A stretch of 64,000 nt of DNA from Marsupella aquatica (Eukaryota > Plantae > Marchantiophyta): NCBI GenBank assembly GCA_973895155.1, contig OZ316897.1:646515-710514 (forward strand). Reading direction: 5' to 3'. Below are positions 1 to 64,000 of this stretch, piece by piece. The position numbers were made by a program, and so were the translations under genes. Under the pieces are notes generated by a model. That model was given only the letters and a program-made list of their open reading frames with translations, did not search any database and was not told the DNA's origin. The stretch's first letter is position 1; each line of letters begins with the position of its first letter.

Positions 1-357
1 TCCTCTATCACTCATGTATTTAAGGCTTGCTACACAAGTCTTACAAAGTCCTTTAGTTGGTCCAAAAAGACAGCTGGTATTGTACATAGGTCGTTCCATA
101 GGAGAATAGGCTAATGTCATGTATGCTATAATTCAACGGCAATGAAGACAAAGGTGCGCAAAAGCTTGGCAATGTGGCCCATATGTGGTTTGTACACAAT
201 CACTCAATTTATTTAATGTGCAAGCTGGACTTTAGCTTTGTACAGTGCATCCAGTACCCACAGGATACAAAATTGATTGATTGTAACTAATCCAAGCAGA
301 AATAGAGAGAACCACACTGAACTATTGGGCCTGTAGAAAAATCTGGCCACAAAATCT

Positions 358-540
358 GCATGCAAAAACACTACTGCAAAAACTGCAGCTTCGTCTCTAC
401 AAAAACGTTCTCCTCAGATCAACTCATTCCTAATCTAAAACCGCATGCAGAAACACTACTGCAAAAATTGCAAAAACTGCAACTCTATCTCTACAAGTCC
501 CAAAACATTCTCCTAAGATGACCTCATTCCTAATCTAAAC
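358..540. repeat. Imperfect ~85-95 bp tandem duplication
   Basis: gcatgca(a/g)aaacactactgcaaaaa...ctcattcctaatctaaa occurs twice, from ~358 and ~443. Confidence 0.75.
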
Positions 541-1793
541 CTTGATGACGAAGTGCAACTAAAATACCCTCCATTTGGTCCAAAAGGACAGATCCTCTTG
601 GTACGAGGGATCGTTCCACATTGGTGGACTGTCACTTGCCTATCCAACGATTAATGCGTGCAAACCGTACTTTTCCTTGCTTAAACCGTTGGTATCGTAT
701 TACGGGGTCGTGGAGGGACGCTATTTGGAGGATTTCCACACCTAAGGATGAGTATGTTTGATTCCGCTCCCGAAAGTGTACTTTTTGATCAAGTCTACCG
801 ACTGGTCTCTCCGTTTTTGATCAAGTCCAAGGGACTGGTCCTACCATCTACAACTCATGCCCACCGGGTGAGTGCTGTCACCACCCCCCTCCTCTTTTGG
901 ACATGCATACCAACATTTACAATAAGATTTGAACACTAGTGACAAGGGCAAATGTTTCCACAATGACACCGACCACACACACTAGGGGAGGAAAACAAAC
1001 AACACAAGCAACAACAAGTGACACACAAAATATTGGAACCTCAAGCCAAATCCATATCTCTTGGTGTTTCCCGTAACACATGCAAGGACAACCCGGCCTC
1101 CTGCCGTCTGCCCAACTCCTGCCTCACGGGGACAAGTGCTACGTTCTCCACCTCACTACTCTGGCTTGAACTTCTCCTAATCGGTGCGCTACTCATAAAA
1201 GCTACTCCAAAGCATCCAAGTACTACGCTGAGTTCCCCCCCTTACTACTCTGGGGCTCTCCCCCTAAATACCAAAAAACACACCAAAGCACCCCTCACGG
1301 GGCCACAACGATGGCGGCTTACCCTAGCGGCGCCGCTAAACCCTTCACTAAGAAACCCCTAAACTAAAACCATGCGGCACACACATGCGTCTAAAAACCC
1401 TAAACCCTAAACTAACAATGGGGCCGACGGTGCCTTCGACGGTGCCCCAACGTTACTCCGTGAACCGTGAAATTGCAAGGAACCCCACCATGGCCGAAAC
1501 TAGGCGCCCCTCCATTTGCACTTCTGAGTTCACCCCTGGATAGTTCTCCTCCTCCTGATCACGAATCACTCAACCGCTCTCTAACCGGACATTGGACGAC
1601 CAAGTTATGACCGTTTCCGTATCCCGTAAACACAACTTCGCCGGGCCATAACCTGCTCATCCTGGCTCCGTTTGAGGAGCGCCGCCTCTTGTTGGAATCA
1701 GCTCCGCGAGCTCTTTCCAACAAGCCCGTGAGTGACCCCTCAAAAAAAAGTTGGAAAGTCCAGGGGCCGTACAACCACGTCCGTACGACCACT

Positions 1794-3624
1794 CTAATCC
1801 TCTTCCTCTTCACTCACGGTGCCCTGGCTTGAGCCCCGTGAGTGGGCCTCCTCATCACTCTCCACTGGAGTGAGTGCCACTTCACTTCTCTTCTTCTTTA
1901 CCGGGGTACTCCTTGTGCTAGTGCTCCCCTGCTTTCTCAAATTGGCCAAGGCCTGCCACGCTTTAATGTACCCCTCACCAATGGTGTCCTTCCATAGGGT
2001 AGCCTCTTCTCTGGACCGCAACTCCAACGGTAGAACTTGCCCTGTGGCCATGGGAGTCCCGGGGGTGACAGACCTGGGTGGCATCCCTGTACTGACCTGA
2101 GCCTCCCGTAATGATTTCCGTACCTCCCGGAGCTTCTTCTCCAAGCCCTTGCTCTTCTCCTGACTCTTCTTGGCTCCATCCAACAAGGGCCCATACTTCC
2201 CACTAACCTCCTTCACCACCATCTCAATAGCCTGGGAGATCAAATCCGGAGAAAGTGTGGAGCTAGGAGTGCCGGGGCTCTTCCGTTTCCCCAGACTCAA
2301 GGCCTCACTCCTCTTTGCTCGTGTCTCAAAGGCGGCCACCTGACTCCGTAGTGCTCCCACCTGGTTTCTCCACTCCACCACTTCTCCAGAATTTTGCTTC
2401 TCTTTGGCCAATGCTTGTCTCAATGCTCCCACCTCTTCTGCTTCCTTGGCCTTGGTGGACAAGGCTCCCTTCAAGTTGGAGATCTCTACGTGAGCTGCTT
2501 GGAGAAGCTTAACCTTCTCATGAATGGTCTCCTCCTTGGCCTTGATCACCTCCTTCAGAGACAGGGTACTCTGCTCTAACGTCTCTACTCTGGTTGTGGT
2601 GTGCTTGAGAGAATCTCTCAATGCGTGGACTAGCTTGAGTCCCTCATGGACTCCCTCTCTGAAATCCCGTAGCTCTGCCAGGTAAACATTCGGAATGTTG
2701 TAGGCCAGGGGCTCTTTCGGATCTCCCACGAGTGATTCAAGCCACTCCAATGTGTAGTCCTCATCCTGGTTTTCTTCTCCTCTATCTTCATCCCCACCAG
2801 CCGACGATGATTCCTCCGTGAGCTTCCCTATAACGGTAGTGGCAATACTCCGGATCTCCGTGGTGAGAGATGATTCCGTGTCTTCCTGTCCCGGGGAACC
2901 AATCAACCCTTCTGCCCTGGCCAATACAAATGACCCCATCAAATGTACAGCCCCACCTGGTTTCACACTCCCAAGGTCAGCGGCCAACAGCTTCTTCAAC
3001 CCGTAGTACCACCATCCGTACACATGGGCTGGGTGGTTCTTGATGTCCATAGCTACCACGAAATGCTCTTCATTCACCACCCCTGATTGCACGTTGCCAA
3101 GGACCCGTTGATGAACCTTGGCCAGGAATCCCTTATACTCAACATCCTTGACAATGGAAAGAGGGATGGCAGTGGTGGAGGTGGGATTAATCACCCAAGT
3201 GGCCACCATCTTCAACGTGAGTTCTCCCCTGATGTGCCGAGGTGTGAATGAGAATTTCTGATTCTCCAGAAATAGCAGCCTAGCCAACTCTACATTCAAA
3301 GTAGATTCCCTCCGTTCGTAACTCCATCCCGGCCTCAATGTCCCAGCTCTTCCCCGGGGGGATGGTAATCTCCACCTTCATGAATTTTGTAACCCCGGTG
3401 GCTTGGAAAATATTCCGACAATCCTCCATCACCTTGGCGGAGGTCTTGGGATAAATTCGACAAAAAATCCTCCTACCCACCGGCGTGGAACCTGCTGCCA
3501 ATCCCGTGCTCATCGTAGCTTCTCTCTCTTCTCTCTCCCTTGCAATCAAAGTCTCCACGTAGTCACGGTAAGCAGCCTTGTATCTCCGAATGCGTGCCAC
3601 ACTGAACTCCGGTTGATCTAGCAT
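1794..3624 (-). pseudogene. Unit B ORF, coiled-coil protein with a frameshift near 3340-3365
   Basis: Overlapping ORFs 3624-3280 and 3338-1794, with a long heptad-rich C-terminal half. IFQATGVTKFMKV..GWSYERRESTL..LARLLFL weakly parallels the N-terminal domain of the other LTR ORFs. Confidence 0.6.
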
Positions 3625-3959
3625 TCATGCATCCCGAAATCAAATCCTCAATCACCAAATCCCGTCACCCGTAGCAATGTCAATTCCCTGGCCCGAAACA
3701 GCCCCCGCATCCCGATCAATCGATTACTCTCAATTCCCCCAGAAGCCACTCCGTGCTGCTGCCGCTAATGCCCGGAAGAATCAGGCCACCAAGCCCCACC
3801 AATCTACCATGAGAGAGAGCTTCAAAAATAATTAGAAGGTGAGAGCTTTCAGCAAGGTGTTGGGAGAGAGCTTCGAGTTTTGCTTTCGGCAAGGAGAGGG
3901 TCGTGCAAAAGAGGGAGAAAAGAAGGGAAGAAAAAAACAAAAAATCCCCCCCCGACACC

Positions 3960-4548
3960 TCCTTTCGCCTTGCGCCCCGGGCCCTCCTTTAATGGCCCTC
4001 CCCGTAGCGCCCTCTTTCGCCTAGCTCGCGGGAGCCCTAAATGCCCTGGGCACGCAGCCCTATGGGCTTGCCCCGGCCACCTGCCATCTCACTTTTCTCG
4101 CGGGAGTCCCGGCTGCGCTCTCGCCCCGATGCCCCCCTGCGCCACTCGCGGGAGCACTTAGTGCTCGGCTACTTGCGGTTCAAACAGGGGATTTAATTCC
4201 CCCCGACAGCCCTCTTTCGCCTCACGGCCACCCCCCGTAGCGCCCTCTTTCGCCTGGCTCGCGGGAGCCCTAAATGCCCTGGGCACGCAGCCCTATGGGC
4301 TCACGGGAGGGTTTTAATACCCCCCCTTTACTCCTCGGCTGCGGCCCGGCTGCCCTTGCCCTGCTCGCGGGAGCCCTTTCCTGGGGATTCCACGTGGTGG
4401 CCCTAGGGCTGCCCCTTATGGGCCCTTAAGTGCTCGCCCTCTGCTAGGCCACTTTAAGGGGTATTTAACCCCCCTCCGCGACCTTCCTGCACCGGCCTCC
4501 CTACTTGGTACTCGCGGTGCCCCTTAAGGGGGAATTTTAATTTCTCCC
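3960..4548. repeat. GC-rich direct repeats and GGGG-wTTAAw-CCCC palindromes upstream of the unit B ORF (continues at 9223-9400)
   Basis: A ~65 bp direct repeat at ~4001-4068 and ~4234-4300. Palindromes near 4186, 4305, 4457, 4528 and 9271. Confidence 0.7.
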
Positions 4549-7500
4549 TGTGATGCCTAGACAGGAATCACTCGGCCGGTTAAGTGGGTAAAGCAGGAAG
4601 GCACCCTAGGAACACCTTAGTATAGGGACAAAACAAGGAAAATATAAACAATTAGGGGCAACCATGGAACCCGGGCCGAGGCCGGAGGTAAGGCTGAGGG
4701 TGAAAACCCGATTAGGGTTAGGGCGCGTTAAGCGTCGGCGGCTAGGAAGGATCAACGGGAAGAAGGACCGGCAGAAGAGAGGGGTAAGGAGCGCTTGCAG
4801 GAGATGGTGGCTCATTTGCGAGCACGAACTAGGCAGACGACTATGGGAGGCCAACTACTGTCAGCTGCTTAGGCAAGCACTCGGGGAGAGAGTAGATACC
4901 GATGATCGACCTAAGGAGGGTATGAGCAACGTCAATCAAGCGGCACATTTCTGGGGATGCCTGTTTGAACGGGCAACTGAGTACATCAAGACTTACGAGG
5001 ACGAGGAATCAGAAAGGGCAGCTCGAGAACGGCAGGAGCTCGCTCGATTGTGGGAGCTGCAGAAGACGACTTTCTTAGGAGGCGAACTCATCAAGGACGA
5101 GTTCCTGTGGACGCCTACTTCCAATCAACTCGACGATCTTCTGTTTTGCAAAGACAGCGTCGTCGGCATCCGAGAGGCCATCAAGAACTGCAACGACATA
5201 CATTGGGAATTAAAGGGTAGCACGGAAAGGTGGACCCAGGCAACGGTGCTAGGAGAAACCTCCACGGCAGCAGAGATGAAGAGGAAGGGAGCCGTCAACG
5301 ATGAAGCCACCCCGGCAAAAAGAACGAGGTCGGCGGCACCAAAGAGGCCAGCCGAGCAGCAGAGCAGGAGGCAGGGAGAAGCCGAAGAGGAGGAGGTCGA
5401 TCCCATCAAGGCCATTCCAACCAGGGATGACACCTGGAAGGGCTGGGCGGCAACCCTACCGGTGGAGGTGCAACTACATTTTGCACGGGAGGAGGATGCA
5501 TGCTTTACGGCCATGCAGACCAAGAAGTACCAAGGCTTCATGGCCGGATCCGGCTTGGAGGCCTTTGTAAGATTACCATGGCTGAAGCCGGAGGTACCGG
5601 AGTCAGACCTATTAGAATTCGTGGGGTCATGGGAACCCGAGACCAATTGCACGAGGATATATGGGAAGGATTTCTATCTTACTCCCAAGGTAATTGCCGA
5701 AGTGTTTGGCCTGCCGATAGGCAATAAGACCAAAGTTGATACCAGGAAGACCTTGCCTGACAAGGAGTTCCGGTCGTTCCCCGGGCCATCAACGAAGAAT
5801 GGCTTCTTCCGGAACACCTGCACCAACCCGCACATAGGAGAGATGATCGACTTCTTGCGGGTGACCATGCATTGTAACTTGCCGAGGGCAGAGATCGGCA
5901 AGGCACAGGTCTATCTGGCAGAAAGGCCAGACCCAAGCCGGGACTACAACGGGTACCTCCTCAACCAATTGAAGAAGATCTTAAAGGAGGAGCAGCAGGT
6001 AATCGGCATGGGGAGCGTGTCGCGGCTGGGCTATCACATGCCGCTGTTGTGCCGGTATGCCAGAGGTCAGACTTTTGCCCCGGTACTTCCCCTGCAGGTA
6101 AGGGCACCCGAGGAAGCTCCAACGCCAAGGCCGTTGGCTGAGAAGCCTCAACCACCTGTTAGTCCTACGATCGAGCAGGTGTTTAGGCCCAGGAAGGAAG
6201 ACTTGCCGATGCAGCAACCATGCATGCAGAGTCTGCTGAAACTACTGGAGAAAGAAAAGAAATCGGCATCGGCAACAACAACGGCAACGGCAACAATGCA
6301 GGACACTACTACAGAGGTAGGCCTACACCGGCTCACAAGAGAAAACCCCTTTGCTGGAGACAAGGAGAGAATCAGGCCGGAATCCAAGCTAGGTGTTCGA
6401 ATGTACGTGGGAACCTCAAGCTCCGAATCTGAGGCAGAATTGCCTGAAGCTCCTACCGACGAAGAGGAGAGGGAGAAGCCGGACGTCCAAGAGGTAGAGG
6501 AGGCAGTGGAGGACTGCAGCCATGATAATTCCGGCTATGGGTCGGACCATCACGTTCCAGGAGTAAGGACCTGTGGCCGGTTTGTCCCCACACTTCCAAG
6601 GGTAGTGCGAGGGGACCCCAACCAGCAGAGTAGCCCTGAGTCTCCCCCACCAGATGTTGCTCCCCCGAGCTTCGACGGCATAAAACAGACGGTGCAGGAA
6701 TTTCAGGAGCGAATCAAGCAGGAGGAGGAGGCCGCCCTGGCTAAGGAAAAGGATTTACCAGGAGGAGATTGGCCGGAGGACATCAGGCGGCTAGCCAAAA
6801 AAGGAAGCAAACCTCTAGCCACGATTGAAGAGATCCGCAGGACGGCTTGGGAGCAGAGGCCGCGATGGGCGATGCCGATCACTTCTACTTACTCCACCTA
6901 CGCTAAGAATAGAGCCATGGAGTATGGTGAGATGTGTGGGGAACTTGTGCTCGGCATCTTTGGAGAGGAGTTGGAGGTAGGACCCTTTTTCCATAGGGAG
7001 CAGTTGGAGAAGCACCAATTAGAAGAAGCGGTGGCTTTAGAGAGAAGCAAGAAGGACGAGGTCATTCGGCGGCTTAGGAGGATGGAAGCCGAGATTGAAG
7101 ATCTAAGGGCGGCCAAGAAAGCCCAAGATGAACTGCGGATTAAACGACATGAGCTGAACATCATGCAGGGGCAGTTGGACACCGCGCAGGCTGATAATCA
7201 GAATATCAAGGATAAACTGACTCAGACGCAGGAAGAGTTGGCCGACACGATCAAAGAGAGGGAGAAGTGGAAGCAAGAGCTGAAGAATACAGAGGAGGCC
7301 CACATAACAGCCAACAGCCGGGCCATGGCGGAGACCCAAAGAAAGGAATGGGCGTTGAAAGGGGAGCTCGAGAAAATCCGCGGAGCCCTTGAGCAGAAGG
7401 AGGCCGAGTTAGGGAAATCCTATCAAGGGATTATGGCGCTGCAGCAGGAGCTTGCGTCCCTGACGGCCAGCTTCAAGGCCGACTTAAGGGAGAAGGACGA

Positions 7501-9217
7501 GATGCTCGAACAGACTTACGCCAAGATGAACCAGATGGAGTCTATCATCATTGCAGAGCTCGACAAGGAGCTAAAAGCAACCCAGGAGGAGAGGACTACC
7601 TTGAAACAAGAACGGGAGGAAGCCCAGAAGGAACTAGAGGAGGCACGCAAGGACCTGGATGAGACCCAGGAGGAGTTGGAGGAAATCACGAGGAAGATGG
7701 AGAACCTCCAGCGGCGGGCCGACAACCAAACGGAGCGGCTGAAGAAACAAGCCGCAGTATTTAAGTGCTTGTCTTCATCAGGCCCAACTCCAATTGGGGC
7801 AACCAAGTTACCAGGAGTGGTACTGGCCGAAGAAAAAGCCGCGCCAACTGCACCAGTGCCGGAGGTAAGTGGGAAGGGGAAGGGACCAGCTGCCGAACCA
7901 GAAAAGAAGAAAAAGCGGAAACCTTCAGGGTCAAGGAGTAATCCGACTCCACAAGCCGTGGTGACCAAAGAGGTAGAACCAGCACCATCCTCCGACATGA
8001 ATACGACAATAGATCCCGCTATGATCACAGGTAGGGATGGTGCGGCCCAAGCCGAACTACTCAGTAAGGAGGCCAGTATTCCAGATCCGCCTCTTGAGCA
8101 GGCCGGGGAGACCGTAGCCGAGGCTGAGGCCGTAACCGATTCTCGAGCCGATGCCGACGCCGATGGTGGACCCAGTCAGGCCGATGGAGAGTTGACTCAA
8201 TCAAGGGCAGGTAATCTGTCAGGGAATGAGCCTACGGCAGTGGCTGAGGAGGAAGCGTTGGGGGCGTCCATTAAGGATCCACCACCGGTGTCGTGACGGT
8301 GCAAGGGCGCCGTTCCTTTTAGGGAGGGCGGACGTGGAGGGAGGAGGCGTGAGTGGGCAGGGCGGGCGCGGATCTCCACGTTTAGGATTAGGATCAGAAC
8401 CAGGAGCGGCCCTGACACTTAGCTTAGTGGGATTGCGGTCCCACTGGTAGGAGCAACACTTGTGCTCCTGCCTTGCTGTACATAGGTAGATTCGGGCAAG
8501 TAGATTACTGTTAAGTAGATTAGGCTTACGATGCAAAGAATGGCGGATCCACTACCAGGATAAGTACCTAGGCAGCGGGGAGCTCAGGGCCTCTTCTTTA
8601 GCAAGTTTTTAGTTTGCACCAGCCGGGCTGGGATCAAGTAGTACGAGAAGCTCTCGGTTAGTCATACAGTGACCCTTGTGTATATTCATGTTTCCTCATG
8701 CCTAAGAGCTGAATAGAGTTGGCCTCACGGCTTAGTTCGCAGAACTTGTGTATGAGATGTACTGTTTGTATGGCAAGTGCATGGTATGACTCAGTCAGAA
8801 TGAGTCATTTTGCTATTTGTGTGTCGCATTAACTTGTGTGAAGAGTGCCCACATCAACAGAAGGAAGGAAAGTAAGCAGGGGAGTGAGAGTTGGATGTGT
8901 CGAGCTAAGAGAGGTCTTAGCGGCTTAACCAAGCCTATTGGGGATCATTCCGGCGGCGGAATCCAAACATACCTAACAAGACGGAGGGGAAGACAGGGGA
9001 AGACAGGGGAAGGCCTATATTAGGCCGGCTACGTATCTCATGACCCGATGAAGGATCTGTCCAGTATATGTGTGTAAAATGTTAATAGTAGTAGTAGAAG
9101 GTTAGCAGCGTCCCATGCCGCTAAGCCGCGGAAACGGCCTCGCCAAGCACGAAACCTGCGGGAATCGGCTTGAGCTGGGGGGTTTCTTGGGTTTAGGGAG
9201 CCATGGGACGCACCACA
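4549..9217 (+). mobile_element. ORF-bearing solo-LTR-like element, copy A1 (4669 bp)
   Basis: Termini TGTGATGC...GCACCACA (7/8 inverted). 5-bp TSD CTCCC (4544-4548, 9218-9222). Colinear, highly similar copy at 51872-56538. Confidence 0.93.
4664..8296 (+). CDS. 1210-aa LTR-encoded protein: N-terminal domain resembling plant retrotransposon accessory ORFs, long coiled coil, basic KKKKRK motif
   Basis: Uninterrupted ORF with motif GLEAFVRLPW..LLEFVGSW..TRIYGKDFYLTPKVIAEVFGLP. No gag, RT, RNase H or integrase motifs seen. Confidence 0.8.
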   Translation: MEPGPRPEVRLRVKTRLGLGRVKRRRLGRINGKKDRQKRGVRSACRRWWLICEHELGRRLWEANYCQLLRQALGERVDTDDRPKEGMSNVNQAAHFWGCLFERATEYIKTYEDEESERAARERQELARLWELQKTTFLGGELIKDEFLWTPTSNQLDDLLFCKDSVVGIREAIKNCNDIHWELKGSTERWTQATVLGETSTAAEMKRKGAVNDEATPAKRTRSAAPKRPAEQQSRRQGEAEEEEVDPIKAIPTRDDTWKGWAATLPVEVQLHFAREEDACFTAMQTKKYQGFMAGSGLEAFVRLPWLKPEVPESDLLEFVGSWEPETNCTRIYGKDFYLTPKVIAEVFGLPIGNKTKVDTRKTLPDKEFRSFPGPSTKNGFFRNTCTNPHIGEMIDFLRVTMHCNLPRAEIGKAQVYLAERPDPSRDYNGYLLNQLKKILKEEQQVIGMGSVSRLGYHMPLLCRYARGQTFAPVLPLQVRAPEEAPTPRPLAEKPQPPVSPTIEQVFRPRKEDLPMQQPCMQSLLKLLEKEKKSASATTTATATMQDTTTEVGLHRLTRENPFAGDKERIRPESKLGVRMYVGTSSSESEAELPEAPTDEEEREKPDVQEVEEAVEDCSHDNSGYGSDHHVPGVRTCGRFVPTLPRVVRGDPNQQSSPESPPPDVAPPSFDGIKQTVQEFQERIKQEEEAALAKEKDLPGGDWPEDIRRLAKKGSKPLATIEEIRRTAWEQRPRWAMPITSTYSTYAKNRAMEYGEMCGELVLGIFGEELEVGPFFHREQLEKHQLEEAVALERSKKDEVIRRLRRMEAEIEDLRAAKKAQDELRIKRHELNIMQGQLDTAQADNQNIKDKLTQTQEELADTIKEREKWKQELKNTEEAHITANSRAMAETQRKEWALKGELEKIRGALEQKEAELGKSYQGIMALQQELASLTASFKADLREKDEMLEQTYAKMNQMESIIIAELDKELKATQEERTTLKQEREEAQKELEEARKDLDETQEELEEITRKMENLQRRADNQTERLKKQAAVFKCLSSSGPTPIGATKLPGVVLAEEKAAPTAPVPEVSGKGKGPAAEPEKKKKRKPSGSRSNPTPQAVVTKEVEPAPSSDMNTTIDPAMITGRDGAAQAELLSKEASIPDPPLEQAGETVAEAEAVTDSRADADADGGPSQADGELTQSRAGNLSGNEPTAVAEEEALGASIKDPPPVS

Positions 9218-10459
9218 CTCCCCCACCCTCGGCGCCTCGCTTCCTTCAGCTCGCGGGGCTCCCCTCAAACGGGGGATTTAATCCCCCTTTCTTCTCCTGA
9301 ACGCGGCCCTATGCAGGGCTCGCGACAGCCTCCTCCCTGTCCAGCCCGGCTCCGGCTGCCCATAAAAAAAACTTCCCCCTAATCACACTGCCGGGGTCAC
9401 CTCTACTCAAAAACTTCCTTGCTCCCGGTCCTGTTTTATTTCTTCTCCCCACCAACCTTGCTATTGAGTTCTCTAAAAATGGCCCTAAAATAATGGGGAG
9501 TCCCCCAAAGGCAGGGCCCTCCGCCCAACATAATTGCAGAACAATCAGGGGATAAAAATAAATACAGTTCTTCGGTCACAGGTGATAGAATTAACTTAAA
9601 AAAAATTGAAAAAATGGTTATTTACAATGGTTATTTACACTGCGCGACACTCCGCGACCAAGTTATTCATGATTTTATGTGACGGGGACCCCGTAATACG
9701 ATACCAACGGTTTAAGCAAGGAAAAGTACGGTTTGCACGCATTAATCGTTGGATTGGCAAGTGACATGGACCTTGGGTGGGACCTAGCTAGTGTCACACT
9801 AGCAGGCCAAGGGACCCAACTATGGGTAGGAACCCCTAGGATAGACTCAATTTCCACTGACAGTACCCCATCTTTTACAATCAAGGCAGCCGAGCACCTC
9901 CGACACTGCAAGGCAACAGCCCGAATGTAGTCCAATTGCTCCTGTTCAGTGCAAGTTCGTAGGTCTGAAGCTCCTAGCCCCAACCAGACTGAAGCGCTAT
10001 CCTGAATCTCAGCACGAATGGGGGTTGCCTGCCTGAATACCGCATCAACAATGACAACATCAAAACCATATGTATCAACACCCTCCCCTGGATGGCCACA
10101 CACCTGCCGGCCAAGCTCCTTTGATGAGCCACAAATGCCTCCATGTCCTAGCCGATGTGAGCACGCTTTGTAAATAAAGCGTCGAGGATGGGGGAAGGTA
10201 GAATGAAAGTTCACAACATGAACCACAACATCTTGAAATTTAGCAGACTGCCCTGCTTCCACAACCTGCTCGACTTCTATCACAGGAGTCCCCATTCTTG
10301 TGCGTCAACAAAATCCTGCAAAACTACAAGTCCAATACTCAAATTAATACTCAAGGATTCCAGATGGATATTCAATGACGATGCCTTGCATACAGAACAT
10401 AACAGACAATCAATTATGTAGTGCCTGGTAGTTCACAAATCCTCAAGGTGTAACTACAC

Positions 10460-10760
10460 TAAATAATACTCAAAGGTATTACACTAATACTTGACATAAT
10501 ACCCCAGGTATTGACATAATACCCCAGGTATTGGTATAATACCCCAAGGTATTGATATAATACTCTATGGTATTGGCATAATACTCTGAGGTATTGACAT
10601 AATACTCTGAGGTATTGACATAACTCTTGAAGGTATTGTGATAACACCGCGCGTAATTGACTATACCTGAAACTCTTACAGTAACACCTTATTGTATTAG
10701 ACCAATACCCAAAGGTATTAAACTAATACTTTGGTATTAAAGTAATAGTCATAGGTACTA
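10460..10760. repeat. 20-21 bp minisatellite
   Basis: Repeated unit attgacataatac(cccag/tctgag)gt. Confidence 0.85.
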
Positions 10761-11103
10761 GGTAGATACTCTATCCTATCATGAAATCACAGCTATGTCC
10801 TAATTACCTCAGTCTGGTCGTGTAAAGTGAGTAAACTATTCAAATCTAAATACTCATGATGTGCATGTATGAAATGAGTGAACCCTAAACCAAATGAAGA
10901 GCCTGAGAATACATAGGAATTCACTACAGGATTACATAGGAATTCACTAAATAAAGGATGAGCAATTATAGGAGAGTGAAAATTTACCATCGATGCATCC
11001 ACATTGGGTATTTAGCTTGACATCTAGCATTCATGAATGCTCAGAGGCAGACAACAATGTCAACACAGTAGTGAGTCCTATTTAAATTCCCCAGCCTCAC
11101 CTA

Positions 11104-13713
11104 TTACAACTTCCTACCTGATCCACGACCTCTTCCTTGTCCTTTTACAGATGGTTTAACCTTTTCAACAGACTTTAAGGCAACATTATCGCCCTTGTCA
11201 TGAGCAGGATCCAATCCTACACTGATACCAGCACCCCTTAACTTCCCCTTAGCTTGAGAGGAGGTTGTGCAATTCTTCTCCTCGGCCTTTTGCTTTTTGC
11301 TACTCCCCTTACAAGACTCAGAGCCAGGCTAAGAGTCATTAGAGACATTCTCCACCTGAGTGACCGAACCAGGTTCTGGAGCAGCCCCCTTTTCGACCTT
11401 CACAATTGAGAGATTCACCTCGCCCTTGGACTCTGGGGCTACAGTCTGTGTTTGAACTCCAGTAGGAACTGACTTGTCAACTTTCGAGACTCTCAACAAC
11501 TCATGGTGTACATGCGCAGCTTTACCAACAACCTCATGATATTCGATAGACTTCTTCACACTTTCCTGCAACACAAAACCAAATCCCACAATTAGCAATT
11601 GACCAATATCCCCGCTAATACCAATGTACACCAAAGCCAGATCATACTATGCCAACAACTCGAGTGACCAGGTTTAGTGATGTACCTTTGAATATAACTT
11701 GGTGACTTTCTTGTGCCTGAAGGCTTGATTCTCCCTCCTTCCCTTTAAATTCAAGGCATTCTCGCAATATAGATCACTAAGGCTCTTCTGAAAAGAGGTG
11801 GATTGTTCTTCCAAACCCCAATCATCTGCTAGCTTCACTACATCTGGATGGTCCACTCGGGATGAACCCCAGCACTTCAGCCAGGCTGGATGAAACACTT
11901 CAGCACAGGCTAAACACTTAGGAGGTTTACTCTCGCCGTTTCGAAGCAACGGGAACAAACAACTCGGATGATAGCTATGTCCACACGATGTGGGAATCCA
12001 ATTGTTACAAAAGAAGCCAAGAGAGCAAACAGGGCATTCACTAATGGGAAAATAAGCCTCCTCTGTCTGCGCAGGACAAATTATACTAACAGGGCATACA
12101 TAAATTGCATGAGAGGTATTCAAGTGCTCCTTTAGTCTTGCGCACTCTAGATTGAGAGCATCATAGGACTTTGTCAATTTGTATGCTGTATGATCTAGCT
12201 TGTGCAAGGTCTGCTTCCCATACTCTTGTTCCTCATCCAACTTATTCAACTCTTTCATAAGAACTTGAGCATCTGCGACTACATCAATGCGCTTCTGCTT
12301 TGAAACAGCCAAGTTTGATTGCAGTATATTTTCCTCGCAACCCTTCGCAAAGTGCCTGCACATGCAAGTCCCAGCCAACACAACAAACTTTAATGCACGA
12401 TGGATTGTTATAAGCAACTTCAAATGACATTCTGAAACAAAGATAATATGAAAACAAATGTAGCTTTGAACAAAATGAGATCATTTACCTCATCTTCAGA
12501 TTGCTCTTCGTCAGGATCTTGTAGCAGTTGCAGATCCTCAGATACTTGAGCTTGCTCTTTGACCTTATCATGGATGCGTCGCTGTAGGTCGTGAATGAGA
12601 TCAGTGAGTTCATTCTTTTGCACTTTCAACCCTGACAATGTCGTTTGAATTGAGTTGATTCGAATCAGTAGCCTCATTCTGAGCTGCTTTGAATTGAATG
12701 GCATCTTGTGTCAACTTCTGCATTTCGGGGCCAAGCTCTGCAAGACTAGCCTCCACTACCTCCAACATCGTTTCAAGAAGTGTATTCTTCTGGTGCGGAA
12801 CTGGTGTGCCAGTAGTGACTCCAGTGCAAAGTTTTTTTGTTTGAGCTTGTGGCGAACCTATGAAACTATTACCTGGTGATATTTCATGATTTGGACCACC
12901 TACTTGAGATAGGGACTCACCTTGATCTTGCTCATTTGCCTCTAATCCTAAGACTATAATTGGCAATATCGCATCTTGTTGCGATTGGTTCATGTTTAGC
13001 GGGAGGTTCTGACCACTCAAATTAGAACCCAGGGCTAGGTTAGCCGGTTTCTCCTCCGTAGGTGATTGACAATGTGCTCCACTTGCAACGGATTGTATTC
13101 TATTGAAGAGGTCTAGAGGAGGGATATACTTTGTCTCAATCCTCTTCCATAGTGGCGAGTTTCTATCAATTGGAGACTTCCTTACAAACCTCAACCGAAG
13201 CTGCCCTCTATGCTTGTCTGCACCACAAGCTGCCCAATTCACAGGCTTTTTTAAGATCTGCTCATAGTACAGACCTTTGGCAACCTCCACAGTGTATGGT
13301 TGAAACTTTCCGATTCCGTCCAGCGCAGAGGTAAGCATGGCGATGTCGTCGGCAGGAATCCCCTTAATGCCATCCTTCTTGTAGTCGTTCTTCCCGGACT
13401 TGTTCCCAAAATATTCCTCCAACACCTCAGCGGACACTTCTTCATTTGTGAGCTCCTTCGGAATCCTTCCCACATTGGGCAAGCCAAGGACATTGTGGAA
13501 ATGATCGATGTCCTTCACAAACTCATCAACTGTCCACTCTTCTGGTGAGGCGACCTTTACAGGACTCTTACCATGGGACTTTGGTGGTAGCTTGTGAGAC
13601 TTTCCAGGAATTTTAGAAGACATACCTGCGCGCTGTGTAGTTTGAGTTCTCCCAGCTGAGCCTCGCTCCAAGGTTTGGCAACAAACTATTTGGGCGCAAC
13701 CCGCACTATGCAA
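11104..13713 (-). pseudogene. Spliced, decayed gene: N-terminal domain + coiled coil + RING finger + basic tail
   Basis: RING motif CPVC..SCGHSYHPSC..KCLAC in 12423-11674. Putative GT-AG introns near 12489-12432 and 11685-11566. Frameshift near 12650 and stop at 11329. Confidence 0.65.
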
Positions 13714-14599
13714 CTCCGTTCGATCGAGTCACTTGAAAGCATGCTACTCCATGCTCAGAGTCCCCTGTATCTCCCTTGCGCCTGAATTAAGACACAGGAA
13801 TGGGAGTTCATTGTCATCTCATTTGAAAAGATTGACTGTTTGCCTAATCCGTGACCTAGATCATAAAAGACATTCAATAAACAAGTGGGGAATAAAGAAA
13901 TTAAGGGATAATCGAAGCAACTTTCCAAGTGAAGACCAACCGTGCAGCAATCTTTGAGTCCTCAACTTCCAAAATTGTAGCTCACATGCATTGTCAACTC
14001 TTCTCCATTACGCAAACAAGAACGCAAAAAGTTCCAGCGATTCAAATGTGTGCAAAACAACTTACTACGCCACAATGCAACATCCTTCCCTCCCCCTTTT
14101 CCTCCCCTGCAACCTAATCAAGGATCACAATGTTGCGGTCTTCTCCAACTGGCAGCAAATTGTGCAACATTCAAACGTGACTAGCTATGAATCGCAACTT
14201 TCATTCAACGCGATAAAGCGGAAATAGCGCAACAGAGAGGAAGTGAGCACTTTGACGCGCCCAGACGATGCTATGGTCTGGATCTTGCTTCCAGCATAAA
14301 CGGTCAAGATCCAACAATGCTACTCCCTCAACCACCACCACTGATCTTCTTTGCCACCACGGCATGGTTCAGATTTGTTGACCTTTCAAATTTGAAATGG
14401 CAAGAGGTTATGGTACTTAATGTCTTTTGGCCCTTCCTCCCTCCAATGGGACTGTACTTGCAACAACCTCCTCCCTCATCATTATTTACAAGACTTGTAC
14501 TACTAATAGTACTATGAGCGTTGTGGTAGAGAAGGTATTAGGAGGGTATTATTTTGCTCAAATTAGACCCCCTTTAGCTTGCTTTTACCTAGTTAGGAG

Positions 14600-15415
14600 T
14601 AGTGCACAAACAACATGCGCGCTGCTGCAAAGATTAGATATGACTAATTTGACTCTCTTGCCTACTAGGCTTTCAATCATGCGCGCTCTCGTACATTCTC
14701 CCAAATGAAATGAATTCATACCCCATGTCTATCATACATGTGCGAAGAGAGTTTCTCCCTCAGTCTCTGAAGTGACATAGTAGCCTGGCTGTTGTGGGGA
14801 TTAGTCCACAACTTGCTTTCTATTTCACACATGGCTATCCGAAGACTCTATTGCCTAATAGTTTTTTCAGCCACGCTCTTGTGGACCTCCTCCAATGCAT
14901 TTAATATACCCATCTGTATCATACATGCATAGAGAAAGTGCATTTCTTTTTGAAACCATAGTATAGCCCGGCTACTGTCCAGATCAGTCCACGGTACGTG
15001 CGCTTGCGCGTTATTTCAGAGTTTGATGTAATCAAGTATATATAGGCTGAGCTATTGCCTTAGAGTAGCCCTCCACTTAACCCCGTTCTTGTATATTCTC
15101 CTGGTGCATTTATACGGAATCCATGCCTAGTGGAACTCTCGTTTTCTGTCTTAAGTAGTATGATAGCCCTTCCATGGATTGAGATTTGTCTCTCTTGCGC
15201 GCAATTTCAGAAACTAAGACATGACTAGCTCTGAGAGACTCCATTGCCTCGTATCTTTTTTCAACTAGGCTCTTGTTCCCTCATCCCATGCGTTTCTACC
15301 CATCCGTGTCATAGGTGAGTAGAAAGAGTCCATTTCAATTTGAGACTAGATATAGTGGTCGCGCTCTTGGTAGGATAGTCCACAATACGCGCACTGTTTC
15401 AGACATCAGGTATAA
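14600..15415. repeat. Degenerate ~180-200 bp tandem repeat (about 4 units)
   Basis: Recurring blocks ccat(g/c)t.tatcatacatg, tagtccac, gcgcg..tttcaga, actc.attgcct. Confidence 0.55.
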
Positions 15416-15464
15416 CTAGGGTCATTGTAGCGTGCGAGGAAACAGTAAAAAATTTCCTCGCACG
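15416..15464 (-). mobile_element. Helitron 3' terminus (element extends rightwards; 5' end not located)
   Basis: Perfect 12-bp hairpin cgtgcgaggaaa/tttcctcgcacg (15431-15464). On the minus strand it is followed after 11 nt by CTAG (15419-15416) and then T. Confidence 0.75.
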
Positions 15465-18400
15465 GGATCATTTTCTCCTTGGAATACCCAAAATTTGGCA
15501 CGAGAACAACCTCGCTAGCATAAAGTGACTCTCGCTAGCCTAAAAGGAACCTTCTATTTCACCTATTTGTTTAACTCCCGTTGGGTTTAAAAAGCGATCC
15601 TGACGATGCATTGGTACATATTACGTATTCCCCGGACACGAACGGTCATCGATGGCACCATAATTCAATATATAATTCCAACGTACATCAGGCCAGCGAA
15701 GTCGCTAGCCATAACTCTGCCCATCATTCTTGCACAAAATACTCCGTGCAGTCATGACCCACACGACAAGCACTCATTAGAAAGCATGGGTGTTAACGGT
15801 TGCAGCAACAGCACTACACCGGATCATAGCACGACAGAATCCAACGTCCCCTTCCTCATGAGTGAAGCATGAAATGCGAAACCGTTTTAGAGGATCCGAG
15901 GCTCCCGAAATGCACTGTATGTCATTCGGACCTCTCGACTCATCTCCATTCCTAACAGTGTTCTCATTATTTGACTTTCATTGTCTCCTCACTCTTTCGC
16001 GATCGTCTTCGCATCGCAGAGTAACTTCAATCGAGCTCGCGTTGTCATATCCTCGGGCGAGGAGGGGATCTGGTGTTCTCATCTGTGTCTCATTCTTGCA
16101 AAGTTTTTGTCGCACAAGGAGATGTAAGTTTGATACCAGGAGACCTCTTCACAACAAGTAGAGTTATCGTTAATGAGAAAGTCTGGTTTTCCCAGTTCTA
16201 TTTTCCTTCTTGTAGTTTTGCGCGTTTTGACTCGATGAGCTTTGATGTTTTGAAGGTGACTGTTTCTATTTGGTAAACACATGTTGAGAAAGTGATCTGA
16301 TACACAACAGCGTTTGTTACAGACAGAAATGGCAAAGAACGATGACTCTTCCGCTCCAAAAGCCAAATGGGTTCTAGAGGTCCGCCGCTACAATGCCGAA
16401 ACTGATGGCCCAATAGACTCACCACCAAGCTCTCCTCAGGAAAGGAAGAGTGTACCCCCTCCTCTCAAGACTAGGTCATCATCCAGTCGGGTCCCGCTTG
16501 TTGTCTGTGCTTCAAATCAGCGACCTGCACCCTAAACCCTAAACTACACAGGTCTCCTTTGAAAACAATCCAATGTGCTTTGGCTGGTGGATGACAAGGA
16601 CTGGGAGAAGAGGAAACGTCTGTACAATCAATCCAAATTACGGGACACACAGACCAAGCACAGAGAGGATTTGTGCTTAGACAAAAACCACAAATTGTAG
16701 CATGGACGCCATAGCATTCCAGACAAAGCACAAAATCATAGCATTGGGCGGCAACGGGAAGAATTACATCAAATGAGTGGACAGAGAATGAACAGAAACA
16801 TTATAGGCAAACGGCGACTGATGCAATGAAACACGCATTGACATAGCGGAGGGACATAAAAACTACATAAGCCAACTGACCTTTTAAGGCCCACAATTTC
16901 AAGGGGAGGGACAAAGAGAGCGAAAACAGACGCAGAGACAAAGCTGTCAATGAAATCGAGTATTTGTGCTACTACAATGAACAGAGTAAGGCAATGTAGT
17001 GGTCATCGTAGCTATGAACGAGAAATGGTAGTTCAAAGTCAAAGCTTTGCAATGCAATACAAAGCGCAAGTCCAGCTCAAAACATAGAATCGATGAATCA
17101 TCAATGAACGAGCTCACCTGAGAGTTGCGCAGACAACTTGAAGATAGCAATAGAGACATAACAAAGATAGCAATGGCAATGGCTTTGGTATGCAACAGAT
17201 TGCGATGAAACTCAGACACTGCGTACATAGACACAAGAAAGATAGTGATTTGTTTCAGGTAATTTCTCGAAGTGAAAGGTTTAGAGGGAAGTGAGGCAGA
17301 AAAAATGAGGAGAAAGGTACATTGATACCTTACAGGGACTTGCAAACCAACCGCAGCTCAAAGAATATAAGTCCTTTTACGGGCAAGGACAGTCAGCAAC
17401 AAAGCAAAAGCAATGTTGAAAAATGGAGTTTTGTGAACATGGACTCTGAATCCGAACGCGAGTCTACGCTTTCCGTTGCCAACATAGTGCAGCAAGTGCC
17501 AACATATTCACACCGCAGAGCAGAAAATTAGTCACAGTTCATGAATCAGTTCCCTATCGAATCATGGGCACTACGCCGAGCACTGCGCAAGAGATCGGGA
17601 CAGACACTGCAAACATGGGGACTCACAGGCAAGAAATCTGGACATCAAACCTTCAGCAGCGGTCAATGGGCTTTGATTCACAGGTCGCCCGGCTCGGTCC
17701 CTTGTCGCAGCTCGCCCAGCTCCACAACACCATAGACAAGGAGTTGGCAGGTCTAGTTTCCACCACGCAGCGTTAGCAAAATGACAATGCTTTGCCCGAA
17801 CCCCAAAATATCACAAGCGCAGCTCCAACGTCCAACCGACAACCCTCCCCCGAGCTTTGTTAGACAAAAATCAGCACAACACAGTTGAGCTCGACGGAAA
17901 TCAGCTCAGCACCCACCGCAGCTGAACAAAGCTGACACAAGAGCTCATATGGGAGCTCACTGTGGGAGTAAAAGAAAAACAGGAGGGCCGATGGCAGCCC
18001 GCAACTCCCACACCCTGCTCCTTCACAACTCTGGCGAGCTCCTTTGCAACTCCAATGCAAACTACTATCTACAAATGTAAATGCACATCGATCAGCCAAA
18101 CCTTAACCCTCCCACTGAGCTCAGACTCCCGCATAGCACTCCCGTAGTAGCACTCCTGCAATAGCACTTTGCACAGCACTCCCGCAGCACATTGCACAGC
18201 GCTCCCGTAGCTCCTGGAGCCCTGATTGCAGCCTTGATTTCACACTCTTGAGGCAAAACAGCAGCGCAACCTTGCTAAACCCCTCGACCCTCTCGCCCCA
18301 AATGATGAGTGGCAGACACTAACCGCAACATTCAACGTTGAGCCTCGATACTTTGTGAGAAAAGTAAAACATGACTGAAAGGCATGAGGGTGAAAAGGGT

Positions 18401-18699
18401 GCAAAGAGCCGTTTGGCGCGAACCTTACTATGACATGGCAGCCCCTAGAGTGATCTCAGCCATCCGGATGAAAAGAGATTGCCTTTCAGAGTGATCGCGA
18501 CCATCATATGCAGGTTTCATGTTAACCCAAGGCCCCCGTTCCCTCTACTTCAAGTGTCTAAATTAATTACACTCCAAGCCTTGTCTAGCCCCTAAAAAAC
18601 TAGTGCTAAGTCATGACTACTCGGCCCTCTCAAAGTATAGCCCAGCTGAGTAAACTTCCAATATGCAACTTTTTGATGGTGGGGATCGATGGACTCCAT

Positions 18700-19180
18700 C
18701 CAATGGTCCCTAAACCCCCCATCCCCTTAACCCTAAACCCCCCACCCTTGACATGTAAACCCCCCCTAAACCCCCTTTAGTGAAAACCCAGCCACCCCCA
18801 CGCCTTGACATATAAACCCCCTAAACGTCTTGACAACTCGACTGTGGCCAGACTGTCTTTGCAATGCCAGGGGCCGGTTTGGAGCGCCGCTTGCAATCTC
18901 AGGATCAATGAAGCATGTCGCCTCCAGCTCTCCAGATCCTCCCAAGGCAGCAAACAAGTTAGGGTCCACGGTCCGTATTTGTTCACCCTAAATCGCTGCG
19001 TCACTATTTCAATTGAGTGTTCTCTGGCTGGACAACCCCCTTTACTGACCCCCACCCCCTTGAGACCTAACCGGCCCACCCTTGGCATATAAACCCCCCT
19101 AAACCCCTTTAGTGGTGACCCCCCACACCCTTCACATGTAACCGGCCCACCCTTGAGCCCTAAACCCCCCCAAACCCACT
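18700..19180. repeat. C-rich taaacccccc repeat cluster with ~330-bp-spaced direct repeat
   Basis: taaacccccctaaaccccctttagtg at ~18757 and ~19090. Confidence 0.6.
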
Positions 19181-19275
19181 ATGGAGTATATTCAAAATTA
19201 GGGAATTTGAACATTTATGTCGTTTGTATGTGTTCAAGTTAGCGGAATGTTGGTAAAGAGGTCATCAAATGAATT

Positions 19276-22200
19276 TTATTTTTTTTAATTGTTCGTTTAT
19301 TCCGCGTGAACCCCACGGATGGGGGGACCAAGCAGGCCAAAGAGGCAACAACACCTCAAAGAGGGCAAAAAGGACATACAAGAAACCAGTTCCTTGAGTT
19401 GTAAGTGAGGTCGAAAGACTAAACAAGGCAGGCAACTCAATCCAGAACTGTCAAACACATCAACATGCTACTTTTGAACTATTCTCTGCCCTGTCAATCA
19501 CATTTAGGCAAGGTCAACACAAAGAGGTGGTAGAGTTATGAACAGACCAGGATCTAACAGAGTTTTGCTACAATGAATCATGTTCATTGGTCATCCAGAT
19601 TCTACCTGTCTAACACCAGTCCTCAAAATTCTATCTCTTTCACCCTCCAAGAGTGAAACCGCACTAACCAATCGGGTATGCTTCCAGCTAGAGCCAGCTG
19701 TAGCAGCAACGACAGACAAATGATCTAGAGTCTCACAGATAGCTGAAATCGGGTTGAAAATACGTTTTTGGGATAGATCAAAGGTTTGTCCATTCCATGC
19801 TAGCCATATGCTACGAAGAATCTCATAGATCAGATAAACACGTAGCGTGCACAGAGGTGATTTCCGTCGACAGGACAAGAGGAGGCCAATAATAGTCACA
19901 GGTTGGTAAGTAAGCTCACCATTGAGCCATCTGCTAACCTCATTCCAACAGTTCCGCCGACATGTGAAAGAAAATGTGTGGAATGTTCTCCACCACTCCA
20001 CATCTGAGCGCACAGAGTCCATTAGACTTAGCAATTCGCAATGCTCTAGATCCTGAAAAGAGGCCCTGGGCAATAATCCTCCATAGAAAGGTTTTAGCCT
20101 TAGAGGAGAGGTCAGAGATCTAGAGTATCTGCCAGGCATCACTCCATTTAGAAATAGATAATGAAACTTCCCAGATCCTGTTGAGTCTGAGGTAGTCTGA
20201 TCCCTTAGTGCGCAGTAATTCGTAGATTCTATGGTTTGGTAAGGCAAAAGATTTGATTTGAGAATCCACATCATTCCAGTGCCACTTCCTAGCAGATGAA
20301 TCCAAATTGTTCCCAAGAAATACAGTTCTCTAAATTGCAGCAAAAAAGGCTAGGCAACAGGTCCTATTAACCTCGGTTAATCCACGTAGCCTTTGCATCC
20401 TATCAGTGAGGCACTTCCAATCGTTATGGGGTGCAGACCAGAAATCTTGGACTGTCCTCATCCCTAACCTGCCACAAACCATAACAACATCTGCCCTTGT
20501 CCTTTCAGAAAGATCATAGAATCCATGTAGACACCGGAGTAAGTCCTCAACTCCCCAGTGCCCCGGGAAAGCACTGGTAATTGGATAGAAAACCAAATGT
20601 CGTCGCACCTGCTCCCAGGCACTCCAGATCTGTCCAGTATAGGTAAGCTTACCAAAAGAGCGTGGAGTGCTCAAAAGTAGTTTATCCTGCAATGAGTAGC
20701 AATTCCTGCGCACTGTCTTGAAGTTACGCCATTTAGTCAGTAGTAAGTTTGCTGCATACATCTGCGACCACTCAGCCTCCGAATGATCCAAGGCCCCATT
20801 GAACCACTTGCTCAATAAGGCATCGGAATGACTGCAAAATTCCTTAAGTCCAAGGCCCCCATCTACCTTGGGTCGGCAGAGCTTGTGCCATGCAACCAGT
20901 GGTATCTGCTTCCCGCCCTGCTTGTTAATCCCCCACAGGAAGACCCAACTCAAAGCAATCAGTTTCTTGGCCAAGGCAGTAGGGGATTTAAGAAACATCA
21001 TATGATAAACAGGGATAGCCTGTAGAACATGTTTAACCAACAAGACACGGACCGTGAATGAAAGGAGCCGGGTTGTCCAGGAGGAGAGTCTAGCACTGAT
21101 GCGATCTAGAAAAAAGCAGTGCAGTTGTGCTTCTGAAAGACCAAATCCAAAAGGTGCCCCGAGATATTTCTGTATCTCCCCTTCCTTGCTAATCACACAA
21201 CCAGTGCTCTGCAGCCACACAGGAATCTCCTCCAGAGCTAGAGGCACAACCACCGACTTGCTCAGATTGAGCTTAGCACCTGTTGCACATTTGTAATAGT
21301 GGATAGCACATCTTGCCTGTTCAAAGGCCATTGCAGTGGCTGGGATAAAGAGGCCTAAATCATCCGCAAATAGCCTATAGCAAATGTTTAGTGTCCGGGA
21401 GATTTGTATCCCTTGTAGTCGACTAGCAGTAATCTCAGCCTTAAGGAAGTCCATAAGAGGCTGTGTAGAAATAGCAAAGAGCAGAGGAGAGAGAGGGCAG
21501 CCTTGCTATACCCCTCTGTGCATCTGAATGTCAGCAGTCCATAATCCATTCACCAAGGCCTTAGAGCAAGCATTACCGAGTAGAGATTTAACAAGGAAGA
21601 TGAAATGAGGTCCGATCCCTAACAAATACATGGTTTCCCAAATATACGAGTGATCTACCCTATCAAAAGCCTTTTCAAAATCCAATTTGAGAAAAAGCGA
21701 AGGAGTTCGAGTACAGTTGATCCAGTCGTGGGTGAGCCATGTGAGGGAGATGTTTTCCAGAATGTGTCTACCAGGTATGAACCCAGTTTGCTGAGGGCTA
21801 ATCAGCTTGGGCAGGAGTAATCTCAGACGTAGGGCCACCAATTTGGCAAGGATCTTGTAGGTGGTGGTCAACATTGTTAGTGCTCTCCAATCGCCCAGGA
21901 GGCGTTTGTCGGTTTTCTTTGGTATAAATCGAATTACCCCTTCCTTGATGCAGAAGGCCAGATTCCCAGTTCGCCAGAAATCACAGATCATAGCATGAAA
22001 GTTTGCTTGTAGAAAATGCCAACAAGCTCTGAATACCTCTGCCATCATCCCATCTATGCCAGGAGCCTTGTCATTAGGGAGTAGCATAAGAGTCTCTTGT
22101 AATTCGCGTGCAGAAGGAAGTTCCTTCAGCATTTTGATCTCTGCAGCCGATGGGGCAAAGTGAGTTGCTCGGGTCAGCACTCTACGTGCAGGTGCATCTT

Positions 22201-22344
22201 CCTAAGGGTCTCAGTATCCCGGTCTGGGGGTGAATACAGGTCTTCACAGAAAGTTTGTACCTCTCGTACGATAAGATTCTCATCACAAATTTCTCTCCCT
22301 CCTTCAGCTAACAGGTATTCCATTTTTTCTCTCTTTCAGCTAAC
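19276..22344 (-). mobile_element. 5'-truncated L1-type LINE
   Basis: 17-bp TSD AGGTCATCAAATGAATT (19259-19275, 22345-22361). Poly(T) on the plus strand at the left end. RT ORF2 remnants inside. Confidence 0.93.
19591..22340 (-). pseudogene. LINE ORF2 reverse transcriptase remnant
   Basis: KAPGIDG, QQTGFIPGRHI, KLDFEKAFDRV, GV*QGCPLSP, LFADD, KYLG. Stops and frameshifts present. Confidence 0.93.
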
Positions 22345-23499
22345 AGGTCATCAAATGAATTGCGCAACCCCCCCCCCCCCATATGCCCATTATCAAATTA
22401 AAGCCCACAACTAAACCCTACAACCCATCATGTGCTAGAGTGTTCATACATTCACAAAGTAGGGTACAGTTTTTCATAGTCTTATCCAAAACCAAAAAGC
22501 ACTCACAGTCTTTTGTAGTGTTCATGTGAACCGTGGCAATGGTTTCGAGTCATTTAAGGTTGCCAAAAAGGACTTAGTGGCCTTAGTCCTATAAGGTTTG
22601 GTCTAAATTGCCCCGGTTTCTACTAGTGCCTGCAGCATCTCCAAGTGTCTTCTGAGGAGGATCATAATTTGTGTTTGGAATGGGAAGGACAGCTTTAGGT
22701 TTCACTAGTAATGTGACTAACACTACTGAATAACCTGGAGGAATCCTCTTGCCATGGAACGTTGTAGAACCAACCTACACTCTGCCAAATCCTACTCGTG
22801 TTCCACTCTCATCAACAGCTAACAAGCCACTTTGTCCACTAGTACATTTTCGGCCCTTTTTCCGATCCTAACAACATCGGACCCCTTCAGAAATTTTGAC
22901 GCGGAAAAATGACACGTCCGATGTGATTTACTTTGCACTTTCCCATACTTCACCCATCGGATATCGACAATCGGACATCCATCAGACTTTCCGTTTCTGA
23001 AACAATCGGTACATCCGTTATTGGATGTTTCGGATAATCTGTGTCTGATTCTAATTTCATCGGATACTATAGGCCCACCAAAAGGTAATATCAAGGGTCC
23101 GATGTATTTTATATGGGATAGTCCAATGTAATACATATCGGAGTTTTCGTAGCAATATGTATCGGGACATCCGTAGTGGTTTGTAACGCAAATTGCGATG
23201 CTGAAAATATCGGACATTTGGGAGGAGGGGTCCGAAATAGTTTACTTCGAAAGTTCCGTAGCGTATGGTATCGGATATGAGCTGGGTCACCGGCTTGACT
23301 AATAATGGATATTTAGGGTTTGTGGGGGTTTAATACTGGATTCATGGGAATCATTTGGGGGTTTAGGTTTAGGGTTCAGGCTGAGATTGACAAAATAGGG
23401 TCCAAAGAGCATGCTCAAAGCAAGGTAGTGGTTGAATTAAATATCAGGTTTTCACAATGGGGAACACCCCAATATGTACAAAATGAAATGGGCCTAGGT

Positions 23500-26100
23500 A
23501 GGCAGTAGAGCCATATGGCCGGTGACGGCTACATGAAACACCAAAATGAGGCTCTAACTGGCCTACACTATGTGGTACCTCTAATCAAAGCTATCAGACA
23601 CTATGTACCACAAACCTCTAAAAAGGTGTGTTGCGCCCCTTCTTCTTCTTTGGGCAAGAGCGTGGGCGGGGTACAGGTTCGAGAGCGCGAGACCCCTCAT
23701 GTTGGTGGCTGCCCACAACCGTGGTAGACACCTGCTCAGCGGATGGCGTGCCTGAAGCAGGTCTAGACCCTGAACCACTAGATGCACCACTACGGTGCTC
23801 AGGCAAGATAGATGTCCCACCACCCCCTGACACAGCAGAGTGGAAGGAGCCCTCTCCGGTAGACCTACGCGAGTGATGGGATGCTCCACCTGCATGTGCT
23901 CTCTGGCCCGTGCCGTGCTGTACTCCCACCAGACTCACGAGATGGCGCTCGCCCCCTAGAACCACCATCCTGTATGTCACTAGTCCCTCGTCGTGGAGGG
24001 CCAGCTGGTGCACTATGTACCCCGGACCGATGGCCTGGTCCCACACGACCTCTACTACCCCCTGACGGCCCGGGCCTACCACCCCGTGATGCTGCTGAAT
24101 GATGGGAGCCCACACCATCAGCATCATGTGAACCAGCACCCTCTGCTGATGTGGGGGCAACATGAGGCATAGGGGTAATCGTGGCCACTCTCGCCGACCC
24201 TGCCGCATCCTCTGCATCCTCATCACCTGCATTCTCATCACCAACATCCTCATCGCCAGCATCCTCATCACCAGCATCCTCATCACCACCGTCCTCATCA
24301 CCTGCATCCTCATCACCTGCCCCACCTGACTCCTCATCCGATCCTGACTCCTCCTCCTACGCAATACATAGGTAGGATTAAATTGTTGTTAAATTAGTTT
24401 ATATAGGGCCTCCAAAACTCTAACAAATTCACCATAACCAAAAACATTTTCATAACCTAGGGGGAACACAAACCTCTCCCAACTCATCCTCAAGGTGGCG
24501 CTTAAGAGCGCGGGGTCCATTCCTCTTTGCCAAATCCCTCTCGGATGGCCCAATAGGTCTACCCCACTCCCTTTCCTGGCAGTTCACAGTCCCAAACCAA
24601 ATATCCCATTAGCATGAAACCAAGCAATCTTGGACCCCATAATGCACACCCTACATACCCCTCATTAAAACTGTTATCATAGTAAACCCTAATTTAAAAT
24701 AGGACCCCTGCCACATACCCATACATATCCTATACCCTATATATAAACCCCTAATCAAACTAGTCCTCAAATTTAACCCTAATTTAAAAAACTCCACAAA
24801 GTGCTACTCAATCATGAAACCCCTAAAACCTAATACCAAAGTTAAACAGTTATTGCTATAAGCCCCCTAAAAATGCCACAAAACCTGATAATTAAGCTTT
24901 CCACAAGGGGTCCGATTCTCCATCCAATTGTCTTAGCATCGGAACTGCCTCGGAACGTTAGTGCCAAAAAATGAATAACAAGAGGTCCGATGCCGGGTCC
25001 GATGCAGAAAGAATCGGACACCTATCGGAAAGCACAGGGCCGAGAGCAAATTACACCATCGGGCTGCAAAGGGTTTAAAGCATTTGGAGGCTAAAAAACG
25101 GTCACTCTTCACAACAGAAGGTCAGGTGGTTGGGGGGAGGAGCTAGGGAGGAGGGAGAGGGGACTTACAAATTCGGCCTTCAGTCGATTGGAGCCGCCTT
25201 GCCCCATCCGGTGAGTGACCACAGGTCGACCTTGCACTCGCTGCAAAGCTGCTATGATGTCCTTTGGTGGCTTGGGGAGTCTTACCTCTTATGCATGCCA
25301 CTGTCGTAGCATCTGTTGGAGGGGGAGGATGTCAATTTCCTCTCCAGCTTTCCTCTTCTCCTCTGCCAGGCTGATTTTGAGATTGTAGTGACATTTTTGC
25401 AGCCAGGCTCGGACTGCTAGTTCCTCCTCAAGCCAAGCTGCCCACTCATCTGAGGAAAGCGCATCTGGACAGCCCTGCTCCCTGACCACCTCTGCATCCA
25501 TCGGCATCTCAGCAAGGTAGTTCCTGAATTTCTCTCTTTGATGGTTTCGCATGTCTGAGAGTGAGGCGGATATCCTCTTGTTCAAGAACCTATCATCAAT
25601 GTGTGCCCCGTTCTTGAATCGTTCTTTCACTTGCTCTCAAATTCTGGATTTCTCTTCCTCCTTCTTCTTGCCCCAGTAATCTAATGGCCCCAAATTGGCC
25701 CGCACCACTTGTTTGAATTGGCTGCGAAAGAGATTGTAGCCCTGGGTAATGGAGAGCCACCTGAGTTTAGGGGTAGCTCAGGCCTCAAAGCTCTCTCTGC
25801 TTCCTTTCGCTTGAGCTCCTCTACTCGCCCCTTCTCAGCTTCCCTAGCCTCCCTCCGAAGCTTCTTCTCTCATTTTCGAGGAGAGAGAGACTCCTCTGCA
25901 TCTGCCCTGCTTCTCTTTGCCTCCTTCTTCTTCTTCTTTGCAGCTGCAATGGCTGCTACAGCAGCTTTCTTAGCCTCAATCTTTGAGGCATCAAACAAGG
26001 TCTGCAAAAGCGGGACTACTCTAGCTGCATCCTCCACACTCAACCCGGCCCTAGCAACAAAAATCTCCTTCATCACCTCATCGTATGCCCGAGAAGGTCC
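23500..26100 (-). pseudogene. Second CACTA gene (TnpA-like, spliced), divergent from the transposase
   Basis: Fragments 26274-25870 and 25630-25289 (LSDMRNHQREKF..CPDALSSDEWAAW). Acidic DAGDE-repeat exon near 24200-24360. Donor and acceptor sites near 25166, 24586, 24455 and 24358. Confidence 0.5.
24205..24320. repeat. 15-bp tandem repeat
   Basis: Repeated unit gcatcctcatcacc(a/t); reads DAGDE on the minus strand. Confidence 0.8.
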
Positions 26101-27325
26101 AGCCCCATCCCCACCACCAGATTCTCCTCCCACCATCTCCCCTCCTCCTTTGAGCTCCCCTCCCAGCCTCGACAATAGCCTAAGTGTCAAGTGCGAAGCT
26201 TGTCCCGACTCGCGGGTCTTTGCACCAGCGTCGGGACTTCTTTTTTGAAATCTGGCCTGTTGTGTCCGATGCAAATTGCTTCGGACTTTCCAAAGCCGAG
26301 AACATCGGTATTGGTATCGGACCTTCCGATATGTTTGACATCGGACCCCTCGTTGTTAATGGGTTGCCTTTTGTTTGCCAAGGTTTGTCCGTTTCTTATA
26401 GTATCGGACCCCTCGTAGAATTCTTTTGGATGCACCTTTTCTTTCCCAAATTAAGGGGGTGTGATGTGTTTAGTTAAATGGGTTGAATTGGGTATGGATT
26501 CTAGAGTTTTGGGGTTTTTTGAATTTGGTTGGGTATGGTTGTGTTAACATTTTCTTTCCATTTGAATTGACAGGTTTTTTAATGTAGGGTGATACATACC
26601 TCACTGGGAGGGTGACCGTGACGTGCATGTGACTCTTGTGCATACTAGTTCCTTCTTCACGGATACAATTTTTGGGTTTGTTCTTGATTTTCATTTTTTG
26701 GGGGATAATTTTACTCTGGTACGTTGTGCATACCTAATATGTTAGGCTATAATGATGCAATTCTTATATAGTCTTGCTTGAGACATTGGTTTAGGGTTTT
26801 TATGAGGATAGTGTTGTACATTTTCTTATGATAACATGAAGCCATTGTTAGGCTAATGTTTGTGTTTGGATATGATGTGCAGTACCTTGATTTTGGCATG
26901 GAGGGGTAGGTTAATTAGTTTTTTTGAGGGGTTCTGGTAGTCTTTTTTGATAATGCACTATGCATAGCGTGAGACCGCGCGTCCAAGAGGTATGATGTTT
27001 CTTGGCCCATCCATGTATTCTCCTCAGGTTGTAACATAGAGGTTTACTTTGGCAAGTTTGACACATCGTTTGCCGAGGTGTGCATGTCGTGCACTTTTTT
27101 CACTTAGCTCACTATTGAAATGCCCACCTTGCAAAGATTTTGGATATCCCACACTTTGTGTGTCGAGAATATAGCCCAATAGGCACAGCAAAGCGCGGGT
27201 ATCATTGAGGTACGTAGGGCAATGTCTCTCTATGGAAATCTCCTTAATTATGTTTGTATATACATCGACACAAGAAGTTGTTGTTGGATATGTATGTAGA
27301 TTCTTGTTGTTGGATATGTATGTAG

Positions 27326-28617
27326 ATGTCTACATCCGATAGTTCCACATTGGATTCAGACTCTGACACAAGCTTGTCCGAGGAGGAGGTTCCTCCACCC
27401 CCTCCTCTTGACCGTCCTCGTGCTCCACTAGGGCCCATACCTTGCTGGTGTGTAAGATGCAAGGGACTTGTGGTTCGACATGCCTGGGAGACTTGTGAGC
27501 ACATTGAGAACTATGGTCGCCATGAGGGTGATATGCCAGGTTATTTGCCTAGCCAGGTAAATAATTATACATACATCCCCCCTTTCATTTCATGAAACGG
27601 CAATTGGTGAAATATTGTATATAATTAGCTTGCATTCAAATAACACTACTTAATTTATTGTGTGTTGAAATAGGTGCCTCATAGACCCCCACCTCCTTTG
27701 GTTGATGATGTTGTGTGGCTAGAAGGGTTTCTAGCAAGGGCAAGGGACTTGCTTGCATCCCCCCTTGCCCATCCACCTCTTAGCCCCCTGCTCCTATCCC
27801 CATAGTCGAGCATGTAGAGGGTGAACCGGTCTCTCGACCGGAGGTTGGGTGTACAAGAGTCCTACGTACACGACCACGGTCTCGCAGACGTAGACGGCAA
27901 TATGAGCCACTGGAACAGGTAGACAACAGGGAGGAGGTGTTAGGCAGTGCCCGACCATCCAACAACGTAGATTATATTGGGGTTGACGGACGGTTTGGAG
28001 CATCTTATCTCACTGGTAGGGCAGCCGACGTTTTGAAAGACTTTGATCCTAGTCTCTTCAAATTTCAAGACTACATTCCTATTAATGAACCGGTTGAGAT
28101 ATGGGGTCGCTCTTGGATAGTGAAAGATTCCTCCATTGGTGCTGATATAGGATATGGTCTATATGCTTTGGAGGACATTATTGTCCCTCCAAAGCCATGG
28201 AGACGTGGCTATGATGGAGAGCACCTTTTCCCTTACATTGGAGCTGTATACAACGCTAAGAGTTGGAACATTTTGTTGCGTCAACACCCAAGTTGGGGGG
28301 TGTACGCATTAAGGATGGACTCAGACCCAGACGAGGTCTTCACTAGGCCGTGGCATTGTAGGATGATTGATGGTGACCCTGTTCGGAATTGTAATTTAGC
28401 AGGGTACATCAATAGTACCACGGGTAGAGGTAGAGATTTGGAGGCTAATGTAGAGTGGATCCAGATGTTTGGTCCACCTAGAGCTCCATATTTTGTGAAA
28501 CATATGGATGATCACATCATGACGGTCGCTGTTAGGACCATTAGAGCTGGTGAGGAGTTATTGTGTGATTATGAGTGGGATGCACCAAAATTGTCCCTAT
28601 GTTCCCGTCCAAGATAG
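27326..28617 (+). CDS. SET-domain protein inside the CACTA; probable first exon 27326-27557 with a Cys/His motif and a frameshift near 27780
   Basis: IGYGLYALEDI, NLAGYINST..ANVE and AVRTIRAGEELLCDY are SET signature motifs. Upstream exon has PCWCVRC..EHIENYG, followed by GT..AG (27558-27672). Confidence 0.8.
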
Positions 28618-28779
28618 TTTCTTGGACTTACATATATACATATATATATCGGATTCTTTTCCATTTTTAACATTGGATAATTGGTTGTTCACAATATTGA
28701 TGTTGATGAGATTGCATGCATTGATGTTGTATGATAGAATCAATATGTGGTGCCTGATATTGGGGTAATATCATGAGCT

Positions 28780-31700
28780 ATGCGGCAACACCTTGTTGAG
28801 GCCATGGTGACGAATGATGGGGAGGAGAATGAGGTACAACATGAGGATGATGACTCTACCCAAGATCGGCTTGAAGATGAGGAGGCCATGGATGAGCTCA
28901 TGAACCAATTTTATGAAGATGATGCTGATATTGGTATGGAGGACATGGGTTTCACCGACGACAACACCACTCATCCTTCTAGGGGGGGCCAGCAGAAGGA
29001 ATGGGAAGAGGCTCAACGTCATGCTCGTACTCGCATATTTTAGGGGAGTAGGTTATCTCGGCTCTCAGCAATAATGTTATTGTTGAATGTGCAACAAAGA
29101 CATGGGGCCAGCAACCTACTTTTGGATGATGTTTTTTGTACCCTACATGATCGCATTTTACCACCAGGCAACAACATGCCAAGGTCTTGGAAGGAGGCTA
29201 AACAGGTGTTGCAGTCCATTGGTCTAAAGTATGAAGTGATACATGCATGTGTAAATGACTGCATTCTTTTTAGGGGTGAGCATGAAAATGCAATCATATG
29301 TCCTGAGTGTGAGAAGCCGCGGTACCGTGATGACATGTTGACAGGGAAGGTGCCTCAAAAAGTTATGTGGTATTTTCCTCTCATCCCTCGATTGCAAAAT
29401 CAATACCGTTGTGCAGAGTTGGCTGAGTATATGGTATGGCACTCACAGCATCGTTCTGATATGGGTACAGACTCCAGTGCCATGCAAATGATGGTTGACT
29501 CTCCTGCCAATCAATTTGTAGAGGATAGATGGGGTGAGTTCAAAACTGACCCACGACATGTGAGACTTGGATTGGCAGCAGATGGTATTAGCCCTTTTGC
29601 ATTGGCAGGTAAAGCAAAACCATATTCAGTATGGCCAGTAGTTCTAACAAACTACAATATCCCTCCATGGATGGCCATGAAGAAAGGTCATCTACTACTC
29701 TCAATGATCATCCCGGGTCCTAAGCAAGTAAAAAAGATTGACATCTACTTGCAACCTTTGATTGATGAGCTTTTGCAACTTTGGAGGGGAGTGGATTGTT
29801 ATGACGGACGTCGCAACACTGGAGGTTTATCTCGCGCATTCACCCTCAAGGCCATTCTTATGTGGACCATGCATGATTTACCAGGTAATCACAGTAAACC
29901 TTGCAATTAATTTAACCCTATTTCATCAATCTTGCACTTAATTAAAAATTGTATTCTTTTCTCTAACCTTCTTTCATTGGCTGGCTGTCCCTTGACCAAT
30001 CATAGGGTTTGGATATATCTCTGGATTGCAAACATCAGGCTATCGAGCTTGCCCTTCATGTGGACCAAATTTGGAGGGAGTGGCAAGACGCAAGTCAACT
30101 ACTTTGCGGAAGATAGTTTACATTGGTCATACTAAATATCTTCCAACAGACCATCCTTGGAGGAGTGACCACTTCCTGTATGACACTGATGAGGGCCAAC
30201 CTGATACCCGTCCTCAACCTCAGCGAAAGGATCCAGCATATTGGAGAGAGGTATGGCAAAGAGTTCAAGACGCAGATGATCCATTACAATTTCTCAGATG
30301 TGGGATGACCCGTTTGTCTGCATTATCACAGTTGCCATATTGGTCAGAGATGCCCATTAATCACTTGTTAGATCCGATGCACATTGAGGGGAATGTGGGG
30401 AGGTCATTGATTCGTCATCTATATGGGGAGAAGAACCACAATTGGAGAGAAAGTTGTGAATAGATGGGGATGCATGGTCTTCTTGGTTTTTGGCCATCTT
30501 TGGACCCCCCTGGAGACCCCCCTAGCATCCATCCACCTTGGGTTTTGACTAGGGCAGAGCGCACTGAGTTTCGCAGACGTATTGGGTCAATGAGGTTTCC
30601 CACAGGTTATGGCGCAAATCTCCAAAAAGCATTTGGGGGGGATGATTCTCCAAAATGGCCATCTTACTTGAAAACACATGATTATCATCGGTTACTAGAA
30701 CATGTCATTCCAGTTGCGATTATTGGATTGGGTAGTGAGGAACTTCGTGATGCCCTTTGGTCATTGGGAAAGCTTTTGAGATGGGTATGTCAGAAGGAGG
30801 TACAGGAGGATGAAACTGCTGCAATGGAGATATTTGGAGTAGAGGTTATTTGTAAGTTGGAGAAGGCACTCCCTCCCTCTTTCTTTGATGGCCAGGTTCA
30901 TTTTCTCATACATTTAGTGCATGAGGTTGCAATTGCAGGCCCAGTGCATTGTCGATGGATGTATTGGGTTGAGCGTTATATGGGGGTGATGAAGTCGTAC
31001 GTCTCTAATCGCGCTAGGGTGGAAGGTAGGATTGCAGAGCGTCATCTTGGAGCAGAGAGTATGTTTTATTGTACAAACATAGTTGCCACACTAGATCCTA
31101 ACGCTCCTAGGGGATGGATACATGAGGCAGCGCGAGAGGCGGACTATGAGGATGATAGACTCACTAGGACATCAGGAGAGCGTCTCTTGAGCTCAGCGGA
31201 GCGTTTGCAGCTCACAACATTTATGTTGTATAATTCACCAGAGGTTGTAGGGGAGTGGACAACATTTTATGAGGAGGAGAAGAAAAATAGTCGGCGATCA
31301 CGATTATTTCCCAAGTTTCACCCATACATGAAGTCAAAGATGCTAGAAGTGGATGCCTTGGTGGGTATTGGGGAGAGCATATCACACTTCCCAAAGGTGA
31401 CTGATAAGCTTCATACCTTGATTCATGGTCCACTACTTATAGTCACGACTCGGACAGCCATGTGGTCCAAGGGGAGACATTTTTGTGTTGAACGACTTGA
31501 TGAGAAGAAGGCAGCTACACAAGATTGTGGGGTGATGGGTTGGTTCACCCAGGATTCACAGAGTAGCACATCAGACAGGAATCCCATTCGGTCCACCATC
31601 GCCCATTATGGAAAGATTGAGGAAATCCTTACCATAAAGTACCATGCACATACTACTTTGGAGGAAGTGGTATTAAAGTGCAAATGGTTCAAGATGAATC

Positions 31701-31966
31701 TTGTGGGCCACAACCGAACATGTGAAGATGATGCATGCGGTTTTACCCGGTTGAAGACAACCGCAAATAGTGTCATCAGCTCAAACTGGAGGTCCTCAGA
31801 TCCCTTTGCGTTCCCCCATCACCTTGAACAATGTTTTTACCTACCCTATCCAGATGACTCAGATTGGTCCATTGTCATGCCATACATTCCACGATCACGA
31901 TCCATCGTCCAGGGTAGACCTAACGTAGTTATAGTGGAAGATACTGACATTCCCTCCACTAGTTAG
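28780..31966 (+). pseudogene. CACTA TnpD-like transposase
   Basis: IHACVNDCILF, LGLAADGISPF, YSVWPV, YNIPPW, WTMHDLPG, LDPMHIEGNV, LKTHDYH, GPVHCRWMYWVER. Intron 29885-30005 restores the frame (DLPG-FGYISG). In-frame TAG at 29041 and 30461. Confidence 0.95.
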
Positions 31967-34900
31967 ATATCTAGTACATCAAAGGCGTAGCTAACCCCTA
32001 CCATCTTATTTGTGGCTATTTTATTGGCATTACATATTTATCGGCATTTCATGTGTTCTCACACTCTACCATTGCATAAACTATATTGCTACAAGTATCC
32101 ATAATCAAACCATGACCACAATACAATGTCCCATTGTCAATCCCATGGAATCTACATCGCACAGGCATCGGTACTCGGCCGGAGAACTAAACCTCTTTCC
32201 GATATTGAAAGTGACGGGACACATGCGATTCAAAACCTATCGGACACATTTTTCCATTCCAGAAAACATCGGACCCCTCGGCAAAAATGACGAAGGAGGG
32301 GTCCGATATGCTTACCTTCGGACAACTTCCGATACTGTTACTATTGCACGTAGGTTCCAAAGCAATGTCTTTCCCAATATTATGTCCGTTGTTTTAAATA
32401 TCGGACCATGTCCGTTTGTTTTTCCAACAAGCCTCAGGTTCGAGTGTAACTGCATCGGAAGCTAAAGCCTTACTTTTGTCGTCTTTTTGCGATGCTATTA
32501 ATTTCGAACATTGTTCGATAGTTCTGGTATGGGATAGTTTTTGCAATGCATTTTCCATCGGTACGTTTATTTCCGATATGTCATGAATCGGAAATTACGA
32601 TGGTTTTAATATCGGAATTTGTCCGATGCGTTCGGTTTCGGACGGCTAAAAGAAGCCGCGATTTGAGTATCGGAAAGAGACAAAAAATGTACTAGTGGTC
32701 CCTCAGCATTAGGTGCTTTCCCCACTTCCACCTTAGATCTTTCTGCCAGCACCGTTCTTGGAGGTTTGTATGAAACCTTTGACGTGGCTCTGCTCCCACC
32801 AGTAGACTTGCTTCGTGTGCGCATGCTTCCTTTCTTCATAGTAGTGAAGCTAGGCTTAGTAGTTCCTCTATTAGGACTGTCACAGTAGCAGGTTCCTCAC
32901 CTGGGAGTGTCATACCAACTAACTTTTTGGTTGGATTTATCTCAACAAGAGGCACACCTGTCATTGAGAATGATACATTCTGCAAATCATTTATCTCTGC
33001 AATGGAGTCAAGATCTACATAGCATGAATCTGGGTCAATGGTATCATTGTCATGGTTGCTGACATCCTCATTTGCCCCAACATTGATATCATCCACTCCC
33101 TTGCCAATGTCATCCTCATCCAAACATGGTTGACTGCCCTTTGTCAAACAAGTTGCATGTACAAACTGCAACTTTGTTGCCTCTAAATTATAGCGAGTCT
33201 TTGCCAGGTTCTCATACTTCTTCTTTGCAGCACCTGTCTTATTCTCTATGGACACAACAACCACAATATATGTTACTGAAAATAACACATTCAACAAACA
33301 ATGTCAATTCAAACTATACGTTTAATAATCATATCCCACACAGTTGTAAAGGCCTTACCTTCAAGCCTAGATGTCGTTGGCATGCCAGAAGAGTGCATTG
33401 ACTTTGCCACCTCAAGTGGTGATGGTGGAACTCCTGCAGAATTGGAATCAATTTTATCTCTCACCGACATAACAGCTTCCATTAATGTCTTGAAGTTCAC
33501 ATGGAACAAGTCAGTAAATGAATTCAAACGTTCATTGATCTCTGGAAGACATGTTTCGACAGGCTTCAAACGACCACTTATCTCTGTAAGTGAAGATCCA
33601 CCTCCCTACATGACACAGGGGTATAGGTTCAATCACTCCATATGAAATGTTGGGCAATATATGCACAATCAATGTTATATACAGTGTACACCTGAAATTC
33701 AATGCAGGTCATTCAATTACCAATCAGAACTCATATAACTTACATGCTTGGAGGATTCAGATGCACCCTCTTGAGCCCGGTGTTCACAATTTCAGCCCTC
33801 AACTCTTCTTTGAAGGGCTTTGCCCCAATTGGGCTTTCTGCACATGCATGGCAAACACAAGTTATCATTATTATTCAGGGAACGTACACTAAAAAACAAA
33901 GTGAACAGTACATAGTGTAGCATAAATTACATAGCTAGGCCATTGATTCTTACCAAACATTTTGCTGTCGGTGCAGTGCCAATCCTTCTTGTCAGATTAG
34001 GGTTCTGAACACTCAACCTGGCCTCGGTCATCTGTGAACTCTTCTTTTTTGAAGCATCTGTTACAAAATAAGCTACTAACCTTGCCCACACTTTATCATC
34101 ACAACTGGCTGGTGGAGGCATATCTGGCTTCTCCCCACCTTCCTTCCAAGTCTTATGCATTCTCCACCTCTCTTGCTTAATGATTTTACCTATTGTACTA
34201 CTCTCTAGGCAACCTATGTCCATGCCATCATCACTGCCCACATAATTCCATTTGGCAGCAACATTTTCACATACAGTCTTCCAATCTTTTGGATGCTATT
34301 TTTTAAAATTAATAACACTCACATCTAACCAACGAAAATACTTCAGCTTTCATATCAGCATGCCATCGGTTCTTGCGAGGACACTCAGCATCCACCCATT
34401 GTCTCTCATTCAACTTTACGTTCCCTGTCTTTGTCACCTCCCCTCGTGCACTGCTCTCGGTAGTACTGGGCATTGTATTGGCCACCCCTTCATTCACCCT
34501 ACCTGGGGTTCTAAAGCCACCTGGGAAAATACAATGCCATTCATGCTTGAGAACTACATACAACAGAATGGATGACGGTAACATTCAATGCTTCACTTCA
34601 AGAAAAATTCTTCAAACATACATACCTGTAGCTTTGCCTGTAGATGCCTGTGCAGGGACTGCACATTGGAATTGTTGCGACCCTGGACCACCTGTCCAGC
34701 CTAGTACAGGGGCCGGATGATGTCACTTTCTAGGTATGTGTGTGCAAACATATGTACTGAAAACTAAGTACAAATTGTAGGAAAACAACTGAACATTCAC
34801 CGACATACCTGGCCCCCTTCCGTGCTGCATCTGCATAGGGGCATTAGTGAATACTTGAGTCGATGGTTCGACTATCCAACCTGCACACATACATTTTCTA

Positions 34901-35487
34901 TCATTATACATGTGCAGAATCCCCCCCACGTGAATGGACTCCAGATATAATGAGTTCTTCCATTGCTGACAAGATCAGACATTACCTGCCCCTCTTCCAG
35001 CGTTTGTAGGTATTGTATTTTGATATCCCTGCCAATTACCTTCACCACCTTCCCAACCTTGTTCATTCCACGACCCACCACCATCCTCCCAACCTGGTTC
35101 AACCCATGTTTGTCCTTGTGGACATTGGAACTGATCATTAACAACACGATGACCGACCAAACGAGAAGTGTGACGACCAAACGAGAAGTGTGTTTTGATT
35201 TTTGCAAAAAATGGCAAAAAATATCTTAAATTGATATCAAAAACACAAATTCTTAGATGAATGCAAAATTGGATCCAACATCCGATTCCAAATTGAGATA
35301 CTTTTTGACAAAAAATGGAAAATCATTAAAATCTTTGATTTTAGAACAATTGATCCCAAAAATATTTGCCAAACAGAAAACCCATAAAACAATGATTTTC
35401 AAGTCCTATTTCCGCGCGCTTAATCAATTCGCCCGGAAAAGCTTCAATAACACAAATCTCCATTTGACAAGCAAATCATTCAAACCA

Positions 35488-37270
35488 AAATGGGATACGA
35501 TGTATCCCATTTCAGATTCATCCGTGGAAAATCAAACAAAAACACGCTAAGTTGATCATTTGGGGCCTTAAGTTCCCATACCGAGTAAACTAGATTTGAA
35601 TATTTACCAAAGGTAAAACGACGTACTGCATAAACTTTACTAGCAACCACGGTCGACAAATGCAGTCAGTTAAGTTAACCCAAGCAGATGGTTGGACATA
35701 CTGTAGATCATTTATTTCCCAACCGCCACCCTCCATCTAACAAATTAGAGATATGAATACCAACAGGGATCCATGGATCCCATTTTATTTCCCAAGTCCA
35801 AAAAGAGCTCAGCCAAAAGTCGGGGTGAATATGAAATGGGATCCACGGATCCCATTTGGTATTCACCCTTCCAAATTTGCCCTTGTCGAACCCCCGCGTC
35901 GCTAAATCAATGTTTGAATACCAATTGGGATCCCATTGTCCGATCCAACTCAAGAAACAAACAATTTTGGAATACTCTTTTCTCTCAAAGATTAATTTTG
36001 TTCACATTTAAAAATTTGTACGGACCAATGAATGGAAGCCACGTGGGCATCTTCCCAAAAACTATATAAGAACAAGCTCGCATATGATTCTGTCTTCATT
36101 TTTTACGACTCATTTTAGGTTCTCAAATATTGAGTCTCTATTTTCCTAGATTGGAGTCACAAGAACGGTCCACTCCCCATAGGAATCCTTACTCCTATAG
36201 AACCTTGATACTATCTCAATGGCGTCTTCAGGTGACGAGTCTATTTATAGTTCTGATGCATCTTTGCCAGATGTTGTTCGAAAATTCATTCCATCTCGTT
36301 TGATGAAGGAGCTTCCAGTCTCACAAAGAGTTTTGCCAGAGATGTCATTTTCATCAGATTCAGAGAGTTCAGGGTCTGATTCCGAGTGTGGGAGAAGTGT
36401 TGTTGGAGCTCCAACATCTTATTATGTTTCTCCAAGCAAACCGCTTAAACGACGTTTGCTTGGGAGAAAGTCCATTGTCATACCCTTAGGTCAGACTAGT
36501 TCACCGCGAACCCCTCCAGATGTATCCAAGCGTCGGCCTCGGTTTCTAATGCCAAGAACAATGTTGCCATGTAGGCCCGCCAAGAGATCTCCTCTAGTTT
36601 TCCCAATGTCGCATCCTCCTGGAGTCCAGATAGCTTTGTCTAGTGTGCAATCGCAGTTTGAGCGAATGAGAAGTTCGACGGTGCTAGAAGTGCCAGCCGC
36701 ACGAAGAATACCCAGAGGGATCCCTACTCAAAGTTTGCGGAATGGAGAGCGTGAATTGCCAATTTCATCTCCTTTGCTACCAAATTCCATTAGTGGAATA
36801 CCAAGTGGGATCCGTGGATCCCATTTGGTATTCCCTCCTGGAATTTTGCCAAATGGCGAGCCAGAATTGCAAATCGGGCAACCTTCTCCTACTGATTTGG
36901 TGGGAGGAATGCAAAATGGGATCCATGGATCCCACTTGGTATCCCCTCCTGGAATTTTACCAAATGGTGAGCCCAAAATGCGAAGCGAACAACCATTGCC
37001 TGCTGATTTGGGGAGAGGAATGCGGAAGGGGATCCGCGGATCCCACTTGGTATCCCCTCCTGGAATTTTACCAAATGTTGAGCCCGAATTGCAAAGCGGA
37101 CAAACTTTGTTAGTCGCTTTGGGTGGAGGAATGAGATAGGGGATCCGTGGATCCCACTTTGTTTTACACAATGGTCAATTGTCAAGCGCTACCATAGAAC
37201 CACAAGTGGGGCAACTGTCACTTCGAAGTCCAAGTGGACGAATACGAGTTGGGATCCATGGATCCCATTC
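35488..37270. repeat. GGGATCC-NN-GGATCCC palindromes, with a 111-bp coding tandem repeat (37 aa)
   Basis: Palindromes at ~35488, 35766, 35834, 35925, 36716, 36807, 36918, 37028, 37139, 37251. Confidence 0.9.
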
Positions 37271-40200
37271 CGTGTTCCCATCGATGATTTCGCCTAGTGG
37301 TCAATCAAACGTCAACTTTGGGCTTCGGAGCCCTTTGGCTCGAATGCAGTGTGAGGTTGCTGGATCTTTGGTAGGACGACCATTTCAAAAGGGAGGAAGG
37401 AGATCAAGTGTCACAAATGCTGCAGGTGTCCATCAAATGCCTCACAGATTGTTGCGAAGTGCGTTGCCACAAACTTGCCCCAAAAATTCAAGGCTAGAAG
37501 GAAAATTGAAGGTTGTTCAAAGACTATTCAATGGTCAGGATGATCCCTCTAGTCGAGATGAGACACCAAGGCAAGGATCACACTTTCAGAGACAAGTGGG
37601 GGATACTCCGATAGAAGCAAGGAATATCGGTAGAAGATTTCAAACAAGAAATCTTCGGGTACCAATTGCTTTTCCAGAAGAATCTAAAGAAGAATCAGAG
37701 GTACCAGCCGATGTCGTAGAGGATGCCATAGGGACTGTTGAAATCTCAAATATTGTTAAAGAGATCCTTGGTCGCGAGAGTGCTCACGAACCAGTCTTAG
37801 AAAATGTAGAGAGTGAAAGTCATACCGGAGAAAATCAAGATACTTTTGTTTTAAGTTCAATGAGTCCCATGGAAACTAGTGGAGGAGTGAATTCTCCCAA
37901 CACAATACAGGATAGAATAGAGGTGAGAAGACCAAGCAAAAAAATTAGAGACCAGATGATTCAAAAAGATAGGCTTATCAATGCGAACTTGAAAAAACAA
38001 AAAATTAAAGATATTTTTAAGTATTCTTGTTGTGACAAGTTTTGCTTGAGGTCTTTAGGTCTAGAAGAATGTTGGAAACAACGTAGGTATTATTTTGGTC
38101 TCTCATACTCACAAAAAAACATTCTTTTGCGAGGATGTATTATGAGTAATTATAATACTTCCCGTGGATATAGTGTGAATGGACAAACTATTTGTAGAGG
38201 AGGTTTCAAGAAATTATATTCCATAGGGAATAATAGGTTGGCTACAATCCATGCAAACATGTTCACCAGGATTGAACGAGATACATTCTGTAAGGAAGAC
38301 TCACCTTCATTTCTCAACTTGGTGGAATGGTTGAAAGATTTCTTTCAAAGAAACATGGATAGTCTTCCTCATAAAGAAATTCATCACTTGCCAGACAATT
38401 GGACAAAGCAAGAGATTCATGAAATCTTTCTTGCCAAAACAATCTTGCGGGAAGAGCAATATGTTACATATTCTTATTTCTAGCGCGTTTGGAAGAAGAA
38501 GTTTTCAAATGTGCGGATTCCCAAAAGGAGTCGTTTTTCCACTTGTGGTCCATGTACCGAATTCAAGGCTCTTTGAGACAAAGCAACGACAGAAGAAGAT
38601 AAAAGTAAGTTCATTGTAACCTCACATTTGTGTCTAAGTAAGATAGTGATAAGTTAGACACAATGATGAATAGATAATTTATTGATTACGCATGATTGTA
38701 TTATTGCAGGAAAGTATATCAACACTCTTATGGAGCATCAAAGAGTACAATCACTCGAGAGGATGAAGTTGGCAAAGCATCGAAAGAAATGCTATGATGA
38801 ACCCAACAAGTATTTGGGTATTTGTATTGACGGTATGGATCAAAAGAAAACTGAGCTGCCACATTTTATTCGTTGTCCAAAGAACATGGATGAGAAATAT
38901 TTCATCCCTATCCATGTTGTGGGTTGTCTTATCTTTAATAGAAAGCTTGTAGCAAAAGTTTTTCTGACCTACCCCAACATCCACAATGATGCAAATCTCA
39001 CCATTCATGTTATTCAAAATATTTTGAATACATGGGATGGGATACTGCCACGGGTATTATATCTTCAATTGGATAATACCACTAGGGAGAACAAGAATAA
39101 ATTCTTGATGGCTTATCTACACATGTTGGTAGATTTAAAGGTTTTTGACAAGATAAAAGTTGGTTTTTTGTTGGTTGGTCATACACATGACCAAATAGAT
39201 CAGATGTTTAGCAAGTTCTCATCTAGATTAAACAAGCTGCATAAAGCATTTCGCTTAGATACTCTTGTGGATATTATACAACGGGCATATTCTCCTCAAG
39301 CAGATGTAATTTTTGTGGATGAAGTTGCAGACTTCAGAAAATTTGTGAATGAGACCGACCAACCAAATGACAACGGAGTTTCAGGTCGAGTTTTGAGAGA
39401 TCTCAACCTCATAACTTTTCAAAGGCAATTCAGATTCAAGCGAGGCATTGTAGATGATAACGAAGTGACCATGTTTCATGGGAAACATCTATCTACAACC
39501 TCTGATTGGGGAGACGTGGTAGCATTTGTCAACTACATCCCCACTTCAAGAATGTGGGTTGCAGCACAGATGTCACTAAAGTCAGCAAAAGGTGTTGAAC
39601 GAGATGATGATCTGATGGACTCAAATGGTGCATTATCCATTCTGGTGAAATATCAAAAAGCAATTCAAGAGGGATTCAATTACTTTGACGATGAAGATAA
39701 ACTATGGTGGATGACATTCTTTGAGAAGCAAAATGATGTTATCAAAAACCACTTAGAGGAGGGTGAGTGGTTATTTAAATGGGTTTGGCCACAACAAAAT
39801 GAAAGGCGTGGACTTGGTGGTGTGTCAACAAATCAGATTTTGACGTCCGAAGATGTTGACCCAACTCTAGTTGATAAAGTTGCAGGACCACAGAGGATTA
39901 TGTACTCAGGTCCTCGACGAAAGCAACCTGAACTTGGGGATTTCAAAGATATGGAAGCGAACAACAAATGGTCAATGATATGCGTAGCAGCACACAAAGA
40001 TCCAGAAGGCAAGTTATTTTGGATGGCAAAGGTGTCAAAGATTTTGACAAAAAGAGAAGACATTCCGGAAAGAATCAAAATCACATGGTACACAACTAAG
40101 GCAAGTGCTGAGACTGCAATTGATGGAAAATATTTTCCAGAAAAAGATAATGTATCTAATAGACTTCGTCAAGATGAACTAGTTTTGTCATCAACAGCGA

Positions 40201-40310
40201 TATATGCATACAATTTTGCACTTTTGACAAATAACCAAATAGCAGCAAAAACAAAGAAGATCATAGAGGCTGCTATTTTAGAGCAAGGTTCTGTATCTTC
40301 AGAAGATTGA
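36219..40310 (+). pseudogene. Sola-like DDE transposase
   Basis: IDGMDQ, LYLQLDNTTRENKN, FLLVGHTHDQIDQMFS. Cys clusters CCDKFC and FSTCGPC. One frame from 36219 with stops at 37137, 38481 and 38574. Phase-1 intron 38605-38709. Confidence 0.85.
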
Positions 40311-40329
40311 GTTTCATTTACTAATTAAA

Positions 40330-41333
40330 CTAGGCTGATACATGTATTAATTTCATAACTCTATCTCTGATCACCTTTCGCAGATGACATGCTTGTGTGG
40401 GGTTGTACCAATCTCTTGTAAATAAAGACTCTGCGGGTACAGATTTTGAATTATTCCATTGAACTCTAATTTCATCCATGTTGTGCAGGACAAATAAACC
40501 ACAATCTGTGGTATTTGGTTGTTGTGGCACCTGATAAAAAACATGGTGTATTTTAGTACAATTTATAGATATGTTTTTGAACCCAAAAAGAATTTAAAAT
40601 GAAACAAATTACATACCTTTGGATTCCACATCTCCATAACACCCAATGGCACTTTTCCAAAAAATAGTTCTCATTCTATTGTGAAATATCTGCAAGTCAT
40701 TGAAAGTGATTCCTTAGTTAAAGTAGCATTTATAATCACATGAATTAAATAATCTCATTTGAAAAACAAATAGTACTAGAAGATAAAGTTAAGTCTTTCA
40801 CCTTTTCAGTGCCAATTCAATTACATGAGTTTCATGTAGACCAGCAAGTGAGTCTAGATGATACATTTGGATCAAAGATTGAGATCGATCCAAACATATG
40901 ACAACCAAACTCCAATGGCCACTCATGTGAATTGGCATAAGAATAACCTCAATCTTGGAAAATGGTGGCTTGTAATAACCTCACATTTTCTGCAAAGATT
41001 CTTTAAGGGATTCATGTGTGGGTTCTTTTTCAATCCTTGATGCCATCCAAGGATAAAAAAGGAGGATAACGTGTTTACCATTGGAGCAAGATCTCCTTGT
41101 TCTTCTGTTTGGGTCTTTGGGTAAAATTCCATAATTTCGTCACCCAAATATTGGTCGGGTTCAAGTTGTTCCAATGTTTCTTGATTGAGGAGATGACCAA
41201 CAAAAGGATTGTGCAAAAATCTATGAAAAACACTTTTCAATTCAATAACCTCCTTTGGTGGATCCTGCAAGGACATTATTGTCACATAAGAACATATAAA
41301 TCTCTTGGAATATTTCAAGAAGTTCATATACAA
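40330..41333 (-). pseudogene. Ulp1/SENP-type C48 cysteine protease
   Basis: YLGDEIMEFY, MPIHMSGHWSLVVI, HLDSL, VPQQPNTTDCGLFVL (His-Asp-Cys triad). Two GT-AG introns (~40801-40690, ~40616-40531). Frameshift near 40960. Confidence 0.85.
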
Positions 41334-41377
41334 TTTGGGGAAATCTCATTTGCAGCAATCTAATCTCAAAATAATCT

Positions 41378-44300
41378 CTACACCTCGAGGAATGAGCCAA
41401 GATCTAATGCCGGAGCTTCTGCTTCCTCTTCCTCCTGCTCCTCGTCTTCATCTACATCATCATCATTCTCAGCCGTGGTTGTAATGATGCAAGGTCCGGT
41501 GGTGAGAGTGCTTGTCATACCACCAATCGGTGGTTGTATCTCAAAACTCATCGGCCCTGTACCCTCCTCAATTGCTTCCTCATTCAAGTCCCATGATTCA
41601 TCCAGCGTGACTAGTCGAGTCTGGATACAGTCTATTTGTTGAGCACTCAACTCCACAGCTGTAACATGTCGCTTTGCCAACAAAGCCCCACACAAAGTGG
41701 ACCCACTTCCGGCGCATAAATCAGCAATCCAATCTCCTTCTTCACTAAAATGCTTGATGAACCAGTCTGCGAGGGCTATCGGCTTCTGATACGGATTCAC
41801 TACTTCCCCTAAGGGTGTTACACATTTTTTGGTAACACAAGGAACCTTGATGATGTTGATTCTTTTCTCATCATGCTCGAAATTGTACATTTCCCTGGTC
41901 CTGATACCACCTTCATTATAATATCCAATGGACCAGTTCTCAAACGCCCAAGCTAGCCTATTCCCGGAGGGGTGTGCATGTACATTTGGCTTCTCCCAAA
42001 TTCTTGCCTCAACTCCAGCGTTGCAAGTCTTTCCCAAAGCATTCAAAACGGAGACACTTTGTTGCAGCGAATGAATAACAACAAACCTCCACATAGGTGA
42101 AGTAGTCACCTCAGCAAAACATTTCACCATATCAATAATATCTTTCTCTGAAAATGGAACTTCATCATTCTCAGAGCCAATGGCATTGAATCCATAAGGA
42201 ATGTCGGCGACTGCAAGTGTGTAAGGCCGTTTCTCCAAGAACCTATCAAGCGCTCGGACATCTCCACAGTGGAGAGTGTAGTTGATGAAATTTCCATCAG
42301 AATTTTTCCAACGGTGGTCGCTTGATTCCGCTTGAACAGTATCGATACCAATCCGACGATTATAATTCTCAATAGCTTCCTGAACCATATTCTTAAAACC
42401 AGGGGGGATAACATCGGAACTAAGCTCCTCCTCAACAGTCTCCTCGCCATCATTTGACACTTGAACCATTTTGTTCTTCTTCTTCGAGAAGGCTTTCAAC
42501 TATAAAACATCAAGGCAGCAGCGTTAAATATGCACTGAATACCAAGAGGGATACCGAGTCTCCCATTCGGTATTCGACTAAAAAAATCCAGTGAATCATG
42601 CTTCTAACCCTCAAACTCCAACTTGAATCCCGAATGGGATACGGGGTATCCCATTGGGGATTCCACCTAGGGAAACTCAAAGGAACAAAGCATACACAGC
42701 CAAAACCCGGGGTTGAATGCCAAACGGGATACGGGGTATCCCATTTGGGATTCCACCTAGGGAAACTGAAAGGAACAAAGCATACACAGCCAAAACCCGG
42801 GGTTGAATGCCAAACGGGATACGGGGTATCCCATTTTGGATTCCACCTAGGGAAAATCAAAGGAACAACGCTAACACGGCCAAAACCCGGGGTCGAATCC
42901 GAAATGGGATACGGGGTATCCCATTTCGGATTCCACCCAGACAAAAGAAAGAAACAACTTGAATGGAGCCAGAATCGATTGTGAATCCCAAATGGGATAC
43001 GCGTATCCAGTTTTGAATTCAACCTTTGAAAACACAAAATCAACTTACCACATCCGAGAGTTTTCCACTCCATCTTTCGAGCTCCGCAGACTGCGTCTCT
43101 TTGGGAAACATCTGTTTACAAGTCGCCCAGTCTGGTTGGCCAGACAATTGCACAAACAGTTTACTGATCTTCACAAGCTTCTTGTAACTTTCGGCCTCTT
43201 TGGCCATTTGCTCTAGACTGATCATTCGATCCTTGACTCGAAGGAGAAGGGATTCCAAAAACCGGTCGTGCTCAATCCCTTGGATCGCTCTCCAAGGTGT
43301 CAACGCTAGCCCATTTGCTAGCTTGTTCAAAGGTTTCACGACGGGCATGGCCTTTTGCTTGGACCCTTTCTTCACAATCTTCATAGGGGATTTTTGTTTG
43401 GTCTGCCCCTTGATCTCAAATCTGTTCCACATGTCAAAGATCTGGTCTTGGAGGTCCCAAACTTTTCCTGATCTAAATGATATCTGGAAAAGTGGTTCAT
43501 GCTTCTTCAATGTTTTCCCAACCCCTGGAATGAAGCCATCAAGACACACCTCCGACGCACACGCCTCTCTAGTCTCTTTTGTTTTTTGCATACCTCTCGC
43601 AATGAAGACCTTATGCATCGTTCGGATTTGATCAATATTGTTCATCTTTTTCCGATACTCCTGGTCAATATTGTGTTGGATACTGAGTTTCTGGACGTCG
43701 GCCCTTGTAAGCCCTGCATAGACCCAGGCTTGAAGTTTGTTGAAGATTTCCCGACCATAAGCCTCAAACAATTCTCTCTTGGCTCGGGCTCCGTGATTAC
43801 CTCCAATTACCCGGTACCTCCAGGTCAATGCCTTGGCCGGGTCCCAGTCTTCAACGGACGGACAATCTTCAGGGATAACAAACAGCACAAATGGCGTTGT
43901 GAAATTTGTTGGATTGAGCTTCATCAAAGTTTTGATATTTTCGACGTGCAAACGATCAACAGTCCGAACCAACGTGGAGTTCTCATCCTTCATGTCATCG
44001 ACCAGGAGGAGGTTTGTTGTTTTCAGAATGACTGTGGTCTTCTGAACTCTTTTTGTCTCCATTAATCGAGACACTTCTTCCCTTAGAACTGACGTCTCCT
44101 CACGTTGCAGGGCCGTAGTCAGTTCATTCGTTGAATCTTCCTTGCTCTCAACAATCATCGGACCCTTCCCTTTCAATGCAACGGATGGCCCACCTTGTGA
44201 AGTTGGAGGAATCTCATCTACCGATCTCAAAGGCGAAGGGGGAGTTGTTGACACTACTCTCTTTTGGATTTCTCGTCGATCCAACTTAGTCTTCTTTTTC

Positions 44301-45007
44301 AGAGGATCTTCGGAGACAGTGGCACCTGATCCTTCCCCAGATTTTCCAACAGATGTTGCTGGTGCTTTCTTCTTGTTCTTTGGCTCGGAAACTGCCTGCT
44401 CTTTTGTTGTGGTTGTCTCCGAACCCTCCACTGTCCCAGACGGATTAGTTGGCCTATGTATCTTCAACTTCAATGGAGTTCTTTCGGGACCCTTAAAGTC
44501 TTCTCCAACCACTGAGCGATACGCAATGTTGGTGAAGTCCCGCACCACCTTCCACAACGTGAAGACATAATTCAAGCACCAAAACGAAAATTCATCCACA
44601 TCAGGCGCCTCCGCCACGAGCTGAGTGATCGGGTCTTCTGGAAATGTATTCATGGAGACTCGATCAAGTTTCTCATAGTTGAGAACCAACACAGAGAAGG
44701 TCTTGTCAACACCAATGCAAAGAAACATTGGTACCCTTGTAACTTTCTTGGTTTTTGTATCAACGATGTCCGCCTCGGCCGTGTCAATCACCAATCCTTG
44801 GTGGCAATGCTCTTTACCCTTCACGACAATCAACCATAACGTTGGGCCTGCATATGCTCGATGAAGATCAAGCTCATGAGCATCACACAAATACCACTTG
44901 TTCCTGAGGAATTTCTCCTCAACATAGAGATCCTTTTTCCAGATTTCATCAATGATGGCTTGTCGGGAAGAGCCAGAGGAACCCGAAGCACTTGACTTGT
45001 TCGACAT
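41378..45007 (-). CDS. ParB/Srx-like domain fused to a beta-class N6-adenine/N4-cytosine DNA methyltransferase (~1026 aa; exons 45007-43049 and 42499-41378)
   Basis: Exon 1: VRTVDRLHVENIK..PFVLFV..YRVIGGNHGARA. Exon 2: LHCGD, ADIPYG (motif IV), IWEKP, PYQKPIAL, DWIADLCAGSGST (motif I), AVELS. Phase-0 intron GTAAGT..TTTTATAG (43048-42500) joins LSDV|LKAF. No stops. Confidence 0.88.
42545..43010. repeat. 90-bp tandem repeat in the MTase intron, each unit with a GGGATAC-GGG-GTATCCC palindrome
   Basis: Units at ~42634, 42724, 42814, 42904; degenerate copies at ~42549 and 42993. Confidence 0.9.
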
Positions 45008-47554
45008 CCTGCGCAAAACAAACCACATGTTAGAATTTCAAGCCTAATATGGTCCACTTGGGCAACAAGTCCATAATCCAATATGTGAATGTGAGATTAG
45101 ATGTTGGCACTACGGAGGAGAAAATTGAATATTGGGAAACTGAGGTCGAGGAGCGACAAAGTTTAACGGCTGAAGTGGGGAAAGAATAGTGAACTGCCTT
45201 ATGAGAAGTTGAGGAGTTGGAGTTACCTTTAACTGAATCTCGGTTCTCAATCAATGAGTGCTCGAGACAAAAAGAACTGGTGGCGCTAGGTGGCTGAAGG
45301 ACACGTTGTTGACAATAAATGAAGAAAAGAAACGATTGATGAGTGGGAGGCGTCACAGGTTCCAGAGGATTAAAAATCTCATGTGAGAATCGAAGTGCAC
45401 AAGGGAGGAACAAACAAAGAGCGATGGGTGCTGAATAAGGATCATGGCAAAACAAAAGTAATACTGGAGATTTTTGGATTTGATTAATGGAACATATAGC
45501 TCTATTGAAACAAGGCTGCGAGACGGAAAGTAGTTGACAGGATTGAAAAGTGAGAACCCACTCCCGTTCTTTCAACAACACAAATTGAAGTTCTTAAACT
45601 GCCAATAGCATGTGGCAGGCTGGCGACCCATGGCAAAAAGGCAGAGCAGCAATCCACCGTAGCGATAGACAAGACCAGCGCGTGACGACGACAACAAAAG
45701 ATGGTCAATCCAAAAAGCTACTAACTCTCACCTTTGTGCAACAACTCCTGCCTTGTACAGAGCTTGCATTGGCCCACTCTAAGCTCCTAGGTTTCAGCTC
45801 AATGAAGGCCTTTGTCCAATGTAGCTAGTAACAGCAACTGGAAGTCTCGCTCCGAGATGGCACGGCTTCCACTCCAAGCTCCCTAAAAGATTGATGCCTC
45901 AACTCCAAGTCGTCAGCTCCCAAACGCAACGCCCTAAGCCTACACACCGTGGTTGATTAGCTCACCAAGAGCTTGCGGAAACAATGACCTCCCCTCTGAA
46001 ACTGATCAAAAGACCTGAATACAAATAGTGAAAGCAGGAGGACAGAACAGGGAGAAGCCTTTCACAGTTTGGGACGGCAAGGCTAGGAGTGTCTACACTT
46101 TAGGCAACAGGAAGGTCCGACCTTTGCTTCAAAAAGCGCAACCAAAAACCAAAATCCGGGTCCAATAACAGTCATCAGTAGGATGAAGTTCAACCCCTAA
46201 AGTGGCAACATTGCCATACTTTGCTTCCTCACCCGACAGCGCTAGGCATTCCACCTCCATTGAACCTCTTCAATGAGCCTCACAACAGCTTCAAGGTTGT
46301 AGATTTTACCTCTTCTCCTGAGCAACAACGTCTGCATCAGCTTAACAGAGCTATGGCATTTCACCTCCCGCCTCCAAAGATGAGCGCAACACAACCTCCA
46401 ACTCCCAATGGCAGCTCAGTAGGTTGATCAGTGAGTATTAACTGAATGTAGTAGTTCAGTTTAGCTCAGTCAATGCAGCTCGATCAGTCAACCTCAAAAG
46501 CCACACTAGAAGCTCACCGCAAGTCACTCAAAGGCCAGACTAGAAACTCCAATGTCTCAGGCCTGGATCCCGTTCTTTCAACAACACAAACCTCTTGCTT
46601 CCCACTGTCTGACTTAAGAAATTGAAAGGGCATGGCGACAGAAGCAGTCATTTACATTGAAAACTTACCTTGAACTGACAGGACGCTCTAGGATGGGCCA
46701 CGCTCCCGGGACTATCCCACACTCTTAGGCAAAATCCTTTGTGCAATGCTCAAACCAAAATCCACCTGCTGTCTCCGCCTGAACTGGAAGCCGTCAGGCC
46801 CTCGCTCGCAATGCCCTAAAGTTGTCAAGCAACGGCCGGGGCAATGGGAGCACAAACATAAGGACGCCGAAGAGGTCCCCCACCTCACTCACATCGCCCA
46901 ACGACCAACAAAAGCAAGAGGACAGGACAGGGAGAACCCTTTTGTAGCTTGTAACTAAACTGGCTGCCAAAACCAAGGAGTCCTTGCGACATCAATCACG
47001 CAATGCAAACAAAGGGCCCGGTTGGCGTTGCAGCTACAATGATCCACCTCTGCCTACACAGTCGACCTTCAAGATCACACCCTAAACTTTGTGAGACCTC
47101 CACAAATACCAAGCGCCCTTGAACAATCGACCAATGACCTTCAACCCTGCCACTATCGCAATGAGCTCTCCGTTGTTGACTCCCTCAATGTTCACCCTAA
47201 ACCTTCAACACTCCCGCATTTGGTGAGAAAAAAGATCGCGATTGTCTCCCTTGTGAGTCAAGGATTTTTGCTGTTTACAATGAACCCGAGGGTTTGCTTC
47301 ACAAAAACCCGCGCTTTGCTTCACAAAAACCCACGCTTTGCTAGGAAGGTCTTGTGCACACTAACTAAATCCCGAACGGACACTTAGTGGCAGACGCACG
47401 CTGACTAAACCCTGAAATAGTTGGGATTATTTTTGTTATGTTGTAACACCTAACTTGTGGCATGCATATCATGATGATTCAGACTACTCTAATGTTGCAC
47501 CGGAGTCACTTAATGCAGGCTTTCAGTTGCATGAACTGTTGGAATCCTTCGCAC

Positions 47555-47684
47555 AATATGGTGGTTGGCGGGAAGGAATACATTCAACCTTGGTTATTTG
47601 ATACCTTGAAAGGTACCTCAATATGGTGGTTGGCGGGAAGGAATACATTCAACCTTGGTTATTTGATACCTTTAAAGGTACCTC
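47555..47684. repeat. 65-bp tandem duplication
   Basis: aatatggtggttggcgggaagg...aaaggtacctc occurs twice with one mismatch. Confidence 0.9.
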
Positions 47685-48061
47685 GATGGAACGATGTGTG
47701 GAGGGGGAAAACATGCCCAATTATAGGGCATGGAAATAAGCCTAAATAACTTGCATGCATGCCCTAGCTAGCTAGCTAGCTTGCATATATATGTGATGCT
47801 GAAATTGGTGAAAACCACACCTGTCGGCACGTCTAATAGCTCTAATGTAGAGTCACTTGTATAACTATAACCTAATTGCCTTAAGTGTGTTATATTTGCA
47901 ACTTCCCAAATAGTTGTAAACATGACTACCCAAAACTTGCCCAAAACTCAGTCAACAAGGTGTGACTAATATGACACCAACAACCTTGGAGTCGCTTATT
48001 GAAGAAGGTCTCATACAAGTCATGTAGGGGAGGGTCTCAGAATGGGTGGGTTTCTTCTAGT

Positions 48062-49717
48062 GTCATGTGTAGGGTAGTCTGTATGAAGTTAAGCCGCTCT
48101 ATACAAACTAAGTTGGTACATGATCCCTACTTATACCCGTTGTCCGTCTTTCCCTCGGGTTTGAAGTGCCGGGGTGTATACTCCTTATCCCAAATTCGGA
48201 GTTCAACCAACACAGGCAAGGTTGGCAGACAAAATATATGTGCCAACTGATACTCCGTAAGTGATAGGGTCTGTCCTGAAACCTTGGTGGCTGCCGCATC
48301 AATGTCAAAGTTGGAGATGAACTCATAAACCTCCTTTGGCCCGGCTACACTAGGCCTCCATAGCAAGTGAGCAAACTTCTCCAACTGATGCTCCTTAAGG
48401 TAGCCCGCCTGGTCTGGTTTCTTGATGGCGGTCCAGACTATTTTGGGGATGCGGATTACCTGCAATAGGTCCGACTGTCGATGGTTGGAGGGCCATCGGG
48501 ACTGGTTGGTCGGCGGGTTGGCTGGGGTGGGAACGGGGGCGACATTAGTCCGCGCGGTTGGTTTTGGACCCTGCGTATTCCTTGCCCGCTTACGGGAGTG
48601 TTGCTCCAATTGCGGACTAACTCGTCCGTCAAAACCTGAAGAGCACTCGGTGTTGTTCACCGGACGGACCTAGGTTTGGTTTGGCGGTACGCCGGTAGTC
48701 GTAGGCCAAGTGGTCGGGGGTGCCGTCGGAGTAGCCATATCCCAATCGAAGGTGTTGGAGCTTTCCTCGAGAAACGTGAGATTACGCACCACTTCCTGTT
48801 GTCTACTGATGTCTTCTTCACGCTTCTTGGCTACAATCTGCTGGTCGATGTAACCCGAAATCTTGTTGAACTCCGCTTGAGTGAGCTTTTGGCTGCCCTT
48901 CAGCCTAAAGAACTTTGTGGGGACTTCAAGAATTGCCTTTGCTACCGATCTAAGTCCCTCCTCGCTGAGATATAGCTCGGTGATGTAGTCCCGCAGCTCG
49001 TTGTAGCTCAAATCCCTGGTGATGGCTATCTTCTCACAGTTAACCTGTGCTACCTTGGCCACCAACTTCGCGTATCTTTGTTCGTAGGCGGCTTTCTTGG
49101 GGCAAGAGTACCAATAAGTCTCGAAGAACTTAGCACCTACCTCGCCAAACAAGGTCCAAAATTCCAAGGCTGTAAGGGTCATACTAACCTTGCAATCTGG
49201 TTTGTCAAGTCTGCATCCCCGCCCGACAGTTTTGCTTGCTGGTGGAGGCCTTCCTCACCCTGACTAAATCTTGCCACAATCCGCTCTTAACCTTCGATAA
49301 TTTCCCATAAAAGTTAGCTCGATCTGAGCAAAATGCGAGAGTGGGTGGCAGCGTCCGTGAATTCCAAAAACTATGAATGAGAAAATGGGTTGCGGCGCCA
49401 TCGACTCAGCTCTTATGGAGGTGCCAGGGTGAGCTCAAGCGTGAGAAGGCGAGGCCATTTTAGTCATCAATACTGGCTCGAAGTTGGGTGTCTTGGTCCA
49501 AGCGTGATCTCCTAACGGATTTTTACTCCGCCGCCGCCACCGTACCTCAGCCGATTGTTATAACTTCCTTTCCTTAATTCATAATCATTCAGTCAACTAA
49601 CCTACTCCTAATCTATTCATAATGGCAAAGTCGGCTATTCGTACTACTCTACGCTACGGCTACGGTCCTAATGACCGTATAAGTCCTAATCTAGGATTGG
49701 CGTCCTATTTAGTGACA
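48062..49717 (-). mobile_element. Truncated ORF-bearing LTR (unit D)
   Basis: Begins TGTCAC on the minus strand at 49717. ORFs 49182-48670 and 48660-48127 contain YLKEHQLEKFAHLLW..VYEFISNFD..TKVSGQTLSLTEYQLAHIFCLP..DNGY, homologous to the unit A ORF. Similarity ends at TTLHM (~48064). Confidence 0.65.
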
Positions 49718-50222
49718 CGTTACCCGTGCCACATCCTCTCTTTTTCTTCTTCTTCATACTTGTGGCGTCCACTGGAACCACTGCCTTTCCACTCTCCCCA
49801 GGGTTCCTGGATCTGGTGTATTTTCCACACCAGTGTTAGCTTTAGAGGCCGCCTGAGGAGTAGCATCATCTTTTACATCAATGGTGGCATCCAACTTCCT
49901 TCCCCTTGAAAGACATAGATACATTACTAAACGGAACTGGTTCTAGTAATAGCGCTTGGCGCTAGTATCAATAGGGGAAAAACATCTCATATGAACAAGA
50001 GCACAAATCCCTAACTGAATCCTATGGGGCATACTTACATTTTTTAAGAGAGCAAGTTGATTCACTAGGAGCTGCAGATTCATTCTTGGCCTTCACTCTT
50101 GGCTTTCGGCTCCGATCAACATCCACAACAATTGTCTTGCATTTCTTCTGTAGCTCCATTGTCGACACGTCCACTTCAATTGCAAGACCCTGCTTCATCT
50201 CCGAGACATACCTTGCTGGGAT

Positions 50223-50711
50223 TTATGACTCTTGCAACTTCATGAAAGCGTCTTTCTCCACCTCGTCGAAAGGCAGATCCCATTTGTTAGTGTCTAAATA
50301 CCATGGGCAGTGGAGTCTCTCCCACTCTGACAAGACGCGGGGTGGAAACTTTCCCTCAGCTGGGTACATTGAATACAGATCAACAAGATGGTCATCATCT
50401 TTTATCATCACCCACTTTTTAAATGCACCAGGGTAAGCCCACAAAACCTCTGGAGATCGCAACTCCATCCACATGTAGAAATAGTAAAGGTATTGTTTGG
50501 CTCGTTTCCGGTTCCGCTCAGTGTAGTCCTCCTTGTCTACATACTTTGACAGCCACATTATGTTGAAAAATTTAGCCTTGACAAGGTCTCCAAATGATTT
50601 GAATTCTTCAATAATGGACTTCATGAGAAAATCCAGCAACTCACAACCAGACTTCACGAGATGATCATTTGGCATGCGGTCTAAAACCTGCTCCAGAGAG
50701 GTCAGGATCAA
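50223..50711 (-). CDS. Unassigned ORF fragment (162 aa, aromatic-rich)
   Basis: Protein-like composition, abutting the integrase fragment. No motif recognised. Confidence 0.3.
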   Translation of the reverse strand: MILTSLEQVLDRMPNDHLVKSGCELLDFLMKSIIEEFKSFGDLVKAKFFNIMWLSKYVDKEDYTERNRKRAKQYLYYFYMWMELRSPEVLWAYPGAFKKWVMIKDDDHLVDLYSMYPAEGKFPPRVLSEWERLHCPWYLDTNKWDLPFDEVEKDAFMKLQES

Positions 50712-51871
50712 TTATTCCACGAAGGAGCGAGAGTTATTCCACGTAGGAGAGGGAACGCCTACGTGGTACGGCTCAATAATCACCTTCCTCTTAACAGGCC
50801 GCATCCCTGACGACATCAATCAGGAGGCCGCTGCTGTGTTTCTATGGAAGGCCGGACCATATGTCATGATACAGGGGCACTTACACAAGGAAGGAGTTAA
50901 CGGGAAACTACGATGCTGCTTAGGGTATGAGGAGACGCTCATCGTTATGCGGGCATTGCATGAAGAAGAAGCTAGAGGCCATTTTGCGGCTATCACGACA
51001 GCCCAAAAGATCTTGGATTTGGGATATTGGTGGCCTACGTTGCATCAGGATGTACAAAGCTTTATCAAGGGATGCGATTTGTGCCAACGGGCTGGCGCCC
51101 CAAGAGGAACCCACAATCACCCCCTCACTTCCGTACTTCCACTTGCACCATTCGAAAAATGGGGCATTGATTACATTGGGCCGTTCACTCTAGTTACACG
51201 AAGATGCAGATGCAGGTACATCTTGCTAGCCATCAACTACTCCACCAAATGGGTCAAAGCCCGGGCTACGGTGAAAGACGATGCTGCAACAAGCGCCAGG
51301 TTCTTATATGAACAGATTTTCACTCGCTTTGGGCCACCTCTGGAGCTAGTCAGCAATCGGGGAACGCATTTCATCAATGACACCATCGTGCGCCTCACGG
51401 AATGATACCTGGTCAAGCACCACAAGACCACCCTGTACCACCCAAAGGCAAATGGTCTGACAGAAAGCACAAATGGTATTATTGGGAAAATTCTCAACAA
51501 AACCGTAGCCGCGCATAAAACCGATTGGGATTTGACAAATTATACGCTGTTGTGTACTCCTACAATTTGGCGTACAAGACTACCACGAGTCACTGTCCGT
51601 ACTTCCTCATGTTTGGGCAACATTCGTTGGTCCCAGTTGAGTTTGAGATCCACACACCATGAGTCAGCATTCGGGATCGCTTATCCAAAGCCGATAGTTC
51701 CTCGAATAGGGCTTACCAAATTGAAGCCCTAGAAGAAGCTTGCCTACTAGCAGCCAGGCATGCGGGTAAGCAGCAGGTAGCTTCCAAGAAGCAGCACGAC
51801 AAGGGACTATGGAAGGTAGACGTCGTGACGGGCGACCTGGTCCTTCTGTATGACAGTAGGTACATGCAATT

Positions 51872-54800
51872 TGTGATGCCTAGACAGGAATCACTTGGCC
51901 AGTTAAGTGGGTAAAGCAGGAAGGCACCCTAGAAACGCCTTAGTATAGGGACAAAACAAGGAAAATATAAACAATTAGGGGCAACCATGGAACCCGGGCC
52001 GAGGCCGGAGGTAAGGACGCTGGGGGTGAAAACTCGATTAGGGTTAGGGCGCGTTAAGCGTCGGCGGCTAGGAAGGATCAACGGGAGGAAGGACAGGAAG
52101 AGGAGAGGGGTAAGGAGCGCTTGCAGGAGATGGTGGCTCATTTGCGAGCACGAACTAGGCAGACAACTATGGGAGGCCAACTACTGTCAGCTGCTTAGGG
52201 AAGCACTCGGGGAGAGAGTAGATACCGATGATCGACCTAAGGAGGGTATGAGCAACATCAATCAAGTGGCACATTTCTGGGGATGCTTGTTCGAATGGGC
52301 AACTGAGTATATCAAGACTTACGAGGACAAGGAATCAGAAAGGGCAGCTCGAGAACGGCAGGAGCTCGCTCGATTGTGGGAGCTGTAGAAGACGGCTTTC
52401 TTAGGAGGCGAACTCATCAAGGACGAGTTCTTGTGGACTCCTACTTCCAATCAACTCGACGATCTTCTGTTTTGCAAAGACAGCGTCATCGGCATCCGAG
52501 AGGCCATCAAGAACTGCAACGACATACACTGGGAATTAAAGGGTAGCACGGAAAGGTGGACCCAGGCAACGGTGCTAGGAGAAACCTCCACGGTAGCAGA
52601 GATGAAGAGGAAGGGAGCCGTCAACGATGAAGCCACCCCGGCAAAAAGAACGAGGTCGGCGACACCAAAGAAGCCAGCCGAGCAGCAGAGTAGGAGGCAG
52701 GGAGAAGCCGAAGAGGAGGAGGTCGATCCCATCAAGGCCATTCCAACCAAGGATGACACCTGGAAAGGCTGGGCGGCAACCCTACCGGTGGAGGTGCAAC
52801 TACATTTTGCACGGGAGGAGGATGCATGCTTTACGGCCATGTAGACCAAGAAGTACCAAGGCTTCATGGCCGGATCCGGCTTAGAGGCCTTTGTAAGATT
52901 ACCATGGCTGAAGCCGGAAGTACCGGAGTCAGACCTATTAGAATTCGTGGGGTCATGGGAACCCGAGACCAATTGCACGAGGATATATGGGAAGGATTTC
53001 TATCTTACTCCCAGGGTGATTGCCGAAGTGTTTGGTTTGCCGATAGGCAATAAGACCAAAGTTGATACCAGGAAGACCTTGCCTGACAAGGAGTTCCGGT
53101 CGTTCCCCGGGCCATCAACGAAGAATGGCTTCTTCCGGAACACCTGCACCAACCCGCACATAGGAGAGATGATCGACTTCTTGCGGGTGACCATGCATTG
53201 TAACTTGCCGAGGGCAGAGATCGGCAAGGCATAGGTCTATCTGGCAGAGAGGCCAGACCCAAGCCGGGACTACAACGGGTACCTCCTCAACCAATTGAAG
53301 AAGATCTTAAAGGAGGAGCAGCAAGTAATTGGCATGGGGAGCGTGTCGCGGCTTGGCTATCACATGCCGCTGTTGTGCCGGTATGCCAAAGGTCAGACTT
53401 TTGCCCTAGTACTTCCCCTGCAGGTAAGGGCACCCGAGGAAGCTCCAAAACCGAGGCCGTTAGCAGAGAAGCCTCAACCACCTGTTAGCCCTACGATCGA
53501 GCAGGTGTTTAGGCCAAGGACGGAGGACTTGCCGATGCAGCAACCAGGCATGCAGAGTCTGCTGAAACTACTGGAGAAAGAAAAGAGATCGGCATCGGCA
53601 ACGACAACGGCAACGGCAACAATGCAGGACACTACTCCAGAGGTAGGCCTACACCGGCTCACAAGGGGAAACCCCTTTGCTGGAGACAAGGAGAGAATCA
53701 GGCCGGAATCCAAGCCAGGTGTTCGAATGTATGTAGGAGTCTCAAGCTCTGAATCTGAGGCAGAATTGCCTGAAGCTCCTATCGACGAAGAGGAGAGGGA
53801 GAAGCCGGACGTCCAAGAAGTAGAGGAGCCAGTGGAGGACTTCAGCCATGATAACTCCAGCTATGGGTCGGACCATCACGTTCCAGGAGTAAGGACCTGT
53901 GGCCGGTTTGTCCCCACACTTCCAAGGGTAGTACGAGGGGACCCCAACCAGCAGAGTAGCCCTGAGTCTCCCCCACCAGATGTTGCTCCCCCGAGCTTTG
54001 ACGGCATAAAACAGATGGTGCAGGAATTTCAGGAGCGAATCAGGCAGGAAGAGGAGGCAGCCCTGGCTAGGGAAAAGGATTTACCAGGAGGAGATTGGCC
54101 GGAGGACATCAGGCGGCTAGCCGAAAAAGGAAGCAAGCCTCTAGCCACGATTGAAGAGATCCGCAAGACAGCTTGGGAGCAGAGGCCGCGATGGGCGATG
54201 CCGATCACTTCTACTTACTCCACCTACGCTAAGAATAGAGCCATGGAGTATGGTGAGATGTGTGGGGAACTTGCGCTCGGCATCTTTGGAGAGGAGTTGG
54301 AGGTAGGACCCTTTTTCCATAGGGAGCAGTTGGAGAAGCAACAATTAGAAGAAGCGGTGGCTTTAGAGAGAAGCAAGAAGGACGAGGTCATTCTGCGGCT
54401 TAGGAGGATGGAAGCCGAGATTGAAGATCTAAGGGCGGCCAAGAAAGCCCAAGATGAACTGTGGATTAAACGGCATGAGCTGAACATCATGCAGGGGCAG
54501 TTGGACACCGCGCAGGCTGATAATCATAATATCAAGGATAAACTGACTCAGACGCAGGGAGAGTTGGCCGATACGATCAAAGAGAGGGAGAAGTGGAAGC
54601 GAGAGCTGAGGAATACAGAGGAGGCCCACATAACAGCCAACAGCCAGGCCATGGCGGAGACCCAAAGAAAGGAATGGGCATTGAAGGGGGAGCTCGAGAA
54701 AATCCGCGGAGCCCTTGAGCAGAAGGAGGCCGAGTTAGGAAAATCCTATCAAGGGATTATGGCGCTGCAGCAGGAGCTTGCATCCCTGACGGCCAGCTTC

Positions 54801-56538
54801 AAGGCCGACCTAAGGGAGAAGGACGAGATGCTCGATCAGACTTACGCCAAGATGAATCAGATGGAGTCTGTCATCATTGTAGAGCTCGACAAGGAGCTAA
54901 GAGCAACCCGGGAGGAGAGGGCTACCTTGAAAAAAGAACGGGAGGAAGCCCAGAAGGAACTAGAGGAGGCGCACAAGGACCTGGATGAGACCCAGGAGGA
55001 GTTGGAGGAAATCACGAGGAAGATGGAGAACCTCCAGCGGCGGGCCGACAACCAAACGGAGCGGCTGAAGAAACAAGCCGCAGTATTTAAGTGCTTGTCT
55101 TCATCAGGCCCAACTCCAATTGGGGCAACCAAGTTACCAAGAGTGGTATTGGCCGAAGAAAAAGCCGCGCCACCTGCACCAGTGCCGGAAGTAAGTGGGA
55201 AGGGGAAGGGACCAGCTGCCAAACCAGAAAAGAAGAAGAAGCGGAAACCTTCAGGGTCAAGGAGTAATCCGACTCCACAGGCCGTGGTGACCAAGGAGGT
55301 AGACCCAGCACCAACCTCCGGCATGAATACGGCAATAGATTCCACTATCATCAAGGGTGGGGATGGTGCGGCCCAAGCCGAACTACTCAGTAATGAGGCC
55401 GGTATCCCAGATCCGCCTCTTGAGCAGGCCGGGGAGACCGTAGCCAAGGCTGAGGCCGTAACCGATTCCCGAGCCGATGCCGACGCTGATGGTGGACCCA
55501 GTCAGGCCGATGGAGAGTTGACTCAGTCAAGGGCAGGTAATCTGTCAGAGAACGAACCTACGACAGTGGCTGAGGAGGAAGCGTTGGGGGCGTCCATTGA
55601 GAATCCACCACCGGTGTCGTGACGGTGCAAGGGCGCCGTTCCTTTTAGGAAGGGCGGACATGGAGGGAGGAGGCGTGAGTGGGCAGGGCGGGCGCTGATC
55701 TCCAAGTTTAGGATTAGGATCAGGACCAGGAGCGGCCCTGACACTTAGCTTAGTGGGATTGCGGTTCCACTGGTAGGAGCAACACTTGTGCTCCTGCCTT
55801 GCTGTACATAGGTAGATCCGGGCAAGTAGATTACTGTTAGGTAGATTAGGCTTACGCTGCAAAGAATTAGGCGGATCCACTACCAGGATAAGTACCTGGG
55901 CAGCGAGGAGCTCAGGGCCTCTTCTTTAGCAAGTTTTTAGTTTGCACCAGCCGGGCTGGGATCAAGTAGTAAGAGAAGCTCTCGGTTAGTCATACAGTGA
56001 CCCTTGTGTATATTCATGTTTCCTCATGCCTAAGAACTGAATAGAGTTGGCCTCACGGCTTAGTTCGCAGAGCTTGTGTATGAGATGTACTGTTTGTATG
56101 GCAAGTGCATGGTATGACTCAGTCAGAAGGAGTCATTTTGCTATTTGTGTGTCGCATTAACTTGTGTGAAGAGTGCCCACATCAACTAACAGAAGGAAGG
56201 AAAGTAAGCAAGGAGTGAGAGTTGGATGTGTCGAGCTGAGAGAGGTCTTAGCGGCTTAACCAAGCCTATTGGGGATCATTCCGGCGACGGAATCCAAACA
56301 TACCTAACAAGACCAAAGGGAAGACAAGGGAAGGCCTAGATTAGGCCGGCTACGTATCTCATGACCCGATGAAGGATCTTTCCAGTACATGTGTGTAAAA
56401 TGTTAATAGTAGTAGTAGAAGGTTAGCAGCGTCCCATGCCGCTAAGCCGCGGAAACGGCCTCGCCAAGCGCAAAACCTACGAGAATCGGCTTGAGCTGGG
56501 GGGTTTCTTGGGTTTAGGGAGCCATGGGACGCACCACA
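51872..56538 (+). mobile_element. ORF-bearing solo-LTR-like element, copy A2 (4667 bp)
   Basis: Same termini as A1. 5-bp TSD CAATT (51867-51871, 56539-56543). Confidence 0.93.
51987..55622 (+). pseudogene. Copy of the 1210-aa ORF with three premature stops
   Basis: CAG>TAG at 52386, 52842 and 53232 relative to A1; frame otherwise kept. Confidence 0.9.
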
Positions 56539-56732
56539 CAATTTCCGGGGAAGCTTCATACTCGCTGGCTGGGCCCATTCCTGGTGAATCAAATCTACCC
56601 AAACGGATCTCTAGACCCCGCGACGTACACCGACGATTTACTTCCCACACGAGTTAGTTACGATTGTGTGAAAAAGTACCACCACCAGGACGATGATGCC
56701 GATAGTGATGTTTGCGAGGATGCTTCACAATT

Positions 56733-56745
56733 AAGCAGGGAGCTA
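56733..56745 (+). promoter_or_regulatory. Putative polypurine tract
   Basis: aagcagggagcta lies between the integrase end and TGTGACACC. Confidence 0.55.
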
Positions 56746-59700
56746 TGTGACACCTCCAGCATGGTGGTTAATGATTGATTTGGCCTAGCCGTGCGTAGCA
56801 CGCTTGTTAGGGGCACCGTAGGCCGTAGTTATTAGCATAATGACACTAAGTAGGTAGTACTTATGACTAGGGAATCATTAGTTAATAAGGGACATTTACG
56901 TTCGGGATGGCGGCGGAGCACCATTTGTACTCCTAGGTTACGAGCATGTAAGGGGACACTTCGGGTCCGTATAACAAAATTCTTGAAGGCGGCCACTGAC
57001 ACAATCTGAACCGGACCCGCAAGTGGCCAGTATAGTGGGAGTGTGAAAAGCTCGGCCTATGGGAAGAGAGGAGGGGCCAGTCAGACGATGAGCCCTCAAA
57101 GTATAAAAGGAGGGCCATTCTCTTGCATTACGCTCACACTCCATTCTGCGTGCCAACTTTGCCACTTCATTCCTCCTTAGTAGCCCACCGTCACTCCTGG
57201 ATGCCTGTCACGATATTGTCCAGTTTGGCCCTTCAATTTTGGCTGCAATTCCTATCCGTAGGAAGTCACTTAGCCAAGTCCTTAGCCGAAGTCAACCCGC
57301 ACTGATACGAGACCGAACGAGCTTACAAGAGAGCCATTTGTTTAGCTGGCCAAAATCACTATAACCACGACTTCGCCCTCTCTTTTCAGAGTGAGCTTTG
57401 CCGAGTCGACAAAATCAGCAAATACTTCTTCGTTGATGAGAAGTACGTTGGATTTTGGGAAGCCCTTCTTCGGCTTCCGGACAAGGTTTACCATCTCCCG
57501 GGCACAATAGACTTGAAGCCACACCATTACGACCATACCCCCGCCCGGGTTCAAGCCTCCATCGACTATTCGTTCAGCCCTACTCAAACAAGTGAGACTC
57601 CCATCCTAACATCACTTGACTTCCCCAAGAACTACCTGAATCTAATGACGCCTCCGCCAGTTGCAACTGGCGCCCACCAATCCGTGTCCGCACCAACACC
57701 GCCTTGGCCTCAGCCAAGCCGATCCCCACCACCGGTCGCACCACCTCTCCGAGTACAATCCGTGGTGAATGCGGTAAATATTAGCTCCAAAGACAAGGAA
57801 GCTCACCCTCCTCTGAATCGACGGCCGCGGGGTACGACTCAACAGGCGCCAAGCAACCCGGCGCCACTCCAGCAAGCCCGAGGGGTTAACACGGTGACTC
57901 TGGTGGCCCCGGCACCAATACTCACGGTAGTAGCGCTACCACCGCCTGACCGGGAGGAAGGAGAGATATCCCCCTCTCTAGTCACCCCAGGAATTAGTCT
58001 TGGGGTAGAAAGAGAAAGGAACCCGCAGCTATATTGGGGTTGCCTTTGGCCACGGTTGTAGTGGCCAAGCTGACCATGCATCGCATGGGGGAGAATGTTC
58101 ACAAGAACATCCTCCACCCCAACCCTGCATGCTATCTGAAGACCCAAGGGTTTGAGCACCTCGCCTCTCTCCCTTGGAATGGAAGCAGGTACTACGGACA
58201 GGATATGACGGAGTTCATCCAGAACTTTGACGAGGCCCGCCAACAAACCCGAGCACACGAGAGAGTGATGTGTCTCAATGAGGCACGTTTGAAGATGATT
58301 TTCGGCCTACCCGAGGGGATAAACCGGGTAGAGTCGCGGGCTCTTGGGGGCAAGGGAGCTAAATACCAGTCTTCTAGCTTCCCAACCGAGGGAGCTGTGG
58401 ACAATGGATTCTTGATGAGGATGTGCCTCATCCCGGAGGTAGCTAAACGCCTGGAGTTCCAGCGGTATGCCCTCCATATGATGGAACCACGCGGCGAAAT
58501 AACCGCCACCCAGGTCATACAAGTAGAGAACTTTCAGCCTAGGAAGTGGGCATCCTTCTTCGTTAAGAAGCTCCACGAAGAGATGGAGCGGAGAAGGAAG
58601 ACGTTGTACATTGGTGGAAAGGCGTACTTTGCGAGCCACATCAAGATTATCATCAAATGGTATGCCCGTTTTGACCGCCGAAGCCTTCCCCGTTGCAACG
58701 AGATGGAATTGACTCCGTCAAAGTGGGTATTCCCAGCTCAAGAGAGGCAACCACAACCCGAAGCCCAAAGCCTGGCAGCCGCAAGACCTACTTCTCCGGC
58801 CTCGCAACCAGCCACTACTGCCCCACCAAGCGTACCCATGGACGCAATTATCGCGACCTTGGAAGCGATCAATCGGGTCAACGCAATCAAAGTCGGGCCG
58901 ATTGAGGCCGGACCCGTACCCGACACTACGGTGGCCAAGGAGATTCCGCCACCCCCCACGGCCGTGCAGGAGGACCGCACGGAGGAACCAGTCCCTTTGA
59001 CCGACTTACCTCAAGGGCTGGATGTTTCCACTCCTACTCCCTCGCGGGTTGGGGTCTGCCTGTGCCCGAATCTAGATGGACATAGTCTGGACCATCCGGA
59101 ACTCTTTGCGCCAGGCACGTTTCTGAATGGGTTGTTGGGAGATTTCTCACAACAGATCTCACGGGATACCAGGGAATACATGGCACGGAAGGTGGCCTAC
59201 TTCTTCAACCAGGAGTTGGTTGCGGCTGTGAAGGTAGGACATGCGCAGGCGGAGATAGCGCAGAGAATAGAGCGATACCGGGTTGAGTCTGCCTATTTGA
59301 AGGACGAAGTGGCAACCCTGGAGACTGAACTCCAGCAACTGCGACCTCAAGTAATGGCCACGGAGGATTAGGTTGTCGAGGCAAGGGCCCGGGCAGCCTT
59401 AGCAAAGCAGGCCGGGCTCAGAAAGGACTCCGAGATCGCAAGGCTCCGGACCAAGATTGATGGTTTGAAGGGAGAAGCCGTCAGTTGGCAGAAGGATCTA
59501 GAGGAAGCTGACTCTTGATCTTAGCGGGACGCAGCCAAGATTGACACCCTGAAGACAGAGGTAGCACGGCTTTAGGGAGAGGCCATGAAGTAGGCCCAAT
59601 TGGTGGATAAGCTGACGAGCGACGTCCAGCAATTGGAGGAGGCATGTCAAGAGGCCGCGGAAGAGGCGGACGCGGTGAAGCGTGAGAACAAATCTCTGCT

Positions 59701-60694
59701 GGACCAGGTCCAGCTACTCAAGCAAGATACTGACAGGCTCAGGAGGCAGCGGGATAGCCGCTCCCACTCGGGCGTCTCTGGCAAGTGTGCCAAGCATTAG
59801 CGGTTGAGTAGGATTAAAATAGAGGTAGGAGTAGCTAAATTGGGCTATAGGGACAAGCGCTTGCCCTAGTTAAAGCGGCGCTGCCATACTGTCCAGCCTA
59901 CGTAGATTAGGATCTTCTAATAAGACAAGCCATTTTCTGGCCTGACAGCCAGCTTAGTTAGGATCTTAGTTAGCGAATCTACGGGCGTGAGGCCGCTCTG
60001 GTCCTCAACCCTTAGTATTTAGTGCACCCCTCGGTAGAGGCAGAGGGGTTTTTAGTCTCAGAGTCGGACATCCGCGGTATGTGCGGGGAGTCCCAACCTC
60101 TGTGAGTGAAAAAGTACCAAGGGGAGGGGGTAAGACTAAGCTCGCTGGGCGAGTGCGGAGCCGGGCTCCGTTGTAGTGTACACCCTCGGCCTTGGGCCTG
60201 TTCATTCAAGAGATTTTGGGTCAACTAAGTGTATGTGTATGTCCACTATGTAAGTAAAACCCTTTCCCATTATTTCCTTCGTGTAAATCAAGATTGTATG
60301 CTTGTGCATGTGCATACGTGTGAATCTTGTGTATGGATGCCAACGCTTGGGCGAACACCCTACCTGAACCGTGCACGGGGTGCAGCTTGCGGGTAAGTGG
60401 TTGTGAGCACAGGTTGAGTAACTTTATCATCGAATCCGGATCGAAGGCATCCAACACGAAGGCTTAGAAGCCCATAAGTTGGGATCGATCCTACTATTGA
60501 CTAAGGTACGTTCCGGCGGCGGAACACAAACCATACCTAGGAGGTGTCCGTACATAATAGTAGATGCACTTAGCACTAGTTTACATGAGTTAGGTGCATT
60601 CCGTGCTTCCCTCCCTGCCCGAACCCTCATATTTACGAAGGATGTGCATGTCTAAGCCGAAGCCCGGGTTAAGGCCTAGGCTGACAACGTGACA
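56746..60694 (+). mobile_element. Putative 3' LTR (~3.95 kb) containing an ORF (unit C)
   Basis: TGTGAC start follows the purine tract. It ends GTGACA exactly where an unrelated tandem repeat resumes mid-unit (agtat|tttcctcttcaagc). Confidence 0.72.
57513..59800 (+). pseudogene. LTR-encoded ORF homologous to the unit A ORF
   Basis: YLKTQGFEHLASLPW..MTEFIQNFD..TRAHERVMCLNEARLKMIFGLP..DNGF, then coiled coil. Frameshift near 58040 and several stops after 59369. Confidence 0.8.
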
Positions 60695-61570
60695 AGTATT
60701 TTCCTCTTCAAGCTTAAGTCTCCTCAAGACCCTCAAAGTAGTGTTATCCCTCAACCTTGCCCCCCTGGCCTTGGTTTGGGTCTAGACATCCCCTTTGAGC
60801 TCTAGAGAAGGCTCCTCTATCTAAGGACTCTTCCTCTTATTCTTACTTCTTGTTAACACCACCGGGAACACCACACACCAAGCAAAGTACTTTCCACCCT
60901 CAAGCTACCATCCTCTCTAAGTCTCAAAGTAGTGCTCCACCTTAACCTTGTGTCAAACACTTGTCAAGGAGCTTAAGCGGCTTTTCTCCCCAAAAGACTA
61001 CCTAATACCTGCTCCATATCATACCAGGGTCACAAAGGATTGACAAAACTTCTGAAATGTGCCTACAATGTCTAATCACTCCATACATAAGTAGTTTCAA
61101 CTCTCCACTTCTAGAGAGGTAGTCCCCTTGACTACTTTTGTACTCACACCCTTCCCCTCTCCTCTACTCCAAGGATCAGCAAGGGGGATCTTTGCTCCAA
61201 GCTGTCACCTTAGAGTAGATTCTCACACAAACACCCAAGAACCAAAGTACTTTCCTCTTCAAGCTTAAGTCTCCTCAAGACCCTCAAAGTAGTGTTACCC
61301 CTCAACCTTGCCCCCTGGCCTTGGTTTGGGTCCACATATCCCCTTTGAGCTCTAGAGAAGGCTCCTCTATCTAAGGACTCTTCCTCTTGTTCTTACTTCT
61401 TGTTAACACCACACACCAAGCAAAATACTTTCCACCCTCAAGCTATAATCCTTTCTAAGTCTCAAAGTAGTGCTCTACCTTAACCTTGCCTCCTTGGCCT
61501 TGGTTTTGTACTAGCACATCCCCTTTGAGCTTAGACCAAGATTACATCATAGCATGGACTCTTCTCTTGC
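60695..61570. repeat. Tandem duplication (~550 bp period) built from ~190-bp subunits
   Basis: 60695-60950 matches 61246-61490. Subunit motif ctcaaagtagtg..aaccttg recurs four times. Confidence 0.8.
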
Positions 61571-64000
61571 TCTTCATATACTTCAAATGCACTCACACTT
61601 AATGGTCACAATGAAGATTGGCAAGTCTCCTTTTATTGCATCACCTTTACAACAAAAGTTCACTACACATTCTCCACACTAAGCATGGACCACCTCTCCC
61701 TTCTCAAGCTTAGCCCTACCTTGGCAAGGTAGAGATTCCACTTAAGAGATGAGACTCCCGGTCCCTAACAAAGGAAAACTTTCTCCTTATATACTATTCT
61801 CCTTCCACACCACACCAAGCTTGACCTGGGGTTCAACTACTCCTCCCCCAAGTCCTCCTAACACACAAAGTTCAACTCTATAGTTTGTAGCTCACTCTAC
61901 AACCTATTGCTTGACTCCTTCCAAGCCCTGGAATATGCCACACATGAGTTGCATGCTTTGACCTCCAAACCTGCTCTCACTTATGGTCCTCCTCACCAGT
62001 TTCCCAACCCACTTGAAAGCTCGCAAAAAGAGTGAGTGAGTCTCAAGTTGTGTCATGTCAAAGTTGGCCCTCCTTATTTACTAGTTCTTACTTACTACCC
62101 CGACCTATCAACTTACTTTCCTTACCCTAACGGCCTTGCACCTTTACCCTGAGGTACTCTCTTCTCCATGTATCCTAACTTGGGTGACACGGGTGCAAGA
62201 AGTGTTGGCCTAAAAACCTGGTCTTACTTCCCCCATGCCGACTCCCGTTTGCCAGCTATGGGGACCCCCTCGTGGCCTCTGCTAAAAATATATTTGAGTG
62301 ATTATTTTTCTGGGTTTCCACCTTCACCAAGGGGTGCCTTACCTTCCCCTAACTCAGCACAAAAACACTTGGGCCCCAACGGATACCCCTAGCCAAAGTT
62401 ATGCCCATTCTCCCAAGGCCTATTTTTGGTGTAAAGCGGATGTAAGCGGCAACCCGATTACACTTGAACCTTACACGCCCCTTATGGGGATTCCACGTGT
62501 CATGAGGGGAGAGTACTCTCATTATACTCACGTTTCTTATGAAGAAGATTGATAAGGACACCAATTTTTGCAGCATTTTCCTCTCTCTTGAATTCAATCT
62601 GAAACAACAGCATTCTCTATTGGATCAAATGACAGTAGGTCAATTGATAGCTCAGCCAGGTCTACAGCACCCTTCTCAGTCCACCTCCATAGCCATCCAG
62701 CCTTGCAAGTGATTCAAAATCACAGCAGAATTTTGCAGCAGCCATAGCCCACCAATTCGCAGCTTGTAGCATAACAGCACAGCAGCAGATTCGAAGCATA
62801 GCAGCTGATTCGAAGCACAGTAGCAGCAACCATAGCTTGATTCCTTCTCAACAACTAGCTCTATTCCAATCACTTAGCCAAGCAGGTCTCTCTTCTCAAT
62901 TTCGTAGTTGCCCACCTTTGCAATTTCGCAGCTAGCAGCAACATCCATCAATTCAGCAGCATCAAGGCAGCTGCCAGCCAATTCTCGTGAGCATCTCATG
63001 CCTGATTAATAACAGCACCTCTAATCTATTGTGCCGCTGCCATAGCAGCAAGCAACCTTCCCAATTCAAAGCCAGCCTCCCTATTCCAATCAGCAGCCAT
63101 AGCTCACAATTCAATTTCACAGTAGCAGTTGGGTCAAGTCCTTCTCAGCAGCAGCTAGCTCAATTCAATCCCGCACCTGCCTATTCAGATCAAGAGTGAC
63201 CTATTTTGATGAGCACCAGCCCTTCAATTAGCCCACCTCGTGCATTCATGCCCATGTCGTGCTTGCCTGACCTCGTGCTAGTCTGGTCGCAGCCGCGTCG
63301 ACACGTTTTGACACTGAGAAAAATTTCGTTTTCCTCTCAGGAGAAACAGTTATATTGGCCCCTCTTGAAGGCCATGCCATAATTCACTCAAATGTCCAAA
63401 CGTACTTCTGAGCACATTTCTGGAATCCTTGGACATAGGACTCACTCCTAAATTTATCAAACTCTCTAAAAACTCCATAACGACTTTTCTAAAAATACAT
63501 AAGTTTGACCATATCTATTAAAGCGCATTACTATTCCCAATCTTTGAGGTGTTCCTAAAAAGTAACAAAAGGTGACAAATTATTTCTGAGACAATCCAGG
63601 GATATTATGGTCTATACTAAACTCAATTCTAACCTCGAATCCACAAAATTTACCCCTTGGCTATTTTCTCCGGGGCCCGCTAGTTGGTTATTTTAATTTC
63701 TGTCAAAATACTCACAACTCCTAGGTTGAGACCCCACTTGACTTCATACTTTTTCAGGGTTCCCTAGGGACCTCCCAGCACCCATGGGAGAAATATCAGC
63801 CAAAAATAAGATGTCAGGTGTAGGGTCATTTTCCGGTCCCGACTTAGTCGCCTATCCTAACTAAGGGTGGAACATTTGCTGCCTACCAAAATCACATTAC
63901 TTATCCCTTTACATTTGCTTAGAACAACACATTTTTTCCCTTCCATGATTTCCTACTAACCTTCCCTAGTGACTTAGGGTTGTAAACCCTAAGTACTTTG

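Follow-up and report, generated by a model that had tools for sequence, protein, structure and literature searches.

The stretch of DNA analyzed here (the window) spans 64 kb of repeat-dense eukaryotic sequence, in which a Pfam scan identified remnants of LINE, CACTA and gypsy elements. Units A1, A2, C and D, which we propose to be gene-containing long terminal repeats (LTRs), lie in this sequence together with a further unit, B, and the remnant of a gypsy pol gene (Table 1).

The window also contains a broken LINE-type reverse transcriptase (RVT_1; 19591-22201, minus strand) and a CACTA transposase (Transposase_21, DUF4218 and DUF4216; 27784-31966) with a SET-domain ORF ahead (27784-28617, E 2.5e-5). 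The region 36201-45600 is possibly a transposon with a 4mC/6mA-type DNA methylase: it holds an N6_N4_Mtase ORF (41381-42499, minus strand; PF01555, E 1.2e-8) adjoined by a DUF7869 ORF (38670-40310) and further large unnamed ORFs, with 111-bp and 90-bp tandem arrays on either side. A Pfam scan of 116 shorter frames in the window gave nothing informative.

Table 1. Units, genes, motifs and protein regions, with positions in the window or, for protein regions, in the A1 product.
Feature	Position	Strand	Description
Unit B	630..9766	-	4463 bp without A1; TG..CA; TSD TGGAC; 80-bp terminal inverted repeat (79/80 identical)
Unit A1, likely solo LTR	4549..9217	+	4669 bp; TG..CA; TSD CTCCC; nested in unit B
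TATA-like box of A1	4643..4648	+	Unit position 95; 21 bases ahead of first ATG
A1 ORF, intact	4664..8296	+	1210 codons; fills 78% of unit A1
Non-coding 29-nt motif common to A1 and C	8948..8975	+	C position 3766-3794; 90% identical
Unit D, truncated, likely 5' portion of an LTR from a third family	48040..49733	-	Begins at 49733, broken off near 48040
D ORF, homologous, broken	49254-48040	-	TATA-like box at unit position 317
Host gypsy pol remnant	50680..56745	+	RNase H fragment and integrase; split by A2; ends in short purine tract
Unit A2, likely solo LTR	51872..56538	+	4667 bp; TG..CA; TSD CAATT; inside integrase C-terminal region of C-family element
Unit C, likely 3' LTR	56746..60694	+	3949 bp; bounded by TGTGAC..GTGACA
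C ORF, homologous, broken	~57306-59800	+	TATA-like box at unit position 357; TG-rich block after ORF
A1 protein, small N-terminal domain	~aa 88-200		
A1 protein, core	~aa 275-475		Predicted VANC/PMD-like fold
A1 protein, Pro/acidic linker			After core, before coiled coil
A1 protein, coiled-coil region	~aa 800-1050		Heptad-periodic
A1 protein, basic patch	aa 1081		

Structure and boundaries of the units

A1 and A2 are 95.9% identical in an end-to-end alignment, and each has a short terminal inverted repeat in which 8 of 10 nt match. An earlier note had described them as TG..CA units of about 4.67 kb with differing 5-bp target-site duplications (TSDs), free of internal direct repeats and of pol, and this description holds: the lengths and TSDs differ as listed in Table 1, and Pfam finds no pol domain in the A1 ORF. 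Terminal direct repeats are absent inside A1 and C, where repeats extend to no more than 28 and 25 nt at 72–79% identity, and no short true LTRs are therefore present within either unit.

Words of unit A1 are present in part in 14 of the 16 public runs listed for it, with at least half of the words in six and four organism labels among them; none of the 16 is an RNA run. The contig junction evidence comes from five of these runs, including X1, X2, X4 and X6. One X2 contig corresponds to the empty site of A1, joining position 4543 to 9218 with five letters that are compatible with both sides, and a loose X2 contig end before 56542 represents the integrase without A2. Other X2 contigs link the right end of A (9217) to the A-internal positions 8363, 6045 and 6612, which suggests that A inserted into other A copies or that partial tandem duplications occurred.

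Unit C begins directly after the integrase (PF17921, Integrase_H2C2, E 2.3e-11) and its purine tract, as the earlier note had stated; the homologous ORF it reported is also present but broken, with a frame change near 58000-58060 and several stops beyond 59368. The right end of C is fixed independently, since the flanking repeat resumes exactly at 60695. The window includes neither the reverse transcriptase of the C-host element nor its 5' end. The integrase tail of this element is short and has no Pfam chromodomain, and the host lineage is probably non-chromoviral Ty3/gypsy. In place of the reverse transcriptase region lies an unnamed minus-strand ORF (50223-50711), upstream of the D purine tract and with no Pfam match. 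Unit D is preceded by purines at 20 of 20 positions; its other end and its TSD were looked for in the window and not found.

The junctions in public contigs bear directly on whether these units are LTRs. The 5' end of C falls exactly at 56746 in eight X4 contigs and one X6 contig, where the leftward flanks are mutually unrelated and unlike the integrase and polypurine tract (PPT) found at this place in the window. If a short LTR were located at the right end of C, the left end of C would always follow integrase, which it does not. In addition, a D-type start follows a C-type integrase tail and PPT in X1 and X4 contigs. These observations weigh against the possibility that the ORF is an ordinary internal extra ORF of the Athila type, preceded by pol and followed by a short 3' LTR, with the units as deletion derivatives. 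Sense extra ORFs in that position are a known layout, according to the available portions of PMC7264820 and PMC6317226, and the Atlas leads are Transposase_32 and ATHILA; however, A1 and C lack terminal direct repeats, the PPT is found at the 5' end of C, ahead of the ORF, and that end occurs at unrelated flanks. The repeat search and the contig flanks largely refute an internal position, which we regard as highly improbable.

Behind the right end of A, pooled loose contig ends show mostly unique flanks, with GCTAGA common at offset 9-14 in four of four runs, and a shared run of six did not arise in any of 200,000 shuffles. One X1 contig has four T followed by TGGCGCTA immediately behind this end. 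This primer-binding-site (PBS)-like motif may correspond to tRNA-Asn. The first eight letters of the consensus are inconsistent across runs, which are themselves not independent, and the motif is therefore counted as supportive rather than proven. It appears to fit the PBS rule of TGG within 0-5 bp behind the LTR end given in the accessible text of PMC6317226.

We also considered whether the A units form a separate non-autonomous class, mobilized as a single TG..CA unit by the integrase of a gypsy element or a different DDE enzyme, with C located after a PPT by chance. Such a class would accommodate the solitary, TSD-flanked state of both A copies in the window, the many different right flanks of A (16+7 contigs in X1, 35+15 in X2 and 13+7 in X4), the DNA-transposon-like 80-bp inverted ends of unit B, which is similar in size and layout, and the fact that no family A gag-pol was seen in the window or contigs. 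It is at odds with the occurrence of C both behind integrase plus PPT and at unique flanks, with D-type starts behind the same integrase-PPT, with the PBS-like motif behind the end of A in some contigs, and with the shortness of the terminal inverted repeat of A, and we judge it improbable. Searches with the exact A-end pattern returned no match in viral contigs or in JGI metagenomes, and none of the 74 pattern matches among P0028 loci was confirmed.

Based on these junctions, we consider it very likely that the gene lies inside the LTR, and the contig ends suggest that recombination between two LTRs left A1 and A2 behind as solo LTRs. The earlier note had proposed A1 and A2 as solo LTRs and all units as gypsy LTRs containing the ORF. 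This proposal is supported by the contig junctions and by the lack of short LTRs within A1 and C, except that unit B falls outside the family. The note had listed B as a weak homologue; its ORF is below shuffles with the family HMM, has an hhalign probability of 0.1, and gave pairwise scores against the family that were reached by 87, 53, 55 and 13 of 300 shuffles in four tests. We have rejected B as an A/C/D family member for now, as the HMM, pairwise and hhalign tests all failed to indicate homology. B has a GC-rich repeated upstream region and a coiled-coil-rich ORF of its own in which no family was detected. Its marks are mixed, LTR-like with respect to the TG..CA ends and 5-bp TSD and accompanied by the 80-bp terminal inverted repeat, and it could be a further LTR or, alternatively, a TIR element.

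The proposed LTR gene and its product

The earlier note described a 1210-codon ORF filling each A unit, which applies to A1; in A2 the frame is interrupted by stops at codons 133, 285 and 415, with no frameshift. In 300 shuffles of A1 the longest frame averaged 176 codons and reached at most 434, compared with 1210 in A1. Selection on the ORF is evident from the substitutions between A1 and A2, 61 of 137 of which are synonymous where 45.3 are expected (context-preserving null, p=0.0025), and from a dN/dS of 0.36 uncorrected, or 0.51-0.56 with transition weighting. At least 25 ORF variants among the contig matches listed, mostly private to A1, were left out of the selection tests. The core domain is the most constrained part (dN/dS 0.14-0.23; 10 of 15 substitutions synonymous, p=0.038). 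In codons 1-87, only 2 of 8 substitutions are synonymous; with no excess among so few, translation of the A1 ORF may begin at a later Met.

TATA-like boxes precede the ORF at 95 (A1), 357 (C) and 317 (D) bases from the 5' end of the unit, a TG-rich block lies downstream of the ORF in A1 and C, and weaker TATA-like boxes are located close to the 3' end of the units. As judged by the TATA-like box upstream of the ORF and the TG-rich block downstream, each LTR would be a complete expression cassette. The ORF may be located in U3 with its own promoter, similar to mouse mammary tumor virus (MMTV) sag, or the R region may be very long and contain it. The non-coding motif common to A1 and C, located near the unit 3' end (blastn E 0.001 among the four units), is a candidate cis element.

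DNA similarity among A1, C and D is almost nil despite a shared core domain with 25–33% protein identity. A1 aligns with C over aa 292-467 (25% identity, E 3e-12) and with D over aa 271-406 (27%, E 1.7e-9), and C aligns with D at 33% (E 2.8e-12), which confirms D as the diverged homologue recorded in the earlier note. The N-terminal domain is shared in five of eight pairs, which score above all 500 shuffles, while three do not. Among named organisms, only the leafy liverwort Calypogeia fissa provided homologues, all of them unnamed proteins, which suggests a liverwort host: a near-length profile search matched 2 of 7996 candidates, both Calypogeia, whereas a full-length protein search matched none of 7994 at E<=0.001. 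A profile search for longer, fused forms matched none of 3306, which is weak evidence.

Pfam gave nothing informative for the A1 ORF beyond two weak coiled-coil-type matches below cut-off. The predicted fold of the core aligns to the VANC21 structure (PDB 9LNK/9LNJ) over about 198 residues at 8-9% identity, and this DNA-bound anti-silencing protein of a transposable element (TE) is the sole solved-structure match of the core. When the A1 model was searched with Foldseek, neither PDB nor BFVD yielded a match at E<=0.001, and a sequence profile of the protein had no match in PDB. The PMD, DUF1985, Transposase_32 and ATHILA Pfam HMMs matched 0 of 22 family members at E<=10 and 0 of 19 proteins at E<=1. 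On the strength of the structural model, we consider it rather probable that the core has a VANC/PMD-superfamily fold.

Proposed role

Taken as a whole, we find it fairly probable that A1, A2, C and D are LTRs of a probably non-chromoviral Ty3/gypsy lineage, each with a selected gene inside, and that the product, with its predicted VANC21-fold core, is likely a nuclear DNA-binding anti-silencing factor. By analogy to VANC, as described in the available text of PMC5735166, an LTR-encoded, nuclear, oligomeric DNA-binding protein would shield cognate elements from silencing. The predicted coiled coil could mediate oligomerization, sequence-specific binding to LTR motifs might relieve silencing, and solo LTRs could hypothetically supply the product in trans. 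The anti-silencing role in itself, which is argued by analogy, is put forward tentatively. Host PMD proteins promote silencing, which counts against this role. Motif enrichment in the non-coding parts of the units gave nothing above shuffles and no enriched 7-mer; that no repeated target motif stood out counts against the proposed sequence-specific role.

Alternatively, the gene could lie inside the LTR but act at a different step. Candidates are integration targeting, chromatin tethering, RNA export and particle assembly, since roles of this kind have been suggested for further extra ORFs of plants. This alternative is disfavored by the identity of the only solved-structure match, a DNA-bound TE anti-silencing protein, and by the core fold being the most constrained part of the ORF. 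The A1 protein has no transmembrane helix (top 19-residue hydropathy 0.95), which makes an env-like role unlikely. We consider another step unlikely overall.

The most far-reaching form of the anti-silencing proposal is doubtful: (i) a liverwort gypsy LTR would hold a VANC-like sequence-specific anti-silencing gene between promoter and poly(A) signal, (ii) every solo LTR would be a stand-alone gene that de-represses the family in trans, and (iii) the VANC/PMD fold would be an old retrotransposon module that predates the PMDs of angiosperms and the VANCs of eudicots.

Plant genomes clear retrotransposons mainly through LTR-LTR recombination. When a gene is located within the LTR, it evades this loss and is doubled in every element, and the intact ORF of A1, a likely solo LTR, indicates that it survives solo-LTR formation. 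If the product opposes silencing, solo LTRs would be active helpers and not inert remnants. Annotation lists copies of this kind as host proteins without a name, as exemplified by the Calypogeia entries, which are known as protein entries alone.

Comparison with known systems

The predicted core fold, the encoding by a TE and the coiled coil are shared with VANC21 of VANDAL21 (PDB 9LNK/9LNJ; PMC5735166) and the PMD of MAIN/MAIL1 (PMC5418596, 10.1101/2024.09.27.615353), as far as these sources are available. VANCs, however, are encoded by Mutator-like DNA transposons and are described as dicot-specific in the accessible part of PMC13547354, whereas the units here are TG..CA units tied to a gypsy integrase; PMDs are described from angiosperms in the available text of the MAIN/MAIL1 papers. 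At 8-9% identity to VANC, the DNA binding and anti-silencing of the LTR protein are hypothetical. The modeled fold link would widen the VANC/PMD superfamily, previously described from flowering plants, to include gypsy elements of the liverwort type. It would also bear on whether PMD originated in a gypsy element or a host gene, which is left open in the accessible text of PMC5418596.

In non-chromoviral plant gypsy elements, extra ORFs are described within the internal region, either ahead of gag or separating pol from the 3' LTR, and LTRs in this group can be as long as about 5 kb, according to the available parts of PMC6317226, PMC7264820 and PMC11963269. Athila ORF1 (PF03078), Ogre PMD (PF10536) and Retand Transposase_28, described in the same three sources, resemble the LTR protein in being encoded by large gypsy accessory ORFs with a globular domain and a coiled coil, and as judged by the Atlas leads and the VANC match they probably belong to the same fold superfamily. 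They differ in that their ORFs are internal, whereas ours is within the repeat and has no Pfam match. Our proposal offers a function, open to testing, for plant gypsy extra ORFs, which have long lacked an explanation. Rice Retrosat2, RIRE3 and RIRE8 likewise have LTRs that exceed 3 kb, numerous solo LTRs and an extra ORF whose function is unknown, but their ORF0 lies upstream of gag-pol, not in the LTR, and they belong to the chromoviral Tekay group (PMC3485330, available text).

In a literature search of incomplete coverage, no LTR-internal ORF was found in a plant retrotransposon, and the relevant parallel is MMTV sag, an ORF in U3 (PMC9412291, as far as available). There, too, a protein gene and promoter are located inside the LTR, twice per provirus and also in solo LTRs; MMTV, however, is a vertebrate retrovirus with an unrelated superantigen, whereas the present case is a plant gypsy element with a 1210-codon ORF lacking a transmembrane helix. 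Long LTRs and extra ORFs are thus already known in gypsy elements, and what appears to be new, from the sequence, is the placement of the ORF inside the LTR of a plant gypsy element.
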